Assembly (NCBI GenBank): GCA_043821645.1
Contig: JBDRCO010000042.1
Span: forward strand, 26,457-90,456
Direction: 5' to 3'
Length of the DNA stretch: 64,000 bases
DNA from: Pseudomonadota bacterium
GTDB lineage: Bacteria; Myxococcota; JACRCW01; JAFGSX01
Both the position numbers and the translations under genes were made by a program. Positions 1-64,000 of the stretch are shown here, one piece after another (the stretch's first letter is position 1; each line of letters begins with the position of its first letter). The notes beneath the pieces were generated by a model, which saw nothing but the letters and a program-made list of their open reading frames with translations, had not been told where the DNA came from and searched no databases.

Positions 1-2
1 CG

Positions 3-539
3 GCAATTGCCGTGGTCGCCGCGGTGCACGGCGCGGCGCGACTGGCACCCTGGTTGCAACCACGGCTGGCCGTGCGCCTGCCCGGGCTGCGCGCGAGCAG
101 CCTGTTGGCGGCGGTCGTCCTGACCGCCACGATCCTGGTCGACACGGTGGGCCGCTGGAACCCGACCGATCTGTTCGTGCTCGAGAAACCCTACCTGCCA
201 CATCCCGACGAGCGCCCGGCGATCCGTGCCGCGATCCGCAGCGTGCCTGACGGGGTGCCGGTGGCGGCGCAGAACTATCTGGTGGCGCACCTCGCCGCCC
301 GCGAGCAGATCTACGAGCTCGACGAGTGGCAGCGCGCCCAGCTGGTGGTCCTCGACGTGACGACCAGCCCCTGGCCCTACGACAGGCGCTTCGTTGACCA
401 CCTGGCCCGGCAGCTGGCCCGGGACCCGCAGTGGGGGCTGCGCTTCTGCGAGCGCCACGCCTGGGTCTTCGAACGCGGACGGGATCCGGCACAGGCTCCT
501 GACTGTCCGGGGCTGCAGCAGCAGCTCGGCTCACCTTGA
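3..539 (+). CDS. C-terminal part of a DUF2079-like (GT-C-type) membrane protein; 5' end lies outside the window
   Basis: Frame is open from the window edge. A hydrophobic helix is followed by 'AIRSVPDGVPVAAQNYLVAHLAAREQIY', typical of DUF2079 C-termini. The stop overlaps the next gene. Confidence 0.6.
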   Translation, partial: AIAVVAAVHGAARLAPWLQPRLAVRLPGLRASSLLAAVVLTATILVDTVGRWNPTDLFVLEKPYLPHPDERPAIRAAIRSVPDGVPVAAQNYLVAHLAAREQIYELDEWQRAQLVVLDVTTSPWPYDRRFVDHLARQLARDPQWGLRFCERHAWVFERGRDPAQAPDCPGLQQQLGSP

Positions 540-2149
540 CACCCCCCAGCGCGATCCCTAACCTCGCCGCTCCCATGGCTTCCCCCGACGACAGCAGGGC
601 AACGCCTGCCAGCACCTCCGACGACGCGCGCAGCGTCGGGCGCGGTGCCCTGCTCATCGCCCTGGGCAAGGTGGTGTTCCTGTTTGCCGGGGCCGCCATC
701 AACTTCGTGCTGCCCCGGCTGCTGAGCAAGGCCGACTACGGCAACTACGGCGTCGTGATCCGCATGATCTCGCTCATCAACATGATGACCGTGATCGGTC
801 TGTTGCAGAGCGTGAGCAAGCTGGTCAGCGAGAAACCCGCTCTGGCGCGGCACAGCTTGCGTCGGGCGCTGCTGCTGGCGTCGGTGGGGTCGGTCGCGGT
901 GGCCGGGCTCTATGCGGTGCTGTCGCCGGTGGTGGCGGGGCTGCTGCGGGATGATGCCCTGGCCGCGCCCATTGCCCTGTCCGCCACCATCACCCTGGGC
1001 TACGGCGTGTACGCCGTGGTCATGGGCACGGTCAACGGACTCAAGCGCTTCAAGGCCCAGGCCCTGCTCGACATGGGTTTCTCGGTGAGCAAGGTGGTCT
1101 GCATCCTCGGCGGCGCGGTGCTGGCGAGCCTGTTGCTGGCCGACAGCACGACACCATCTGTCGCAGGGCGTGGAACGGCCTGGGCGGTGGGAGGCTTCGC
1201 GGTGGCCGCTGCCGTGATGGCGATGGTAGGCCTGGTGAGCCTGCGCGGGCTTCCCGCTGTCGACGAGCACGTGCGCGGCCAGGCGCTGCCCCCCAGGCTG
1301 TTCGCGCGCCGCCTGTTGCTGTTCGCAGGCTCGGTCATGCTGTACCAGGGCAGCCTCAACGCGCTCATGAGCGCCGATCTGCTTCTGGTCAAGCGCCATG
1401 TCACCGCCGTCGACGCGGGTCTGGCTGGTGTCTACAACGCGGCGGTCAACGTTGCGCAGCTGCCCTACTTCGGTGTGCTGGCCATCACCTTCGTGGCCTT
1501 TCCGCTGATCTCGGCCACCACCTTTTCCGAGGACAGAGCGACCACCGCGCGCTACCTGCGTACGGCTTTTCGCTACGGTGCCCTCATTGCCATTGCCGTG
1601 AGCGCGGTCGTGGCTGGCAGCGCCGGCGACGTGATCAATCTGATCTTTCCTCGCGGCTACGAAGAGGGGTCCCTGGCGCTGGCGATCCTCGTCAGTGGTT
1701 ACTCCCTGCTGGCCTTGCACGCCATCGGCTGTACCCTGCTCAATGCCGCCGGTCATCCGATGGCGTCGTTCGGAGCCACCCTGGCAGGGACGATGCTCGC
1801 CGTCACGGTCACGCTGATCGCCTTGCCCGTGCTCGGATTGGTGGGCGCTGCCCTCGGCACGCTGTGTGGAGGCGCCCTGGCTTTCACGCTGACCGTGTGG
1901 CTGCTGCGGCAACGGCTCGGCGCCACGCCGCTTGTGCTGTCCAGCTTGCGCATCGTCGCGGCGGGAGTGGCCGTGGGCGCGCTGGGCTGGGTGCTGCCAC
2001 CCCGCGGTGTCTGGCTGGTCGTGCCCTTCTGCCTCGGGATGGGCCTGCTCTTTCTGGGTCTTCTCGTCGTGCTTCGCGAGCTCGGCCGGGACGACCTGCA
2101 GGTGGCCCTGGCTCCGTTCCGGCGCCGACGGACGGACCATGTGGCGTGA
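536..2149 (+). CDS. Polysaccharide/oligosaccharide flippase (Wzx/MurJ-like, MOP superfamily)
   Basis: About 14 hydrophobic segments, 'LPRLLSKADYGNYG' and 'AGVYNAA' motifs, and a glycosyltransferase operon context. Alternative start ATG 575. Confidence 0.85.
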   Translation: MTPPSAIPNLAAPMASPDDSRATPASTSDDARSVGRGALLIALGKVVFLFAGAAINFVLPRLLSKADYGNYGVVIRMISLINMMTVIGLLQSVSKLVSEKPALARHSLRRALLLASVGSVAVAGLYAVLSPVVAGLLRDDALAAPIALSATITLGYGVYAVVMGTVNGLKRFKAQALLDMGFSVSKVVCILGGAVLASLLLADSTTPSVAGRGTAWAVGGFAVAAAVMAMVGLVSLRGLPAVDEHVRGQALPPRLFARRLLLFAGSVMLYQGSLNALMSADLLLVKRHVTAVDAGLAGVYNAAVNVAQLPYFGVLAITFVAFPLISATTFSEDRATTARYLRTAFRYGALIAIAVSAVVAGSAGDVINLIFPRGYEEGSLALAILVSGYSLLALHAIGCTLLNAAGHPMASFGATLAGTMLAVTVTLIALPVLGLVGAALGTLCGGALAFTLTVWLLRQRLGATPLVLSSLRIVAAGVAVGALGWVLPPRGVWLVVPFCLGMGLLFLGLLVVLRELGRDDLQVALAPFRRRRTDHVA

Positions 2150-2894
2150 CAGGATCCTGGCCGTGGTGCTGCCGGCCTTCAACGAGGGGCGTCTGATCCA
2201 TCGCTGCGTCGACGAGCAACCGGCGTTCGTCGATCATGTCGTGGTCGTGGATGACGCGAGTACTGACGACACCGCGCAACAGGCGCGAGCCTCGAACCGG
2301 CCCGGCCTGCACGTGCTTCGACATGCTTCGAACCGTGGTGTGGGCGCGGCCACGGTCACCGGATACCGCGAGGCGCTGCGCCTGGGCGCCGAGCTCATCG
2401 TCGGCAGCAACGGCGACGCGCAGATGAATCCCGACGACACCGAGGGCTTGCTGCAGGGTCTGCTCGACGGCGCGGACCTGGTGCGCGGCAATCGCTTCGC
2501 GCGCCCGGACACCCTGGGTGCCATGCCCGTGGAACGCCGCATGGCCACGCGCGCGCTCTCTGTTTTCATGCGCCTCGCCACGGGCATCGCGGCCGTGCAC
2601 GACAGCCAGAGCGGCTTTCATGCCCTCACCCGCGACGCCCTGCAGCGCCTGGATCTGGACGTGCTGTGGCCAGGCTATGGCTTCCCCAACGACCTGGTGG
2701 CCCGGGCCGCGGAGGCCGGCCTGCGCATCGCCGAGGTTCCGGTGGACGCCCGCTATGGCACCGAGAAGAGCGGCATCCGGCCCTGGCATGCACTGCACCC
2801 CGTGGGCACGCGCATCACCGCGGCCGCCCTGCGCCGGTTGTTCCGTCGCCGCGTGAGCCTGGCCTTCGCGCAGACGGAACCGCGGGATCCCTGA
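2139..2894 (+). CDS. Glycosyltransferase family 2 (DPM1-like polyprenol-phosphate glycosyltransferase)
   Basis: 'VVLPAFNE', 'VVVDDASTDDT', 'NRGVGAA', 'DSQSGF'. Start re-called at ATG 2139 (MWRDRILAV). Confidence 0.9.
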   Translation: MWRDRILAVVLPAFNEGRLIHRCVDEQPAFVDHVVVVDDASTDDTAQQARASNRPGLHVLRHASNRGVGAATVTGYREALRLGAELIVGSNGDAQMNPDDTEGLLQGLLDGADLVRGNRFARPDTLGAMPVERRMATRALSVFMRLATGIAAVHDSQSGFHALTRDALQRLDLDVLWPGYGFPNDLVARAAEAGLRIAEVPVDARYGTEKSGIRPWHALHPVGTRITAAALRRLFRRRVSLAFAQTEPRDP

Positions 2895-4054
2895 TGAAAA
2901 GCGTGGTGGCCACGACCAGCTACCCGCGTTTTGACGACGACGGTGCGGGGCGCTTCGTGTGGGCCTCGGTGCAGGGCTTGCGCCGGGTCGGGGTCGAGGT
3001 CGAGGTGCTGGCGCCGGACCACGTGCTGGCGAGTGCGCCCGACGTCACCTGGCTGCGGCATGCGCCCCGGCGCGGCTGGCAGACCCTGTGCTATGGCCAC
3101 GGCATCCTCCCCAACCTGGACAGCTCACCTTGGCGGGCTGTGCTCGTGCCCGGCCTGCTGGCAGCCCTGGTGCACGCCCTGGCGCAGCGAAGAGGCTGCC
3201 CCACCGTGGCGCACTGGCTGGTGCCCACGGCCCTGGCCGCCGCCCTCGCCGGGGTGGAGCCCCTGGTGGCGGTGGTGCATGGCAGCGATCTGGCGCTGCT
3301 GGAGCGCCTGCCTGGCGGACCGCAGCTGGCGCGCTTCATCGTGGCGCGCTGCCGGCGCGTCGTTTCGGTGAGCCGCGAGCTGCAGGATCGTCTGCTGCGG
3401 CTGGCCCCCGCTGCCACCGTCGAGGTGATCCCCCCGGCGGTGGAGTGCATCGTCCCCACCTCGCGCCGGCAGGCCCGCGCTGCCCTTGGCCTCGACGACA
3501 GCGCCGCCGTGGTGCTGTTGCTGGGCCGCCTGCTCGAGACCAAGGGCCTGCGCACCATGCTGTCGTGCCTGCCCGCGCTGCCCGCGCAGACCGAAATCCT
3601 GATCGCCGGCGACGGACCCCTGCGCGCCGACATCGAGAACGCTGCGCGCCAGGCTGCCCGGCCCGTGCACGTGCTGGGCGCCATCGCCCCGTCGACGCGC
3701 GCCACTCTGTTTGGCGCCGCGGATCTGGTGGTCGTACCTTCGCAGCCGGATCCCTGGGGCCATGCCGAGGGCCTGCCTGCGGTGCTGCTCGAGGCCATGG
3801 CGGCCGGGGTCCCGGTCGTCGCCAGCGCGGTGGGGGGGATCCCCGACACCGTGGTCGATGGAGAGACCGGCTTGCTGGTTCCTGCAGCCGACGCCAGCGC
3901 CCTGGGGCAGGCCCTGTGCCGGGTGCTCGACGATGAGGGGCTGCGCCAGCGACTTGCGCACAGGGCGCAGCAGGCCATACAACCCCTGCTGGGACGCGGG
4001 CACGGCGAGCGCATGCGGGCCCTGCTCGAGCCGCCACCCGGGAGAGCGGTGTGA
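2894..4054 (+). CDS. Glycosyltransferase family 4
   Basis: TGATG stop/start overlap at 2892-2896. Motifs 'TTSYPR', 'HGSD', 'GRLLETKG' and the 'EGLPAVLLEAMAAG' EX7E motif. Confidence 0.9.
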   Translation: MKSVVATTSYPRFDDDGAGRFVWASVQGLRRVGVEVEVLAPDHVLASAPDVTWLRHAPRRGWQTLCYGHGILPNLDSSPWRAVLVPGLLAALVHALAQRRGCPTVAHWLVPTALAAALAGVEPLVAVVHGSDLALLERLPGGPQLARFIVARCRRVVSVSRELQDRLLRLAPAATVEVIPPAVECIVPTSRRQARAALGLDDSAAVVLLLGRLLETKGLRTMLSCLPALPAQTEILIAGDGPLRADIENAARQAARPVHVLGAIAPSTRATLFGAADLVVVPSQPDPWGHAEGLPAVLLEAMAAGVPVVASAVGGIPDTVVDGETGLLVPAADASALGQALCRVLDDEGLRQRLAHRAQQAIQPLLGRGHGERMRALLEPPPGRAV

Positions 4055-5169
4055 GTCAGATCCTCGTCGTCAGCAAGCCCTTCGCGCCCCCCTGGCGCGA
4101 TAGCTCCAAGAACCTGGCGCGGGAGCTGGTGCGCGCTGCCACCGCGACTCGCTTCCGGGTGCTGACCCCTCCGGGTCTGCGACTCCCCTTCGACCACGTC
4201 GTCACCGAGGGCGTGTACCGGCACGCCGGTCGCTTCGAGCCCGGCCTGCTGCAGAACCTGCGCGTGCTTGCTCGCCTGCTGCAACCCGCGCAGGCCGATC
4301 TGATTCACTTCTTCTTTGCACCCAGCGCTCGCACCGCGCGGGCCGCTCGCCTGGCCCTGTCCCTGCCAGGCCGACGCCTCCCGACGGTGCAGACCGTGTG
4401 CAGCCTGCCCGTCGATGGCCTGGCGGTGCGCCCTGGCCTGTTCGCCGACGCCACGGTGGTCCTTTCCAGATACGCGCAACAGCGTCTGCTGGCCGAGGGT
4501 GTCGCCGGTGTTCACTGCATCGCGCCGGCAGTGCGGGCTGCACCCTGGCCCTCGCCGCGACGCCGCCAGCGCCTGCGCCGGCTGCTGGGGCTGGTCGACG
4601 GACCGGTGGTGCTGTTTGCGGGGGACCTGGAGCCTGCCCGCGGCGCCGCGACCCTGATCGAGGCGGTGCCTGCCCTGCGCGCGGCCCTGCCTGACATCCA
4701 GGTGGTGATCGCGGCCCGCGCCAAGACGCCAGCCACGCGGGTCCATGCCCGGGAGCTGAACGATCGTGTCAATCGGCTTGGCGCCGCCTCCTGCGTGCGC
4801 TTCGTGGGCGAGGTGCGCCACATGCGGGCCTGGCTGGCTGCCGCCGACGTGCAGGTACTGGTCGCGCGATCCCTCGAGAAGAAGATGGACTATCCACTGG
4901 TGCTGCTCGAGGGCCTGGCGCGAGGACTCCCCGTCGTGGTCAGCGACAGGCCGCCGCTGTCCGAGATCCTGGAACTGGCGCCGGGCGCAGGTCGCCGCGT
5001 CGCGCCCGACGATCCTGAAGCCCTGGCGCATGCGGTGGCGACGCTGCTCGATGACAGCACCGCCCTCGACGCTGCGCGCCATGCGGCACATCGTGGCGTG
5101 CGCGCGTTTTCCCCTGCGCTCATGGCAGAACGCTACGTGGATCTGTACCGGTCGCTGCTCCCAGCCTGA
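4051..5169 (+). CDS. Glycosyltransferase family 4
   Basis: GTGA overlap with the upstream gene. 'DYPLVLLEGLARGLPVVVSD' GT-B C-terminal motif. Confidence 0.85.
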   Translation: MSQILVVSKPFAPPWRDSSKNLARELVRAATATRFRVLTPPGLRLPFDHVVTEGVYRHAGRFEPGLLQNLRVLARLLQPAQADLIHFFFAPSARTARAARLALSLPGRRLPTVQTVCSLPVDGLAVRPGLFADATVVLSRYAQQRLLAEGVAGVHCIAPAVRAAPWPSPRRRQRLRRLLGLVDGPVVLFAGDLEPARGAATLIEAVPALRAALPDIQVVIAARAKTPATRVHARELNDRVNRLGAASCVRFVGEVRHMRAWLAAADVQVLVARSLEKKMDYPLVLLEGLARGLPVVVSDRPPLSEILELAPGAGRRVAPDDPEALAHAVATLLDDSTALDAARHAAHRGVRAFSPALMAERYVDLYRSLLPA

Positions 5170-5204
5170 ACCGTGGCGGCCGGAGTGCGTCGCCCCGAGC
5201 TGCG

Positions 5205-5723
5205 CTACAGCGTCTTGGCGTAGATGACCTTGTCGTCGCCAGGCGCGTAGAAATTGCGCAGGCGCGCCTCCTCGAGATAGCCCGTGCGCAGGTAAAAGGC
5301 GCGGGTCGCGTCGTAGCCAGGCTTGCCGGCAGTCTCGATGAGCACCAGGTGACCGTCTTGCTCGCGTACGGCCTGCTCGCAGCGCTCGACCAGGCGCCGG
5401 CCCACACCCAGGCCCTGTGTCGACGGGTCCACCGCGATCCAGTACAGGTCGAAGGTTGCCACCGTGCAGGGGGTATGGCCCCAGCACACGTAACCCACGA
5501 CCTGGCCGGCGTGCTCGGCCACGGCGAAGTGGTAGGCGTCGGGCGTCCCGTCGTCACCTTCGTCGATGAGCTCGAGAGCCACCGCCACCTCGTCGTCGGA
5601 GAAGGCCGCGGTGTCGATGAGGATTCGCTGCAGGGGCTCGCGGTCCTCCGGGCGCAGGGGCCGGATCGAGACCTCAGGCGCGCTGCGCGGTGTCGCGGAC
5701 GATGCGATCGATGAGCTCGTCAT
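5205..5723 (-). CDS. GNAT family N-acetyltransferase
   Basis: 'LYWIAVDPSTQGLGVGRRL' acetyl-CoA motif A and 'TRAFYLRTGY'. Last gene of the kamA module; overlaps the upstream ligase. Confidence 0.9.
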   Translation of the reverse strand: MTSSSIASSATPRSAPEVSIRPLRPEDREPLQRILIDTAAFSDDEVAVALELIDEGDDGTPDAYHFAVAEHAGQVVGYVCWGHTPCTVATFDLYWIAVDPSTQGLGVGRRLVERCEQAVREQDGHLVLIETAGKPGYDATRAFYLRTGYLEEARLRNFYAPGDDKVIYAKTL

Positions 5724-6684
5724 AGGGTATGCCGCTCCGTTCTGCGGCCCGCGCCAGGCCGGCGTCGGGCGAGATATCTGGGTTCGGGTTGACCTCGAGC
5801 ACGCAGGGCTGTCCGTCGTGGTCGAGGCGGAGATCCACCCGGCCGTAGTCGCGCAGGCCCACGGCGCGGTACGCGTCCAGGGCGGTGCGGCGAATGGCCG
5901 CCGCCAGCGCAGGCGCCAGGGCGCGCGCGGCGATGGACGGGGTCTTCAGAAAAGCCTCGCTGTCCTCGGCCCACTTGGCCTCGTAGGTGACCAGCGGCGG
6001 GTGCGACGCCGGCAGCTCGTCGAAGGCGATCTCGGCGAGCTCCAGGCAGTGGGCGTCGGCGCCGGCTCCGAGCACGGCCACGTTGAACTCCCGTCCAGGA
6101 AGGAAGCTCTCGACCAGCGCGGGTTGCCGGTAGCGTGCCACGACGTCCCGCGCCCGGGTCCGTGCCATGGCCTCGTTTGCGACCACGCTGTCGACGGTGA
6201 TGCCATGGCTGGCGTCCTCGTGGGCGGGCTTGACGATGGCCGGGTAGCGCAGGTCGCCGAAGGGCTCGTTGCCGTTCACCACCAGCACACCCGGCGCCAC
6301 GGCGATGCCGCGATCACGCAGCACAGCCTTGCACAGGGGCTTGTCGAGCCCCAGGGTCATGGCCTCGGGAGGGGAGCCGGTGTAGCGCAGCCTTGCCAGT
6401 TCGTAGAGCCAGGCCATGGCCGCTTCGAGTCGCGCATCGCCACCCAGGGCCTCGACCAGGTTGAACACCAGCTCCACGTCGAGCCCGGCCAGGGTTCTCG
6501 CGAGGGTGGGCAGGTCCGGCTTCAGTCCGATCATCTCGGCGCGATGCCCGCGCGCCTGCAGCGCCTGCGTCACAGCGCGGGCGCAGGGCACCACCGCGGC
6601 CACGGCGAGGGCGTCGCCGGCGTCACCGTGCAGCAGCGCGGCGTCGTCGTTGTACAGGACGGCGATGCGAAGGCCCATGACCAC
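5674..6684 (-). CDS. D-Ala-D-Ala-ligase-like ATP-grasp enzyme (non-canonical)
   Basis: 'LVFNLVE', 'YTGS', 'LDK', 'IVKP..EDASHGI', 'GREF', 'YGRVDLR', 'LEVNPNP'. Lacks the N-terminal GGxSxE motif of true Ddl. Start may be ATG 6678. Confidence 0.85.
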   Translation of the reverse strand: MVMGLRIAVLYNDDAALLHGDAGDALAVAAVVPCARAVTQALQARGHRAEMIGLKPDLPTLARTLAGLDVELVFNLVEALGGDARLEAAMAWLYELARLRYTGSPPEAMTLGLDKPLCKAVLRDRGIAVAPGVLVVNGNEPFGDLRYPAIVKPAHEDASHGITVDSVVANEAMARTRARDVVARYRQPALVESFLPGREFNVAVLGAGADAHCLELAEIAFDELPASHPPLVTYEAKWAEDSEAFLKTPSIAARALAPALAAAIRRTALDAYRAVGLRDYGRVDLRLDHDGQPCVLEVNPNPDISPDAGLARAAERSGIPYDELIDRIVRDTAQRA

Positions 6685-7674
6685 CTACAGCTTGTAGCGC
6701 GCCCGGGCGCTGTCCACGATCCCGGCGATGAGGCTGTCGTAGGTCATACCGCGGCCGCGCGCCAGGATGCACAGGTCGCTGGTCTCGGGATTGAGTCCGG
6801 GCAGGGGGTTGATCTCGATGAAGGCAGGCCGCCCGGCGTCGTCCAGGCGAAGATCCACCCGCGCCACGTCGCGACAGTCCAGCGCGGCATAGGCCTGCAG
6901 GGCGATCTTCTCTGCCTCCTCGACCACCGCCGGCGCCACCGTCGGCGGCACCTTGTAGGCGACCTGGTTGCGCCAGTCGCGCTTGACCTCGAGCGAGTAC
7001 ACGAAGCTCTCGAGCCCCAGCTGGGTGGGCGCGATCTCCATGGTGCCGATGACCTTGGCCCGGCCGCGCACCCCGAGCACGCCCACGGTGAGCTCGACGC
7101 CGGGACAGAAGCCCTCGACCAGCACCGGCTGATCATAGTCGTCGAGCTGGCGCCGGCATTCCTCGCGCAGCTCCTCGGCGTCGGTGACCCGGGAGCTGAG
7201 CCGCACGCCCATGCTCGAGCCCTCGGCCAGGGGCTTGACCAGCAGCGGGAAACCCATCTTGAGCTTGCGCAGGTCGGCCAGGTGGCGCACCACCGCGAAG
7301 GGCGGCGTGGGCACCCCGGCGGCGGCCACCACCCGCTTGGTCAGGGCCTTGTCCAGGCTCAGGGCCAGGGCCAGGGGGTCCGAGTGGGTGCAGGGCACAC
7401 CCAGCATCTCGCACAGCGCCGGCACCTGGGCCTCGCGGGAGCGCGCGCCCCGCCCCTCGGCAATGTTGAACACCAGCTGGGGTGGGCGGGCCAGCAGGGC
7501 CTCGGCAAAGGCGCGGCCGCCACCCAGGCGTCGCGGGCTGTGGCCGTGGGCCCTGAGCGCCTGCTCCAGGGCCGCGATGGTGCTCTCCTCGTCGTACTCT
7601 TCCAGGCGGTCGATGGGAGCCTCGGCCGCCGCGGTGAAGCTGCTCTTGAGATCGTAGGCCAGACCGATGTCCAT
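6685..7674 (-). CDS. D-Ala-D-Ala-ligase-like ATP-grasp enzyme (non-canonical)
   Basis: 'LVFNIAEG', 'LDKALTK', 'VKPLAEGSSMG', 'ARVDLR', 'IEINPLPG'. Lacks GGxSxE. Confidence 0.85.
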   Translation of the reverse strand: MDIGLAYDLKSSFTAAAEAPIDRLEEYDEESTIAALEQALRAHGHSPRRLGGGRAFAEALLARPPQLVFNIAEGRGARSREAQVPALCEMLGVPCTHSDPLALALSLDKALTKRVVAAAGVPTPPFAVVRHLADLRKLKMGFPLLVKPLAEGSSMGVRLSSRVTDAEELREECRRQLDDYDQPVLVEGFCPGVELTVGVLGVRGRAKVIGTMEIAPTQLGLESFVYSLEVKRDWRNQVAYKVPPTVAPAVVEEAEKIALQAYAALDCRDVARVDLRLDDAGRPAFIEINPLPGLNPETSDLCILARGRGMTYDSLIAGIVDSARARYKL

Positions 7675-7724
7675 CGCCTTGTACCTCGCTATTTTTCGAG
7701 GGGGCGTCGGGCGCCTACCCTCTC

Positions 7725-7792
7725 CAGGGGCGGTCGGCCCGCCCCTCGTCGCCGGGAGTGAATCCCGTCGACTTCACCCCGGCAGCACCTGA
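7725..7792 (-). repeat. Dispersed structured element, copy 1 (candidate cis-regulatory RNA or REP-like repeat)
   Basis: Reverse complement matches 31970-32038 at 64 of 69 aligned positions by manual alignment. Contains two hairpins and is enclosed by a 9-bp inverted repeat (7700-7708 / 7838-7846). Confidence 0.85.
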
Positions 7793-7871
7793 GCTCGGCG
7801 TGGGCGGGCGACACCTCGCCCTTCAGGGGAGCGCCAGGACGCCCCCCCGTGCGCCGTGCAAAGGACAGGGG

Positions 7872-9149
7872 TCAGCGGATCTCGATCACCTCGGCCCCAC
7901 CGCCGTCGCTGGGCGCAGCTGTCCCCGGCTCCATGAGCCAGGTGCTGGGTGTGGGCAGGTCAAGCTGGGTCGGGTTGGCTCCTGCCATGGCCTCGGCAGA
8001 CAGAGGCTGCGGGTCGCGGTACTCGAGGAGCTTGCCCTGGAAGTTGCGAAGCACGGCTTCACCGCGGGTGACGTCGTAGGCCAGCAGGTAGTCGGGGCCG
8101 ACCGGGATCTTGCCGCCGCCGCCAGGGGCGTCGATGACGTAGGTCGGCACGGCCAGGCCGCTGGTGTGGCCGCGCAGGCCGGCAATGATGTCGATGCCGC
8201 GCTGGATCGAGGTGCGAAAGTGTTCGGCACCGCGCACCGGGTCGCACTGAAAAAGGTAGTAAGGCCGCACCCGCATGCGCATCAGGCGGTGGGTCAGCTC
8301 GCGCATGGTGCCGACGTCGTCGTTGACACCCTTGAGCAGCACGCTCTGGTTGTTGAGCGGGATGCCCGCGCGCAGCAGCTTGTCGCAGGCCGCCGTGGCC
8401 TCGGGCGTGCACTCGCGGGGGTGCTCGAACTGCACGTTCATCCACACCGGGTGGTACTTGGCGAGCATCTGGCACAGGTCGTCGGTGATGCGCTGGGGCA
8501 TGACGCAGGGCACCCGGGTGCCTATGCGGATGACCTGGACGTGGGGGATGGCGCGCACCTTCTTGAGCACGCCCTCGAGCCGCGCCGTCGACAGGCACAG
8601 GGGATCGCCACCGGAGATGATGACGTCGCGAATCTCGGGGTGGCGCGCGATGTACTTGACCATGCGGCCCAGCTCGAGCCTGGGCACTGCGCCCTCGAAC
8701 ATGAGCCGCTTGCGCGTGCAGTGGCGGCAGTACATGGCGCAGGTGTTGCTGATGACCATCAGCACCCGGTCCGGATAGCGGTGGGTCAGTCCGGGCACGG
8801 GCGAGTGGCCCTCCTCGTGCAGCGGATCGTCCTCACCCACGTTGCGGTACAGGTACTCGTCGAGGCTGGGCAGGGACTGGCGGGCGATGGGATCGTCCGC
8901 ATCGTCCAGGTCGATGAGCGACAGGTAGTAGGGCGTGATGCCGATGCGAAAGTTCTGCACGACCTTCTGCCAGACCGCGTGATCTCCGTCGGCGACGCGC
9001 CACAACTTCTCGAGTTCATCGAGCGAGGTGATGCGGTGCCTGAACTGCCAGCGCCAGTCTGTCCATTCGGCTTGGGTGACGGCGGGAAACAGCCGCGCAC
9101 GTCGCTGCGAGTGCGGCTCGATGTCCTGCTCGTCGATGCTCTGCTCCAT
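7872..9149 (-). CDS. kamA: Lysine 2,3-aminomutase (KamA-type radical SAM/PLP enzyme)
   Basis: 'WTDWRWQ', 'GLTHRYPDRVL', CxxxCxxC 'CAMYCRHC', 'YYLFQCD', and the 'YVIDAPGGGGKIP' PLP-lysine motif. Start re-called at ATG 9149. Confidence 0.92.
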   Translation of the reverse strand: MEQSIDEQDIEPHSQRRARLFPAVTQAEWTDWRWQFRHRITSLDELEKLWRVADGDHAVWQKVVQNFRIGITPYYLSLIDLDDADDPIARQSLPSLDEYLYRNVGEDDPLHEEGHSPVPGLTHRYPDRVLMVISNTCAMYCRHCTRKRLMFEGAVPRLELGRMVKYIARHPEIRDVIISGGDPLCLSTARLEGVLKKVRAIPHVQVIRIGTRVPCVMPQRITDDLCQMLAKYHPVWMNVQFEHPRECTPEATAACDKLLRAGIPLNNQSVLLKGVNDDVGTMRELTHRLMRMRVRPYYLFQCDPVRGAEHFRTSIQRGIDIIAGLRGHTSGLAVPTYVIDAPGGGGKIPVGPDYLLAYDVTRGEAVLRNFQGKLLEYRDPQPLSAEAMAGANPTQLDLPTPSTWLMEPGTAAPSDGGGAEVIEIR

Positions 9150-9336
9150 TCTTTCTGCCCCGGCGTCTCGGTGACGTCGCCCACAACGGCGGGCCCCGAC
9201 GAGACGCATAGTGATTTTTTGGGTTGGTTGAAGAGGCGTTGTTATGAGCCGTGTTCGTGGCTCGCCCCCGAAAAGGTTGGTACCTCTTTACCTACTCCAG
9301 CTGTACCCACCTGCAAGACTTATTTGGAGGCTGGAT

Positions 9337-11121
9337 TCACTTTTTTGTCGACGGGGGAGGGGGCGGGGCGGGGGAGGGGGTCGCTGACCGGGACTCGCCC
9401 CCGCGCAGGCCGAGCAGGCCCCCGAAGAAGCCCCGGGCACTGGCTCCCAGGGAGCGCACCCGGTAGCCCCCCTCCTGCACCACCAGGGTGGGCAGACCGA
9501 GCTCGCCGATGCGGCGGCCGTTGGCGGCGAAGTCTGCGGCGCGCAGGGTGAAGGATCCGGTGGGGTCGTCCTTGCCCGTGTCGTAGCCCAGGCAGACCAC
9601 CAGGTAGGCCGGCTTGAAGCGGCGGATCCGGGCCAGGGCCTGATCCAGGGCCTTGAGGTAGGCCGGCCCGTCCAGGCCCTCGGGGAGCGGCAGGTTGAGG
9701 TTGAAGCCCTTGCCCGGGCCCTCGCCGGTCTCGTTGTCGAAGCCGCTGAAGTAGGGGTAGCTCAGGCGCGGGGTGCCATGGATGGACACGGTGAGCACGT
9801 CGTCGCGCTGGTAGAAGATGTCCTGGGCGCCGTTGCCGTGGTGGTAGTCCACGTCCAGGATGGCCACCTTGCCGTAGGTCGACAGCTCATGGGCCGCCAC
9901 CGCCGCTGTGTTGAAGTAGCAAAAGCCGCCGAATACCCGACGCTCGGCGTGGTGGCCAGGGGGCCGCACCAGGGCGTAGGCCAGGGGGTAGCCGCCGAGC
10001 AGGGCGTGGGCGCCGCTGAGGCCGCAGTCCACGGCCCGGCGCGCCGCCAGGTAGGCGTTGCGGTTGAGCGGGGTGAAGGTGTCGATGCAGTAGTAGCCCG
10101 CGCGCAGTGGAAGCTCCCGGGGCGGCCGGGTCGCGTTGCGCACCGGGAACACATAGGGATAGACGGACTCGCCCTCGTCCAGGCTCAAGCAGGCGCGCCT
10201 CAAGTAGTCCACGAACTCCTTGTCGTGCACCGCCTTGATGGCGTCCTCGGAGAAGTGGTTTACCCGCATGCGCTCGAACCAGCCCGTGGGCTCCAGGCCG
10301 CGCAGGATCGAGCGGATGCGCGCCGGCGCCTCGACGTAGCCGCGCTCGCGCACGTGGTGGATGTCGTGCTTGTCGTTGACGTACAGGGCGATCTTGCGCG
10401 GCCGCACCGGCTCAGGCTCGGTCTTCTTCTTCTGGTAGCGCGGGGGCCTGAGCTGCACCGGGTCGTCGACGATGGAGTCGAGGATCATGCTGTTGTATTC
10501 GGGCGAGCAGGTGCCCTTGTACTTGCGCTCCAGGATCACCCTCACCGCGGCCCGCACCTGGTCCCGGCTCGGCAACGTGGCCGGCCCCAGCAGATCCAGC
10601 ACCAGGTAGGGAGGATCCGTGGTGCCCGGCTTCACCGGCGTCTCGTAGCGGGTGTTGGCCAGGGGCCTGGCCCCCCAGCGCTCGTAGAAGCGGAGTCGCG
10701 CCGCGTTCTGGGCCCGGATGACAGGGTCCGGGGACAGCCCCGGGTCGTCGGGCAAGCACTCGAAGTACAGGGCGTGGGCGCCCAGGGCCAAAGATTCCTC
10801 GCGCACGCGCTCGTACAGGGCTCCACCCACGCCGCCCGAGGTGATCTTGGGTGCGGTGGCGATGAAGTCGAGGTAGCAAAAGCCCGCGTCCGGGGCGTGC
10901 AGCAGCAGGGCAAAGCCCTTGACCTGGCCGCGGTCGTTCTCGGCGGCCAGCAGCACCGCGCGAAAGCCAAACTTCAGCGGGTTGTCGAGCTGGCGCGGGA
11001 TCTTGGCGACGTCTTCGGCCTTCAGGGCTCCGAACTGGGCGCGCAGGATCTCCTGCACCTGGGCAATGGCGCTCTGGTTGGCGGGGGTGGTGGTGTCGGC
11101 GATTTTTCGGATGCGGAACAT
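9337..11121 (-). CDS. GNAT-like domain fused to a Zn-dependent histone deacetylase-family (acetylpolyamine amidohydrolase-like) domain
   Basis: N-terminal 'YLDFIAT...GGVGGALY...ARLRFYERWG'. C-terminal 'RPPGHHA', 'GGFCYFN', 'LDVDYHHGNG', 'GYD..KDD', 'QEGGY'. Confidence 0.9.
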   Translation of the reverse strand: MFRIRKIADTTTPANQSAIAQVQEILRAQFGALKAEDVAKIPRQLDNPLKFGFRAVLLAAENDRGQVKGFALLLHAPDAGFCYLDFIATAPKITSGGVGGALYERVREESLALGAHALYFECLPDDPGLSPDPVIRAQNAARLRFYERWGARPLANTRYETPVKPGTTDPPYLVLDLLGPATLPSRDQVRAAVRVILERKYKGTCSPEYNSMILDSIVDDPVQLRPPRYQKKKTEPEPVRPRKIALYVNDKHDIHHVRERGYVEAPARIRSILRGLEPTGWFERMRVNHFSEDAIKAVHDKEFVDYLRRACLSLDEGESVYPYVFPVRNATRPPRELPLRAGYYCIDTFTPLNRNAYLAARRAVDCGLSGAHALLGGYPLAYALVRPPGHHAERRVFGGFCYFNTAAVAAHELSTYGKVAILDVDYHHGNGAQDIFYQRDDVLTVSIHGTPRLSYPYFSGFDNETGEGPGKGFNLNLPLPEGLDGPAYLKALDQALARIRRFKPAYLVVCLGYDTGKDDPTGSFTLRAADFAANGRRIGELGLPTLVVQEGGYRVRSLGASARGFFGGLLGLRGGESRSATPSPAPPPPPSTKK

Positions 11122-11236
11122 GGCACCTCGTGGCGGGCTACGGTTGCTGTGTGTGCGCTAATATGACGAGCCCGTCGTCGCTGCGCAAGCACTGCGCGAT
11201 TTACAGCGCGGCCCCCGCTTGCCACAATGCGTAGCC

Positions 11237-11998
11237 ATGAAGATGGACCCACAGCGCTACTACGACGCCTTCAGCGAGGGCTACGACTCCCGACGGCACG
11301 ATGGCTACCACGCCCTGCTCGACGAGCTCGAGAGCGCCCTGGTGCAGGCGTACTGCACGGATCGCCACGTCCTGGACGCGGGCTGCGGCACGGGCCTCAT
11401 CCTGCAGCGGGTGCAGCGCGAGCTGCGTTCCCTCGTCGGCGCGGATCTGTCGGGCGGCATGCTGCGCAAGGCGGCCACCCGCAGCACGGCCTCCCTGGTG
11501 CAGGCCAGCCTGACCCAGCTGCCCTTTGCCGATGCCAGCTTCGATGCCGCCTACAGCTTCAAGGTGCTGGCGCACATCCCCGACATCCGCGGAGCCGTGG
11601 CCGAGCTGGGGCGCGTGGTGAAACCCGGCGGCCACCTGCTGCTCGAGTTCTACAACCCGCTGAGCATTCGCGGCCTGCTGTGGCACCTCAAGCGACCGGG
11701 GCGCATCGCCCGCGGTGTGCGTGAGCGCGACGTGTTCGTGCGCTTTGACACCCCGCACCGGGCCCAGAGTTATCTGCCCGACAACTTCTCCGTCGTCGAG
11801 ACCCGGGGCATCCGGGTGGTCACGCCCTTTGCCCAGCTGCTGCGGATGCCTGGCCTGGGCCCCCTGGTGGCTGATGCCGAGCGCCTGCTGGCCACCAGTC
11901 CGGCGCGGGTGCTGGGCAGCTTTTTCGTGGTGGTGGCACAGCGTCGCGATGGAGGCGAGTGCTGCGACGACGCTCCGGCAGCGCCCAGGTCTCACTGA
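11237..11998 (+). CDS. Class I SAM-dependent methyltransferase
   Basis: 'VLDAGCGTG', 'LPFADASFD', 'RVVKPGG'. Confidence 0.9.
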   Translation: MKMDPQRYYDAFSEGYDSRRHDGYHALLDELESALVQAYCTDRHVLDAGCGTGLILQRVQRELRSLVGADLSGGMLRKAATRSTASLVQASLTQLPFADASFDAAYSFKVLAHIPDIRGAVAELGRVVKPGGHLLLEFYNPLSIRGLLWHLKRPGRIARGVRERDVFVRFDTPHRAQSYLPDNFSVVETRGIRVVTPFAQLLRMPGLGPLVADAERLLATSPARVLGSFFVVVAQRRDGGECCDDAPAAPRSH

Positions 11999-12004
11999 CC
12001 GCCG

Positions 12005-14194
12005 ATGGCACATTCTGATCCCAGCCCACCTCCCCCCGGTGCCCGGCCAGTGACCTGGCGTGACCGGTTGCGGCCCTGGTGGCTGCTGGTCGCTGCCATC
12101 GGCCTGCTGTTGACCTGGCTGGAGACCCTGCTGGCCGGCATCCGCGGCCTGCTCGCGCCCGGCGACGGTGCCTGGCTGTCCGCCCTGGTTGCACCCGGCC
12201 CTGGCCTGCTGTGCTGGACCTTGCTGGCGACACTGCTCGCGCCTGCCCTCGACCTGCTGGCGCGCTGGCTGCTGCCGCGCCTTGGCAAGCAGGTGGCGCT
12301 TCGCCTCGTCTGGCTCGGCTGGGCTGCCCTGCTGGGCGGGCTGCTGGCCGCGGTTCTGGCCGGGATGATGACCCTGCGCGCCGAGCGCATCACCGAGCGC
12401 GACTTCGCGGTCGTCACGGTGGCCCTGGCCGCGGCCGTCGGCGCTGTGGCGGGCGCGGGACTGCTGGTGCTCCTCGGCCTGAGGCGGGCACGCCCGCTCG
12501 AGGCCGCACGCGCCGGCTGGGCAGCAGGGTTGGTGGTGGCGCTGAGCACGGGCCTGGGCGTCGTGACCCTGGCCGGCTTGCTGTGTGCGTACGACCAGCA
12601 GCTGGCCTCGACGCGTGTTGTGCTGTGGCTGGCCGTGGGAGGTGGCCTGGTCCTGCTGGCCAGCCTGGTGGGTCTGGCCCTGCCCGCACTGCAGGCGAGC
12701 TGGCTCAACCTGGCGCGGGGCCGCTGGGCTACTGGTCTGCTGCTGGCGCTGGTCGTCGCCGGATGGGTGCTGGCCGCCGTCGTGCTGCACCTGCGGCCTG
12801 ACGCGTCCGCGGCCCTGCTGCGCAGTGGGGGCCCGGCGGCGCGCACGCTGCTGCTGCTGCGGCAGCTCAGCGATGTCGATGGCGACGGGGCCGCCGCCTG
12901 GCTCGGCGGTGGCGACTGCGCACCCTTCGATCGCCAGCGCCATCCCCTGGCCCTGGACATCCCGGGCAATGGCATCGACGAGAACTGCGATGGTGCCGAT
13001 GCGGCCCAGGCCAGCTCACTCCCCGGCGCCAGCAGCGCGCGCTTCGCCGCGGTTCCGGCCGACCTGGTGCGCAAGCGCAACGTGCTCCTCATCGGCATCG
13101 ATGCCCTGCGTGGCGATCACGTGGGTTTTGGTGGCTACCAGCGGCCGGTCACGCCCTATCTCGACCGCCTGGCGCGCCGAAGCTGGGTGTTCACCAACAC
13201 CCTGGCGGCCTCGTCGACCACCCGGCAGTCGGTGCCCGTCCTGTTCAGCGGGCGCTGGGTCAGCGGCCTGCGCTGGAACCCGGGCACGCCCGTGGACCAG
13301 CTCGACAAGAAGAACCTGATGCTGCCCGAGATCCTCAAGGCGGCGGGCTATCGCACCATGGCGGTGGTCGACGAGTGGCTGCCCAAGTTCCTGAGCAGCT
13401 TCAACCAGGGCTTTGACAGCTTCGAGGCGGCCTACGGCGTGGGCCACTGGACAGAGCACGGCCAGTTTGCCGCCCCCTACAGCACGGCCCTGGCCCTGCA
13501 ACGCATGTTCGAGCGCGACCCCAAGAAGCCCTACTTCTTATATGTGCACTACGAGGCGCCGCACTTCCCCTACGTGGCCCACCCCGAGGTGGCGGACTTC
13601 GGTGCCCGCCCCATCGACCTGTACGATGCCGAGATCGCCTACGTGGACCGCGCCGTGGGTCAGCTGCTCGAGATGTTCGAGGCCCGGGGATGGCTCACCG
13701 ACACCCTGATCGTTGTCTTCGGCGATCATGGCCAGGAGTTCAAGGAGCACGGCCGCACCAAGCATTCGCGCGCCCTCTTCGTCGAGAGCGTGCATGTGCC
13801 TCTGCTGCTGCACGTGCCCGGGCAGGCGCCCCGCGTCGTGCCCCAGCGCGTGTCCCTGGTCGACGTCGCGCCGACCCTGCTCGACCTGCTCGGGTTGCCG
13901 GCGCCGGACTTCAAGCCCCAGGGCCGCAGCCTGCTGTACCCGCTGCTCACCGGGAGCAGCTCCGACGACAGGGCCTTTCTGGCAGAGCTGCTGATCATCG
14001 AGGGCGGCAAGCACGAGGACCTCAAGTCCCTGCTGCTGGGTCGCCACAAGTTGATCTGGAACATGACCAGCGGCGAGAAGCTGCTGTACGATGTGCAGGC
14101 CGATCCCGGGGAGCTCAAGGCCCTCGACGACGAGGCCCTGAAGCAGCAGCTGAGCCAGCGCCTGCAGCACGAGCTGGCCACCGCAGGCCAGTGA
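12005..14194 (+). CDS. Membrane-anchored alkaline-phosphatase-superfamily (sulfatase-like) hydrolase/transferase with a MopE-type metal-binding motif
   Basis: About 7 TM helices, then 'DCAPFD...DIPGNGIDENCDG', 'NVLLIGIDALR', 'HYEAPH', 'FGDHG'. No CxPxR motif. Confidence 0.85.
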   Translation: MAHSDPSPPPPGARPVTWRDRLRPWWLLVAAIGLLLTWLETLLAGIRGLLAPGDGAWLSALVAPGPGLLCWTLLATLLAPALDLLARWLLPRLGKQVALRLVWLGWAALLGGLLAAVLAGMMTLRAERITERDFAVVTVALAAAVGAVAGAGLLVLLGLRRARPLEAARAGWAAGLVVALSTGLGVVTLAGLLCAYDQQLASTRVVLWLAVGGGLVLLASLVGLALPALQASWLNLARGRWATGLLLALVVAGWVLAAVVLHLRPDASAALLRSGGPAARTLLLLRQLSDVDGDGAAAWLGGGDCAPFDRQRHPLALDIPGNGIDENCDGADAAQASSLPGASSARFAAVPADLVRKRNVLLIGIDALRGDHVGFGGYQRPVTPYLDRLARRSWVFTNTLAASSTTRQSVPVLFSGRWVSGLRWNPGTPVDQLDKKNLMLPEILKAAGYRTMAVVDEWLPKFLSSFNQGFDSFEAAYGVGHWTEHGQFAAPYSTALALQRMFERDPKKPYFLYVHYEAPHFPYVAHPEVADFGARPIDLYDAEIAYVDRAVGQLLEMFEARGWLTDTLIVVFGDHGQEFKEHGRTKHSRALFVESVHVPLLLHVPGQAPRVVPQRVSLVDVAPTLLDLLGLPAPDFKPQGRSLLYPLLTGSSSDDRAFLAELLIIEGGKHEDLKSLLLGRHKLIWNMTSGEKLLYDVQADPGELKALDDEALKQQLSQRLQHELATAGQ

Positions 14195-14215
14195 CGCGAC
14201 CGGCTCCGGAGCGAG

Positions 14216-15991
14216 ATGGCCAATACACCGCAGCCCGCCCTGTCCTCGACGCCGCCACGCCCGCGACAGTGGCTGGGGGGTGTGGGGGTGCTGCTGCTGT
14301 TCCTGGCGCTGGCAGTGGCTCAGACCTGGGGCTACTTCGAGGGCTGGTCCTCGACCACGCGGGTGCGCGACTGGGTGGTCTACCAGGCTGCGCTGGAGAC
14401 CACGCGCCAGAGCGTGCGGGAGTACCGCGAAGTTCCCGCCTGGGACCCCTGGCGTTGCGGTGGTGCGCCGCACCTGGCCAACCCCTTCGTCGACGCCCTG
14501 TCGCCCTGGGGTGCGCTGGTGCTGCTGCTCGATGTGGCGCCGACGGTGCGCCTGAACGTGCTGGTGCACCTGCTGGCGGCCATGCTTGGCATGTGGTGGT
14601 GGGCGCGGCGGCGTGGCCTCGATGTCGTGCCCGCCCTGGCCGCGGCCCTGGCCTTTGGCCTGTCGGGCTTCTTCATCGCCGCCACCTCCTGGGGCTTTGC
14701 CTTCTTGCTGCCCGCCGCCTACCTGCCCCTGGTCCTCGCCGGCTACGAGGCAGGCCGCGAGCGCTGGACAGGGGCCTTGCCCGCCGCCGCTGCGGTCGCG
14801 CTCATGCTCCTCGAGGGCGGGCTGGGGGTAGCGCAGGCCAGCCTGTTCCTGCTGAGCCTGCTGGTGCTGATCGATCTGCGTCAGCATGCGCAGCCCAGGT
14901 TGCTCATCCTGCGCAGCGCGTCCGTCGTCGTGGTCGGCGCCCTGGTCCTGGCGGCGGTCAAGTGGTGGCCCATGGCCCTGCACCTGCAGCAGGCCGCGAT
15001 GGCGCCCCTGCAGAGCGACACCCTGACCCTGACCCAGCTGGTGGAGATCTTCCTCGGCCGCGACCTGGGTCATCGCGCGCCGGGCTTTCGCCTCGAACGC
15101 TTCGAGTACTTCGGCTACATGGGGCCGCTCGTCGTCGCGGCGGTGGCCTGGGGGCTGTGGCACGTGCGCGAGCCCGGCTTCTGGCGCATCTACGTGCTGG
15201 CGGGCCTGTGGACCTTGCTCGTGCTCGGCAACCAGGGACCCTGGCTGCCCTACGCCTGGCTCGGCCACCTGCCCTGGCTGCACGCCATGCTGAGTGCGCC
15301 GTCGCGACTGGCCGTGATGCTGGGTGCGCTGTGGGCCCTGGTGTTCGGGTTGGTCCTGCAGCGGGCGCTGGTGGCCCTGCGCGCGCGTTGGCCGGGTCGG
15401 CCCTGGCAGGCCGTGCTCGCCCTGGTGCCGCTGCTCCTGGTCGGCGATCAGCTCTGGCTGGCCCAGCGCGCCTGGCGTGTGCACCCCTTTGCCGGCGACG
15501 CCATCGCCCGCGAGCGCGGACCCTTTCACCTGGTCGACGGCGACCGGCCCTCGCAGCTTGCCAACCAGCGCCAGAACAAGGGCACGATCCGGTGCTACGA
15601 GCTGATGCCGGTCTCCCCCTCGAAGGTGCTGCGCCGGGGTGTGCAAAGCCAGGCCTGGCTCGAGCCGGCAAGCGCTGGCCAGCTCGAGGTCGAGCGGCAG
15701 AGCCCCAACCGCTGGATCCTCGACGTCAAGCTGGGTGCTGCGGCGCGCGTCCTGGTCAACCAGAACGCCGCCCCTGGCTGGAGCGTCGAGGGTGAACTGC
15801 CCGCCACCCTGCACTCCGTCGACGGGGTGCTGGCTCTGGACCTGCCGGCGGGGCAGGGCCGTCTCACGCTCCACTACCGCACGCCCGGGCTGCTCCCGGC
15901 GGCGCTGCTGTCCGCGCTGGCCTGGCTGGCGCTGCTGATCGGGATCCTGCGCGCGGGGTGGCGACGTCACCGCGTGGCCCACCCCTACTGA
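14216..15991 (+). CDS. YfhO-like polytopic membrane protein (GT-C-type glycosyltransferase-like)
   Basis: 'PAWDPWRCGGAPHLANP' motif, many TM segments, and a C-terminal 'NQNAAPGW' periplasmic domain followed by a final TM helix. Confidence 0.7.
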   Translation: MANTPQPALSSTPPRPRQWLGGVGVLLLFLALAVAQTWGYFEGWSSTTRVRDWVVYQAALETTRQSVREYREVPAWDPWRCGGAPHLANPFVDALSPWGALVLLLDVAPTVRLNVLVHLLAAMLGMWWWARRRGLDVVPALAAALAFGLSGFFIAATSWGFAFLLPAAYLPLVLAGYEAGRERWTGALPAAAAVALMLLEGGLGVAQASLFLLSLLVLIDLRQHAQPRLLILRSASVVVVGALVLAAVKWWPMALHLQQAAMAPLQSDTLTLTQLVEIFLGRDLGHRAPGFRLERFEYFGYMGPLVVAAVAWGLWHVREPGFWRIYVLAGLWTLLVLGNQGPWLPYAWLGHLPWLHAMLSAPSRLAVMLGALWALVFGLVLQRALVALRARWPGRPWQAVLALVPLLLVGDQLWLAQRAWRVHPFAGDAIARERGPFHLVDGDRPSQLANQRQNKGTIRCYELMPVSPSKVLRRGVQSQAWLEPASAGQLEVERQSPNRWILDVKLGAAARVLVNQNAAPGWSVEGELPATLHSVDGVLALDLPAGQGRLTLHYRTPGLLPAALLSALAWLALLIGILRAGWRRHRVAHPY

Positions 15992-16008
15992 GCCGGAGTG
16001 CGCGCCCC

Positions 16009-17340
16009 ATGCTGAAGTTCTTCTCCTCCCGACCCGACGCCCCGCTGCTCGACGACGCCGCCGAGATCGCCCGCCGCTACCGCCGCGGTCGCTGGCTCAC
16101 CTTCGTCTCCATCACCCTCGGCTATGGCTTCTTCTACACCGCACGCCTGTCGCTGTCGGTGGCCAAGAAACCCATGATCGACGAGGGCATCGTCAACGCC
16201 GAGCAGCTTGGCACCATAGGCTCGGCCCTGCTGCTCACCTATGCCTTTGGCCGCTTCACCAATGGCTTCCTGTCCGATCGCGCCCACATCGGACGCTTCA
16301 TGGGCGCCGGCCTGCTCATCTCGGCCCTGCTCAACCTGGCCTTCGGCTTTTCGAACCTGTTCCCGGTCTTCGTCGTGCTGTGGGCCTTCAACGGCTGGTT
16401 CCAGTCCATGGGCAGCGCCCCCAGCGTGGTCAACATCTCGCACTGGTTCTCGAGCCGCGAGCGGGGCACGCGCTACGGCGTGTGGAGCACCGCGCACAGC
16501 CTGGGCGAGGCCATGACCTTCGTGCTGACCTCGGTGCTGGTGGCGACCCTGGGCTGGCGCGCCGCCTTCTGGGGTCCTGGCACCATCTGCGCCCTGGTGG
16601 CGGTGGTGCTGTTCTTCGCCATCCTCGACCGGCCCCGCAGCTACGGCCTGCCCACCGTCGCCGACTTCCGCGACGACCACGCCGTTGCCTCGCGCAGCGA
16701 GGCCAGCACCTGGGAGTTGCAGCTCGAGGTGCTCAAGAGTCCGGCGGTGTGGATCCTGGGTCTGGCCGGGGCCTCGCTGTACGTGGCGCGCTACGGCGTC
16801 AACAACTGGATGGTGCTGTACTTCCAGGAAGCCAAGCACTACGAGCTGCTGGCCGCGGGCTTCAACCTGTCGGTGTTCACCGTCGCTGGCCTCGTCGGCA
16901 CCGGCCTGTCCGGCGCCATCTCCGACTACTTTTTCAAGTCGCAACGCGGGCCCGTCATCGTGCTCTATGGCGTGGGGCTGGTGACGGCGCTGAGCCTGGT
17001 CTTCATCACCCCGGCCGAGGCGGTGTGGATGGACCGCGGTCTCATGGCTGTCGGAGGCTTCGCCATGGGCGGCCTGGTCACCTTCCTGGGTGGCCTCGCC
17101 GCCGTCGACATCTGCCCCAAGCGCGCCACCGGCGCTGCCATGGGCATGATCGGCCTGTTCAGCTACCTCGGCGCCGCGGTGCAGGACCAGGTCTCGGGCA
17201 GCCTCCTGCAAGCCAGCAAGACCGTGGTCGACGGCGTGGCCCGCTACGACTTCGACGTGGTGTTCCTGTTCTGGATCGGTGCGGCGGCGCTGTCGGTCTT
17301 GCTCTCTCTGGTGCTGTTCCGCTTCAAGCAGGTGGACTGA
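16009..17340 (+). CDS. MFS transporter, organophosphate:Pi antiporter (GlpT/UhpC/PgtP) family
   Basis: 'GYGFFYTARLSLS', 'NGWFQSMG', 'HWFSSRERG', 'AVDICPKRATGAAMG'. Start re-called at ATG 16009. Confidence 0.9.
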   Translation: MLKFFSSRPDAPLLDDAAEIARRYRRGRWLTFVSITLGYGFFYTARLSLSVAKKPMIDEGIVNAEQLGTIGSALLLTYAFGRFTNGFLSDRAHIGRFMGAGLLISALLNLAFGFSNLFPVFVVLWAFNGWFQSMGSAPSVVNISHWFSSRERGTRYGVWSTAHSLGEAMTFVLTSVLVATLGWRAAFWGPGTICALVAVVLFFAILDRPRSYGLPTVADFRDDHAVASRSEASTWELQLEVLKSPAVWILGLAGASLYVARYGVNNWMVLYFQEAKHYELLAAGFNLSVFTVAGLVGTGLSGAISDYFFKSQRGPVIVLYGVGLVTALSLVFITPAEAVWMDRGLMAVGGFAMGGLVTFLGGLAAVDICPKRATGAAMGMIGLFSYLGAAVQDQVSGSLLQASKTVVDGVARYDFDVVFLFWIGAAALSVLLSLVLFRFKQVD

Positions 17341-17342
17341 GC

Positions 17343-20012
17343 ATGCGACCTGCGCCTGGCGACCGCTGCTGGTGTCACGACCTGCGCTTGTCCGTCGTGG
17401 CGATGCTGGCCACGAGCCTGCTCGGCGCCTGTCCACCGCCGCGCAGCGGACCCTGCGAACGGGACATCCACTGCGGCTCGACCCAGCTGTGCCGCGAGGG
17501 CTTCTGCGTCGACGCGGCCGGCCAGCGCCAGGACCTGCAGGTGTCGGGTTCGCACCTGGTCTACCGTCACGACCTGGGCCGCATCGATCTGTACCGCGAC
17601 GACGGGGCCGAGATCCTGCGCGGTGCCGGTGCCCTGGCCACCGCGGACAGTCTCGATGACTTTGCACGGCTGTTCTCGCTGGATCGCGCGCCCACGCGAC
17701 AGGTGCAACGCGAGGGCGTGATCACGGACCTGGGGCCTGCCCAGCGTCTGACCATCTCCGCTCCCGGTGACGACGAGAGGCCAGGCCTGCGCTGGATCAT
17801 CGACGCGCACGTGGTGCCGGGTTTCTTCACCTTCAGCCTCGAGCTGACCAACACCACCCCACAGACTCTGGCTCTCGCGCGGACCCAGCCGCTGTGCCTG
17901 CGTCCTGGCGGTGGGCTGTTCCTGGGACAGGATCCCGCGCGCCACCGCGTGCTCGAGAACGGCGCGTACACGGTCAAGGACTCCCACGTCGCCATCGTGC
18001 CCGGCGACCTTGCGCGCAACGACCTGCTGGGCACCCTGATCCCCGGCAACTACGCAGGTCATTCGGTGTCGAGCTGGAACCACAGCGTCGTCGACCTGGA
18101 CGGACCTGCGGTGTGGATCGCGGGTGCGCTCAGCTTCGACAACTCGTCGCCGGTGATGAACCTGGCCGCCCGGGCGCAGGGCCCTGTGGTCGCCGGGGAC
18201 GGACGGCAGGGCTTCGACGTGCTGAGCCTGGACTCGGTGTACCTGCCCGAGCTCAAACCCCTGGCACCGGGCGAGAGTTTCGCGTCCGAACGCTTCTACG
18301 TGCACCCCGGCGAGCGCGATGCCCTCGCCGGCCTCGAGCACTACGCCGACGCCCTCAAGCGCTCCCTGGACGTCACCCTGTGGACCGAGCGCCGGGCGGG
18401 CAACCGGGTGCCCAATGGCTGGAACTCCTGGTCGGGCTCGGGCGGCAGCGGCGGTTACGGCACGGACATCAACGAGGAGCTGATCCTGGCCAACTGCGAC
18501 GCCATGGCGCGCGAGCTGCGCGACTGGGGCATGGACTGGTTCCAGATCGACGATGGCTACGAGCCCCACTACGGTGACTGGACCTGGCGCAGCGATCGCT
18601 TTCCCCACGGCGCGCGCTGGCTCAGCGACGAGATCCGGGCGCGCGGCTTCAAGCCAGGTCTGTGGATCGCGCCGCTCACCCTGGACGCCGATTCCCGGAC
18701 CGTGGCCGAGCACCCGGACTGGATCGCCGACAGGAGCACCCTGGGCACCGTGCTCGCCAGCGGCTACGAACTGCTCGATCTGACCCACCCCGAGGTGCAG
18801 GAGTGGCTGCGGCAGCTGTTCCGCACCTTCCGCCAGGACTGGAACTACGACTGGCTCAAGATGGACTTCTCGTACTGGGCCCTGCTGGGCGCTGGCTTTC
18901 ACGACGCCACGGTCACCCGCGAGCAGGCCTACCGGCAGACCCTGCGCCTGATCCGGGAGGCCATAGGCGACGACACCTTCTTTCTCGCGGTGTCGGCCAT
19001 GGGGCCACACTACGGACTGGTCGACGCGGATCGCATCACCCTGGACAACATGCCCATCTGGGACTGGGCACCGCAGATAGGCGACGACGAGGTGCTGGAC
19101 CAGCAGGGGTTCAAACCCACCCTGCGCACCGTGAGCCGACGCTACTACCTGCACAACAAGGTCTGGCTCAACCACCCCGATCTGATCTTCTTTCGCTCCA
19201 ACCCCCTCGACCCGAGCTGGCCGCGGGTGACCTTGAGCGAGGCGCAGGCTTTTGCCAGCTTCGTCGCCTTGTCGGGCGGTATCGTCAAGCTGGGCGACCG
19301 CCTGGTCGACCTCACCGCCGAGCAGATCAACACCGTGCGCACCCTGCTGCCCATCTACGGCCAGGCCGCGCGGCCCCTGGATCTGTTCCACCGCGAGTTT
19401 GCCGAGACCTTTCACCTGCGCGTGGACGCGCCCCTGGACGGCTACGACGAGACCTACGACCTGGTCGGGCTGTTTCACTGGGGTCGCAACTGGGACCTGG
19501 ACCACGAACCGCCGCTGGAGCGGGTCGACGACGGAGAGGAGCGTCACGTCGTGCTCGACCTGGTCGACCTGGGCCTGGATCCCGGGCTTCGCTACCACGC
19601 CTACGAGTTCTGGACAGGGACGTATCTGGGACAGGTGCAGGGGCGTTTGATCACCGATGTGCCCTCGCACAGCGCGCGCGTCATCGCCCTGCGAACGGCC
19701 ATCGACAGGCCGCAGTTCGTGGGCTGGAACCGCCAGATCACCATGGGCGGCACGGTCCTCGGCCGTGTCACCTGGGACGCCGCGTCGCGCCTGTTGCACA
19801 CGCGCATGCAGGTCGCTGCAGACTCGATCCTGGCGCCCTTCGTGGTCGAGCTGGCCTATCACGTCGGCCCGGGTCGCCGCGTTGCCGAGCTTCGCAGCAG
19901 CGGAGCCCGGGTGCAGGATCTCGAGGCCACGATCGAGGGCGGGGTGCTGCGCGTGCGCTTCAGGGCGCGGCAGACCGGGCCGCTCGAGCTCTTCGTCCGC
20001 TTCGAGTCCTGA
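17343..20012 (+). CDS. Alpha-galactosidase-like glycoside hydrolase (GH36 / clan GH-D), probable lipoprotein
   Basis: Lipobox-like 'LLGAC' and a short Cys-rich motif. 'GWNSW', 'QIDDGY', 'GLWIAP', nucleophile motif 'LKMDF', and 'RITLD'. The track's upstream extension is out-of-frame MFS sequence. Confidence 0.8.
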   Translation: MRPAPGDRCWCHDLRLSVVAMLATSLLGACPPPRSGPCERDIHCGSTQLCREGFCVDAAGQRQDLQVSGSHLVYRHDLGRIDLYRDDGAEILRGAGALATADSLDDFARLFSLDRAPTRQVQREGVITDLGPAQRLTISAPGDDERPGLRWIIDAHVVPGFFTFSLELTNTTPQTLALARTQPLCLRPGGGLFLGQDPARHRVLENGAYTVKDSHVAIVPGDLARNDLLGTLIPGNYAGHSVSSWNHSVVDLDGPAVWIAGALSFDNSSPVMNLAARAQGPVVAGDGRQGFDVLSLDSVYLPELKPLAPGESFASERFYVHPGERDALAGLEHYADALKRSLDVTLWTERRAGNRVPNGWNSWSGSGGSGGYGTDINEELILANCDAMARELRDWGMDWFQIDDGYEPHYGDWTWRSDRFPHGARWLSDEIRARGFKPGLWIAPLTLDADSRTVAEHPDWIADRSTLGTVLASGYELLDLTHPEVQEWLRQLFRTFRQDWNYDWLKMDFSYWALLGAGFHDATVTREQAYRQTLRLIREAIGDDTFFLAVSAMGPHYGLVDADRITLDNMPIWDWAPQIGDDEVLDQQGFKPTLRTVSRRYYLHNKVWLNHPDLIFFRSNPLDPSWPRVTLSEAQAFASFVALSGGIVKLGDRLVDLTAEQINTVRTLLPIYGQAARPLDLFHREFAETFHLRVDAPLDGYDETYDLVGLFHWGRNWDLDHEPPLERVDDGEERHVVLDLVDLGLDPGLRYHAYEFWTGTYLGQVQGRLITDVPSHSARVIALRTAIDRPQFVGWNRQITMGGTVLGRVTWDAASRLLHTRMQVAADSILAPFVVELAYHVGPGRRVAELRSSGARVQDLEATIEGGVLRVRFRARQTGPLELFVRFES

Positions 20013-20019
20013 AACAGAC

Positions 20020-20904
20020 CTATCCTTCGAGCCCCTGTTCGTGCAGCCAGCCGGAGATCTCCCGGGCCACCCACGCCGGCTGCTCCAGGTGCGGGTTGTG
20101 ACCGCAAGCCTCGACCACGCAGGCGCGCGCCCGGGGCAGACTGTCGACGAGCCGCTGTCCCAGCGCCGACGGATGCACCCGGTCCCCATCTCCGTACACC
20201 ACCAGCGCGGGGGCCTGCACCCGACCGAGCCAGGCGTTCATGTCGGCGCGAAAGGCCGCGGCCACCCCCATCCGGGTGGCGGCCGTCCAGCCGCCCGCAG
20301 CGTCGAGGTGGGCCAGGCTGAGCCGGGCCATGGCGCGGGCCTGCTCGGGCTTGGTGCCGTGGTAATTGCCCAGCATCGCGGGTACCACCAGGGGGCGTCC
20401 CAGGGTGCGGAAGAACAGCTTGAAGACGCCCGGGTGACGCGCCGCCGGCGCCAGGATCTTCGGCAGTGGCGTCGAGAAACACAGCGGCGCCAGCAGCACC
20501 AGTGCCGCGACACGATCCGCTGCGTGGGCCGCCAGGTGCAGGGCCACGGCCCCGCCCAGGGAGTGTGCGACCAGGATCGCGCGTTCGATGCGCAGCGCGT
20601 CGAGCAGCTCCACGGTGCGGTCGCGCAGCCAGGGCACATCGTAGGGCGCCTGCGAGGGGCGATCCGAGTAGCCGCAGCCCGGCAGGTCCGCGGCGATGCT
20701 GCGCCTGGCCCCGTGTTCGCCCAGGGCGTCGCGCAGCGGCTGCCACACGTGACTGGCTGCCAGGTAGCCATGCAGCATCAGCAGCGGAAGGCCGCCGGCG
20801 TCGGGGTGATCCTCGACCAGGTGCCAGCGCACAGCGGCGGCTTCAACCTGCGTGCCCGGTGCCGCAGGTCGTGACGGGAACAGATCCGCGGCTGCGGACC
20901 ACAT
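20020..20904 (-). CDS. Alpha/beta-fold hydrolase
   Basis: 'LMLHGY', 'DLPGCGYS', nucleophile elbow 'AHSLGG', 'GDGD', 'CGHNPHLE'. The ATG sits directly after the radical SAM stop. Confidence 0.88.
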   Translation of the reverse strand: MWSAAADLFPSRPAAPGTQVEAAAVRWHLVEDHPDAGGLPLLMLHGYLAASHVWQPLRDALGEHGARRSIAADLPGCGYSDRPSQAPYDVPWLRDRTVELLDALRIERAILVAHSLGGAVALHLAAHAADRVAALVLLAPLCFSTPLPKILAPAARHPGVFKLFFRTLGRPLVVPAMLGNYHGTKPEQARAMARLSLAHLDAAGGWTAATRMGVAAAFRADMNAWLGRVQAPALVVYGDGDRVHPSALGQRLVDSLPRARACVVEACGHNPHLEQPAWVAREISGWLHEQGLEG

Positions 20905-20905
20905 C

Positions 20906-22183
20906 CTAGGCGGCGCTCTCCGAATCGTGGCAGGCGCAGGGGGCGCTCGACGCCACCGCGGTGGATTTCTCGCGCAGCTCGAGCAGGCGCTCCCAGCGCA
21001 CGGGCAGTGGCTCCCCGGGGGGCACCAGGTCCACGCTGCGGGCGCGGAAGCAGGCGTCCTGCATCCGGCAATGCCGCGCTTGCTGGCCCCACTCGTCGCT
21101 GCCGCGCATGCGATCCCAGATCGTCTCCAGCCGCTCGTCGGCCAGGTTGCCAAAGGTCACCGGGGTGAAGTCACAGGGGCACACGTCGCCCGAGGCCGAG
21201 ACGTAGCACTGGTAGAAACCCGCGAAGCAGCCGAAGCCATCTGGGGAATTGATCCAGGACTGCCCCATGACGCCGGGTCCGCCCGGGGTGGCATTGACCT
21301 CCATGGTGCGGCGGCGCAGGTAGTCGCGGTCCTGCAGGGTCAGCAGGTGCCTCAGCTCGTCGTCGCGCATGGCACCTGAGGGCACCGCGTCGAACAGGAA
21401 GAGCTGGTGCGCGCCACGCTCGGTGGTGAGCTGCAGCATGCGGTCGAACAGACCCGCGCTCACACCCTCGTGCGACACGTAGGACGAGATGCCGACCAGG
21501 GAGCCCGCCTCGAGCAATGCCTCGATGGCCCGGGTGGTCTCGGCGAAGGAGCCAGGGTGACGTCGGTAGCGATCGTGGCTCTCGGGGTCCGGCCCATCCA
21601 CGCTGACCAGGGCCGCGTTGAGCCCGGCGGCCCGCAGCTCACCGGCGAAGGCGCGATCCAGGCGTGCGCCATTGGTGAACATGCTCACGGCGGCCTTGTC
21701 CCGCGGCACATGAGCGACCAGGTCGAGCAGGCGTGGATACAGCGTGGGTTCGCCACCGGTGAGGACGATGGAGGCGGCACCCATGGCCAGCGCCTGGTCG
21801 AACAGATCGATGAGCTGCTCGTGGCGCAGCGCCTTGCGGCCACTCTTCATGTAGTCCCGCGCCGAGCAGTGCATGCAATCGCAGTGGCAGGCGTGGGTGA
21901 TGGCGATGACCGCACTGATGGGTCGCGCCGGCCGCTTGAGCAGGTGAAAGCTCGCGCCCATCTCGAGCACGCGCTGGTTGGCCTCGGAGTAGAGTGGCGC
22001 CTGGGTCAGATCGTACGCAGGCAGACCGTTGACCAGGGCCAGGGGCTTGAAGCTCGCCAGCTTGTTGTTGAAGCGCTTGAGGTATTCGCGAAACAAGGCG
22101 GCCTTGAGTCCGTGGGCACGCTGCACGCCGGGATAGTGCAGCTCAGGAAGGGTTTGCTGATCAAGCTGCGCAAAGAAATCCAT
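20906..22183 (-). CDS. Radical SAM protein with C-terminal SPASM/twitch domain
   Basis: 'CHCDCMHC' (CxxxCxxC), 'LTGGEP', 'FTNG', 'SVDG', and 'GCFAG..QCYVSASGDVCPCDF...CRM'. Start uncertain (22183 or 22273). Confidence 0.88.
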   Translation of the reverse strand: MDFFAQLDQQTLPELHYPGVQRAHGLKAALFREYLKRFNNKLASFKPLALVNGLPAYDLTQAPLYSEANQRVLEMGASFHLLKRPARPISAVIAITHACHCDCMHCSARDYMKSGRKALRHEQLIDLFDQALAMGAASIVLTGGEPTLYPRLLDLVAHVPRDKAAVSMFTNGARLDRAFAGELRAAGLNAALVSVDGPDPESHDRYRRHPGSFAETTRAIEALLEAGSLVGISSYVSHEGVSAGLFDRMLQLTTERGAHQLFLFDAVPSGAMRDDELRHLLTLQDRDYLRRRTMEVNATPGGPGVMGQSWINSPDGFGCFAGFYQCYVSASGDVCPCDFTPVTFGNLADERLETIWDRMRGSDEWGQQARHCRMQDACFRARSVDLVPPGEPLPVRWERLLELREKSTAVASSAPCACHDSESAA

Positions 22184-22191
22184 GCCGTCTT

Positions 22192-22269
22192 CTATCTCGT
22201 CGACAGGGCCTTTGTCATGCGCTCGCGCCCGCATGGCATCTGGGTGTGGGGGTATGTCCCACCTTTCAT
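22192..22269 (-). CDS. Candidate 25-aa small ORF (MKGGTYPHTQMPCGRERMTKALSTR): possible leader or precursor peptide
   Basis: GGAGG lies 7 nt upstream of ATG 22269, and the TAG ends 8 nt before the radical SAM ATG 22183. Not in the ORF track. Confidence 0.3.
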   Translation of the reverse strand: MKGGTYPHTQMPCGRERMTKALSTR

Positions 22270-22454
22270 GCATTATCCTCCACCGTGCGTGCGCCCTCGA
22301 TTTCCTGCAGCAGTTGTCCCCGCTGCGGCCGTCCTGGCTAGCCCATGGCCGCACACGGACGGCATTTTCCGCAATGCGCCTTACATTTCCAGGGGCCGAC
22401 GCGCAGCCACGCGAGAGATGGGGTAGAGTGGAAACAGGTGGGGGCGGAGCGCAG

Positions 22455-23924
22455 ATGACGGATCCTGCTCTCGCCGAGGCCGTCGAGCCGACGGCGAACG
22501 ATACCTCCGACATTGCCCTGGTGCTGCGCAACGCCCAGCACCATTTCAAGCAGGCGGCGCATACCCTGCGACGCATCCGTCGCGACTACGGCGAGGACGT
22601 GCTGCTCCGGGTGGACCTGTTCGCAGATCCTCCAGCCCTGGTGCTGTGTCTGCTGCACTTCGCGCCCCACAGCCTCGACGACAGGGTGATGACCGAGCTG
22701 CAGGAACTGGCCCGCATGAGTGCGCTGCGGGTGCTGAAGCTCTCGAGCTTGACCCCGGACAGGCGGGAAGACTTCTACCAGCGGCAGCTCGGGCGCTTCG
22801 CGGTGCAGGAGCTCGAGGTCGCCGACATGGACACGGCACTCGCCGTCGTCGAAGGAGCCCTGCGCGACGCCATGGCGCAAGATCAGGAGGCGCTGGCGTG
22901 CCCGCGCCTCGAGCGCCACTTCGTCGACGTCGATGCTTTTCTGGCGGCCTACAGCGGCCGCTCCACGGACCCGGACCTGTTCCTCGACGAGGTTGGCGAC
23001 CTGATCGAGGGGCAGCGCGTGACCGTGCAGCTTCGCGTCGGTGAGCGCCTGGGCCCCATCGAGCTGTCGGCCAGGATCCAGCATGTGGGCGGGAATCCGG
23101 CGAACACGGGAGGCATGCGCCTGGGCCTGCGCTTGTTGTTGCCCCCCACCGAGCAGATCGCCTGGGAGGCTTTTCTCATCGCGGCCATGCGCAACGAGTC
23201 GTGGCCTGGCCTGTCCGGTCGCCGCTACGAGCGCTTCCCGGTCGAGCTGCGGGTCGACTACACCGTGGAGCAGGAGCCGCGGCGGGAGGTGGTGCGCAAC
23301 CTGAGCCGGGGCGGGTTCTTCCTCGACAGCTTCGATCCGCCTCCCCTCGGCGAGACCCTGGACCTCGCGCTGTACACGCCGGGCAGCGAGCAGCCCACCA
23401 TGCTGCGCGGCCGGGTGGTGTGGTCGCGGCGTGCGGACCGGGCTGGCTCCAGTGGCCTGCCTGTGGGGGCGGGCATCGAGTTCGTGGATGATCCGCAGCG
23501 CATCGACGAGGCGGTGAGCGCCTTGCTGCAGCCCTTCGTGCGCAACACGGTGCGGCGGGTGCTGCTGGCCGACGACGATCGCTTCTACCGGGCTCTGCTC
23601 GGGCACACGCTGCACCTCGCTGGACTGGCCGTGCTCCAGGCCACAGACGGAGACGAGGCTTTTCGCCTGGTGCTCGACGAACTCATGGATCTGGACCTCA
23701 TCGTGCTCGACCTGTACATGCCGGGCATGCCGGTGCCCGAGCTGCTCGAGGCGATTCGCGACATCCGCACCGACAGACAGATCCCCGTACTCGTCGTCAC
23801 CGGCGCCGAGGTCGAACCGGCGCTCCAGCAGAGCCTGGCGGCGCTGGGCGTGCGGGCCGTGCTGTCCAAGACCGCGTCCGGCGAGGTGCTGCTGAAGAAG
23901 ATCGAGGACGTGCTCGCGGGCTGA
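22455..23924 (+). CDS. Tandem PilZ-domain (myxobacterial type) plus receiver-domain protein
   Basis: The second PilZ has RxxxR ('RRYERFP') and 'NLSRGG'; the first is degenerate. C-terminal REC 'LLADDD...VLDLYMP...VVTG...SK'. Confidence 0.85.
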   Translation: MTDPALAEAVEPTANDTSDIALVLRNAQHHFKQAAHTLRRIRRDYGEDVLLRVDLFADPPALVLCLLHFAPHSLDDRVMTELQELARMSALRVLKLSSLTPDRREDFYQRQLGRFAVQELEVADMDTALAVVEGALRDAMAQDQEALACPRLERHFVDVDAFLAAYSGRSTDPDLFLDEVGDLIEGQRVTVQLRVGERLGPIELSARIQHVGGNPANTGGMRLGLRLLLPPTEQIAWEAFLIAAMRNESWPGLSGRRYERFPVELRVDYTVEQEPRREVVRNLSRGGFFLDSFDPPPLGETLDLALYTPGSEQPTMLRGRVVWSRRADRAGSSGLPVGAGIEFVDDPQRIDEAVSALLQPFVRNTVRRVLLADDDRFYRALLGHTLHLAGLAVLQATDGDEAFRLVLDELMDLDLIVLDLYMPGMPVPELLEAIRDIRTDRQIPVLVVTGAEVEPALQQSLAALGVRAVLSKTASGEVLLKKIEDVLAG

Positions 23925-24018
23925 GTGCCCGCAACCAGCGCGCGATGCTTCGCGCTGGGCAGCCCACAAGCGTTCTGGCAAGCTCCTATGACGGGAGAAT
24001 GCAGTACGCGAGCAGGTC

Positions 24019-24669
24019 ATGGTGAAAAAAGCAGCGGTTTCTTCTGCCCGACGACGGCCAGGCCGCCCACGGCATCCCGTGACCCGCGAGCAGCTCCTCG
24101 CGGCGGCGCGTACCGTGTTTGCCGAGCAGGGTTTTGCCGCGGGATCCATGACCAGCGTGGCCGAGCAGGTCGGCATCCGCAAGGCCTCCCTGTTTCACCA
24201 CTTCGCCAGCAAGGATGCGCTGTACCAGGAGGTCATGACAGCCACCCTTCTCGAGCTCGGCCAGCTTCTGGCGCGGGTGAGCGACAGTCTGACGGGCGAT
24301 TTTGGGCAGCGGCTCGATCTCTTGACGCGCGAACTCAATGCCTACCTGGGTGAGCACCTCGAGGTGACGCGCCTGCTGTTCCGCGATCTGCTGTTCGACG
24401 GTCCCTTCTTTGCTGGCCGCGGTCGCCAGCTGGTGATGCAGGTGTTCCAGGGCACCGTGCAGTTCTTCGAGCGGGACATGGACTCAGGAGTGCTCCCTCG
24501 CCAGGACGCTCGCCACCTGGTGCTGACCATGCTCGGCGTGCACTTCACCTACTGGGCCGCAGAGGTCCTGCGCCGCGAGGCCTTCGGGGACACCGAGGAC
24601 GGTGGTGTTTTGCAGCGCGCCGAGGTGGTGCGCCGGCAGGTGCGCTGGATGTGCGGCCTGCCTGCCTGA
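24019..24669 (+). CDS. TetR/AcrR family transcriptional regulator
   Basis: 'REQLLAAARTVFAEQGF...VAEQVGIRKASLFHHFASKDALY'. Confidence 0.92.
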   Translation: MVKKAAVSSARRRPGRPRHPVTREQLLAAARTVFAEQGFAAGSMTSVAEQVGIRKASLFHHFASKDALYQEVMTATLLELGQLLARVSDSLTGDFGQRLDLLTRELNAYLGEHLEVTRLLFRDLLFDGPFFAGRGRQLVMQVFQGTVQFFERDMDSGVLPRQDARHLVLTMLGVHFTYWAAEVLRREAFGDTEDGGVLQRAEVVRRQVRWMCGLPA

Positions 24670-24737
24670 TCCGGCCAAATCTCCTGCTTCCATACTACTA
24701 TGAGCACGCAAGTGTTGTTGCGCGCAGGAGACCCATC

Positions 24738-26792
24738 ATGCCCATGAAGATCCGAGACACCGCTCGTCGCCTGGTCCAGGACGGACAGCTCGATCGCCAG
24801 GACGTGGCCAAGATCGTCGACTCGGCCAAGGACTGGGGCATGGTCACGCGCGCCGAGAAGAGCGAGCTGAAGAACCTGCTGACCCAGTACGCGGACAAGT
24901 TCACCCCCGAGGCCAGGCAGGATCTGGAGCGCTACCTGGGGCTGCCCGGGTCGCCGAGCACGCCCTCGACACCGACCGTGCCGGGGAGCCCAGCGCCGAC
25001 CTCGAGCCGCAGCCTGGGGACCAACCCGGGTGGCGAAGCCGTGGTGCTCAAGGGCGGGCTCTTCGTGGCCACTGCCGACGCCCCGCTGCCGAACACCGCG
25101 GTCGAGCTGGGCGACAGCCTGTACCGCGCCGCGTCGCTGATCGCGGCCTCGGATCCCAAAACCAACGTTTTCGCCGGGCTGTCTCTCGACGAGAAGAAGG
25201 CCGTGTTCGGTCAGCTGCAGGCCAGCCTGCTCAAGGCGCCACCTGACACCGATATCCCTCAGGGTTTTCAAGACGCCCTGCAGCCGCGCCAGCTGCGCTC
25301 GTCGGCGGCCACCGCCATGCTCGAGCTCATGCGCTCCTGCGACAAAAGCCAGCCCGAGGAGCGGCTGCTGCAGGACAGCGCGCTCAAGACCTATGCGGCC
25401 ATGGCCGAAAAGGAGACGGCGTCCATCCTGCGCGACTCCATGGTGTTTCAGCTGCACAACAACAAGGACTGCCTGGCCAATGCCGACCAGCGCGAGCTGA
25501 GCGACCGCCTCATGCGTCTGTTCGCGCCGACCCAGCCGCCCTACGACGAGTGGTTCGCGAACGGCAACAAGCAGCTCAATGTGGTGTGCCACACCGGCGG
25601 CGAGTTCTTCGACGGCGAGGTGCGGCGCTGGAAGGGCTCGGGCTTCAAGGAGGTCGGCACGGCCTCGTCGAGCCAGGTGGAGCTGGAGAAGACCTTCGAG
25701 CGCAACGGCGTCGAGACCACCGTGCGCCTGACCATGGTCAACGGCTCGGGGGGATCCTTCGACAAGATGGATGATCCGAACACGCACATCGTCGCGTACT
25801 CGGGCCACGCGTCGTGGGGCAAGACCGTGCCGCGAGAGATGCGCGGCGCGCCGGAGCAGGCTGGGGCCAAGCTGATGCTGGTTAACCAGTGCTGCGGCCG
25901 CGGCTCCATCAACAAGTTCAAAGACAAGTACCCCGAGTCCCAACTCATCACCACGCGCAACTCCAGCTACGAGCACGAGGACTTCAACACCTTCAGCAAG
26001 ACCATCCAGGGTATCGCCGAGCGCAAGAGCTGGGCCGCCATCAGCAACGAGATCCGCGGCGATCGCTACAGCAACAGCCGCGACAACTACTACTTCCCGT
26101 CGGACGCCATGTTGCGCATGCGCGCCCTGGACCGCGACCACGACGGCGTGCAGGACATCGTCGACAGGCTGGTCAGCTTCAACACCTTCAACGTGGCCGA
26201 GGACACTGCGCGCGAGTTCACGCCGCGCGATGCGGGTCAGCCCGCGGATCGCCTCGACGGCACCAAGGTGCACGAGGCGGCCCAGATCATGAACACCACG
26301 ACCCACTTCTCGGACTTCACCGAGCACCACGGCACCGGCGAGTCCTTTTACGGTGCGGGCTTCTTTGCGCCCAAGGGCGACGACGACCCCATGGTGCGCA
26401 TCACCTCCGACCGCCTGGGTGGCATCCAGAGTTACAGGGTCGAGGTCAATGCCCGCCACGCCCACGCCAGCGAGGAGGCCATCAAGGCCGAGGCCTTCTT
26501 CACCCTGGCGCACACCCCGCCCATCAAGGTTGCCAGCGACAGCAGCGTCGACACCTGCCTCAAGGGGCTGATCCTGGCCGCGCACTCCCTCGACGTGGAC
26601 TCGGGTTACCGCGACGACGAGATCTTCAAGGGCCTGCTCAAGAAGCACGGCCTGCCCGAGATCGACCTGTGGACGGTCAAGCCCTGCGTCGAGCTCAACC
26701 ACGTCTACGCCGGCAGTGACGCTTCCATTCGCAAGCTGCGCGAGAAGCTCGGCCCCCAGAAGCTGGACGAGCTCAAGGCCGCGCTGGGGTAG
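24738..26792 (+). CDS. Large hypothetical protein with a putative caspase-hemoglobinase-fold His/Cys dyad
   Basis: AGGAG RBS and coding-like composition. 'IVAYSGHA' ... 'LMLVNQCC' motifs and a 'DRDHDG' Ca-binding-like loop. No signal peptide seen. Confidence 0.7.
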   Translation: MPMKIRDTARRLVQDGQLDRQDVAKIVDSAKDWGMVTRAEKSELKNLLTQYADKFTPEARQDLERYLGLPGSPSTPSTPTVPGSPAPTSSRSLGTNPGGEAVVLKGGLFVATADAPLPNTAVELGDSLYRAASLIAASDPKTNVFAGLSLDEKKAVFGQLQASLLKAPPDTDIPQGFQDALQPRQLRSSAATAMLELMRSCDKSQPEERLLQDSALKTYAAMAEKETASILRDSMVFQLHNNKDCLANADQRELSDRLMRLFAPTQPPYDEWFANGNKQLNVVCHTGGEFFDGEVRRWKGSGFKEVGTASSSQVELEKTFERNGVETTVRLTMVNGSGGSFDKMDDPNTHIVAYSGHASWGKTVPREMRGAPEQAGAKLMLVNQCCGRGSINKFKDKYPESQLITTRNSSYEHEDFNTFSKTIQGIAERKSWAAISNEIRGDRYSNSRDNYYFPSDAMLRMRALDRDHDGVQDIVDRLVSFNTFNVAEDTAREFTPRDAGQPADRLDGTKVHEAAQIMNTTTHFSDFTEHHGTGESFYGAGFFAPKGDDDPMVRITSDRLGGIQSYRVEVNARHAHASEEAIKAEAFFTLAHTPPIKVASDSSVDTCLKGLILAAHSLDVDSGYRDDEIFKGLLKKHGLPEIDLWTVKPCVELNHVYAGSDASIRKLREKLGPQKLDELKAALG

Positions 26793-26804
26793 GAAGCGTC
26801 CCGC

Positions 26805-28181
26805 TCAGGTGCCGTTGTCGCCGGTCTCGCTGAGGTTGGTGCGGTAGATCTGCTTGGTGGCGGCCAGGCGGTACAGCAGCTTGCACGCTTCGAAGGGGCG
26901 CATGCGTGCGGTGCTGACGAGGTCGCGCACGGTGCGGCGTCCGTCCACCAGGGTGAGCAGGCGGCGCTCGTCGCTGGTGAACTGGGACGGGTCGGTCATG
27001 CTGCTGGGACGGTGCGCGAACACGGCATCGAAACCGCCCACCTCGCGCTCGATCACGCTCCACTCATCGACCCGGCGCAGGCCCTCGAGCAGCAGGCCCT
27101 GCACGTCGATGTCGACCAGCATGGCGTCGAACTCGGGGGGAGGATGGACGCCGGCCAGCAGGCAGCAGCGACCTCCGTGCACGCGCAGGGACTCGTACAC
27201 CAGCTCGCAGCACTGATCCGCGATGGCCAGCTTGAGATCCTCGGCGCGGATGTGTCCCAGCCGCACCAGCTTCTCGCCCAGCGGCAGGCCACCGCGGGCG
27301 CTCGAGGAGCGCGCCAGCTGCTCCAGCTCGGTCTGCGAGATCAGGTTGCGGGCCACCAGGAAGCGGCCGATGCGAAAGGCCATGTCCGCGTTCATGGCCT
27401 GGGCAGCGCGCACGCGTCCCCGCTTGAGGTAGATGTCGAAGCGCGTGCGTGGCCCCCAGATCCGGAACAAGCCACCCAGGGACTGCAGCGACACCAGCTG
27501 CAGCACCTCGGGCAAACCAACCTTGGACAGATCGGCCCACAGCATGGCGCTGCTGGCCGCCACTCCATCCATGGCAGGTGGCAACTGCTGCTGCGCCTCG
27601 CGCACGGCGGCGCGGGCGATCTCGGCGCTGTCACCGAGGCCGTGGCGGACCAGCACGCGCTCCAGCGCCTGGGCCAGGTCCTGGGCCTGATCCTGCTCGG
27701 GGCTGCTGCCCTGCGTATCGCTGGACGGGGCCAGCGGTGCTGCGGTGACGGCCGTATCCGCATCGAGCTCCAGATCCGAGTCGTCGACCTTGGCCTGGCG
27801 AACGATGCGCAGCTGCTTTTCGAGGGTATAGGAGACCAGGGCCAGGATGACCTCGGGGCTGAAGGGTTTGGTCACATAGTCGACCACGCCTGGTGCACTG
27901 GCGAAGCGGTCGCCGGTGGGTTCGCCCTTGCTGGTCATCAGGATGACCGGGATGTGGGCCATCTGCTCGTCCTGCGCCAGCTGCTGGCAGAACTGATAGC
28001 CCGTCATCTGAGGCATCACGAAGTCGAGCAGGATCAGCTCGGGCTGGTCGAGCTTGGCGCGCGACAGCCCGGCGCGACCGCTGCTGGCGGTGAGCACGCG
28101 GTATCCCGCGCCGGCGAGCGTGCTCTCGACGATGCGCAGCACCGTGGGCGAGTCGTCGACAACCAGGAGGGTGGAGGCCAT
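26805..28181 (-). CDS. Response regulator with C-terminal DUF4388 (PatA_N-like) domain
   Basis: REC 'LVVDDS...LLDFVMP...TKPF'. Then 'DLSKVGLPEVLQLV', 'LGEKLVRLG', 'LLLEGLRRVDEW'. Confidence 0.88.
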   Translation of the reverse strand: MASTLLVVDDSPTVLRIVESTLAGAGYRVLTASSGRAGLSRAKLDQPELILLDFVMPQMTGYQFCQQLAQDEQMAHIPVILMTSKGEPTGDRFASAPGVVDYVTKPFSPEVILALVSYTLEKQLRIVRQAKVDDSDLELDADTAVTAAPLAPSSDTQGSSPEQDQAQDLAQALERVLVRHGLGDSAEIARAAVREAQQQLPPAMDGVAASSAMLWADLSKVGLPEVLQLVSLQSLGGLFRIWGPRTRFDIYLKRGRVRAAQAMNADMAFRIGRFLVARNLISQTELEQLARSSSARGGLPLGEKLVRLGHIRAEDLKLAIADQCCELVYESLRVHGGRCCLLAGVHPPPEFDAMLVDIDVQGLLLEGLRRVDEWSVIEREVGGFDAVFAHRPSSMTDPSQFTSDERRLLTLVDGRRTVRDLVSTARMRPFEACKLLYRLAATKQIYRTNLSETGDNGT

Positions 28182-28385
28182 GGGGGCACACTGTGGCCAA
28201 GTGAAGCCACGACGTCAACAGTCTCGCCGCTACCAGACGCGGTCTGGGCCCGAGCATCCCGGTCCTGCTGCGGGAGCGCGCGGACCGGCTCGCATTCAGC
28301 GCAGGCGGGTCGCGCGGCCTTCAAGAGCGTTCACGGGCATCTGGCAACGGGGATGGGAACCAGGGCACACAAAGGGCCAGCGTCC

Positions 28386-29030
28386 TCACTGGGTCTTCAC
28401 GAGCAGATCCAGCTCCTTGCCGCCGCGGAGTATGAGCACGTGAACCTCGGGCATGTTCGAGGCCTGCTTCTCGAGCTGGGTCAGCGACGTCATGTCCGTG
28501 ACGCTCTGACCTGCGATCTTGAGCACGGTATCTCCTGGCTGCAGGCCAATGGTGGCAAAGAACCCGTCGTCGGGAATGGTGTCGAGCTTGATGCCCCGGT
28601 TGTTCTTGGTCACCTCCATCACCTGCACGGGCTGCACGGCCGGCGCGGTGCGGGGCTTGCTTCCCACCGTGATCACCAGCTTGTCGCTGCCCCCCAGCAC
28701 CTCGGCGATGATGGCCGGGTTGTCGCGCACCGCCAGCTCGTAGCCATTGATGGCCAGCATCACGTCGCCAGGCCGCAGGCCGATGCGGGCCAGCAGGTCT
28801 CCGCGGGTCAGGCTGGCGATCTTCCAGCCGAAGCGCACGCGATCTCGTAGCGCAGGGACCACCTGCAACGGCGTGCTCAGCGACGAGGAGACCGAGGTCT
28901 GCGCGCAGCCCTCGACCCGCTCGCCGGTGTCGGTGTCAATGACCTCGTAGCTGCGACAGGTCTCGGCGGCGGCCGGCACAGAGAAAAAAACCGCGCAGAG
29001 CATGAGAGCTCGAGTGGTCGTTCGTGTCAT
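28386..29030 (-). CDS. Secreted protein with two PDZ domains
   Basis: Signal peptide followed by 'IGLRPGDVMLAING' and 'IGLQPGDTVLKIAG'. Confidence 0.8.
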   Translation of the reverse strand: MTRTTTRALMLCAVFFSVPAAAETCRSYEVIDTDTGERVEGCAQTSVSSSLSTPLQVVPALRDRVRFGWKIASLTRGDLLARIGLRPGDVMLAINGYELAVRDNPAIIAEVLGGSDKLVITVGSKPRTAPAVQPVQVMEVTKNNRGIKLDTIPDDGFFATIGLQPGDTVLKIAGQSVTDMTSLTQLEKQASNMPEVHVLILRGGKELDLLVKTQ

Positions 29031-29294
29031 CGAGGTCCTCCTGCAGGCAACATGTGGACGCGAGACAGGCGTCTGTGTTCACCAGGTCCGCGCACCGCGG
29101 TCATCATCGCCGCCCGGGCGCGGTCGATCAACCGTCAGTGCAGGAACCGGACAAGGGACATGCGCGTCGGGTGGCCGCGGCTTCCCTGCGGCGCGGGATT
29201 TCAAGATATGTTTAACGAGCTCAGGGGATTGAATGCAGGAGCGGATCCGTCGTCCAAGCCCCGAGGGCGTGCGATAGAGCGCGGAGGAGATGTC

Positions 29295-30329
29295 ATGAAG
29301 AGCACAGGACTCGATCGAGGGCGCGTGGCCGGGCTGTTGCTGGTGGGGGTGATGGCCGTGCAGGCCGCGGGCTGTCTGGTGGTCTCCAACCGACCCACCA
29401 AGGGCGACCTCGCCCTGCTGTGGTCCTTCGAGGGGCAGACCAGCTGCGCCTACGCGGCAGTGGATGAGATCGTCGTGTCCATCCGCGGGCAGGGCAACAG
29501 TGAGAACTTCGAGGTGGTGATGCCCTGCGCCGAGGGAGGGGGTACCTTTACCGGATTCCTGCAGGGCAGCTACACCGTACACCTCGAGGGCATCGCCTTC
29601 GATGGCGCGGTGCTCTACGCGGCCACCTTGAACGCCATGGTCGAGGGCGGCCACACCACAGATCTCGGTCTGGTGGACCTTTACAGTACCCTCCCCGTGC
29701 CCACCACCGGCTCGCTGTCTGTGGACTGGGCTTTCTTGTACCCGGCGGGGTCGCCCACCCTGGACTGTGCCTATGCGGGGGTCGACTACGTCGAGGTGGC
29801 CCTGGTCGATGGCTACAATCGCACCGTGTTCGACCAGAGCGTGCGCTGTCTCGACGGCCCCGCGATCATCGACCAGATCGAGGACGGTGTGTACACGATC
29901 TACCTCAGCGGCCTGGGCAGCTGGCGCGGACGCAGCGTGGCGCTGTACGAGGCCGCACCGTTCGCGGTCGACGTGTTCGCAGGGCAGCTCACCGTCGTGG
30001 GCGTGGTGGACCTGCCTCGCATCGACAGCCAGTTTGGCGACGTCGATATCGGCTGGACCTTCGCGGGCAACAACAGCTGCAGTGCCGCGGGTGTCCGCGA
30101 CATCACGATCCGCATCTACCGCCTGGCACCGGACATCCTGGACGACGAGTTCTCGGTGGCTTGCCAGGATGAGCCGCAGCTGCGCACCACCTTCGTGCCC
30201 AGCGACTACGGCATCGAGATCGATGGCCTGGACTCTGCCGGCCATGTGATCTGGGGTGGCTATCTCGAGTACGCCCTGGCGCCAGGGGGCTACGTCGACG
30301 TCACGGTGCAGACCCAGCCCGTGAACTGA
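29295..30329 (+). CDS. Lipoprotein with three tandem Cys-containing beta-rich repeats (paralog of 51139-52338)
   Basis: GGAGG RBS and lipobox 'AAGC'. The unit 'W.F....C..AGV...C' occurs three times. Confidence 0.8.
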   Translation: MKSTGLDRGRVAGLLLVGVMAVQAAGCLVVSNRPTKGDLALLWSFEGQTSCAYAAVDEIVVSIRGQGNSENFEVVMPCAEGGGTFTGFLQGSYTVHLEGIAFDGAVLYAATLNAMVEGGHTTDLGLVDLYSTLPVPTTGSLSVDWAFLYPAGSPTLDCAYAGVDYVEVALVDGYNRTVFDQSVRCLDGPAIIDQIEDGVYTIYLSGLGSWRGRSVALYEAAPFAVDVFAGQLTVVGVVDLPRIDSQFGDVDIGWTFAGNNSCSAAGVRDITIRIYRLAPDILDDEFSVACQDEPQLRTTFVPSDYGIEIDGLDSAGHVIWGGYLEYALAPGGYVDVTVQTQPVN

Positions 30330-30449
30330 TCCCCGGACGCGGCCGGCCCGGACCGCGATGCCTCTGCGGTGTGCGTGGTGTGTCTGTGCCGTCGAGACCT
30401 TTGTTGCCGCAGCGCTTCGGGATAGGCTGACGGTCGTTCAGCTCTCGAG

Positions 30450-31943
30450 GTGCCCGTGGGTCGTCTGCGCCCCTCCATGCGCATCGCCACCCGCCTGGTG
30501 GTGGCCTTTGCCCTGCCCACAGCCCTGGTGGTCACGGTCACGGGTGTGTTCGCTGTCCTCAGCGCGCGCGAGGCCTTTCAGGAGCAGTACCGGCGTCGCC
30601 TCGAGGTCCTGGCCACCACCCTGGGCGCCCAGATCGACGCGGACCGCGTGCTCTCTTTGCTCCCTGGCGACGAGGCGCAGCGCTGGTACCTGGACCTGGC
30701 CGCCGAGCTGGAGCGGCAGCGCCGGGCCGCGGACCTGGGCGGATTGGTGCTGCTGAGCGGGGGCGGCCTGGTCTACATCGACGCCGATCGCCGCTATGTC
30801 ATCGAGCAGCGCTGGCCGCACTGGGACAGCGACCAGGACGTCGTGGCGCGTGCTCTGACTGGTGATGCGGGGGCCTGGGTCGAGGACACGCGCGCCACGC
30901 CCGCGGTGTATCGCGCCTACCGGCGGCTGGAGGTGCCGGGCCTCGAAGGTGCCAGCGGTGCCAGCGACGAGATCTTGCTGCTCGCCGTGGAGTCCAGCCT
31001 GCACTATCGCGCGACCATCCGCGCCTACGTCCGCACCCTGTTGCCGGTGGGCCTGCTGTCCTTGCTGGCGGTGGGACTGATCGCGGTGGTGGTGGCGCGC
31101 GGCATCACCCGACCGGTGCACCGGCTGGTCGAGGAGGCCCGGCGCATCGGCGGCGGTGATCTGGAGGCGCCGGTCACCAGCACCGGAGATGACGAGATCG
31201 GCTTCCTTGGCCGCACCCTCGACGAGATGCGCGGGGCCTTGCAGCGGCGCGACCGTGAACGCCAGGCCATGCTGGCGAGCATCGCCCACGAGGTGCGCAA
31301 CCCCCTCGGCGGCATGGAGCTCTTCCTGGGCCTGCTGCGCGAGGGTCTCGATGAGCCCGTGGCCGACGACGAGACCCTGGCCGAGCTGCGCGGCTACTCG
31401 GATCGTGTGCGGCGCGAGATGGACTACCTCAAGGGGGTGGTCAACGACTTCTTGGCCTTTGCCCGGGAGATGCCCCTGAGCCGGCGCGAGGTCGAGCTGC
31501 GCCCGCTTCTCGATGAGGTGCGGGACGTGATCGAGGGCGACGCCCGGAGCCGCGGGGTCCGCTTCGAGCTGGTGTGCGACGACGGACTGCGGGCAGCCCT
31601 GGACCCGGGTGCCATTCACCGGGCCCTGCTCAACCTGGTGCAGAACGCACTGCAGGCGACACCGGCGGATGGTAGGGTGCGGTTGTGTGGCGAGGCTCTC
31701 GACGACGGGGGCGTGCGAATCGCGGTCGAGGACACGGGCAGTGGCATCCCCGCCGACAAGCTGCCCGATGTGCGGACGCCTTTCTTCACCACCAAGGAGA
31801 AGGGCACCGGCCTGGGCCTGGCCATCGTGGACAAGATCGCCCGCGCCCACGGCGGCCGCCTGCAGATTCGCAGCGAGCCTGGTGTGGGCACCACGGTGGC
31901 GCTCGAGCTGCCCCGGGGCGAGGTGCTCGAGATGATCGGCTGA
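30450..31943 (+). CDS. Membrane sensor histidine kinase (HAMP-HisKA-HATPase)
   Basis: Two TM helices, HAMP 'DEIGFL', H-box 'AHEVRNPL', 'NLVQNA', 'DTGSGI', 'GTGLGLAI'. Exact start uncertain (30450, 30456 or 30477). Confidence 0.92.
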   Translation: MPVGRLRPSMRIATRLVVAFALPTALVVTVTGVFAVLSAREAFQEQYRRRLEVLATTLGAQIDADRVLSLLPGDEAQRWYLDLAAELERQRRAADLGGLVLLSGGGLVYIDADRRYVIEQRWPHWDSDQDVVARALTGDAGAWVEDTRATPAVYRAYRRLEVPGLEGASGASDEILLLAVESSLHYRATIRAYVRTLLPVGLLSLLAVGLIAVVVARGITRPVHRLVEEARRIGGGDLEAPVTSTGDDEIGFLGRTLDEMRGALQRRDRERQAMLASIAHEVRNPLGGMELFLGLLREGLDEPVADDETLAELRGYSDRVRREMDYLKGVVNDFLAFAREMPLSRREVELRPLLDEVRDVIEGDARSRGVRFELVCDDGLRAALDPGAIHRALLNLVQNALQATPADGRVRLCGEALDDGGVRIAVEDTGSGIPADKLPDVRTPFFTTKEKGTGLGLAIVDKIARAHGGRLQIRSEPGVGTTVALELPRGEVLEMIG

Positions 31944-31969
31944 AGATCTGTCGACCCAGCGACAGGTCT

Positions 31970-32038
31970 TCAGGTGCTGCCAGGGGTGAAGTCGGAGGGA
32001 TTCACTCCCGCCGACGAGGGGCAGGCCGACCGCCCCTG
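31970..32038 (+). repeat. Dispersed structured element, copy 2
   Basis: Matches the reverse complement of 7725-7792. Preceded by a 14-bp hairpin stem (31940-31973). Confidence 0.85.
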
Positions 32039-32097
32039 AGAAAGAAGAATCAAGAGCTGGTGATTTATCGACAGCTCTTGAGAGCGAGGTGGTCTCC

Positions 32098-33513
32098 ATG
32101 ACGGGAATCCTGATCATCGATGACAACGAAACCGTGCGCGAGGGCGTGGCCGCCATCTCTCGCAAGCTCAAGCACAAGGTCTACACCGCGGCATCGGGTG
32201 GCGAGGGGGTGGGCCTGTTCAAGCGCCACCAGCCAGACTTCGTGATCACCGATCTCAAGATGGAGGGCGTGGGCGGCATCGAGGTGCTGCAGCAGATCCG
32301 CGACCAGGATCCGGACGCGGTGGTGATGATCATGACCGGCTACGGCACGGTGGAAGCGGCGGTCGAGGCCATGAAGCGGGGTGCCTTCGACTTTATCCAG
32401 AAACCCTTCCCACCCGAGGTGGTGCGGCTCAAGATCGAAGCGGCGCTCAGTCTGCGCCTGGCCCGGCGCGAGCGGGAACGCATGCAGCAGGCCGCCGAGA
32501 CCTTTTCGCGGGATCTCGCGGCGCCCTTTTCTCCCGAGGGCATCGTGGGCAGCTCCGAGGTCATGAAGGAGGTGCTGCGCATCGTCGAGAAGGTGGCCAG
32601 GGCCGACACCACGGTGTTCATCCGCGGCGACAGTGGCACGGGCAAGGAGCTCATTGCCCGGGCGATTCACGACGGGAGCGAGCGTCGCGCGCGCCCCTTC
32701 GTCACGGTGAGCTGTGCCGCCCTGGCCGAGAGCCTGCTCGAGAGCGAGCTGTTTGGCCACGAGAAGGGCTCCTTCACCGGTGCGGTCAAGCGCAAGCTGG
32801 GGCGCTTCGAGCTCGCCGACGGCGGGACCCTGTTCCTCGACGAGATCGGGGACGTGCCCATGAGCGTGCAGACCAAGCTGCTGCGGGTGCTGCAGGAGCG
32901 CACTTTCGAGCGCGTCGGCGGCGAGGAACCGGTGCACGTCGACGTGCGCGTGATCTCCGCCACCCATCGCGACATTGGCGAGATGGTGCGCCAGGGGAGC
33001 TTTCGCGAGGACCTGTACTACCGCTTGCACATCGTACCCATCGAGCTGCCGCCGCTGCGCGATCGCCCCAGCGACCTCGAGACCCTGGCGCGGCACTTCG
33101 TCGCCAAGCTGGGGCCGCGCACCAATCCCCTGGTCAAGGACATCGCGCCCGAGGCCGTGGTGGCGTTGCGCGCCTACCGCTGGCCGGGCAACGTGCGTGA
33201 GCTCGAGAACGCCATCGAACAGAGCCTGGTCTTTGCCGAGGGTCAGGTGCTGCAGGCGCACGACCTGCCAGCCTTTCTCACCGGTGTGCACCGGCCTTCG
33301 CCGGCGTCGGCACCACTGGCCCAGCTCGACGACGACGACCGGCCCCTCGACGAGATCCTCGAGACCCTCGAGAAGAGTCTGATCCTGCGCGCTTTCAAGA
33401 AGGCGCGCGGGGTCAAGACCGAGACCGCCCGCCTGCTCGGTATCAAGACCAGCGCCCTGTATTACAAGCTCGACAAGTACAGCATCGGTGAGGCCGACGG
33501 CCACGAGGCCTGA
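32098..33513 (+). CDS. Sigma54-dependent response regulator (NtrC/AtoC family)
   Basis: REC 'ITDLKM', Walker A 'GDSGTGKE', 'GSFTGA', 'LFLDEIG', '[10 protein letters not shown]', and a Fis-type HTH. Confidence 0.95.
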
Positions 33514-33624
33514 GCACCAGGTTGCGTGTTCTCACCCACCGCCTCTCTGGCAGTGCTGGCTTATAATATTAGGTATTTGATAGGATATAATCCTGGGGAC
33601 CTCGTGATCCGGGAGGGATCGAAC

Positions 33625-33867
33625 ATGAGGAATTTCTTTCTCGCCGCGAGCCTCGTGGTGGCGTCGGCCGCTGGCCTGGCCCTGGCCATGGGTACGTTTT
33701 CCTCCGAGGGGGTGTGCTCCATCGAGTGCCGGGGGGCACGGCCCCAGGGCGAGTGGTCCAACACCTATGGTCCCGCCGAGGGGGTGACGCGCTCGGCCTG
33801 CGAGCAACAGGCGCGCGATGCCCAGGTCGAGGGTGTGCAGTGCACGGCGAGCTTCGTGGCGCGCTGA
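33625..33867 (+). CDS. Small secreted Cys-rich protein (80 aa)
   Basis: GGAGGG RBS, signal peptide 'MRNFFLAASLVVASAAGLALA', four Cys, and an AT-rich upstream region with TATAAT. Confidence 0.7.
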   Translation: MRNFFLAASLVVASAAGLALAMGTFSSEGVCSIECRGARPQGEWSNTYGPAEGVTRSACEQQARDAQVEGVQCTASFVAR

Positions 33868-33904
33868 ACCGTCGAGGTCGTCTCGGACTGCTGGGTCCAG
33901 CTGT

Positions 33905-34936
33905 CTACACAGCGTCGATGGCTGGCTCTGGCGGCAGCGTGACCGCTTCGTCGATGGCGGTGCCCACCAGGGTGCCCGCCAGCCTGTCGTGCAGGGTCCG
34001 ATGCTTCGTGTCGACCAGGATCAAACTCCATCCCACACCGAGCAGGAGCAGACCCAGGGCCGCGACCAGGGCGCGGAACAGCGCCGTTGCTGCGCCGAGC
34101 TCACGCCCGCGGGTGGACAGCACGTAACAGCGCATGAGCACGAGCCCCGGTGTCTGTCCGAGCAGGGTCACGAACACGGTCTGGTACAGAACCATCAGGA
34201 TGAGCAGCACCACGCCCGCGGGCAGGGTCGCGTCCTTGTAAACCAGGGTGGCGTCGATGAGCCGATCGAAGCCCGTGCCCCGGGCGGGACCGATGGTGTC
34301 TGGCAAGCGCTGCAGGGCCACGGCGAGATAGATCGCTGTCAGCAAGGCCACGGCCACCAGGTCGAGTACCGCAGCCAGGGCGCGGCGCCAGGTCCTGGCG
34401 AGCTGGACCTGACGATGGATGGACACGATCGGTTGTGCGACCTCGTCCTCGAGGGGAGCGCCAGCGCTATCGGATGCTGCCTCATCCGGCAACAGCGGGT
34501 CGCGGTAAGCTTGCACAGGTACCGTGGCGTCGTCATGCAACGGCGGCAGGAGATCCACCGGGGTGGGTGGCAGGGTCGGGATGGTGGAGTCCGCAGGTTC
34601 GATCGGGCCTGGCACCGCGACGGGTGCTGACCGGGGAGACGCAACAGGGGCTGCCGCGACGGGGGCGGCGGCGGCAGTGGAAGCTGCGGGTGCTAGCCGG
34701 GTCGCGCGCGCCACCGGCTGCGGCCTCGGTCGCGACGGTGGTGCCGGTGGACGGTCAAGCGGCTGACGCTGTTCTGGCGACACCAGCATGCGCGGTGGCG
34801 TCGAGGGATTGAAGTCCGCAGGGCGAGGCGGCGCCGGTGACAGCTTGCCCTGATTGACCGCGTGAAGCGGCGAGGAACAGCGCTGGCAGGTCAGCGCCCC
34901 ATCCGGATTGTCGTGCTGGCAGTGCGCGCATCGCAT
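33905..34936 (-). CDS. RDD-family membrane protein with N-terminal zinc ribbon and Pro-rich linker
   Basis: 'CAHC...CQRC', 'WRRALAAVLD', 'GQTPG', 'RTLHDRLAGT'. Start re-called at ATG 34936. Confidence 0.88.
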   Translation of the reverse strand: MRCAHCQHDNPDGALTCQRCSSPLHAVNQGKLSPAPPRPADFNPSTPPRMLVSPEQRQPLDRPPAPPSRPRPQPVARATRLAPAASTAAAAPVAAAPVASPRSAPVAVPGPIEPADSTIPTLPPTPVDLLPPLHDDATVPVQAYRDPLLPDEAASDSAGAPLEDEVAQPIVSIHRQVQLARTWRRALAAVLDLVAVALLTAIYLAVALQRLPDTIGPARGTGFDRLIDATLVYKDATLPAGVVLLILMVLYQTVFVTLLGQTPGLVLMRCYVLSTRGRELGAATALFRALVAALGLLLLGVGWSLILVDTKHRTLHDRLAGTLVGTAIDEAVTLPPEPAIDAV

Positions 34937-34940
34937 GGCT

Positions 34941-37203
34941 TCACTTCTTACCGCGCGGGGGCGCGGGCGAAAAGGGCCGTGCGCGGCTGGCGGATCGTGG
35001 ACCGTAGGCCTGGTCCAGGATGGCGTCGGCTCCCAGGCCAGTTTTCTTGGCCGCCTCGACGTCGAGGCCCTGGCCATGGCCCTCGCCGTGGCCTGACAGC
35101 TCCACCTGCGACCCCTGGCGCGCCACCTTGTCTGGACAGGAGGGCAGGCGCAAGCGACTGCGTAGAACCTCGCAGGGCAGGCTGGCAACCTCGTCGTAGG
35201 TCAGATCGCCCCGGCTCACGCTGCGCAGGTAGGTGGCCCTGTCTTCCTCGACACGCAGGTTTTGCCACCCGCTTCCCAGCAGCTCGTCGAATTCGGCCGT
35301 GGTCCGGCGCTGCGACCAGGGTTCCTGTCCACCGCGCGAGAACGCAAGCCAGCCCGGGTAGGGCAAGGGCGACAGCGCACGTGCTGTGTCCTGCCACAAG
35401 GGGGTGCTCTGAAACACCTGGCAGTGCGTGGTGTCACACGGAGGCCGCCCGTCGTGGCGCGTGCGATCGCGGGCGTTGTGGGCGATGACGCGGCCCAGCG
35501 CGATCCTGGGCTCGCCCCGGATCCCGTCATCCTCCGCACGCAGCACGCCAGCGGTGTAGCGGCCCAGGGTGGTGGTGAAAACGAAGCTGGAACCCTGCCT
35601 CGCCAGCTGCTGGCGCCGGCTCACCCGCTCGCCGGCCGGTGGCCGGTACCGCGGGGGCGGGGACAGCCGGAACACCCCGGCGTAATTTCTGTGGTCTGGC
35701 GCGATGTCCGGAAATCGGACCTGCCAGGGTGCCCCGAGGCACAGTGCCGGGGCTCCATCCGCGGCCGCCAGCAAGGGCCCGAACCGCCGATCGAGGAGCA
35801 CCGGGCCACTGGCATGGGCGCTGACCGCCACACCCTCGCACTGTGCTTCGACGTGCTCGGGTGGAATCAGCCCCAGGACCTGTACCTCGGTGGCGGCGAG
35901 GTCCAGACGCCGTCGGAGCGTGCGCAGGGGTTCGACCAGTTGATCCGCGAACTGCCGGGGCGATCTCTCCCGCCGCACCAGCACCAGCACCAGCTCGCGG
36001 TCGACCGCCACGATCCAGCCCACGCGCGGTCGCGAGGCATCGTCGCGCACGGTGCCAGTCTTGAGCGCCACGTCGCGCAGGGCGGCCGATACCGGAAGTT
36101 CGGACAGGGTGCCCCGCGCTGCGTTCTGGCGCATCACGTCGATGAGATCGGGTCGAGCCAGGGCGAGGGTCCGATACAGCTGGGCCACTGCGAGGGGCGA
36201 CAGGCTCAGAGCGGGCTTGATGCCAATGGCCTCGGCCATGTCCTCGGGCAGGCGCGGGAGGCCCAGTGCCAGGGTCAGCGGGCCCCAGGCTCCGAGACGG
36301 GGGACCGCGGGATCCTGCTGCGCCCAGTCGAGGAAGTAGCCGTTGCAGGAGCGCAGGATGGCGGTGGCCGCGTCCATGAGCTCGGGCAGTTCGTCGCCAC
36401 AGATCCATTCGGGTCGGTCGCGCCGTGGCGGTAGCGTCGGAGGGGTGGTGGCTCCGGCCACCACGAAGGGTTTGAGCACCGACCCGTAGGGCATGGCCAG
36501 GCCGGCTGCTCCGTCGCTGCGCAGGACCTCGCCGCTGTGCAGGGCGAGCGCCACCAGCGCATCCGCGACCTCGCCATAGCTGGCGCCGATCAGGGGCGTC
36601 GACGCTCAGGGGCTGCCAGCGCTGGTCCTCGGCGCAGCGCCGTAGGCCTTGCCTCAGCACCTCGGGGAGACCGTCGCGGGCTGGCAGGTTGGCGATGAGG
36701 CGAGCCAGCGCCTGGCGGGCCTCGGGACCGTCGAGGCTGCGCGCGGTCTCCAGGCGTCGTCGCGCCTCCGGCAGGGACAGGTAGCCCTGGCTGTTCCAGC
36801 TCTCGAGTTCGCCGCTGGTGGCAATGGCCAGGGTCTCGTGAAACAGCCTGTCGCCGGCGGAGACCGGGCAGGCCTGCCACAAGAACTGGTGCACCACCTC
36901 GTGGCGGAGGGCCAGCATCGTGCGCTGCGCTGCGCCATCACCCTGGAGCTTACGCAGGGCCACGCGCCCCGGATGCCCCACCGCAGCCTGAGCCGGCGAG
37001 AGGCTCGTGGTCTGAACCACCTGCAAGGTTCCGCGAGCCGCCGGCGCCGATCGTTCCGTGGCATCGAGATACAGCTGATCCAGCGCCTGCCACTGGGAGC
37101 GCACGATGTCCTGCACCTGCGCCGCGTCGTCGAGTCCTGGCCCCACCTGCACGATGGGCGGAGAGGCTAGCAGGAGGGAAAAAAGAACGCTGTAACCCAC
37201 CAT
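34941..37203 (-). pseudogene. yfaQ: YfaQ-like protein (HExxH domain + PBP-like domain + SpoIID-like domain) split by a +1 frameshift; pseudogene or assembly error
   Basis: Removing one G from GGGG at 36593-36596 joins track ORFs 35527..37203 and 34941..36554 into one 753-aa frame (..LSVDALIGASYGEVADALVALALHSGE..). Confidence 0.75.
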
Positions 37204-37245
37204 TCACGCCTCGAGGTCACCCAGACAGCAGCCCAGCCGCCGAGG

Positions 37246-38913
37246 TCAGCGACAGGCCACGGTCAGGTTCAGGGGCTCCTGTATGCACAGGGCGCAGTCG
37301 TCGCGACAGCGCTGCACCGTGAAGGGAAGACCGCAGTCCGCGGTGGGCAGCACTTCATTCTCGGTCTGGGGCCCACAGCTGCCGGAGCCGCAGTCGCAGC
37401 CGAGATGGCTGACGGTGGTCTCCTTGAGCGTGGCCCTGTCACAGTCGTAATCGAAGCTGCCATCGCCGCGGTCGGTGGTGAAGTAGAACTGCTGGCCCGG
37501 GTACGCGTCCGCGCTGTCGTCGTAGCAGTCGTCCGCGTTCTCGGCGGTGCCTGGCTCCAGGGCCGTGCCCAGGCAGGCTGCCTGCTCGACTCCAGCTCCA
37601 AAGCCATCCCTGTCGAGGTCCAGGAAGACCGTGCGGCGGATCCAGTGCCCGGCATCGTTGTCGTCGCAGTCGGCGCCGCGATCGGCCACCACTTCCATCC
37701 ACGCCGCGTCCACCTCGGCGGTCGCAGGCGTGAATCCCGAGGTGTGACGTGCCACCAGGGCCATGCCAAAGTCCGCGGCATTGACCTGCGCAGCGTCGAG
37801 GTTCATTCCCCAGGTGTCGCTGTTGCTGCCGTACACGATCTCCTCGAAGTCTGCGGGCCAGTTCGCGGCGCTGGCGTGATTGGTGCCCTGGGCCACCCCA
37901 TGGACCCAGAGCTGCACGGTGCTGTCGACGATGCTGCCGGCTCCGGTGCGCCGGCGAACCACATGGACCAGCACCCCGAGTACACGGGCATCGACGGGCA
38001 GGTTGAGATCGAAGCTGCGCGCGACCAGCCGATTGCTCATGCTAGTGACGAACGACAGGGTGCAGCTGGCGCCCGATCCATCGCGAAGCAGCACCGCAGG
38101 CAGCTGCTGCCAGTCCCGCGGGCCTGTCGCACCCTCGTTGACGACCTCGGTGGCCTGGAACGCGATGTAGGGAGGCGGGCGCGGTGTGTACAGGTGGCTC
38201 GGTGGCAGGGAGCTGCCGCTGCACACAACCTCCAGCGCACCCGAGAAACCGTCGCTGTCGCGCTCGGGATATCCCTGAAGCCACTGCCACAGCGCCGCAT
38301 CTTCGTCATTGCAGTCGTCCCCGAAGACCGAGAGCCCGGCGGGCAAAGGCTGGGCAAGGCACTCGACGGTCGCCTCGCCGCTGCCCACGCCGTCACCATC
38401 GCCGTCGACAAAGGGGCGCACATAGCCAGCAGAGCACTGGCCGATGGGCACGCAGCGGCCGTCTCCTCCGTCGTGATACGCCCCCGAACAGCTGCGATCC
38501 TGGCCTGCGGAGTCGGGGGGCACGTTCCCGTCGGGGGTTCCCAGATCGCGGATCCCGGCGTCCGTCCCGGTGGCCGAGTCCTCGACAATGCCCTCGCCAC
38601 CCGGGCGATCCAGCGCCGGGGAATCGAGGGGTGCGCGGTCGCTGGCCGGGTGCTCGACCCCAGGGCTGCGGTCCAGGTTACCGGCGTCGAGTTGTGAGGG
38701 GGACCCGGGTAGGCACGAACCATTTCGACACTGCTCGGCGGTCGCACAGTCGGAACCGGCGTTGCAGGGTCGGCGACAGACCCCGTCGACGCAGAGCAGG
38801 CTCGAGCCGCAGGCCGTCTGATCCTCACAGGGTGTTCCCGCCTGCGGACAGCCTGCGCCGAGAAGCAGCACGGTCCACACGGCCACCAGTCCTGGAAAAA
38901 GGAGCACACGCAT
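37246..38913 (-). CDS. Cys-rich lipoprotein with MopE-type DxDxDG...DCdD repeats
   Basis: Lipobox 'GAGC' and an N-terminal Cys-rich module. Repeats 'DGDGDGVG..DDCNDED', 'DLDRDGFG..DDCYDDS' and 'FDYDCD'. Confidence 0.8.
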   Translation of the reverse strand: MRVLLFPGLVAVWTVLLLGAGCPQAGTPCEDQTACGSSLLCVDGVCRRPCNAGSDCATAEQCRNGSCLPGSPSQLDAGNLDRSPGVEHPASDRAPLDSPALDRPGGEGIVEDSATGTDAGIRDLGTPDGNVPPDSAGQDRSCSGAYHDGGDGRCVPIGQCSAGYVRPFVDGDGDGVGSGEATVECLAQPLPAGLSVFGDDCNDEDAALWQWLQGYPERDSDGFSGALEVVCSGSSLPPSHLYTPRPPPYIAFQATEVVNEGATGPRDWQQLPAVLLRDGSGASCTLSFVTSMSNRLVARSFDLNLPVDARVLGVLVHVVRRRTGAGSIVDSTVQLWVHGVAQGTNHASAANWPADFEEIVYGSNSDTWGMNLDAAQVNAADFGMALVARHTSGFTPATAEVDAAWMEVVADRGADCDDNDAGHWIRRTVFLDLDRDGFGAGVEQAACLGTALEPGTAENADDCYDDSADAYPGQQFYFTTDRGDGSFDYDCDRATLKETTVSHLGCDCGSGSCGPQTENEVLPTADCGLPFTVQRCRDDCALCIQEPLNLTVACR

Positions 38914-39002
38914 CGGGATCCGTCACCTCGTGGAACCACCTGGTCCCGCAAGTGTAGCGGCTTGGTCGAGGTGAGGCGATGCGCGCGGCGGCGGTCGCGA
39001 CC

Positions 39003-42000
39003 TCAGGGCTTGGTCGGCGCCTGGATGATGAGGCTGCTGGCCACGCTGCGGCCACGCACCCGCGGCGCGTACATGTCCTGGATCTCGGCCGGTGGCGCGG
39101 CGAAGTGGCCCGGGAACTGCGCGCGCATCACGTAGCCCACGATGCGCGGGCTCTTGCTCCACCAGGCGGCCTCTTCGAAGAAGAACGTGGCGCGGGAGGG
39201 GCTGAGCGACCGCTGGCGCAGAGCCTCGTGACGCAGCACGGCGTCGTAGGGGGCGGCCTCGAAGCGTTTGTCCTCGATGAGCGGTACGAAGCCCGCCGGG
39301 ACCGCGTCGGTGACGACGTAGTAGGCCGAGCGCAGGCCGCGCCACTCCTGGCCCTCGTGGGCGTCGAGCTGAAGTTGCACGTAAACTTCGGAGCCCTGGG
39401 GAATGGGCTCGCCCGCGCTCAGGGGTCGCAGACCCTGCTCGGTGATCACGAAGTAGCTGCGCTGCACCTGCATTCCGTTGGCTGTGGCCTTGACCTTGTC
39501 GACGGGGACCTGCACCCGCGCGCGCAGCGTCGCCACCGCGGCCAGCTCGGGCAGGGTGACCCGTCGCGTGCTGTTGTTCAGGGTGGCGGCCAGGCCCGCT
39601 CCCCTCGGCCTGAAGGCGACCTTGGGTGTGCCCGCGGCCTGCACCGTGGGCGGGGTCATGGCGCGCATGGCCTTGGCGTCGCGTTCGAGCAACCACAGGC
39701 TGTGCAGCAGGAACATCGAGCGCTCGAAGGTGGACAGCTCGCCGGCCTCGGCCACCAGCTGCAGCAGACCCTGTCGTGTGGCCTGCTCGTCGATGGCACC
39801 CAGCGAGGCCGCGTGCGCGAGCAGCGCGACCAGACCGACGCGCCGGAGGGGGTACTGCCAGAACGCGTCCGGTGACGCCGGTTGCCAGCTCGCGAAGCGC
39901 GCCAGTCCCTTCTGGGTCGCGCGGGCCAGCTCGGCCACGCGCAAGGTCACCGCCTCCTCCTTGATGATTCCGGCCTGTTCTGCGGCCAGGGCGGCCATGG
40001 CCGTGGCGTACAGGTCCTCGGGCGGGGTCTTCTGAAGCAGCGCGCGCACCAGTGGCGCGGCCTTGGCGCCCTGGTACTGGGCCATCACGTACACCCGCGT
40101 GGCGTCGAGCTCGACGGGCATGTCGCCCTGCTCCTCGAGCCAGCGCAGCCCGGCCTGGATGCGCGCGTCCCGCACGTCGACCAGGCCCGCCGGCACCGCC
40201 TGGGCGAGTCCATTGAGCGCGATCAGGGTCAGCGGCAGCGACGGCGTGCTGTAGCCATGGAACCAGGTGAAACCACCCTCCTTGGTGGCCAGGTCGAGGA
40301 TGCGATCGATGCCCTGTACCGATCGCGAGCGCGCCTCGATGAGCAGGGCCCGGCTCTCGGCGTCGAGGCCGTCGAGGGCCTTCATCTTGTCGAGGGTGCG
40401 GTACACGGCGACGTTGGGCACCGTGGTGGCCACCAGTTGTTCCAGGCAGCCATAGGGGTACTGCAGCAGCTCATGCACGCTGGCCAGGGCCAGCTCCACC
40501 GTCGACGGCGCCAGGCGCAGCTCCAGCGAGGCGACCTGCGCACCGTCGGGGAGATCCAGCGCCAGCTCGCCACCGCCGTAGCGGCTCACGGTGATGGTGT
40601 CTTCGACCATGGCTGGCAGGACCTCGACGACGCGGCGGTCCGCCACCTGGTTCGCGCTGCCCTTGGCGGCGATGGAGATCGTGGCCTGTCCGGCCTGGTC
40701 CGCGATCAGCTCGAAGGGCACCACGGTCTCGCCCGACGCGGGCAGCGCGACCTGCTGTGCCACCTCGGCGCGCGTGAGCACACCGCCGAGCTCGACCTTC
40801 AGATCCACGGTCTGGTCCTTCCCCTTCTGGCCGCGTGCCACGCGCACGCTGCCCTGGGCCTGGTCGCCCGCGCGCAGGAACTGCGGGAGCGCTGCCACCA
40901 GGTTGAGCGCGCCGCGGGTCGCGAACTCGGCGGTGTTCTCGCCAAAGCGGCCCGTGGCGTCGGCAGCGACCGCCGTGATCACCCACAAGGTCTGGTTTCC
41001 AGGCAGCGTGAAGCGAACACTGGCGTGACCGTCGTCGTCGGTGCGCACGTCGGCGTTCCAGTAGGCCGTGTCCTTGTTCTCGTCCTCGGCCTTCTTGGTG
41101 GGCGGCTTGACCGCCGCGAAGCGTTGACCACCCAGGTGCAGCGCCGCCCGCGCCAGCACCTCACCATAGCCATAGCCCTGAAACTCGTTGCTGAAGAAGC
41201 TCGACACGTTGTTCCGCGTGAGCGGGTAAAAGAACTCGAGCACGCCGGGTCTGAACTCGGGCTGCAGGGCGTAGATGGCCTTGTCCACCACGCCCACCGA
41301 CAGCTGTGCCGCCACACCCTGGCCGCGATGATCACGCACCTGCAGGTCCAGGGTCTGGTTCGCACCCGGGCTGGTCTCGAGCAGCCGCGGCTGGATCTCG
41401 ACCTGAAGCGTGCGCTCGGCGGGAACGATGCGGAACGAGGTCACGCGCTCCTCCCAGCGTCCGGCCGGGGTGGGGTAGGCCACAGAGGCGTAGATGGCAC
41501 TGCCAAAGCGTTTCTCGACCTCGAAGCGGTGCACGACGGTGTAACCCTTCACCTGCACCCGCCGCGTGTCGTAGATCGTGCTGCCCTCGAGGGTGACCCA
41601 CAGCGAGCCGCGCTCGCTTCCGCCCTCGCCCCAGCCCTCGGGCAACAGCACCACCAGCTCGGCGGTATCGCCCGGCGACAGCACACCGCCCAGGGTCTCG
41701 ACCATCAAGGTCGGGACCTTCTGCACCATGTCGCCACCCTGGCCGGCCACCAGCATCGAACTCTCGCCCTGCCAGGGGCGGCCCTGCTTGTCGCGCAGGG
41801 TCACCTGCATGCTCACCGCGCCCACGCCCCGGGTGGGGATGGTGCCTCGCCACACGCCCGCCTCGTCGGTGACGAAGCTCTGGCGGTCCAGCTCCTTCTC
41901 GACACCGTCGGCGCGCCGGAGCAGGAACAGCACCTCGCCGGGTGCACCCGCCAGCGCTTTCCCGGACAGGGTGGTGGACCGCACCGAGAGCTTGGCCTCG

Positions 42001-43718
42001 GCGCCCTCGAGCACCAGCTTGGCGCTGGGTCGGAGCGAGCCCATGACCTCGCTCGAGGCAAAGAAGAAGGCGCGCGAGGCATTGGCAAAGGTCTCCTGGT
42101 CGTCCCGGGCGCGCACGGTCAGGTTGTACTTGAAGGGAAGTCTGTCCTCACCTGCCTCGAGAGCGGGCACCTCGATCTCGATGTGGGCCTCGCCCTGGGC
42201 GTCGAACACGGGCGCCGAGGCCCAGGGATCGTCGGTCACGCCGCGCTCGGCCACCGACGAGTACAGGCGCTTGGGAACGCTGAGGCCACCCTCGGTGGTG
42301 CTCTGGCTGCCGTAGGTCACGGCGCTGCCCTTGCCAGCCAGGCCGGAATCGTCGACCCACGACGGCGTGGTCAGCACGGTGCGATACAGGAACACCTCGT
42401 AGTGGGTGTTGGCCGGTACGCCGCCGGCATAGCGCTTGGCCTTGACCGTGGCGACGAGCTTGGCACCGGGTTGCACGGTCTCCTGCTCGCTCTCGAGTTC
42501 GAGGTAGAAGGTCGGCTTGACGTACTCCTGCACCCGCGCCTCGGCCTGGTGCTCGTTCTTGTCGACGCGCGCGATCAGTCGCAGCACGCCGGTGTCGAGA
42601 CCGGACGGGATGGCGAGCGCACCGTGGAACGAACCGAAGTCGTCGACCTCGGCCTTGATGGTCTTGGCCACGCGGTCGGCGGCGATGAGATCGATCGCGA
42701 CCTTCTTGGAGCGTGGTGTGAACAGGCGCGCCAGAAAGCCGTCGGGCTGGCGCAGCAGTCCCCGGAACTGGGCAGTGTCGCCGGGCTTGTAGAGGGGCCG
42801 GTCGCTGTACAGGAACACGTCGGGGGAAACGGCCAGGGCGGAGTAGAAGTCCGTGTCGGTCAGGGCCACGTCGTCGCCCTGGCGCGTCAGGACGACCAGC
42901 CGGGGCTCGCTGGCGTCGACAAAGGCTTCACCGTCGGCATTGGTGGTGGCGCTGAGGGCCTCTCCTCCCGCCACGAAAACCTGTACGGCCACGCTGGCGC
43001 GCGGCCGCTTGTCGCGTCCAGCCACCCGCACCAGGACCCGACCATCGGTCTGCTTGACCTGCACGGTCTGCTCGCTGACGACGAGGATGACCTGGCCCTC
43101 GATGCGCTCCTGCACCAGCTGCAGCACGTACACACCCGCGGGTAGGGGGTCCATCACCACCCGCCGTTGCTCGAAGCCGCTGTCCACGAAGTCCGGGGTG
43201 AAGCCGGGCACGTTGAACGCGCGCGGAGGACCGCCGAGGTCCAGGTTGAGCCAGTGGCGACGGACCAGGGTCATGCCGTCGGGGATGCTGATCAGCTTGG
43301 CTGGACCCTCGGCCATGCGCAGCGGTCCCTTGGAGTCCGCCGCGAGCCTGGCCGGGAGACCCGGAGCCACGGCCTCGCGGAACTCGGGGTCGAGCGCCAG
43401 CAGCAGGTATTCCGCCGGCGAGCGCAGCACGTTCAGGCCGCGGGACAGGTAGCGGCCCGGGTTGAGGGTGGTCACCGGTGCGTCGTACACGCGACGCAGG
43501 TTGCTCTGGGCACGCACCCACGGGTCGAGATCCTGCGGCTTGAGCACCCGCAGCTCGACCGGGGCGCGGCCGGCAAAGGCCACCTCCGCCACCGGGTTCT
43601 CGTCGGTGCCGTAGCTGCGCGGCACCGTGATGTACAGGGGCTTGGCCAGGGCCGTGGTCGCGGTCAGAAGCGCGCCCAGCGCCAGGCCAGAGATGGCGAT
43701 TCGCTGCGGGGTCATCAT
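39003..43718 (-). CDS. yfaS: Bacterial alpha-2-macroglobulin (YfaS/MagD-type operon context)
   Basis: 'YSDRPLYKPGD' MG2 motif, 'VQEYVKP', 'VVDKAIYAL', 'DTAYW', thioester 'YPYGCLEQ', 'DAVPAGF', 'DMYAP'. ATGA overlap at 43715-43718. Confidence 0.92.
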   Translation of the reverse strand: MMTPQRIAISGLALGALLTATTALAKPLYITVPRSYGTDENPVAEVAFAGRAPVELRVLKPQDLDPWVRAQSNLRRVYDAPVTTLNPGRYLSRGLNVLRSPAEYLLLALDPEFREAVAPGLPARLAADSKGPLRMAEGPAKLISIPDGMTLVRRHWLNLDLGGPPRAFNVPGFTPDFVDSGFEQRRVVMDPLPAGVYVLQLVQERIEGQVILVVSEQTVQVKQTDGRVLVRVAGRDKRPRASVAVQVFVAGGEALSATTNADGEAFVDASEPRLVVLTRQGDDVALTDTDFYSALAVSPDVFLYSDRPLYKPGDTAQFRGLLRQPDGFLARLFTPRSKKVAIDLIAADRVAKTIKAEVDDFGSFHGALAIPSGLDTGVLRLIARVDKNEHQAEARVQEYVKPTFYLELESEQETVQPGAKLVATVKAKRYAGGVPANTHYEVFLYRTVLTTPSWVDDSGLAGKGSAVTYGSQSTTEGGLSVPKRLYSSVAERGVTDDPWASAPVFDAQGEAHIEIEVPALEAGEDRLPFKYNLTVRARDDQETFANASRAFFFASSEVMGSLRPSAKLVLEGAEAKLSVRSTTLSGKALAGAPGEVLFLLRRADGVEKELDRQSFVTDEAGVWRGTIPTRGVGAVSMQVTLRDKQGRPWQGESSMLVAGQGGDMVQKVPTLMVETLGGVLSPGDTAELVVLLPEGWGEGGSERGSLWVTLEGSTIYDTRRVQVKGYTVVHRFEVEKRFGSAIYASVAYPTPAGRWEERVTSFRIVPAERTLQVEIQPRLLETSPGANQTLDLQVRDHRGQGVAAQLSVGVVDKAIYALQPEFRPGVLEFFYPLTRNNVSSFFSNEFQGYGYGEVLARAALHLGGQRFAAVKPPTKKAEDENKDTAYWNADVRTDDDGHASVRFTLPGNQTLWVITAVAADATGRFGENTAEFATRGALNLVAALPQFLRAGDQAQGSVRVARGQKGKDQTVDLKVELGGVLTRAEVAQQVALPASGETVVPFELIADQAGQATISIAAKGSANQVADRRVVEVLPAMVEDTITVSRYGGGELALDLPDGAQVASLELRLAPSTVELALASVHELLQYPYGCLEQLVATTVPNVAVYRTLDKMKALDGLDAESRALLIEARSRSVQGIDRILDLATKEGGFTWFHGYSTPSLPLTLIALNGLAQAVPAGLVDVRDARIQAGLRWLEEQGDMPVELDATRVYVMAQYQGAKAAPLVRALLQKTPPEDLYATAMAALAAEQAGIIKEEAVTLRVAELARATQKGLARFASWQPASPDAFWQYPLRRVGLVALLAHAASLGAIDEQATRQGLLQLVAEAGELSTFERSMFLLHSLWLLERDAKAMRAMTPPTVQAAGTPKVAFRPRGAGLAATLNNSTRRVTLPELAAVATLRARVQVPVDKVKATANGMQVQRSYFVITEQGLRPLSAGEPIPQGSEVYVQLQLDAHEGQEWRGLRSAYYVVTDAVPAGFVPLIEDKRFEAAPYDAVLRHEALRQRSLSPSRATFFFEEAAWWSKSPRIVGYVMRAQFPGHFAAPPAEIQDMYAPRVRGRSVASSLIIQAPTKP

Positions 43719-45313
43719 GAGCGGAACCCTCCCGGCTGCAGGGACGTACCCTGGAGCACGCCGGTGAATCCGAGGATGGGCAGGGTCAGCAGGAGCCTGG
43801 ACGCGTCGTCGAGCTCCCGGGGGAGCACGGCGGAAGAACGGCCCTCGGCGATGGCCTCCTGGCGGTAGGCGTCCTCGGTCAGCCCCCACAGCACGCGCCC
43901 GACGTTGACGGTCACGCCAATGGATTGCGCGGCCTTGAGCCCGCTGACCACCGAGGGCGCAGCGCTGAGCACACTTGGCGACTGGCCGTGGCAGGTGCGG
44001 CTCAAGCGTTCGCGCAGGTCCGCGGTCGACGACAGCACCAGGGCGTCACACATCTCCACTGGACTCAGCGCGTTGCCGCCGCTGAATAGCGCGTCCAGGG
44101 CCTCGGCGTCCGCCACCCGGCTCCACACGATGGCCACCTCGTTGGGTTTGGCGCGGGTGCCGTGGGGTGTCCACATCAGCGCGATCTGCCGCTTCTCGCG
44201 GGGCCCGGGATCCGCGCCCTCGAAGAAGGCCTTGAGGCTCTCCGTGTCGAGCGCCAGGGGCAGGTCGAGCTGCAGGGTGGTGAGCACCTCGACGTCGGCG
44301 GGCACCAGCTTGAGCAGCTTGTCGTCGAGGGACGCTGCCAGCAGGTGCTGGGCGCGCACCTTGTCGGCGCGCAGGCCCCGCGGCACCAGGCGTTCTCCGT
44401 CGACGGCCAGGGCCAGCCGCACCGGGCTTTCGAGTCCAAGCAGGCGGTTCAGGGCCTGGGCGCCGCGACCAAAGGTGTCGGCGCGCAGCTCCACCTCGAG
44501 GTCCACCCCGTCGCGTGTCCCGAACTCCGGCAGGTTCGCACAGACGCCCTGCACCACCGCCATGGGTTGTGCCGCGAGCACCAGGCGATCGTCGCTGAGC
44601 GACGCGTAAAGCGCGCGATCCGCGGCCAGCCAGCGCACCACCTCCGTGGGAGCCGAACGGGGTTCGCGCTCGTCGCCCGCCGGACAGCTCTCGATGTGGT
44701 AGCTACCGCGCTTCACCAGCCCGTCGAGCAGCGCGTAGGCGTCGCGGGCGACCTGGCTCGGAGCCTGTAGCACCAGCGCCGGGGTGCGCGCCGAGCCCTC
44801 GCCGCCGAAGAACACCACGCGGAAGGCACCTCCCAGAAGCTTCTCGCCCACCAGGTCGAACACCGTGCCCGAGAAGCGATCGCCAAGATCTTCGCCACGG
44901 GTGCCGAAAAAACCCTGCCAGCTCCCCACGAAGCCTGCGTACAGCGGCGACGCGGCGAGCTCCTTCATCCAGGGATTCTTGAGCAGGGCCTGGCGCAGCT
45001 TGGAGGGCGCATACACGTCGACCAGGATCGCCGGCACCACCGCATCGGTGCCTGGCGTCAGGGCGATGGGCGTGTCGTCGATGGGAGGCAAGCCGGTCTG
45101 CATGGCCGATCCACCGGCGCCCTCGACCGCGGGCTGGGTCGAGGCCGCGCTGGTGCCGCCCGAATCACCGCTTCTGGGTGTGCCTGCCACGAAGTACAGC
45201 GCCACCGCCGCTGTCGCGACCACGACGGCACCTCCCAGCAAGAAGCCGAGATCGCGGCCGCTCAAACCCTTCGCGGGGGGGGGGCGGGTCAGGTTGCGGG
45301 CTGGCGTTGTCAC
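43715..45313 (-). CDS. Membrane-anchored accessory protein of the alpha-2-macroglobulin operon (positional YfaA/MagC-like)
   Basis: N-terminal TM helix; translationally coupled between yfaT and the A2M gene. Family call rests mainly on position. Confidence 0.6.
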   Translation of the reverse strand: MTTPARNLTRPPPAKGLSGRDLGFLLGGAVVVATAAVALYFVAGTPRSGDSGGTSAASTQPAVEGAGGSAMQTGLPPIDDTPIALTPGTDAVVPAILVDVYAPSKLRQALLKNPWMKELAASPLYAGFVGSWQGFFGTRGEDLGDRFSGTVFDLVGEKLLGGAFRVVFFGGEGSARTPALVLQAPSQVARDAYALLDGLVKRGSYHIESCPAGDEREPRSAPTEVVRWLAADRALYASLSDDRLVLAAQPMAVVQGVCANLPEFGTRDGVDLEVELRADTFGRGAQALNRLLGLESPVRLALAVDGERLVPRGLRADKVRAQHLLAASLDDKLLKLVPADVEVLTTLQLDLPLALDTESLKAFFEGADPGPREKRQIALMWTPHGTRAKPNEVAIVWSRVADAEALDALFSGGNALSPVEMCDALVLSSTADLRERLSRTCHGQSPSVLSAAPSVVSGLKAAQSIGVTVNVGRVLWGLTEDAYRQEAIAEGRSSAVLPRELDDASRLLLTLPILGFTGVLQGTSLQPGGFRS

Positions 45314-45904
45314 TCATGGCATCCACTCCCTCAGTCGGAAGATCCCCAGAAAAGCCGTGTTGTCGACGTCAGGTCGCCACTCGTGTGGTGCCTGCTCGCG
45401 CAGCTCGCGCAGGCCCCCGGCCTGCACGCCGCGGGCATCGCCAGTGTGGTAAACCAGCAGCACGGGACCCGCGCGCACTCCCGCGCCTCGCACCACCAGC
45501 ATCAGATGAAACACCGGTTCCTCGTCCTGGCCGTGCTGCTGCTGGAACGCCAGCAGGTCACCGCTCTCGGCCTGCTCGAGGGCGCGGGCATCTCGTCCCA
45601 GAAGTCTGAAGTCGTGCTGGAGCAGGTTGCCAGCGTCGGCAAAGGCCAGCGGCCGGCCCGCCGCGTCGTGCCATGGACCCGCGGCCATGCGCCCGGGATC
45701 GAGACGACGAAAGGCGTGCTGGTAGGCGAAGCGCACCAGGCCGGCACAATCGCGCTGCGCGGGCTGCCAGGCCGGATCCGGCTGCTCGAGCTGGCGCAGT
45801 GCGGTGTCGGCGATCATGGCGCGCTGCAGGTCCGGCGAGGCGGAGCCTTTCTCGGGTGGCGGTGTGGCTGCCAGCAGCAGCCCCATGGTGAACACGCTCA
45901 GCAT
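45314..45904 (-). CDS. yfaT: DUF1175 (YfaT) family protein, NlpC/P60-like
   Basis: 'QRDCAGLVRFA', 'GDLLAF', 'FHLM', 'YHTG', 'WRP...N..FLGIFR'. Confidence 0.85.
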   Translation of the reverse strand: MLSVFTMGLLLAATPPPEKGSASPDLQRAMIADTALRQLEQPDPAWQPAQRDCAGLVRFAYQHAFRRLDPGRMAAGPWHDAAGRPLAFADAGNLLQHDFRLLGRDARALEQAESGDLLAFQQQHGQDEEPVFHLMLVVRGAGVRAGPVLLVYHTGDARGVQAGGLRELREQAPHEWRPDVDNTAFLGIFRLREWMP

Positions 45905-45913
45905 GCGCGCTCG

Positions 45914-46792
45914 CTAGTTGATCGAGCGGACGATCTCCTCGCCCGCTTGCTCGAGGTTGGCTGGCCAGCTGCCGACCGCGGGCGGGGGGTCCAAACCCGG
46001 CGCGTAAATCTGCGCCTGTCCCGCGTCGACGATGTTGATCCAGGCCAGGATCTTGGTGGTACCGCGGGTGGCCAGAGGCACCTTGACCAGGCGCCGCTGC
46101 TCCTGCGGCGTGCCTTCGAACAGGGTCAGGTTGAGCGTGGCCAGGGTGTGCGCCTTGTCGCCCGAGGGCCAGTAGTTGGTGGCGATGAGGTACACGCCGC
46201 GGGGCGGTGCGCGGTGCAGGTAGAGGTAGGGGCCGTAGCCGGGCTGGTCGAAGTCGCCGCCCTGGCTGTTGAGGAAGAAGGTGCCGCCCGACGGGCTCTC
46301 GGTGTTGGCCCAGTACACGTGCGCCATGCCGCCGGTGTTCATGGTGCCGTCCGGGTTGCTCCAGCTGTCCGTGGGTTCGTAGATGTGCAGGTCGGTGTAC
46401 ACGCCGTCGGTGTCGCTGGTCAGCACCGCGCGCAGCGGCACCGGCGCGACCTTGGCGAAGGTGGTGACCTGTTCGATGGTGGTGCCACCCATGTTGGTGG
46501 CGCTGACCGTGATGATGTTCTTGCCCGCCACCGCCGGGAACTCACGCGAGAAGCGACCCGAGAAGGTGCGGATCAGGTAGCGGTCGCCGTTGATGCTGAC
46601 CACGACGGGATCGACCGTGCGGTCCGACACCGTGCCCGCGACCTCCATCATGTGGCCCACGCTCCAGCCGCCGCACGGCGCTGTGATGGTGACGTTGGGC
46701 TTCTGCTTGCCGGTGCCTATGGGAACCCCGCCACCGCGATCCTCGGCGGCGACGCTCAGCGCAGCCAGGCACAGGACGAGAGCAGTGCGCAT
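45914..46792 (-). CDS. yfaP: YfaP/DUF2135 family secreted protein
   Basis: Signal peptide, Ig-like segment 'GKNIITV', 'TDLHIYEP', 'GYGP', 'GVYLIATNYW'. First gene of the A2M operon. Confidence 0.75.
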   Translation of the reverse strand: MRTALVLCLAALSVAAEDRGGGVPIGTGKQKPNVTITAPCGGWSVGHMMEVAGTVSDRTVDPVVVSINGDRYLIRTFSGRFSREFPAVAGKNIITVSATNMGGTTIEQVTTFAKVAPVPLRAVLTSDTDGVYTDLHIYEPTDSWSNPDGTMNTGGMAHVYWANTESPSGGTFFLNSQGGDFDQPGYGPYLYLHRAPPRGVYLIATNYWPSGDKAHTLATLNLTLFEGTPQEQRRLVKVPLATRGTTKILAWINIVDAGQAQIYAPGLDPPPAVGSWPANLEQAGEEIVRSIN

Positions 46793-46998
46793 GGGGACCT
46801 CCCTCGCCGTCGCACGCAGCACGAGCCCGAAAGGGCGCGCCTCGCGCAGGGGCGTTGGCTTCGTGGATCGCGCGAATCTTGGCACCGATGCGGGTGGGGG
46901 GCAATCGCCGGCGGGATCTCGGGTGCACAGCTGCGCCAGCGACGGGCGGCGATGTGGAATAGGACACGGAGTGGATCGTGACGGAACGCCGGGCGCGC

Positions 46999-49284
46999 TC
47001 AGGGCAGGCTGACGCCGAAGAGGTGCAGCCCGGTGCCACCGTAGGCGTAGATCACATCACCCTCGAGCTGCACGCCGTCGAGGGCCGAGCTGAGAAACAC
47101 GGCATTGGGGTTGGGCACCGTCACTTCGGCCACCACGCGCGGTGCGACCGGGTCGCGGACATCCAGCACGCTGAGTACGCGACCGCCGCTGCTTGGCGCC
47201 GCGATCAAGCGGTCGCCGTCAAAGTCCAGGGTCTCCGCGGGCACTGCGCTGAAGACTGGGTAGGGCTGCAGCCGCGCGGGATCCCTCGCGTCGTAAAGGT
47301 AGATGCCGCTGGCGTCGGCGACTGCCAGCAGCCCGTCGTCGTTGATCGCGAGATCGCTGCCGCCGTGGAAGGGCCCCGCCACCGGAGCGCTGGTGTCGTC
47401 GAGGTCGTAGACCCACAGCGCGTCAGCCAGCACGATCAGGTACCCGCCAAGCACCTCGAGCGCGCGCGGGTTCGCCAGCGGGATATGCAGGACCTGCGCC
47501 GGCACCGAGCCGCTGACGTCGTGACCGAACACGCCATTGTAGCAGTCGACGGTGTACAGGCGATGACCGACCTGCAGTGCGTCCTTGACGCAGCCCACCG
47601 AGGCCGCAGTCAGGGTCAGCGGCACGCTCAACGACGGTGTCAGCCCGCTGGCAGGCAGATCGTAGACCCGCGTGCCGCTGCGGCATGCCGCCATGACCGC
47701 GCGCTCGTCGTCCACGCGGATGCTGGGCTTGCCCGGGTCCACCTGCGCCAGGCGCTCGAGCACGGCAGGATGCGCCGGATCCGACAGGTCCAGGCGAAGC
47801 ATCTCCTGGCCGTTCGAGGCGATGCTGCCCGCGCCGCCCAGGCCCAGTGCCCGCACCGGGTCAGGCAGGTGGCCGAGCGCGCGAATCTCGACGCTGTTCT
47901 CGTCGATGCGGCCGTCGCAGTCATTGTCGAGACCGTCCTGTGGATCGGTGGCGAGCTGGTCGACCAGGCCGGTGCAGGTCGCCCAGCGGTCGGCCGCGCA
48001 GGTCTCGGTGCCGACCGAGCAGACGCCCACGTTCATGCCGCAGCTTCTTGTCCAGCCTTCCCAGCACCCCAACGCACGCACCTCGCTGGTGTCGATCAGG
48101 GTGAGCCTGGGCTTGCCGCTGGTGACGTCGACGCGCACCCACACCAGCTCGACCTCCTCGCCCGCTGCGATGGCGGGAGCGGCCACGCAGGCCTCGCTGA
48201 TGGGGTTGCAGAGCTGTCGGTACAGACGCGCACTCGTCGTGGAACCGGCACCATCCTGGACAGTTGCCTCGAAGGTGGTGCCGTCGACGCGAGCGCTGGA
48301 GGCCAGTACGCGGTTGAAGGACACGAACTGGCCCTGCAACGCCGCCGCCCGCGCCACCACCTCAGCCACGCTCAGGGCGGTCTGCATCGTGCCCGGGCCG
48401 TGCCACAGGCCACTGTCCGTGAAGCTGCGCAGCGTGGTCATGGTGGCGGGCCCGATGCCGCTGGTGGCGGCAAAGGCCGCCAGGTCAGCCCAGTTCCGGC
48501 CGGTGATCACGTGGTCGGTGATGGCCTTGCTGTAGCGGACGTCGGTGCGCAGCTGGCCGCGGCTGGCGGTGTTGAGGACGGCCAGCGCGATCTGCGCCTG
48601 CGCATCGCTGAAGGTGACGCCGTCAAAGGTCCCGCCCAGGGGCGCGCAGCCGCCCTGCCAGGTAAGCGCAAAGCCCTTGAGCCTCTGCAAGGCGTTGCTG
48701 CCGACGTAGGACACCGCAGCCAGGCGCGCCATGTTCACGGCCGGATCGGGATCGGCAAAGGGGCGCGCCGCCAGGATTCCCGCAGCGGCGCGGGCGTCCA
48801 GGCCGACATCGTCGTCGAGCACGGCGAGTGCGGCGCAATTGCACAGCTCGAGCACCGAGGCCATGTCCTCGGCGCTGAAGGGGACGCCCTCGACGTAGAT
48901 CAGATCGTCGCCGGGCTGCACGTAGCCGCGTGCTCGGGCGAACTCGAGCAGGCGCGCTATCGCGGCGTCGCCCACGTAGGGGATGGCATCCAGCTCGGGC
49001 AGGTCGTCAAAGCGATCGTCGTCAGCGCTGCCGCAGCGCGCGTCGCCTCCGTCGCGGTGGCCGATGATGTTGAAGGCCGCGCGCTTGTCGAGCGCCGCGT
49101 CGTCGTCGAGGGTGGCCGCACCGATGACGCAGTCGTTGACCAGCGCCAGCACGCCCTGCTCCTCCTGTGGGCTGAGCGGTGTGGTGAGCGGCGCATCGGC
49201 CGCGTCGACCGCCAGGGGATCAAGCCCGCCGCAGCCGACCGTCAGGGTGAGTGTCCCGAGCATCCACAGCGTGCGCTTCATCAT
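46999..49284 (-). CDS. Lipoprotein with three helix-hairpin-helix (ComEA-like) repeats, a MopE motif and a C-terminal LVIVD-like beta-propeller
   Basis: Lipobox 'LTVGC'. HhH repeats 'ELDAIPYVGDAAIARL', 'LAAVSYVGSNALQRL', 'FAATSGIGPATMTTL'. 'DGLDNDCDGRIDE'. Propeller repeats 'LDLSDPAHP', 'YDARDPARL', 'LDVRDPVAP'. Confidence 0.8.
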   Translation of the reverse strand: MMKRTLWMLGTLTLTVGCGGLDPLAVDAADAPLTTPLSPQEEQGVLALVNDCVIGAATLDDDAALDKRAAFNIIGHRDGGDARCGSADDDRFDDLPELDAIPYVGDAAIARLLEFARARGYVQPGDDLIYVEGVPFSAEDMASVLELCNCAALAVLDDDVGLDARAAAGILAARPFADPDPAVNMARLAAVSYVGSNALQRLKGFALTWQGGCAPLGGTFDGVTFSDAQAQIALAVLNTASRGQLRTDVRYSKAITDHVITGRNWADLAAFAATSGIGPATMTTLRSFTDSGLWHGPGTMQTALSVAEVVARAAALQGQFVSFNRVLASSARVDGTTFEATVQDGAGSTTSARLYRQLCNPISEACVAAPAIAAGEEVELVWVRVDVTSGKPRLTLIDTSEVRALGCWEGWTRSCGMNVGVCSVGTETCAADRWATCTGLVDQLATDPQDGLDNDCDGRIDENSVEIRALGHLPDPVRALGLGGAGSIASNGQEMLRLDLSDPAHPAVLERLAQVDPGKPSIRVDDERAVMAACRSGTRVYDLPASGLTPSLSVPLTLTAASVGCVKDALQVGHRLYTVDCYNGVFGHDVSGSVPAQVLHIPLANPRALEVLGGYLIVLADALWVYDLDDTSAPVAGPFHGGSDLAINDDGLLAVADASGIYLYDARDPARLQPYPVFSAVPAETLDFDGDRLIAAPSSGGRVLSVLDVRDPVAPRVVAEVTVPNPNAVFLSSALDGVQLEGDVIYAYGGTGLHLFGVSLP

Positions 49285-49295
49285 GGTCGGTCCCC

Positions 49296-49496
49296 CTAGA
49301 CCTCGAGCGTGACCCGTCGCGTACCCGCGGCGAGCGGCTCCTGGTCCTGGTGCTCGAAGTAATCGAGCACGCGCTGGCGCAGCAGCTCGAGCGCCTGGCG
49401 GTCGTCCCTGGCGATGGCCGAACAGCCTGGCAGGTCAGGGCAGAACGCCTGGACGACCTGGCCCTGACCCTTGCGAAGGTGAACTGAGATTTCCAT
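49296..49496 (-). CDS. Short HicB-like protein (66 aa, no DNA-binding domain, no hicA neighbour)
   Basis: 'MEISVHLRKGQGQVVQAFCPDLPGCSAIARDDRQALELLRQRVLDYF' fits the HicB N-terminal pattern (PDLPGC followed by a helix). It is the tail of track ORF 49296..50111. Confidence 0.7.
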   Translation of the reverse strand: MEISVHLRKGQGQVVQAFCPDLPGCSAIARDDRQALELLRQRVLDYFEHQDQEPLAAGTRRVTLEV

Positions 49497-49508
49497 GCTG
49501 CTTGCATG

Positions 49509-49524
49509 AGCAAGCCGCGTGCCC
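49509..49524 (-). promoter_or_regulatory. Sigma54 (-24/-12) promoter
   Basis: Minus strand reads GGGCACGCGGCTTGCT versus consensus TGGCACGNNNNTTGCW, with exact GG-N10-GC spacing. Divergent from a sigma54 activator gene. Confidence 0.85.
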
Positions 49525-49574
49525 CCGCAGGGTCGACGCAAGGGTATGAATTCCTTACGCACTTTTGGTGAGTA

Positions 49575-49612
49575 TGTTGCAAATATGTAGCTATTGCTGT
49601 AAAAATGCAACA
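49575..49612. promoter_or_regulatory. Tandem palindromic enhancer-binding-protein sites (UAS)
   Basis: TGTTGCA-AATA-TGTAGCT and TGCTGTA-AAAA-TGCAACA, both variants of TGTTGCA-N4-TGCAACA, 20 bp apart. They lie about 77-114 nt upstream of the predicted sigma54 start in an AT-rich patch. Confidence 0.7.
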
Positions 49613-49616
49613 ATAG

Positions 49617-51125
<1,509 letters not shown>

Positions 51126-51138
51126 CGGGGTCGTGGGG

Positions 51139-52338
51139 CTAGTAGCAGCTCACCACGGTGGCGTCGACGATGACGTCGGCGTAGGAGCCCGGGGGCAGGT
51201 CCACCGGCACGAAGCCGAACCAGCAGGCGCCCCAGCGGTCCTGGGCCTCGACCTCGATCTCGTACAGGCCGGGCACGAAGACCTCGCGCCACATGGGCAG
51301 CTCGTCGCAGCGAACCTCGAGCTCGTCCTCGATGCTGCCGTCGGCGCTGCGCAGCACGCGCAGGGTCACCCAGTCGACGCCGGCGCCCTGGCAGGTGTAG
51401 CCGTTGAAGCTGCCTTCGAGGAAGAAGTCGCCGAAGTTCTCGTCCAGGCGATCCAGGACCAGGGGCCCGAGGTCGGTGACGTAGCCGGCGACCACGTCGA
51501 AGCCAAGCGCGGAACCCAGGTACATGTCCAGGGGCAGGCCGTGGTAGTCGCCCACGCCCACCAGGTCCAGGTCGTACCGGCCCGCGGGCAGCTGATCGAT
51601 CTGGATGGGGCCCTCGGTGCAGCCCATGCGCTCGCTGAACACCAGGCTGCCGGAGCGGTCGGTGAGCATCACGTCCACGGCTTCGACCCCGGCGTAGGCG
51701 CAGTCGTAGGTCGACGAGGTCTCGGGGTAGACGAAGCTCCAGTCCAGGGCCAGCGACCCCCTGGTCGGGGTCGGCGCCGGGGGAGGGGGCGGCGGGGGAG
51801 GCGGCGCGCTGACGTCGAGCAGGGTGACTCGCCCGAGGTCGGTGAGCAGGTCACCGTACACGTCGAGGCGCAGCTCGGAGGCGAAGCTCAGGCTGCCCGC
51901 GCCGTCGGCGTACAGGTTGATCTCGTACAGGCCGGGCACGAAGTCGTAAAAGGTCGCGCCGCCATCGCTGCAGGGCAGGATCACGGACATGCCGTCGCTG
52001 GTATCCAGGCCATCGATCTGGATCTCGATCTCGTGAACGCCGGCCTGGGCGCAGCTCAGCCCGCCTTCGAGCCGCCACGACAGGGCGAGGTCGCCAAAGG
52101 CGTCGCAGGTCGGGGCCGGGTCTTCGGGAAGGGTGTAGGAGCGCGCACTGCACCAGTCGGTGCACTGGGTCTCACACACACCGCTGTCATCACACAGGGT
52201 GGTGCAGTCCTGCCCACGGCTGTCGAAGCAGCTGGTGCGGCGGGGATCGCGACCGTCGACCACGATGCAGCCGGCGGCGATCAGGGCCAGGGCGATGGTC
52301 ATGAACCCGGTTCGCTTCAAGATTGTCTGGCGTGTCAT
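51139..52338 (-). CDS. Lipoprotein with three tandem Cys-containing beta-rich repeats (paralog of 29295-30329)
   Basis: GAGGAGG RBS, lipobox 'AAGC', an extra Cys-rich N-terminus and poly-Pro linker. 'GSLALDWSFVYP..DCAYAGV' closely matches the paralog. Confidence 0.82.
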   Translation of the reverse strand: MTRQTILKRTGFMTIALALIAAGCIVVDGRDPRRTSCFDSRGQDCTTLCDDSGVCETQCTDWCSARSYTLPEDPAPTCDAFGDLALSWRLEGGLSCAQAGVHEIEIQIDGLDTSDGMSVILPCSDGGATFYDFVPGLYEINLYADGAGSLSFASELRLDVYGDLLTDLGRVTLLDVSAPPPPPPPPPAPTPTRGSLALDWSFVYPETSSTYDCAYAGVEAVDVMLTDRSGSLVFSERMGCTEGPIQIDQLPAGRYDLDLVGVGDYHGLPLDMYLGSALGFDVVAGYVTDLGPLVLDRLDENFGDFFLEGSFNGYTCQGAGVDWVTLRVLRSADGSIEDELEVRCDELPMWREVFVPGLYEIEVEAQDRWGACWFGFVPVDLPPGSYADVIVDATVVSCY

Positions 52339-52566
52339 GGCGTCCTCCTCATTCTCTGGCGCTTGGACGCGAGGCAGGTCCGACGATTCATCGGGTGAGC
52401 CAGGTCACACCCCGGATCTCGCCTGGGATTTTGCGCGGCGGCGCTGAAACGTGATGGCCCTCACCGCCCTGACGAGGGCCGGGAATGCCGCAGGGGGCGC
52501 CGGTGTTTAGATTGCGTCGCGCGGCCGTGACGGGCGCGACCTTTTCATCTTTGCGCGAGGTGTCTC

Positions 52567-54066
<1,500 letters not shown>

Positions 54067-54079
54067 GCCCCCCTGCGCC

Positions 54080-56314
54080 TCAGCCCCTCGTCCGAACCAG
54101 GCGGTGAGCGCAAAAAGCTTCGAGGGCGCGCAAGGCGCGATCGGCGGTGCGGAAAGTGGGCACGCCCTGGCTCTCGAGCAGCGTGGCCATGGCGTCGTAG
54201 GCGCTGCCGCCGTCAACCACCGCAACCCAGGGCTTGGCTGTTGCAGCAAAGAGCCGGCCCAACCTCGCCACCACGGCGTCGTCGCGGGTGAGATCCTCGT
54301 GGTGCGCATCGCCTTTCTGCAGGGTTTGCAGGGCGCCGGTCAGGGGCACGCAGCCCACGACGGCAACGTCGATGTCTGGATCCTCGAGCAGGGCGCGGGT
54401 CACGTCCTCGTAGCCGGCATCGCCCAGCATGGGGGTCAGGTCGAGGGGGTGGTGGACCTCGACGATGCCCTTGAGCCGGTACTGGACCAGCAGCTCCTCG
54501 AGGTGCGCGTTCAGCGTCGGCGAGAAGGGGTGCAGCGCGAGGCGGCCGAGGTTGTCGGCGAAGCCCACGCACTCGAAGCCGGCGTTGGACACCGCGCCGA
54601 GACGCCAGCCCTGCACGCGCTTGTGGCGCAACAGGGTGAAGGTGCGGACCAGTTCTTCGAAGTCCTGCAGGCTGTCGGCGACGACGGCGCCGGCCTGCAA
54701 CGCCAGCTCGCGGGTCACCGTGTAGTCACCGGCCACGCTGGCCGTGTGCGAGGCCGAGGCGGCGGCTCCCTGCGCCGTGCGCCCGGCGCGGTACAGGATC
54801 ACGGTGCGACCGCTGCGGGAGATCTCCCGCGTGGCCTCGAGCCACTTCAGGCCGTCACCGGGACGGAAGCCCTCGACGTAGCAGGCCACCACCTCGACCT
54901 GGGGATCCCGGGCAAAGTGTGCGAGGTAGTCGCCCACGCACAGGTCCATCTGGTTGCCGATGCTGACGATGTAGCGCGGGTTGAGGCTGGCGAGCTTGCT
55001 GGCGCGGGCCACGGCCAGGGCGCCGGACTGCGACAGCAGGGCCAGCGGCGATTCCGGGCGGTCGGTGGGCGGCAGCTTGTACTGCGGGATGAACATCGTG
55101 TCGTAGTGACCGGGCCGCGAGCGCACGCCGAGGCTGTTGCCGCCGTTGAGCAGGGGCCCTTGCCACGAGGTCGCGCGCGACGTGGTCAGGGCCTGCTGCA
55201 TGCGCTCGACCAGGGGCTGCGAGTCGCTGGTCTCGCCCAGGCCGCCCGGGATCACGATCACACTCTCGGCCTTGCGTCCGGCGACGATCTGTTCGATGGC
55301 CTCGGGCGCCTGCGCCGCGCTGATGGCCAGCACGAGGAGGTCCACCGGCGCCGGTAGCGACGGGATGTCGGGCACGCAGGGGCAGCCCTCGAAGGTCTGG
55401 CGATCGGGCTTGATCACGAAAAGCTTCGCCGGGTCGAAACCCTCGCGCAGCAGGTTCTTGACGATGATGTGGCCGGGGTTGGGTTTGTCGGACACACCCA
55501 TGACGGCCACCGAGCGCGGCTCGAGCAGGTTCTTCAGCTTGTGCAGCGGCCGCGCCGCGGGCGGATCCTGGACACCGGCTCCGAGAGTCGCCAGCACGTC
55601 GAGGGCGAGCAGTGTGTGGTCGTGTACCACCATCGGGTTGATCTCGATCTCTCCCAGCTGCGCAGGCAGGTGTGCCCGGGCAAAGGCTACGGCCAGGCGA
55701 AGGACCCGGGTCACCGCCTCGCGCGAGATGCGCGGCGCCTGACCGCGCAGCCCGCCAAACAGCAAAGGCGCGATGGCCTTGCCGTCAAGGGCGTGCGCCA
55801 GATCGTCGTCGTCCGCCAGGGCGGGTGACAGCACGGCCACATCGCGGCCGGGTACGAAATTTTTTGCCAGGAACTCGGTGTAGATGCCTCCGGCACCGAG
55901 GCTGACCACAGGACCAAAGTCCGGCGTCACGCGCAGGCCAAGCAGCAGCTCGTTGCCCAGGGCCGGGTCAAAGGGCACACGCTCGACCACCAGGTAGCCA
56001 TCGATCTCGTGCGCGCCGAGCGCGCTCGCCATGTCTGCTACCGCCGCGGCCACCGCCTCGGGGGTTCTGGCCACCACGGCCACGCCACCGACGTCACTCT
56101 TGTGCAGGATCTGGTGTGAGCAGACCTTGACCACCACGCGCTCGCCCGCGAAGCCCGCCAGGTCGAGGGCCCGGGCCTCGGCAGCGTCGCGCACCAGGGC
56201 ATGACGAGGGGCCTGCAACCCGAGTTCCTCGAGCAGGGCGTAGCCCTCGTGTTCGGTCAGGGCGTGCCGTCCGCGGTCGCGGGCGCGCTGGACCAGCTGT
56301 TCGACCCGGTTCAC
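54080..56314 (-). CDS. ADP-forming acyl-CoA synthetase (ACD), fused beta(ATP-grasp)-alpha(CoA-binding) order
   Basis: 'ILHKSDVGGV', 'EIEINP', 'LLEPRSVAVMG', 'LSQSGA', phospho-His 'ASHTA', 'SNAG', 'PLDL'. Confidence 0.88.
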   Translation of the reverse strand: MNRVEQLVQRARDRGRHALTEHEGYALLEELGLQAPRHALVRDAAEARALDLAGFAGERVVVKVCSHQILHKSDVGGVAVVARTPEAVAAAVADMASALGAHEIDGYLVVERVPFDPALGNELLLGLRVTPDFGPVVSLGAGGIYTEFLAKNFVPGRDVAVLSPALADDDDLAHALDGKAIAPLLFGGLRGQAPRISREAVTRVLRLAVAFARAHLPAQLGEIEINPMVVHDHTLLALDVLATLGAGVQDPPAARPLHKLKNLLEPRSVAVMGVSDKPNPGHIIVKNLLREGFDPAKLFVIKPDRQTFEGCPCVPDIPSLPAPVDLLVLAISAAQAPEAIEQIVAGRKAESVIVIPGGLGETSDSQPLVERMQQALTTSRATSWQGPLLNGGNSLGVRSRPGHYDTMFIPQYKLPPTDRPESPLALLSQSGALAVARASKLASLNPRYIVSIGNQMDLCVGDYLAHFARDPQVEVVACYVEGFRPGDGLKWLEATREISRSGRTVILYRAGRTAQGAAASASHTASVAGDYTVTRELALQAGAVVADSLQDFEELVRTFTLLRHKRVQGWRLGAVSNAGFECVGFADNLGRLALHPFSPTLNAHLEELLVQYRLKGIVEVHHPLDLTPMLGDAGYEDVTRALLEDPDIDVAVVGCVPLTGALQTLQKGDAHHEDLTRDDAVVARLGRLFAATAKPWVAVVDGGSAYDAMATLLESQGVPTFRTADRALRALEAFCAHRLVRTRG

Positions 56315-56883
56315 GCCACAGCCTCGCGCCCCATCTCGAAGGCCTTGAGGTTGGCGTCGACGACCTTGTCGCCCTTGCGGGCAAACATGTCGCGGATGAA
56401 CTGGCTCAGGGTGGCTGATTTGAGCGGCAGCAGCGACGAGGCCGCGCCCACCATGACCACGTTGGAGGCGCGGTGCGAGCCGGCCTGCTTGGCCAGCTTC
56501 TTGGCCTCGATGAGGGTTCCCCGGGGCAGGGCGCGGATGGCGGCCAGGACCTCGTCGAGTGGCGGATAGTCCGGGATGTTGGTCACCGGCTCGTCCGACG
56601 CCAGCACCACCCCCTGCGGTCCCAAAAACTCGAGGTAGCGCAGGCTCTCCAGTGGCTCCATGCCCAGGATCAGATCGGCGGTGCCGCGGGGGATGGTGTT
56701 GCTGTGGATGGGTTGGTCCGACAGCCGCAGGTCGGCCACCACCGCGCCACCGCGCTGGCTCATGCCGTGGACCTCGGCCTGCTTCACGTGCAGGCCTTCC
56801 TTGAGTGCGGACGAGGCGATGATCGCGGACAGCGACAGCACGCCCTGTCCTCCGACGCCAGCGATGACGATGTCGAACTTCAT
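56311..56883 (-). CDS. iorB: Indolepyruvate:ferredoxin oxidoreductase beta subunit
   Basis: 'IVIAGVGGQG', 'EVHGMSQRGGAV', 'NVVMVGA', 'NLKAFEMG'. Confidence 0.92.
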   Translation of the reverse strand: MKFDIVIAGVGGQGVLSLSAIIASSALKEGLHVKQAEVHGMSQRGGAVVADLRLSDQPIHSNTIPRGTADLILGMEPLESLRYLEFLGPQGVVLASDEPVTNIPDYPPLDEVLAAIRALPRGTLIEAKKLAKQAGSHRASNVVMVGAASSLLPLKSATLSQFIRDMFARKGDKVVDANLKAFEMGREAVA

Positions 56884-56935
56884 GGCAGCTTTCCTTTCAG
56901 GGCCGGCAGCTCCTCGTCGTGGCACCACGGTTGCC

Positions 56936-58552
56936 TCAATGCTTCTTGGCAGTCTCCAGGCACTCGCGGCGGAAGATGATCACCGACGGTCCGTCGTGGG
57001 CCATCTCCTGCTTGAGCACCTCGACCATGCGGTCCAGGTTCTTGCGGTGGGCCTCGACCACGTGGCAGTGCTCGGGTGCGATGCCGGTGCCCAGCACCAG
57101 CTGTTCCAGCCGCGACGAGGGGACGATGGTGGGCTGGCCGCCGGTCATGGCCGTGGTCTCGTTGTCGTCGATGACCAGGGTCATGGGGGTCTTGTCGGCC
57201 ACCGCGTCCATCAGCGGCGTCACCCCCGAGTGGCAGAAGGTGCTGTCGCCGATCACACCCAGGGCCGGCCGCAGCCCGGCCTCGGCCGCGCCCTTGGCCA
57301 TGCCCACGCTGGCGCCCATGCACACGCAGGATTCGATGGCGTTGTAGGGCGGCAGCGCGCCCAGGGTGTAGCAGCCGATGTCCGCGGTCACGATGCTGTC
57401 GTCAAAGCTCGCGCGCGCGCGGGCGATCGCGGTGAAGGCATCGATGTGCGAGCAGCCCTGGCACAGCTGCGGCGGTCGCGTGGGCAGGTGCAGGGGCGTG
57501 CTGGCGCCGGCGCTGTGTTCGGACAGGCCCAGGGCGCGGCGCACGACGTCGGAGTTGAGTTCGCCACTCAGCGGCAGTTCACCGCTCAGCTTGCCGGCGA
57601 TGGGCAGCGGCGCGGGCAGCAGGCCACGCAGGTAGCGCTCGACGTAAGGATAGCCCTCCTCGATCACCACCAGGCGCTCGACCTGCCGGGCAAGTGCGCG
57701 CACCTTCTGTACCGGGATGGGGTAGGCCGAGATGTGCAGGTGGGCCGGCTTGTCGTCGATCTCGCTCCAGTTCTCGAGCACGTAGTTGCGGGCGATACCG
57801 GTGGTGATCACACCCCAGCGGCGGCTCCGCCCGTCGAGATCCAGTGCATTCAGCGGGGTTGACTCGACCCAGTCCATGATCTCGGGTCGCTGCAGCATGC
57901 GCTGGTTCCACTGCCGCCGGGCATTCTGGGGCAGCAGGATCCACGACGCGGGATCGCTCGGCTTGTGCAAGGGATTCTCGGGACGCTGGGTGCCCACCTC
58001 GACCACCGCGCGGCTGTGCGCCAGGCGGGTGACCAGGCGCAGTACCACCGGCAGGCCAAAGCGCTCGGACAGGTCGAAGGCCTCGCGCGTCATCGCGTAG
58101 ACCTCCTGCTGGGTCGCCGGCTCCAGGCACAGGGTGTGCGCGAAGTCGGCGAAGTAGCGCGTGTCCTGCTCGTTCTGCGACGAGTGCATGCCCGGGTCGT
58201 CGGCCACGGCCACCACCAGGCCGCCGTTGATGGCCACCACCGCGGCGTTCATGAAGGGGTCCGCGGCCACGTTGAGGCCGACGTGCTTCATGCACACCAG
58301 GCTGCGCCGCCCGACGATGGACACGCCCAGGGCCGCCTCGAAGGCGGTCTTCTCGTTGGCCGCCCAGGCCGCGTGAGGAGCGCCATGGCGCTTTTTGTAC
58401 TGCAGCAAGTAGTCGACGATCTCCGTCGAGGGTGTGCCGGGGTAGGCGTAGGCCGCGGTCAGGCCCGCGTGCACCGCGCCAAGGGCCACGGCCTCGTCAC
58501 CCAGGAGCACCAGCTGCTGCGAGGTCTTCTGATCGTGCGCTGCTTCAGCCAT
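56936..58552 (-). CDS. iorA: Indolepyruvate:ferredoxin oxidoreductase alpha subunit (no C-terminal ferredoxin domain)
   Basis: 'AYPGTPSTEI', 'NEKTAFE', 'MKHVGLNVAADP', 'DDPGMHSSQNEQD', 'DIGCY', TPP motif 'GDSTF...DN.TTAMTGGQ'. Start ATG 58552 with AGGAG. Confidence 0.92.
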   Translation of the reverse strand: MAEAAHDQKTSQQLVLLGDEAVALGAVHAGLTAAYAYPGTPSTEIVDYLLQYKKRHGAPHAAWAANEKTAFEAALGVSIVGRRSLVCMKHVGLNVAADPFMNAAVVAINGGLVVAVADDPGMHSSQNEQDTRYFADFAHTLCLEPATQQEVYAMTREAFDLSERFGLPVVLRLVTRLAHSRAVVEVGTQRPENPLHKPSDPASWILLPQNARRQWNQRMLQRPEIMDWVESTPLNALDLDGRSRRWGVITTGIARNYVLENWSEIDDKPAHLHISAYPIPVQKVRALARQVERLVVIEEGYPYVERYLRGLLPAPLPIAGKLSGELPLSGELNSDVVRRALGLSEHSAGASTPLHLPTRPPQLCQGCSHIDAFTAIARARASFDDSIVTADIGCYTLGALPPYNAIESCVCMGASVGMAKGAAEAGLRPALGVIGDSTFCHSGVTPLMDAVADKTPMTLVIDDNETTAMTGGQPTIVPSSRLEQLVLGTGIAPEHCHVVEAHRKNLDRMVEVLKQEMAHDGPSVIIFRRECLETAKKH

Positions 58553-58905
58553 CGGCGTCTCCTGACCAGGGGGCGTGGAACGCTCCTGGGGTCGTGGTTC
58601 AGGGCCTCGTGCCCCCCCTCCCGCGTGATCGGTCCGCGGGAGACCTCCCCCACCGTGCCGTTCCGGGATCGCCCGGGCGATCCCTTCGCCCCCGTCGTGC
58701 AAGAGCCGCCCTCCAGGCGGGCGCGCATCCTCGAACCCCAGTCCGTCCGTGCGGCAGATAAATCCCATGAACTGCTCGGATTCATCGTGCGCTGCTCGGA
58801 CCAACAGCATGGTCGATACAGGACCGAATGCAGTGCGTCAATGGCGACACGGCGGGCTTGCCGCCGCCTTGACGGCGCTGCGGGCCTGACTCATTGTGGC
58901 CTGGA

Positions 58906-60741
58906 ATGAGCGGTGCCGTGAAACAGCAAGAAGGTGGCTCCTCCCTGCCCGGGAGCACTCTGGTTCCCTTCGCGCCCCTGCGCAGCCGCGTTATTTTCAA
59001 TGACCTGGCGCGCCTGGCCACGGTGACCCTGTTCGCGACCTGGGGTCTGTTCACGCGCTACGACCAGCCCATGCTCATGCTGGTGATGGCTGGCCTGGTG
59101 TCGCTGGCAGTGCTTTTCCTGCTGCTGCAGTGGCGACGGCCGGTCCCGACCTGGCTTGCTGCAGGCATTGCCGTGACCGACGTGCTGGGCATCGCGGTGG
59201 TGACCCACCTGCTGGGCAGCCAGACCTCGCAGCTCGCCGTGTTCTTCATCGTGCTGGTGGCGACCCACGCGCTGATCGCCGGCTGGCGCGTCGGCCTGGT
59301 GGCCTACCTGGCGAGTGTGACCTGTTACGGGGCCACACTGTGGCTGGAGCACATCGGCACGCTGACCTACGCACCACTTGTGGATCCCCTCACCCGCCAC
59401 AGCCACAAGTCGCACTTCTCGGCGGCGATGATCATCGGCACCGCTCTGACGGCGCTGGCCGTGTTCTTGACCTTGACCCTGCGCTGGCTCGAGCGCGAGC
59501 AGCGCGCGGCCCTGCGCATGCAGCAGGACAGCGAGCAAGCCCGCGAACGCGCCCTGGCACTCGAGCGCCAGCTCACCACGGCACACCGGCTCGAGGCCGT
59601 GGGGCGTCTCGCCGGCGGGGTGGCGCATGACTTCAATAACCTGCTCACCTTGATCCTGGGCTACGCGCGTCACGTGCAGCGCGCGCTGCCCGCGGACAGC
59701 GCGGGTCGCAGCGACCTCGACGAGGTGGTGCAGGCGGCCAAGCGTGCCTCGGGCCTGACCCAGCAACTGCTCGCCTTCAGCCGGCGGCAGCGTGGCGAGC
59801 GCATTCCCATGGATCTCAACGCGGCGGTTCAGGGTCTGGTGCGGACCCTGGGCCGGGTGCTGGGGGAGGACATTCACCTCGAGCCGCGCTGGTGCGAGGG
59901 CCTGCTGCGCATTCACGCCGACCCCGCGCAGATCGACCAGGTGCTCCTGCATCTGTCCCTCAACGCGCGCGATGCCATGCCTCACGGGGGGCGGCTCGTG
60001 ATCGAGACGCGCCGGCACAGTACGGTTCCACCCGATCTGGACGCGCCAGGACTTCGCCCCGGCCCCCTGGCCGAGCTGCGGGTGCAGGACAGCGGCGTCG
60101 GCATGGACAAGGCCACCCTGGAGCACATCTTCGAGCCCTTTTTCACGTCGAAGAAACGGGCACAGGGCACGGGGCTCGGACTGTCCACGGTGTACGGCAT
60201 CGTCGAGCAGATGGGTGGAGCGGTGCGCGTGCAGTCCTCACCGGGTGCTGGCGCCGAGTTCCGGGTGTTGCTGCCGCTGCTGGAGGAGGATCTGGCGCGG
60301 GAGGAGACCCCGGCCGCGGGCATCGAGGTGGACAGCCTGCGCGGCCGTGAGCAGGTGCTGGTGGTCGAGGATGACGCCAAGGTGTTGCTGCTGGTGACCG
60401 AGGTGTTGCGCAGCCAGGGATACCAGGTGTCCACGGCGGCGAACGCCGAGGACGCACTGCACCTGGTCGCGGCCCAGCCGCGGGTGCTCGATCTCTTGCT
60501 GGTCGACGTGGTGCTCCCGGGCCTGTCCGGTCCGGTGCTGGCCGAGCAGCTCCGGGTGCGCCAGGGCTCGCTGCGCGTGCTGTTCATGTCCGGTCACGAC
60601 GGCGACCTGCTGGCACAGCGCGGGCTGGCCGACGAGGAGCAGGAACTGTTGCACAAGCCGTTCTCGGAGTACGAGCTGCTGCGGCGCGTGCGCCGGAGCC
60701 TGGATCGCGCCATGCCCGCGGCAGGAGAGGAACGCGCATGA
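58906..60741 (+). CDS. Hybrid sensor histidine kinase/response regulator (CckA-like architecture) with a multi-TM input domain
   Basis: About 6 TM helices, 'GGVAHDFNNLL', 'FEPFFTSK', 'GTGLGLS', and a C-terminal REC 'LVDVVLP...FMSG...KPF'. Confidence 0.92.
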   Translation: MSGAVKQQEGGSSLPGSTLVPFAPLRSRVIFNDLARLATVTLFATWGLFTRYDQPMLMLVMAGLVSLAVLFLLLQWRRPVPTWLAAGIAVTDVLGIAVVTHLLGSQTSQLAVFFIVLVATHALIAGWRVGLVAYLASVTCYGATLWLEHIGTLTYAPLVDPLTRHSHKSHFSAAMIIGTALTALAVFLTLTLRWLEREQRAALRMQQDSEQARERALALERQLTTAHRLEAVGRLAGGVAHDFNNLLTLILGYARHVQRALPADSAGRSDLDEVVQAAKRASGLTQQLLAFSRRQRGERIPMDLNAAVQGLVRTLGRVLGEDIHLEPRWCEGLLRIHADPAQIDQVLLHLSLNARDAMPHGGRLVIETRRHSTVPPDLDAPGLRPGPLAELRVQDSGVGMDKATLEHIFEPFFTSKKRAQGTGLGLSTVYGIVEQMGGAVRVQSSPGAGAEFRVLLPLLEEDLAREETPAAGIEVDSLRGREQVLVVEDDAKVLLLVTEVLRSQGYQVSTAANAEDALHLVAAQPRVLDLLLVDVVLPGLSGPVLAEQLRVRQGSLRVLFMSGHDGDLLAQRGLADEEQELLHKPFSEYELLRRVRRSLDRAMPAAGEERA

Positions 60742-62690
60742 GATGTCAAAGGTGGTTCTGCGGGCGCGCCTGCCTCGCCGTCCTGCTTGCCGGTGTGGTC
60801 TCCTGCGAGACCTGTGCGCCCGAGGACCCGCGTCCTCCCGAGCAGTGCCTGGCGGCCAGTGCCAGCGCCCAGGGGCCCTGGTTCAGCGACATGACGGACC
60901 AGCTGGGCCTGGGTGACGACGGGCTGGCCGTGAACGCCAACCTGGTGGCGAGCGCGGACATCGACGGCGACCACTGGCCAGACCTGCTGGTCTCCAGGAA
61001 CGTCCAGGGTCTGCGCGACGCGGCCTCAGCGCCCGCCTTTCACCAGCGCCTGTTGCGCAACCGCCGCGGCCAGGGCTTCGAGGACGTGACCTTCTCGTCG
61101 GGCTTCACCGATACCCGCGACGGGGCCCAGGGGCGCGCCTCGCAGTGGGCCCTGTTTCTCGACATGGACAACGACGGCGACCAGGACGCCTTCAGCGCCT
61201 CCTTCTTTGGCTACGGCACCGTCGACACCGGAGACCGCAGCGAGATCCTGCGCAACCGGGGCGACGGGACCTTCGAGCTGGGGCCGCAGAATATCTTCAG
61301 CGCCGACCCACAGTACGACGCCGTCATCTCGGCCACGGTGCTCGACACCGACCGCGATGGTTTCCTCGACCTGTTCGTGGGCCACCACTACGCGCGCTAC
61401 GGCTACCTGGCCACGGCCGGGCAGGACAGCCTGTACCGGGGCCTGGGTCAGGGTGGCTTTGATGATGTCACCGCCGCCGCGGGTCTGAGCACGCGTGCGG
61501 TCAACGCGCTCAGCCTGGCCAATGGCACCAATCACCGCCCGACCTGGGGCGTCAGCTCCTGCGACGTCGATGGCGACGGCCGCCAGGATCTGCTGGTGTC
61601 GAGCTATGGCCGTCAGTTCAATCTGCTGTGGCACGATCGAGGCGACGGGACCTTCGAGGACCTTGCTCAGGGTGCTGGCTTTGCCGCCGACGACCAGCAG
61701 GACTATTCACGCAACGACTACTACCGTTGCCACTGCCGCAACTACGGCACCACCTGCAGCCCGATGCCGCCGCGGCCTCGCATCACCTGCCCGAGCACGG
61801 ATCCCTGGGAGGAGGGCCTCGATGACCAACCCTCCCGGCTGGGCGGCAACAGTGTGCTGTCGTCCTGCGGCGACCTGGACCACGACGGCGACCTGGATCT
61901 GCTGCAGGTCGAGCTCAGGCACTGGACCTTCGAGTTCGACAGCGATCGCACCGAGCTGCTGTACAACGACGGAGTGGGGGCGGGTGGTCGCTATGCACGT
62001 CCCGGCAACGACACCACGGGCCTGACCCGCGTCCACGCCACCACGGCCTGGAACGAGGGCGACCTGGGCGGTGCCCTGTTCGACTTCGATCACGACGGGA
62101 GGCTGGATGCGGTGATCACCTCGTCGGACTACCCGGACACCACCTCGCTGCTGTGGCGCCAGGGCGAGGACGGCCGCTTCGTCAACGTCACCGCCGAATC
62201 GGGGCTGCAGTGGCCGCGCGCCCACGGCATCAGCCTGGTCGACCTGGACAGGGACGGTGACCTCGACGTGGTGCTGGGCACCTCGATGGCACGCTGGTAC
62301 GCCGACGAGATACCCCCGCGCCCGGCGCGTGGCGCCCTGCGCGTGTTTCGCAACGACGTGGGCCAGGACGTGAACCGCCTGCTCATCGACCTCGAGGGCG
62401 GGCCCGGCATGAACCGCGATGCCATCGGTGCCCGCGTCATCGTGCGCGCGGGCGACGATCTGTACCTGCGCGAGGCCCAGAGCAGCCACGGGCTCGCCGG
62501 GCAGCAGTTTGACAAGATGCTCATCATCGGCGTGGGGCCGCACTGCACCGTCGACAGCGTCGAGGTGCGCTGGCCCGACGCGGCGGGCACCACCACCACC
62601 TACCGCGACGTGCGCGCCAACTACGTGCTGCGCATCCACTCCGCGGATGGCCTGCGCTATCAGGATCTGGACGCGTACGCCAAGCGGTGA
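60738..62690 (+). CDS. FG-GAP/VCBS-repeat beta-propeller protein with C-terminal ASPIC/UnbV domain (CRTAC1-like), probable lipoprotein
   Basis: About seven DxDxDGxxD repeats, 'NRDAIGARV', 'VEVRWP', and a lipobox-like 'VVSC'. ATGA overlap with the kinase. Confidence 0.88.
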   Translation: MRCQRWFCGRACLAVLLAGVVSCETCAPEDPRPPEQCLAASASAQGPWFSDMTDQLGLGDDGLAVNANLVASADIDGDHWPDLLVSRNVQGLRDAASAPAFHQRLLRNRRGQGFEDVTFSSGFTDTRDGAQGRASQWALFLDMDNDGDQDAFSASFFGYGTVDTGDRSEILRNRGDGTFELGPQNIFSADPQYDAVISATVLDTDRDGFLDLFVGHHYARYGYLATAGQDSLYRGLGQGGFDDVTAAAGLSTRAVNALSLANGTNHRPTWGVSSCDVDGDGRQDLLVSSYGRQFNLLWHDRGDGTFEDLAQGAGFAADDQQDYSRNDYYRCHCRNYGTTCSPMPPRPRITCPSTDPWEEGLDDQPSRLGGNSVLSSCGDLDHDGDLDLLQVELRHWTFEFDSDRTELLYNDGVGAGGRYARPGNDTTGLTRVHATTAWNEGDLGGALFDFDHDGRLDAVITSSDYPDTTSLLWRQGEDGRFVNVTAESGLQWPRAHGISLVDLDRDGDLDVVLGTSMARWYADEIPPRPARGALRVFRNDVGQDVNRLLIDLEGGPGMNRDAIGARVIVRAGDDLYLREAQSSHGLAGQQFDKMLIIGVGPHCTVDSVEVRWPDAAGTTTTYRDVRANYVLRIHSADGLRYQDLDAYAKR

Positions 62691-62779
62691 AGCTGGCGGT
62701 CCTTGGCCCCGTCCGCCCCGAGCATGCCCTTGGCCGCCGTGTGCACCCCGCGTGGCCCGAGGACCCGAAGCGCTGGCGA

Positions 62780-64000
62780 TCAGATCGACGGCGGCGGCGG
62801 GGTCTCGGGAAAGCGAAAGCGCTCGAGCACATGAACGGGTCTGGCGAAACCGAGCACCTCGGCGAGGTCGAGCACCGGCTTGTCCGGCACCAGGCGATCG
62901 AAGATCTGGTGGATCTCGTTCGAGGTGAACTCGACCTCGCGGGTTCGGCCCGCGGCCTTGATGCTGACACCCACGGGCTGGAACAGGTTGACGTAGGCGT
63001 TGACGTCGGGATCGTAGATGTCGATGAAGACCCCGCTGAAGCTGGCAAAGGCATCGTCGCGAAAGCCCTCGGCGCGCACCGCGTCGACCAGGCGGTTGTG
63101 CTCGATGTTGGCGTGGGTCACTGCGGCCTTGAGGGGATAGGGCGCCAGCTTCGAGGACAGGATGTACTTCATGTAGGGCAAGAAGCGTTGCGTGGGGACT
63201 CCGCCATCCAGCTCGGCGCGCGAGTCGAAGATGTGAAAGTACTCCGCGGTCAGCTCGCCACCAATCGGGGTCTTGTCGCGTGAGGTGAACACCCCGGCCT
63301 TGCCCTCGGGCAGGGCTTCGAGAAAACGCGGCGATGCCGAGAACAGCGAGCGCCCTGCGATCTTGTGGGTGAAGGGCTTGTTGACGTCGTAGGGCACCGG
63401 ACCCGAGGCGAGGTTCTCGATGTCCACCAGTAGCTTGATGTGGTGGCTGCTCCAGCTCGGCTGCAGGTATTCGTTGGGGATGGAGATCAGGACCTGCCAG
63501 CCGTCGGGGCTGAACAGGAAGATGCTCTTGCAGGCGTCGTCGTAGACCTCCTTGAAGGGCGCCATGATCCCCATCAGGTATCCGCAGTCGGCCGAGGGCT
63601 CGCGCTCGCGCATGGGGCGCACGATGCAGCCGAACTTCTCGGGCACGGTGGCGCAGTAGCCAACATGGGCGCCGCCGAAGTCGATGTTGGTGCGCGAATG
63701 GTGCACGGCCGCGGGCAGCGTCATGCTGTTGAAGCAGCCCCCCAGCCCGCCCTTGTCGAAGGGATAATGGCCCGTGTAGGCGTACAGGCAGAGGTCGACC
63801 CCGAACACCGACTCGTCCGCGCACTTCCACTTGCAGGGCAGGGCGATCTTGGGGTCGTAGATGAAGCCCGTATCCCGCACCAGGCTGGATTTGAGGAATG
63901 CGATCGCCTTGCCCACGAAGTCCTGGAACAGGTATGGCGGCTCCTGGAACAGGACGATGGTCTCCTGCACGCTCGGCAGCAGGGAGTTCGGGTCGCAGTA
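62780..64000 (-). CDS. LCIB/LCIC-like beta-carbonic-anhydrase-family protein; N-terminus lies outside the window
   Basis: Frame is open to the window edge. 'CADE', 'PFDKGGLGG', 'AAVHH', 'GAHVG', 'G...R', 'DCG' match the LCIB Cys/His/Cys zinc pattern. Confidence 0.6.
   Translation of the reverse strand, partial: YCDPNSLLPSVQETIVLFQEPPYLFQDFVGKAIAFLKSSLVRDTGFIYDPKIALPCKWKCADESVFGVDLCLYAYTGHYPFDKGGLGGCFNSMTLPAAVHHSRTNIDFGGAHVGYCATVPEKFGCIVRPMREREPSADCGYLMGIMAPFKEVYDDACKSIFLFSPDGWQVLISIPNEYLQPSWSSHHIKLLVDIENLASGPVPYDVNKPFTHKIAGRSLFSASPRFLEALPEGKAGVFTSRDKTPIGGELTAEYFHIFDSRAELDGGVPTQRFLPYMKYILSSKLAPYPLKAAVTHANIEHNRLVDAVRAEGFRDDAFASFSGVFIDIYDPDVNAYVNLFQPVGVSIKAAGRTREVEFTSNEIHQIFDRLVPDKPVLDLAEVLGFARPVHVLERFRFPETPPPPSI

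Follow-up and report, generated by a model that had tools for sequence, protein, structure and literature searches.

What could be made by a lysine 2,3-aminomutase that is encoded together with two ATP-grasp ligases resembling D-Ala-D-Ala ligase (Ddl), acetyltransferases and a deacetylase? This question is raised by five adjacent genes in a stretch of 64,000 nucleotides (the window) of contig JBDRCO010000042.1 from a Pseudomonadota bacterium. In our estimate, with a probability of roughly 0.6, the window carries one copy of a widespread, uncharacterised cassette, kamA/ATP-grasp 1/ATP-grasp 2/GNAT, whose product is most likely a small N-acetylated beta-lysine peptide formed without the ribosome or NRPS. 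The literature yielded no paper on the cassette.

Gene content and recurrence of the cassette

The first-pass annotation had described five co-oriented genes at 5205-11121, and all five ORFs are indeed found there on the minus strand. Its domain calls were reproduced with Pfam (GNAT plus Hist_deacetyl, LAM_C plus Radical_SAM, Dala_Dala_lig_C twice, and GNAT). The genes are as follows:

9337-11121, minus strand: GNAT-acetylpolyamine-amidohydrolase fusion, an accessory two-domain protein, 594 aa
7872-9209, minus strand: KamA (lysine 2,3-aminomutase, radical-SAM/PLP), 445 aa
6685-7674, minus strand: AG1, a Ddl-like ATP-grasp ligase, 329 aa
5674-6684, minus strand: AG2, the second Ddl-like ATP-grasp ligase, 336 aa
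5205-5723, minus strand: small RimI-like GNAT acetyltransferase, 172 aa

With the window at about 69% GC, the third-position GC of 0.85-0.92 in the five ORFs matches the expectation for real genes. The AG2 start codon directly abuts the AG1 stop, and the ATG of the small GNAT lies inside the 3′ end of AG2 with an overlap of 50 nt and no alternative in-frame start. For KamA, a second ATG at 9149 is preceded by a purine-rich stretch, and translation more likely starts there than at the annotated start. All five proteins look cytoplasmic. Polysaccharide-synthesis genes adjoin the cassette on the opposite strand; these neighbours are not conserved elsewhere.

AG1 relatives were surveyed in a collection with one genome per species, where at least 584 places encode one, and the neighbourhoods of the best 80 were compared. 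Recurrence of the genes elsewhere had been set beforehand as a check, and it was borne out: among these best 80, kamA is directly upstream of AG1 in 62 of the 73 loci with room and anywhere in the locus in 65/73, a second ATP-grasp gene directly follows AG1 in 64/73, the small GNAT is present in 54/68, and KamA, AG2 and GNAT are all present in 44/62. Dozens of unrelated genomes repeat this gene order, and the arrangement is therefore clearly not a chance one. Within 10 kb, kamA is absent from eight of the 73 loci with room, including the Sandaracinaceae relatives L013 and L017; eight loci, mostly of Nostoc, carry kamA and AG1 only, AG1 being the ligase kept beside kamA in such minimal loci. 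Relatives of AG1 at 55-66% identity occur in several phyla, and the record titles of the surveyed AG1 places cover at least 12 phylum-level groups, with hosts including Planctomycetota, Myxococcota, Dehalococcoidia, sulfate reducers, Acidobacteriota, Verrucomicrobiota, Bacteroidota and Nostoc. Freshwater, soil and gut samples are among the sources named, so a purely osmotic role is not favoured.

Furthermore, natural fusions connect each neighbouring pair of the cassette. Among 120 long AG1 relatives, one KamA-AG1 fusion (P0121) and one AG1-AG2 fusion (P0129) were found, and the 44 long GNAT relatives include 38 AG2-GNAT and five (GNAT-deacetylase)-GNAT fusions. The N-terminal domain of the accessory protein is also fused to AG2 (P0295 and P0329) and to the small GNAT (P0430).

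In Desulfovibrio alaskensis G20, the four-gene core is present in the same order as Dde_3041-3044, and its GNAT is the protein of PDB entry 2R7H. Transposon mutants are archived for every cassette gene of this strain; the mutants are viable and the genes dispensable, and no fitness effect was seen in 10 phosphate-limitation conditions (values from -0.53 to +0.46), so that the mutants give no hint of a role.

Predicted activities of the core enzymes

KamA consists of the Pfam domains LAM_C and Radical_SAM and matches the solved lysine 2,3-aminomutase 2A5H with an E value of 7e-132. Its CAMYCRHC stretch aligns to the CxxxCxxC cluster motif of 2A5H, and the equivalent of the PLP-binding lysine K337 is present. 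The first-pass annotation had pointed to two lysine-type aspartates; the alignment recovers both of them, in QCD (D293) and DAPGGGGK (D330), which we take to bind the epsilon-ammonium group of lysine in 2A5H. Of 67 cassette KamAs, all 67 retain the two aspartates and the three cysteines, and 66 retain the PLP lysine. The protein passes the KamA subfamily model TIGR00238 (356 bits against a cut-off of 199), and its best NCBIfam model is AblA, where 493.3 bits fall below the equivalog cut-off of 525.4. Given a score just under that cut-off, the substrate may be another basic amino acid. KamA also misses the EpmB cut-off, with 247 of the required 369 bits. As noted earlier for the window, no EF-P, EpmA or KamD/E-type domain was found among the 41 ORFs of the domain scan, some small ORFs lying outside it, and no EF-P or EpmA-type gene is among the conserved neighbours of cassette loci.

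The small GNAT matches Pfam Acetyltransf_7 (E 1.8e-13), and its best NCBIfam model, RimI, gives 46 bits against a cut-off of 86. Among solved structures it is closest to 2r7h (E 1.2e-32), whose entry carries the label DDE_3044 of Desulfovibrio desulfuricans, and it also weakly matches nourseothricin acetyltransferase (E 7e-5). No beta-lysine acetyltransferase family is among its 10 NCBIfam matches (E up to 0.01), so AblB was rejected as its identity.

In the AblA/AblB system of methanogens and some bacteria, a KamA-family lysine 2,3-aminomutase is likewise followed by a GNAT acetyltransferase. It is highly improbable that the window holds just this route to the osmolyte N-epsilon-acetyl-beta-lysine, or a lysine fermentation, with cell-wall Ddl paralogues as unrelated neighbours: KamA plus GNAT equals the minimal AblA/AblB gene content, and AblA is the best KamA model, but in the cassette two ATP-grasp ligases keep their place between kamA and the GNAT and, in other organisms, form fusions with each of them. 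In addition, the RimI-like GNAT lacks an AblB match, KamA stays below the AblA cut-off, the ligases fail the cut-offs and motifs of Ddl (see below), and kamD/E-type genes are missing among the scanned window ORFs. Indeed, D. alaskensis G20 has a separate ablA/ablB pair elsewhere in its genome in addition to the cassette, which upholds the distinction drawn at the outset between the two.

Protein modification is known from ATP-grasp enzymes such as RimK, and acetylation of protein N-termini from RimI-type GNATs. The ligases might accordingly couple beta-lysine to a macromolecule, which could be a cell-envelope precursor or, in an ATP-grasp version of EF-P beta-lysylation, a protein. RimI as the best model of the small GNAT and the polysaccharide-synthesis genes beside the window cassette fit this idea, but those genes are on the other strand and not conserved elsewhere, the 80 loci show no conserved target gene such as efp, epmA or mur near the cassette, the EpmB model falls short, and the cassette is dispensable in G20, which makes attachment to a macromolecule very unlikely.

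AG1 and AG2 match Pfam Dala_Dala_lig_C with E values of 7e-34 and 1.2e-26, respectively, are about 35% identical to each other, and have Ddl enzymes as their best solved relatives (E 6e-28 and 6e-21). Residues E26, D28, N70, E73, R80, E81, K147, Y226, K231, R272, D274, E287, N289, G293 and D300 of AG1 are invariant in 76/76 sequences, and E78, K152, S159, K237, W238, R282, D284, R286, N299 and N301 of AG2 in 60/60. Among them are the positions for ATP/Mg binding and transition-state stabilisation, K147, R272, D274, E287 and N289 in AG1, and K152, R282, D284 and N299 in AG2, where position 297 is also kept as E/D. Both proteins thus carry the residues of ATP-grasp carboxylate-amine ligases and are predicted to be catalytically competent.

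They share this fold and these catalytic residues with Ddl and VanA. Their substrate sites are unlike those of Ddl, whose D-Ala-binding residues we take to be the N-terminal GGxSxE, a Lys-Tyr pair and a Ser-Leu site. As the first-pass annotation had claimed, the N-termini of both AG1 and AG2 lack GGxSxE. At the Lys-Tyr pair, AG1 has K231 followed by R/E/D/Q and AG2 has K237-W238; at the Ser-Leu site, AG1 has S/G299-D300, and positions 308-309 of AG2 are mostly Ala/Ser then Gly. Neither reaches the cut-off of any Ddl model (for the Ddl subfamily, 170 bits for AG1 and 132 for AG2 where 243 are required), and the partner gene is kamA, not mur. Judged by these sequence features, neither AG1 nor AG2 qualifies as a D-Ala-D-Ala ligase.

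An optional GNAT-deacetylase protein

The accessory protein begins with a GNAT-fold domain at about residues 1-240 (window 10402-11121), for which the match to Acetyltransf_1 is weak (1e-5). Its AlphaFold2 model (pLDDT 87.7) shows a GNAT fold, with Foldseek matches to GCN5, AAC(6'), RimI and 2r7h at E ~1e-8, and a GxGxG/A stretch is conserved. The family of this domain is small and dedicated, with 566 cluster representatives (E up to 1e-3) among 1.84 billion. The C-terminal domain, at residues 263-566 (window 9424-10335), matches Hist_deacetyl with E 2.8e-71 and 240.7 bits against a cut-off of 27.9, and its closest solved relatives are the acetylpolyamine amidohydrolases 9gkz, 6phr, 3men and 3q9b (E 8e-73 to 6e-62). 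In 11/11 orthologues, H390, H391, D423, D425, H427, D514 and Y553 are invariant; by HDAC-class roles, these presumably include the His-His dyad (H390/H391), metal ligands (D425/H427/D514) and the catalytic Tyr (Y553). The domain is of acetylpolyamine-amidohydrolase/class II HDAC type with a complete set of predicted active-site residues. Like APAH and HDAC10-type polyamine deacetylases, it keeps the metal and catalytic residues; unlike them, it is fused to a GNAT domain and genetically tied to the kamA/ATP-grasp cassette.

This protein is found in 10 of the 80 best AG1 loci, and the position of its gene varies: before kamA in the window, in the gap between kamA and AG1 in two loci, between AG2 and GNAT in three, and after GNAT in five. 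The GNAT-deacetylase fusion is an optional accessory, not part of the core. Reversible acetylation had been proposed as a trait of the whole module, but since the deacetylase is optional, it is not a core feature.

Acetyltransferase-deacetylase pairs serve self-protection and activation in some antibiotic pathways. By this model, the product would be an exported bioactive beta-lysine peptide against which GNAT acetylation protects the producer and which the deacetylase activates. TetR genes lie immediately upstream in at least nine loci, and ABC exporter or MatE genes adjoin the minimal kamA-AG1 loci of Nostocaceae. At most loci, however, an adjacent exporter is absent, and the deacetylase, which is without an obvious signal peptide, is missing as well; the syntenic locus is also widely distributed, with small-genome Dehalococcoidia among its many phyla, a pattern that resembles physiology rather than secondary metabolism. 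Such a compound is quite improbable.

A polymer is another candidate, though an unlikely one: AG1 and AG2 could act iteratively to form epsilon-linked oligo- or poly-beta-lysine or a cyanophycin-like storage polymer, whose charge or toxicity is gated by acetylation and deacetylation. Many invariant acidic residues of AG1 (E26, D28, E73, E81 and D300) suit a polycationic substrate, D300 falling where Ddl presumably binds the carboxylate of the second substrate; the ATP-grasp enzyme cyanophycin synthase is distantly related (E 5.5e-5), the small GNAT resembles nourseothricin acetyltransferase, and the deacetylase is of acetylpolyamine type. These similarities are weak, and no conserved depolymerase, exporter or primer-related gene is in the neighbourhoods examined, whereas two distinct, separately conserved ligases and a tightly fused capping GNAT suit a defined short product better. 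In a specific form of this idea, which we consider quite unlikely, the KamA-coupled ligase pair would make, free of NRPS, an epsilon-linked oligo-beta-lysine polycation like the streptothricin side chain, with charge and activity switched by the GNATs and the acetylpolyamine-amidohydrolase domain; if true, an endogenous acetyl-gated polycation system would extend across a dozen phyla.

Known parallels and the proposed pathway

A short N-acetylated peptide has a parallel in Ngg/AsnO. In this system, N-acetylglutaminylglutamine amide is made by GNAT and ATP-grasp activities without NRPS and with a repressor gene alongside, Ngg both acetylating glutamine and forming the peptide bond (PMC8070244). 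On the cassette side, AG2 and GNAT are a single protein in the 38 relatives mentioned above. The cassette differs in lacking the AsnO amidotransferase and in having a second ligase and an aminomutase, and the domain order of Ngg is the reverse of that of AG2-GNAT. No amidotransferase is among the conserved neighbours of cassette loci. Since no Ngg-type family is among the best 25 of the 33 NCBIfam matches of the AG2-GNAT fusion P0241, the parallel is an analogy, not homology.

In pyrrolysine biosynthesis, PylB is a radical-SAM lysine mutase, and its rearranged amino acid is linked to an amine by PylC, an ATP-grasp ligase of the Ddl superfamily; the cassette likewise pairs a radical-SAM lysine mutase with such a ligase. 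KamA, however, is a PLP-dependent 2,3-aminomutase and not of PylB type, and PylD is missing. The AG1 profile has 49 PDB matches (E up to 0.01), and no pyrrolysine enzyme is among their names. Formation of beta-lysine is coupled to N-acetylation, as in the cassette, in the B. subtilis kamA-yodP sporulation operon, which also has a deacetylase, and in streptothricin, whose beta-lysine chains are made by NRPS-type enzymes and accompanied by acetyltransferases. ATP-grasp ligases are absent from both, and the B. subtilis deacetylase is from another family.

For the acetylated peptide, the following pathway is proposed. KamA would convert L-lysine to beta-lysine, as suggested by its intact radical-SAM/PLP residues and the two lysine-binding aspartates. 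AG1, the ligase genetically nearest to KamA, would activate a carboxylate with ATP as an acyl phosphate and then make the first amide bond involving beta-lysine. By analogy with Ngg, AG2 may make a second amide bond, and the RimI-like GNAT, its frequent fusion partner, may acetylate the leftover free amine. Where the accessory protein is present, its amidohydrolase domain could strip acetyl from an aminoalkyl chain, for example N-epsilon-acetyl, and its GNAT domain could add an acetyl group, a re-modelling that would serve turnover, activation or regulation. Apart from reversible acetylation as a core trait, the first-pass interpretation is supported wherever sequence analysis bears on it; both the two amide bonds on beta-lysine and the identity of the product are our inference. 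The product may serve the cell as a solute against stress, as a store of nitrogen or in some other way.

Hundreds of genes annotated as 'D-alanine--D-alanine ligase' are probably misnamed. If the proposed pathway is true, PDB 2R7H, so far a structure from structural genomics with no assigned function, would be placed in a pathway, and bacteria of at least 12 phyla would have in common a metabolite derived from lysine that has escaped notice and is made in a few steps, independently of the ribosome and NRPS.

Gene organization and enzyme families

The first-pass annotation had outlined a five-gene module in this stretch, and its coordinates match five minus-strand ORFs exactly. AG1 and AG2 denote the two Ddl-like ATP-grasp ligases encoded between kamA and the small GNAT gene.

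Cassette ORFs and their neighbours in the window
5205–5723, minus, small GNAT ORF
5674–6684, minus, AG2 ORF
6685–7674, minus, AG1 ORF
7872–9209, minus, kamA ORF
9337–11121, minus, ORF for the accessory GNAT-deacetylase fusion protein (594 aa)
536–5169, plus, polysaccharide gene run: flippase-like, GT2 and two GT4
11219–17340, plus, divergent neighbours: SAM methyltransferase, 729-aa C-terminal-sulfatase-domain protein, 591-aa protein and MFS transporter

Third-position GC of the five cassette ORFs is 0.85–0.92 in a window of ~69% GC, which is a signature of real genes here. The AG2 start abuts the AG1 stop, the GNAT ATG lies within the end of AG2 with a 50-nt overlap, and for KamA the second ATG, at 9149, is the probable start. 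Genes flanking the cassette on both sides are on the opposite (plus) strand. Those on the low side are for polysaccharide synthesis and converge with the cassette; the divergent genes on the other side, including one for the 591-aa protein that has no Pfam match, are not conserved beside the cassette in other loci. Scans for promoters, terminators and sigma-54 motifs around the cassette gave nothing above chance. A perfect match to the sigma-54 consensus TGGCAC-N5-TTGCA is found at 43–58 (plus), upstream of the polysaccharide run, and matches across the whole window number 40 versus 34 expected, not above chance. The window also encodes a radical-SAM/SPASM protein (20906–22576, minus), a bacterial alpha-2-macroglobulin (39003–43889, minus), a two-subunit 2-oxoacid:ferredoxin oxidoreductase (56311–58810, minus), several sigma-54 activators and a DUF4388 response regulator; overall, its gene content is consistent with a Myxococcota genome.

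KamA aligns over 365 residues with Clostridium lysine 2,3-aminomutase 2A5H (E 7e-132). Both lysine-type aspartates are retained in this alignment, as had been read from the sequence, together with the CxxxCxxC motif and the PLP lysine. Among NCBIfam models, KamA matches AblA best, narrowly missing the cut-off of 525 with 493 bits; the scores are lower, and the shortfalls larger, for the glutamate, arginine and EpmB models. AG1 and AG2 have the Ddl-type ATP-grasp fold, with Ddl as the best PDB matches (E 6e-28 and 6e-21, respectively), and clusters in the ESM Atlas are named only “Ddl family protein.” Assignment as Ddl itself fails, for both lie below the cut-offs of all Ddl models (170 and 132 bits versus 243). 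The GGxSxE motif is indeed absent from both N-termini, and the Lys-Tyr pair and the Ser-Leu site of Ddl are replaced, while the catalytic Lys, Arg, Asp, Glu and Asn are kept. A predicted complex of AG1 and AG2 scored 0.24, against a mark of 0.32, which speaks neither for nor against such an assembly. The small GNAT is RimI-like in NCBIfam; no beta-lysine acetyltransferase model matched it, and it was rejected as AblB.

Distribution and gene fusions

AG1 has many relatives at 55–66% identity. In a scan covering one genome per species, AG1 relatives are encoded at no fewer than 584 places, in at least 12 phylum-level groups by record titles: Planctomycetota, Myxococcota, Chloroflexota/Dehalococcoidia, Thermodesulfobacteriota, Acidobacteriota, Verrucomicrobiota, Lentisphaerae, Bacteroidota/Ignavibacteria, Cyanobacteria, Actinomycetota, Krumholzibacteriia and Alphaproteobacteria. 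The best 80 of these loci (L numbers below) were examined, and counts are restricted to loci with enough flanking DNA. The genes co-occur well beyond the window: 62 of 73 loci have kamA directly upstream of AG1 and on its strand, 65/73 have it anywhere in the locus, a second ATP-grasp gene comes after AG1 in 64/73, and GNAT follows in 54/68. In 44 of 62, KamA, AG2 and GNAT occur together. The remaining loci argue against a fixed four-gene unit, since eight of 73, including L013 and L017 of Sandaracinaceae, have no kamA within 10 kb, eight consist of kamA and AG1 only, and 14/68 lack the GNAT gene. Upstream of AG1 in the loci without kamA, no alternative conserved gene was found.

Fusions tie every neighbouring pair of the cassette. 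Among 120 long relatives of AG1, one is a KamA-AG1 fusion (P0121) and one an AG1-AG2 fusion (P0129); 44 long relatives of the small GNAT include 38 AG2-GNAT fusions and five fusions with the accessory protein. The other 118 long AG1 relatives belong to what looks like a paralogous double-ligase family with tandem ATP-grasp domains. These tandem proteins, found within P0122–P0240, are ~660–880 aa and mostly from Myxococcota, for example, the 762-aa P0235 of Sorangium sp. So ce204. When their halves were scored with family HMMs, the C-terminal half was AG1-like (~380 bits to the AG1 HMM) and the N-terminal half was intermediate between AG1 and AG2.

Some loci carry additional genes, and the window has no homologue of the DUF3109, TetR or SET genes among them. 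In 11 loci, mainly of Planctomycetota (e.g., L002:12486–13097, L004:7410–7994, L018:12649–13284, L022:7951–8460 and L027:9384–9998), there is a gene for a DUF3109 protein whose eight cysteines are invariant; it lies directly after GNAT in most of them and ahead of AG1 in L027. The protein might serve as a metal or Fe-S partner, perhaps of the radical-SAM enzyme. Nostocaceae loci L043, L052, L060, L063, L072 and L078 have kamA and AG1 only, and L068, on a Nostoc linckia plasmid, has AG1 with no kamA within 10 kb. Four Nostoc loci, L043 (4907–5320) and, as assigned by gap size, L060, L072 and L078, have a SET-domain (lysine methyltransferase-type) gene between kamA and AG1. An ABC exporter or MatE gene adjoins Nostocaceae loci (L043:6294–8060, L052:11005–12813, L063:11054–12433 and L068:11105–12496), and the Nostocaceae loci may make a form of the product that is methylated and exported. 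TetR genes hold the upstream position in at least nine loci. These regulators and the Nostocaceae exporters would fit an exported bioactive peptide with acetylation as self-protection, which we regard as distinctly unlikely.

The accessory fusion gene is an optional, linked companion of the cassette, present in 10 of the 80 loci, or in 9/51 where at least 4 kb is available on both sides. It takes four positions relative to the core: ahead of kamA (the window), between kamA and AG1 (L024 and L033), between AG2 and GNAT (L039, L067 and L076), and after GNAT (L017, L042, L055, L061 and L071). Repeated re-insertion next to this core speaks for a shared function, and absence from most loci indicates that deacetylation is no core step. 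The nearest relatives of the C-terminal domain are acetylpolyamine amidohydrolases (E 8e-73 to 6e-62), and its metal and catalytic residues are all invariant in 11/11 orthologues. The 240-residue N-domain matched nothing in NCBIfam or PDB sequence searches; its confidently predicted structure (pLDDT 87.7) is a GNAT fold, and the glycine-rich cofactor loop is conserved. This N-domain family is small, with 566 cluster representatives (E ≤1e-3) out of 1.84 billion. Its best 150 members comprise 25 full GNAT-deacetylase proteins, two AG2-N-domain fusions, one direct fusion of the N-domain with the small GNAT, and otherwise metagenomic fragments.

The cassette of Desulfovibrio alaskensis G20

The best solved relative of the small GNAT is 2r7h (E 1.2e-32), labelled in Foldseek as DDE_3044 of Desulfovibrio desulfuricans. 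According to the supplementary tables of Kuehl et al. (2014; PMC4045070), Dde_3040–3044 of strain G20 are consecutive on the plus strand and encode a sigma-54 two-component regulator (Dde_3040), lysine 2,3-aminomutase (Dde_3041), two Ddl-like proteins (Dde_3042 and Dde_3043) and a GCN5-like acetyltransferase (Dde_3044). Gene order and annotation suggest that Dde_3042 and Dde_3043 are the AG1 and AG2 orthologues. All five genes are classed as dispensable, with several archived transposon mutants each, and fitness values of the four cassette genes from −0.53 to +0.46 indicate no phenotype under phosphate limitation (PMC5193443, supplementary file 3). Neither a paper on the sigma-54 regulome of D. 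vulgaris nor its supplements mention an aminomutase, and the cassette genes are absent from the supplements of a high-pressure paper. Elsewhere, G20 has ablA (Dde_0189), ablB (Dde_0188) and a further KamA-family gene, Dde_2747 (PMC4045070). The three KamA-family genes recorded there are thus the partner of ablB, the cassette gene behind the sigma-54 regulator, and a third at another site. It follows that G20 has the cassette alongside the known acetyl-beta-lysine pathway, and not as a mere duplicate of it. That the cassette is the known AblA/AblB pathway, or lysine fermentation beside unrelated Ddl genes, is very improbable, contradicted by this separate ablAB pair, by the fusions, and by the failed Ddl and AblB tests.

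Proposed pathway and its parallels

With the enzyme families, intact catalytic residues, gene linkage and fusions established, we propose, at a probability of about 0.6, that the product is a small acetylated beta-lysine peptide. KamA would supply beta-lysine. AG1, the ligase that remains beside kamA where the locus is minimal and that is joined to KamA in one protein, would form the first amide bond. D300 of AG1 sits where Ddl holds a carboxylate, and the invariant acidic residues of AG1, including D300, would suit a substrate with extra amino groups. AG2 would make a second bond, and GNAT, its fused partner, would cap a free amine. Where present, the accessory protein would deacetylate an aminoalkyl chain and add acetyl elsewhere, for turnover, activation or regulation. 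Oligo- or poly-beta-lysine or a storage polymer is an unlikely product, and it is quite improbable that the cassette modifies a protein or an envelope precursor.

In openly available literature, we found no description of an aminomutase, ATP-grasp and GNAT cassette; a negamycin preprint and a sigma-54 regulon paper are unrelated to it. The closest working parallel is Ngg, an enzyme that carries out both the acetylation of glutamine and the peptide-bond formation that yields N-acetylglutaminylglutamine (PMC8070244). The wide habitat range of the cassette does not single out osmoprotection as its role. A second parallel is the synthesis of pyrrolysine, where a radical-SAM mutase is paired with a Ddl-like ligase, as KamA is with ATP-grasp enzymes here. 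Since its parts are known enzyme families and its logic has precedents, the cassette is not a new category.

What the first reader, a model, noticed from the sequence alone, without database searches (positions are those of the whole stretch)
7700..32040. Unannotated ~69-nt structured element occurring twice, 24 kb apart, each inside an operon spacer
Seen: the reverse complement of 7725-7792 (TCAGGTGCTGCC-GGGGTGAAGTCGACGGGATTCACTCCCGGCGACGAGGGGCGGGCCGACCGCCCCTG) matches 31970-32038 (TCAGGTGCTGCCAGGGGTGAAGTCGGAGGGATTCACTCCCGCCGACGAGGGGCAGGCCGACCGCCCCTG) at 64 of 69 positions. Both copies are in sense orientation between co-oriented genes (kamA to ATP-grasp; kinase to sigma54 regulator) and end 50-59 nt before the next start. 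Two stems are invariant (GGGGUGAA/UUCACUCC and AGGGGC/GCCCCU) and all differences fall outside them. The loop-1 GUCG(G) is complementary to (C)CGAC in both the linker and loop 2, so a pseudoknot or kissing loop is possible. Both copies follow a CUGA...UCAG stem with a different interior. Inference: a cis-acting RNA (processing or stability element, ribozyme, riboswitch) or a lineage-specific REP/MITE. I cannot match it to a family I know.
Basis: partly seen in the sequence, partly recalled or inferred. Interest (0 to 1): 0.75.

Follow-up and report, generated by a model that had tools for sequence, protein, structure and literature searches.

The report
Dispersed two-hairpin REP-like repeat family
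The two look-alike 69-base stretches are members of a family of roughly a hundred small hairpin-forming DNA repeats scattered between genes of an uncultured myxobacterium, an ordinary kind of selfish repeat and not a dedicated regulatory RNA.

Summary
The two copies are real: 64 of 69 positions match, both lie in sense orientation in operon spacers, and chance expectation is 0. They are not a two-copy element. The window's genome holds 85 (nhmmer) to 97 (covariance model) copies. These occur singly, in head-to-tail arrays and in inverted pairs.

Copies lie between genes. They are enriched between convergent genes, depleted between divergent ones, and as often antisense as sense in co-directional spacers.

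All five orthologous spacers compared with the sister genus differ in occupancy. The core motif recurs in 4 of 150 other genomes of the phylum. There is no Rfam match, terminator consensus, terminal inverted repeat or target duplication. No copy lies beside any IS200/RAYT-type gene examined.

Verdict: a lineage-restricted REP/BIME-like mobile repeat whose mobilising enzyme is unknown. This is a new variant of a known kind and of low to moderate interest.

The parts
31970..32042 (+). Copy A of the repeat (whole unit as matched by the covariance model): 5' CAG, leader GTGCTGCC-A-GGGGTGAA, hairpin 1, GA linker, hairpin 2, purine-rich tail
   Evidence: Model R1 match G000:C42:58426-58498, 82.8 bits; sequence
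31991..32015 (+). Copy A hairpin 1: arms GTCGGAGGG / CCCGCCGAC (one A.G mismatch), loop ATTCACT
   Evidence: Family covariation, helix 1: 8 of 9 pairs change on both sides, 93.4% of cells paired; it is in the minimum-energy fold
32017..32037 (+). Copy A hairpin 2: arms AGGGGCAG / CCGCCCCT (one A.C mismatch), loop GCCGA
   Evidence: Helix 2: 5 of 8 pairs change on both sides, 96.3% paired; fold
31944..31969 (+). Extra 10-bp hairpin directly after the kinase stop codon and before copy A. It is shared, together with the TGA, by one other copy (G000:C87:162701-162786)
   Evidence: Fold; 86% identity over the whole 86-nt query; alignment
7721..7792 (-). Copy B of the repeat (whole unit)
   Evidence: Model R1 match G000:C42:34177-34248, 80.9 bits; sequence
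7748..7772 (-). Copy B hairpin 1: arms GTCGACGGG / CCCGGCGAC (one A.G mismatch), loop ATTCACT
   Evidence: for the family. In this copy the minimum-energy fold prefers the alternative pairing CCGGGGUGAA/UUCACUCCCGG
7726..7746 (-). Copy B hairpin 2: arms AGGGGCGG / CCGCCCCT, loop GCCGA
7697..7722 (-). Additional hairpin-2-like module (GGCG CCCGA CGCC...) just 3' of copy B. The same module follows four nested copies elsewhere in the genome
   Evidence: Alignment; 17-18-nt exact matches to hairpin 2 of other copies; fold

Best explanation
The two stretches belong to one young subfamily (7 copies at 86-100% identity to copy A) of a lineage-restricted family of about 70-nt dispersed repeats. The unit has five parts:
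- a conserved unpaired leader (CAG-N-TGCTGCC-(A)-GGGGTGAA);
- hairpin 1, with an 8-9 bp stem of freely covarying sequence and a loop ATTCACT or a few variants;
- a GA linker;
- hairpin 2, a G/C-rich 8-bp stem with loop (G/C)CCGA;
- a short purine-rich tail.

It behaves as non-autonomous selfish DNA of the REP/BIME kind. It multiplies within the genome, forms head-to-tail arrays and nested copies, and survives where it does least harm: after gene ends and in operon spacers.

Shown here: copy number, structure, genomic context, turnover between genera, and the lack of terminal inverted repeats (TIRs) and target-site duplications (TSDs).

Inferred:
- One strand is recognised as a folded single strand. 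The stems vary while keeping their pairing, the leader stays fixed, and G.T mispairs outnumber A.C.
- An enzyme that recognises hairpins, not identified here, does the copying.
- In the two window operons the insert merely adds stable hairpins to the polycistronic mRNA. Any effect on mRNA decay or read-through would be secondary.
For: Copy number:
- Iterative nhmmer gives 48, then 75, then 85 hits. Covariance model R1 gives 97 matches at E<=0.01 in the own genome.
- Hairpins with GCCGA/CCCGA loops, or their complements, are the commonest perfect 7-bp/5-nt hairpins in the genome.

Structure, on 37 copies:
- The two-hairpin model is 94.8% paired against 73.9% in shuffles. 13 of 17 pairs change on both sides, 0 of 500 shuffles reach the observed value, and slid controls pair at 47-55%.
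- The same architecture with different stems appears in 34 matches from the sister genus G001 and in 21 matches from G076, G056 and G110.

Context (gene calls are from my own GC3-based ORF caller):
- The 85 copies fall into 65 loci. Of the 58 loci with both flanking genes called, 34 are co-directional, 20 convergent and 4 divergent. The genome background is 2436/678/679.
- The binomial p is 0.003 for the convergent excess and 0.025 for the divergent deficit.
- Within co-directional spacers, 15 loci are sense, 17 antisense and 2 mixed.
- Of 16 multi-copy clusters, 13 are head-to-tail (periods from about 70 nt) and 3 are inverted.

Turnover:
- The window's two filled spacers are empty in G001, where they measure 119 and 30 nt against 197 and 145 nt here.
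- Three filled G001 sites are empty in this genome.

Nested copies: at 4 loci a copy of the window's subfamily sits between the leader + hairpin 1 and the hairpin 2 of an older copy. The older copies belong to several other subtypes.

Distribution:
- Among 40 relatives, 1 has it: G001, with 83 matches.
- Among 150 genomes of the phylum, 4 have it: G001; G076 with at least 27 near-identical copies, many at contig ends; G056 with 1; G110 with 2.
- A pattern scan of 185,579 species genomes returned 66 loci. Only 2 are true copies, both from one MAG titled 'Deltaproteobacteria bacterium isolate Zod_Metabat.937'.

Strand asymmetry of mispairs: G.T versus A.C is 13:4, 7:1 and 1:1 in the three alignments. 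The first two together give 20:5, binomial p=0.004.
Against: - No mobilising enzyme was found. The genome has four RAYT-like Y1 genes (PF01797 22-34 bits; NF047646 64-70 bits, below its cut-off of 80), but none has a copy within 6 kb, even at nhmmer E<=100.
- None of 14 Y1 loci in four genomes has a model match above 15.3 bits with filters off.
- G001 has 83 copies and no Y1_Tnp hit, but it is only 82% complete.
- No movement was seen directly. Contigs of runs X1 and X2 carry copy A unchanged, and no joint skipping the element was listed.
- Orientation relative to local GC skew shows no significant bias by locus (17:12 to 25:21, p>0.4).
- Exact element ends could not be fixed. Intergenic DNA of the sister genus is too diverged to align.
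- Copies share ancestry, so covariation and mispair counts are not independent events.
- Context statistics rest on a crude gene caller that covers 75% of the genome.
Confidence: 0.8

Rival explanations
1. It is a REP/REPIN in the strict sense. One of the genome's RAYT (REP-associated tyrosine, HUH Y1) transposases recognises the folded top strand and copies it by single-strand transposition.
For: - The genome has four RAYT-like genes.
- There are no TIRs. The TSD test on 41 single copies equals shuffles: shared k=4 words in 28 copies against 25.8+/-3.2, k=5 in 11 against 9.6, k=6 in 3 against 2.2.
- The stems are variable but keep pairing, beside a fixed unpaired leader.
- G.T mispairs exceed A.C by 20:5 on the element's own strand.
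- The preference for co-directional and convergent spacers matches what Di Nocera et al. 2013 report for REPs (PMC3733652, abstract read).
Against: - No copy flanks any of 14 Y1 loci in G000, G076, G056 or G110 or lies within 6 kb in G000.
- The one RAYT with flanking repeats (G000:C32:2525-3439) has its own unrelated AT-rich ~30-nt inverted doublets.
- G001 has 83 copies and no Y1_Tnp hit, at 82% completeness.
- There is no unpaired GTAG or CGTC tag (definitions from PMC3733652, abstract and section 6).
- Most clusters are head-to-tail, not inverted doublets: 13 against 3.
Confidence: 0.2
2. It is a cis-acting structured RNA (processing or stability element, ribozyme or riboswitch) that controls the downstream cistron.
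For: - Both window copies are sense, in operon spacers, 50-59 nt before the next start.
- The hairpins covary strongly.
- The G.T excess is compatible with an RNA read from the element's strand.
- The spacer with copy A folds better than shuffles, z -3.98.
Against: - There are 97 copies.
- 17 of 34 co-directional loci are antisense, and 20 loci lie between convergent genes.
- Arrays reach 4 units.
- The orthologous spacers of both window operons in G001 lack the element.
- Rfam gives no match at gathering thresholds on the window, and nothing relevant at E<=10 on copy A or E<=1 on 8 further loci.
- The 79-nt core of copy A alone folds no better than shuffles, z -0.93.
Confidence: 0.05
3. The units are host transcription terminators or attenuators that spread by duplication. 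Their placement at gene ends reflects function, not tolerance.
For: - Convergent spacers are enriched and divergent spacers depleted.
- Many copies lie within 10 nt of a stop codon.
- Hairpin 2 is a strong G/C stem.
Against: - No hairpin-plus-T-run site is found on either strand at either window copy. The tail after hairpin 2 is purine-rich.
- Both window copies sit inside operons, upstream of a gene that must still be expressed.
- Sequence identity extends through the unpaired leader.
- Arrays of 2-4 units and nested copies are not expected of terminators.
Confidence: 0.08
4. It is a MITE, an internally deleted DDE-type insertion sequence.
For: - It is small, multi-copy and intergenic.
- In G076 the core lies among CTAG-bounded palindromic elements that do look MITE-like.
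Against: - The ends are not inverted repeats: 5' CAGNTGCTGCC against 3' ...CCCCCTNGARAA.
- There is no TSD signal.
- No larger element bounded by the two halves was found. Four solo 5' halves and three solo 3' halves were detected, and none pair within 8 kb.
Confidence: 0.04

Closest known systems
REP / BIME elements of enterobacteria and pseudomonads, and the GTAG- and CGTC-tagged REP superfamilies (Di Nocera et al. 2013, PMC3733652: abstract and section 6 read)
   Same: - Small palindromic units in high copy.
- Found between co-directional and convergent genes and just after coding regions.
- Subfamilies differ in stem and loop sequence.
- Clusters and mosaics include optional extra modules.
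- Likely transcribed as part of mRNAs.
   Different: - The unit is about 70 nt and holds two unrelated hairpins plus an 18-nt conserved unpaired leader. REPs are 20-40 bp single palindromes.
- It has no GTAG or CGTC tag.
- Clusters are mostly head-to-tail.
- The paper does not mention myxobacteria or delta-proteobacteria (term search, 0 hits).
REPIN-RAYT systems (Bertels and Rainey 2011, PMC3337134: abstract and passages read)
   Same: - Non-autonomous hairpin-forming repeats without TIR/TSD-type ends.
- Spacer and stem sequences vary while pairing is kept.
- Long persistence within a lineage.
- The genome does encode RAYT-like genes.
   Different: - A REPIN is two inverted REPs forming one long hairpin, and RAYT genes are typically flanked by their REPINs.
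- Here the unit is not an inverted doublet, and no Y1 gene examined is flanked by it.
- The genome's one repeat-flanked RAYT has a different, AT-rich repeat.
IS200/IS605-derived non-autonomous elements (palindrome-associated transposable elements).
   Same: - Different hairpins near the two ends.
- No TIRs and no TSD.
- A strand-specific single-strand substrate would fit the G.T excess.
   Different: - No parent IS with matching ends was found.
- No clear fixed target tetranucleotide; there is only a loosely conserved CAG 5' of the unit.
- No significant orientation bias with GC skew.
BOX elements of Streptococcus pneumoniae and small dispersed repeats of cyanobacteria
   Same: - Modular units with optional or reiterated modules.
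- Unknown mobilising enzyme.
- Nested insertions of copies into other copies.
   Different: - Unrelated sequences and hosts.
- Any comparison of detail rests on recall only.

Membership tests
REP / REPIN-RAYT | Short imperfect palindromes in high copy number, extragenic | tested here: met
   85-97 copies. They lie between genes. The few 'inside gene' flags come from my crude ORF caller.
REP / REPIN-RAYT | Unpaired GTAG or CGTC tag at one end of the palindrome (PMC3733652) | tested here: not met
   The family consensus reads ...GCTGCC(A)GGGGTGAA before hairpin 1 and GA before hairpin 2, with no terminal GTAG or CGTC. CGTC occurs only inside the paired 3' arm of some hairpin 1 variants.
REP / REPIN-RAYT | Units mainly as inverted doublets that fold into one long hairpin (REPIN; PMC3337134) | tested here: not met
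   49 of 65 loci hold a single copy. Of 16 multi-copy clusters, 13 are head-to-tail and 3 inverted.
REP / REPIN-RAYT | A RAYT (Y1 HUH transposase) gene flanked by the repeats | tested here: not met
   No copy lies within 6 kb of the 4 RAYT-like genes, even at nhmmer E<=100. The best model score at 14 Y1 loci of 4 genomes is 15.3 bits. G001 has copies but no Y1 hit, at 82% completeness.
REP / REPIN-RAYT | Preference for co-directional and convergent intergenic regions, downstream of genes | tested here: met
   34 co-directional, 20 convergent and 4 divergent loci, against a background of 2436/678/679.
MITE (DDE transposon derivative) | Terminal inverted repeats | tested here: not met
   The 5' and 3' ends of the consensus are not complementary.
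MITE (DDE transposon derivative) | Target-site duplication | tested here: not met
   In 41 single copies, shared flank k-mers equal the shuffled pairings for k=3-6.
IS200/IS605-derived non-autonomous element | Ends matching those of a resident autonomous IS with TnpA | tested here: not met
   No half-element pairs lie within 8 kb, and there is no core next to any Y1 gene. TnpB-type genes were not searched.
IS200/IS605-derived non-autonomous element | Insertion 3' of a fixed short target, and orientation tied to replication direction | tested here: inconclusive
   Only a loosely conserved CAG precedes the unit. Orientation against GC skew is 17:12 to 25:21 by locus, p>0.4, in a draft assembly.
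Cis-regulatory structured RNA (riboswitch, ribozyme, leader) | Match to a curated RNA family | tested here: not met
   0 Rfam matches at gathering thresholds in the window. Only sub-threshold chance hits at E<=10 on copy A and E<=1 on 8 loci.
Cis-regulatory structured RNA (riboswitch, ribozyme, leader) | Fixed sense orientation and conserved position relative to the regulated genes | tested here: not met
   15 sense, 17 antisense and 2 mixed loci. 5 of 5 orthologous spacers differ in occupancy.
Cis-regulatory structured RNA (riboswitch, ribozyme, leader) | Covariation supporting a conserved secondary structure | tested here: met
   The same signal is expected of DNA hairpins in mobile repeats, so it does not discriminate.
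Intrinsic terminator | G/C hairpin followed by a T/U run | tested here: not met
   0 terminator-like sites on either strand at both copies. The tail is purine-rich.

The most novel reading that the evidence does not exclude
The core GGGGTGAA - hairpin 1 - GA - hairpin 2 - UGAGA is kept in three families of an under-sampled myxobacterial phylum, while its leader and flanking modules differ. It is not tied to any RAYT gene examined, and it shows a strand-specific excess of G.T mispairs. It could therefore be the substrate of an undescribed, non-RAYT, strand-specific mobilisation system. Alternatively it could be a host-domesticated single-strand signal, with a target preference for the hairpin 1/hairpin 2 junction of older copies.
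Probability: 0.15. Interest if true: 0.6.

Novelty: new variant of a known kind. Interest (0 to 1): 0.3.

Why it matters
For annotation, these roughly 100 units should be masked as repeats. They should not be called as riboswitch-like RNAs, and they explain many contig breaks in this assembly and in G076.

For biology, the family adds a well-resolved example from a barely sampled myxobacterial lineage: two distinct covarying hairpins, a fixed unpaired leader, and nested insertions. The usual RAYT partner is not evident for it. That keeps open the question of what copies such elements.

For the two operons in the window, the inserts are recent additions. They are absent from the sister genus and are not part of conserved regulation.

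Tried and rejected
- **Rfam.** Gathering scan of the window gave 0 matches. E-value scans of copy A and of 8 other loci gave only a tRNA and sub-threshold chance hits.
- **Pattern scan of genome contigs.** It returned 66 loci, of which 64 are chance matches in unrelated phyla.
- **Hairpin-2-only search.** It found 265 candidates, of which 194 lie outside elements. Of those, 136 are genic and mostly chance, so I drew no firm count of solo modules.
- **Half-element search for a parent IS.** It found nothing.
- **GC-skew orientation test.** By copy it gave 31:18, p=0.08. This vanished when counted by locus.
- **TSD test.** Negative.
- **Sequencing runs.** No listed holder is on record as RNA. Laid contigs of X1, X2, X4 and X5 showed copy A in place in X1 and X2 and no empty-site joint. 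The many joints listed lie in the conserved sigma-54 domain and come from other organisms.
- **Exact insertion borders.** I tried to read them from the G001 orthologous spacers, but the intergenic DNA is too diverged.
- **Literature.**
  - 'repetitive extragenic palindromic' + 'Myxococcus' gave 4 papers, none relevant by listing.
  - myxobacteria / intergenic / repetitive element / hairpin gave nothing relevant among the 10 listed.
  - 'unique repetitive DNA sequence' + 'Myxococcus xanthus' gave 0 papers. I recall a 1991 J Bacteriol note of about that title, but could not find or read it.
- **Earlier-findings look-ups by sequence.** Three gave no look-alikes.
- **Sigma-54 promoter.** By eye, the reverse complement of the leader (TGGCAG...) lacks a -12 TTGC.
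- **Coding potential, MIRU-like.** The unit carries stop codons in several frames.

Full report
**1. Observation**

Reverse-complemented 7725-7792 and 31970-32038 agree at 64 of 69 aligned positions (92.75%). A 27-letter pattern from the core hits only these two places in the window, against 0.00 expected.

Pfam confirms the neighbours:
- Copy B lies between a radical-SAM/LAM_C (kamA-like) gene at 7872-9209(-) and a D-Ala-D-Ala-ligase-type ATP-grasp gene at 6685-7674(-).
- Copy A lies between a HAMP/HisKA/HATPase kinase at 30450-31943(+) and a receiver + sigma-54-activator protein at 32089-33513(+).

Both copies are sense and end 50-59 nt before the next start.

**2. It is a large family, not a pair**

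- A DNA search of the window's own genome (G000: 7.07 Mb, 140 contigs, 67% G+C) gave 52 matches.
- Iterated nhmmer gave 48, then 75, then 85 hits at E<=1e-3.
- A covariance model built from 37 copies (R1) found 97 matches at E<=0.01.
- The 85 nhmmer copies fall into 65 loci: 49 single, 13 double, 2 triple and 1 quadruple. Of the 16 clusters, 13 are head-to-tail, with periods from about 70 nt. Three are inverted pairs.
- Several copies sit at contig ends.
- The window's two copies belong to one subfamily, with hairpin 1 arms GTCGACGGG/CCCGTCGAC. It has 7 copies at 86-100% identity to copy A.

**3. Structure**

The family alignment shows these parts in order:
- a conserved 5' edge and leader, CAG-N-TGCTGCC-(A)-GGGGTGAA;
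- an 8-9 bp hairpin whose arms differ freely between copies but stay complementary, with loop ATTCACT, ATTCATT or ACCTGCG;
- a GA linker;
- a G/C-rich 8-bp hairpin with loop (G/C)CCGA;
- a purine-rich tail.

On 37 copies this two-hairpin model is 94.8% paired, against 73.9% in shuffles. 13 of 17 pairs change on both sides, 0 of 500 shuffles reach the observed scores, and slid controls pair at 47-55%.

Only 1 of 8 pairs changes on both sides. It is also lost in subfamilies with other loops (ACCTGCG here; GGTCTCC in G001; TTGAC/TCGTA in G076).

The segments lie in the order a-b-a'-b' with no spacers between them. Thermodynamically both are possible: copy A folds into hairpins 1 and 2, and copy B into the a:a' stem plus hairpin 2. 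Only b:b' has comparative support.

**4. Context**

I used my own GC3-based ORF caller, which called 3932 genes covering 75% of the genome. It is crude and its limits apply to everything in this section.
- Of the 65 loci, 58 have both neighbouring genes called. Of these, 34 are co-directional, 20 convergent and 4 divergent. The background is 2436/678/679.
- The convergent excess has p=0.003 and the divergent deficit p=0.025.
- In co-directional spacers, 15 loci are sense, 17 antisense and 2 mixed.
- Many copies lie within 10 nt of a stop codon.
- Neither window copy matches a promoter or hairpin-plus-T-run terminator consensus on either strand.

**5. Turnover and distribution**

In the only other genome of the same family-level taxon (G001, another genus, 82% complete), orthologues of the flanking genes are 61-64% identical. 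The kamA/ATP-grasp spacer there is 119 nt and the kinase/regulator spacer 30 nt. Neither holds the element, with filters off.

Conversely, three G001 copies with syntenic flanks (L036, L038, L042) correspond to element-free spacers in G000, even at nhmmer E<=100. So 5 of 5 compared sites differ in occupancy.

G001 nevertheless carries 83 matches of the same architecture.

Wider searches:
- Among 40 relatives, only G001 has matches.
- Among 150 genomes drawn from the phylum, 4 have matches. In this scan at most 32 candidates per genome were scored, so counts are lower bounds.
  - G001.
  - G076, in another family, with at least 27 near-identical copies, many at contig ends.
  - G056, with 1.
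  - G110, in a third family, with 2 in tandem.
- In G076 the core GGGGTGAA-hairpin 1-GA-hairpin 2-TGAGA is kept. The leader differs: it is a small extra hairpin, CCGCCCGAAGGGCGG, followed by TCGTTTT. The unit lies between CTAG-bounded palindromic elements.
- A pattern scan of one genome per 185,579 species gave 66 loci. Only two are real copies (61.4 and 53.6 bits), both in one MAG titled 'Deltaproteobacteria bacterium isolate Zod_Metabat.937'.
- Earlier notes of this scan call the window's genome an uncultured myxobacterium. I did not test that label.

**6. How it may move**

- There are no terminal inverted repeats.
- There is no target-site duplication. In 41 single copies, shared flank words equal the shuffled pairings.
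- At four loci (C51:244293, C87:305658, C81:31137, C3:27733) a copy of the window's subfamily lies between the leader + hairpin 1 and the hairpin 2 of an older copy. The older copies belong to several other subtypes, so these look like independent insertions near the hairpin 1/hairpin 2 junction.
- Copy B is likewise followed by an extra hairpin-2-like module at 7697-7722.
- Non-Watson-Crick cells in the stems are G.T far more often than A.C on the element's own strand: 13:4 and 7:1, together 20:5, p=0.004, plus 1:1 in G076. This hints that one strand matters as a folded single strand, whether DNA or RNA. Copies are not independent, so the hint is modest.
- These traits resemble HUH/Y1-type single-strand transposition. 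The genome does have four RAYT-like genes.
- But no copy lies within 6 kb of them.
- The best model score over 14 Y1 loci in four genomes is 15.3 bits.
- The one RAYT with flanking repeats has its own AT-rich ~30-nt inverted doublets.
- G001 has no Y1 hit.
- No parent element bounded by the two halves was found.
- Orientation against GC skew is not significant by locus.
- Laid contigs showed copy A in place in two runs and no empty site.

The mobilising enzyme is therefore unknown.

**7. Comparison with known kinds**

The element works like REP/BIME repeats. It is small, hairpin-forming, multi-copy and extragenic. It sits downstream of genes, has sequence subfamilies and forms mosaics. These traits are as summarised in PMC3733652 (abstract and section 6 read) and PMC3337134 (abstract and passages read).

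It fails the tested defining features of the strict families:
- no GTAG or CGTC tag;
- not mainly inverted doublets;
- not flanking a RAYT gene;
- no TIR or TSD, as a MITE would have;
- no Rfam family;
- no terminator consensus.

Literature searches found no description of it. PMC3733652 does not mention myxobacteria. Earlier notes of this scan describe other two-hairpin REP/BIME-like families in other uncultured myxobacteria. Sequence look-ups found no look-alike of this one.

**8. Verdict**

This is a lineage-restricted, REP/BIME-like dispersed repeat family. The two window copies are recent insertions into operon spacers.

It is a new variant of a known kind. What remains open, and mildly interesting, is what copies a core that is conserved across three families without a visible RAYT partner.

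Noticed in passing
G000:C32:2399-2427 and 3465-3493 (locus L031), flanking the RAYT-like gene C32:2525-3439(-): This is a canonical-looking REP-RAYT arrangement. An AT-rich ~30-nt repeat sits in inverted orientation on both sides of the gene. The same repeat occurs as inverted pairs 80-140 nt apart on at least 7 other contigs (C9, C112, C5, C29, C118, C53). It is unrelated in sequence to the element studied here.
   Followed up: partly
G000:C112:6402-6824 (locus L119:1903-2325) and look-alikes on C16, C77, C15, C128, C138, C82, C63, C5, C139, C18: A larger repeat of about 420 nt carries a diverged copy of the element (the subfamily with hairpin 2 CTTCCCGAAAG) at a fixed position. Pieces of it also lie near the RAYT-like genes on C128 and C63. 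It may be the end of a bigger mobile element.
   Followed up: partly
About 14 loci in G000, e.g. C118:47671-47716, C2:60643-60688, C87:289102-289140: An optional 5' module of about 40 nt (CACCGAGCGAC.TCAGGGAGCGAGGTGTCCTTGACAG, itself an imperfect hairpin) occurs only directly upstream of a core copy or of a core remnant.
   Followed up: partly
Loci L143-L157 and L160-L162 (G076): In G076 the core is embedded between palindromic elements of 45-60 nt (CCCTAAAACAAGCGCGG...CCGCGTTTGTTTTCAGGG). These are bounded by CTAG on both sides, which looks like a separate MITE family that duplicates a CTAG target.
   Followed up: no
window 31941-31969 and G000:C87:162775-162810: The hairpin in front of copy A is shared with one other copy. 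The shared stretch starts exactly at a TGA. In the window this TGA is the kinase's stop codon, and on C87 it closes a 208-codon open frame.
   Followed up: partly
L029:1417-1489 and 1495-1809 (G000:C36): The only four-unit array starts 6 nt after the 3' end of a tRNA gene (tRNA match 63.3 bits; array).
   Followed up: no
window 5674-11121 (-): A gene cluster holds a GNAT + histone-deacetylase-domain fusion (9337-11121), a kamA-like lysine 2,3-aminomutase (7872-9209) and two D-Ala-D-Ala-ligase-type ATP-grasp enzymes (6685-7674, 5674-6684). This looks like a beta-lysine-based small-molecule or peptide pathway.
   Followed up: no
window 32050-32081 (+): A further 10-bp hairpin unique to this locus lies between copy A and the ribosome-binding site of the sigma-54 regulator gene. 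It has no other copy in the genome.
   Followed up: partly
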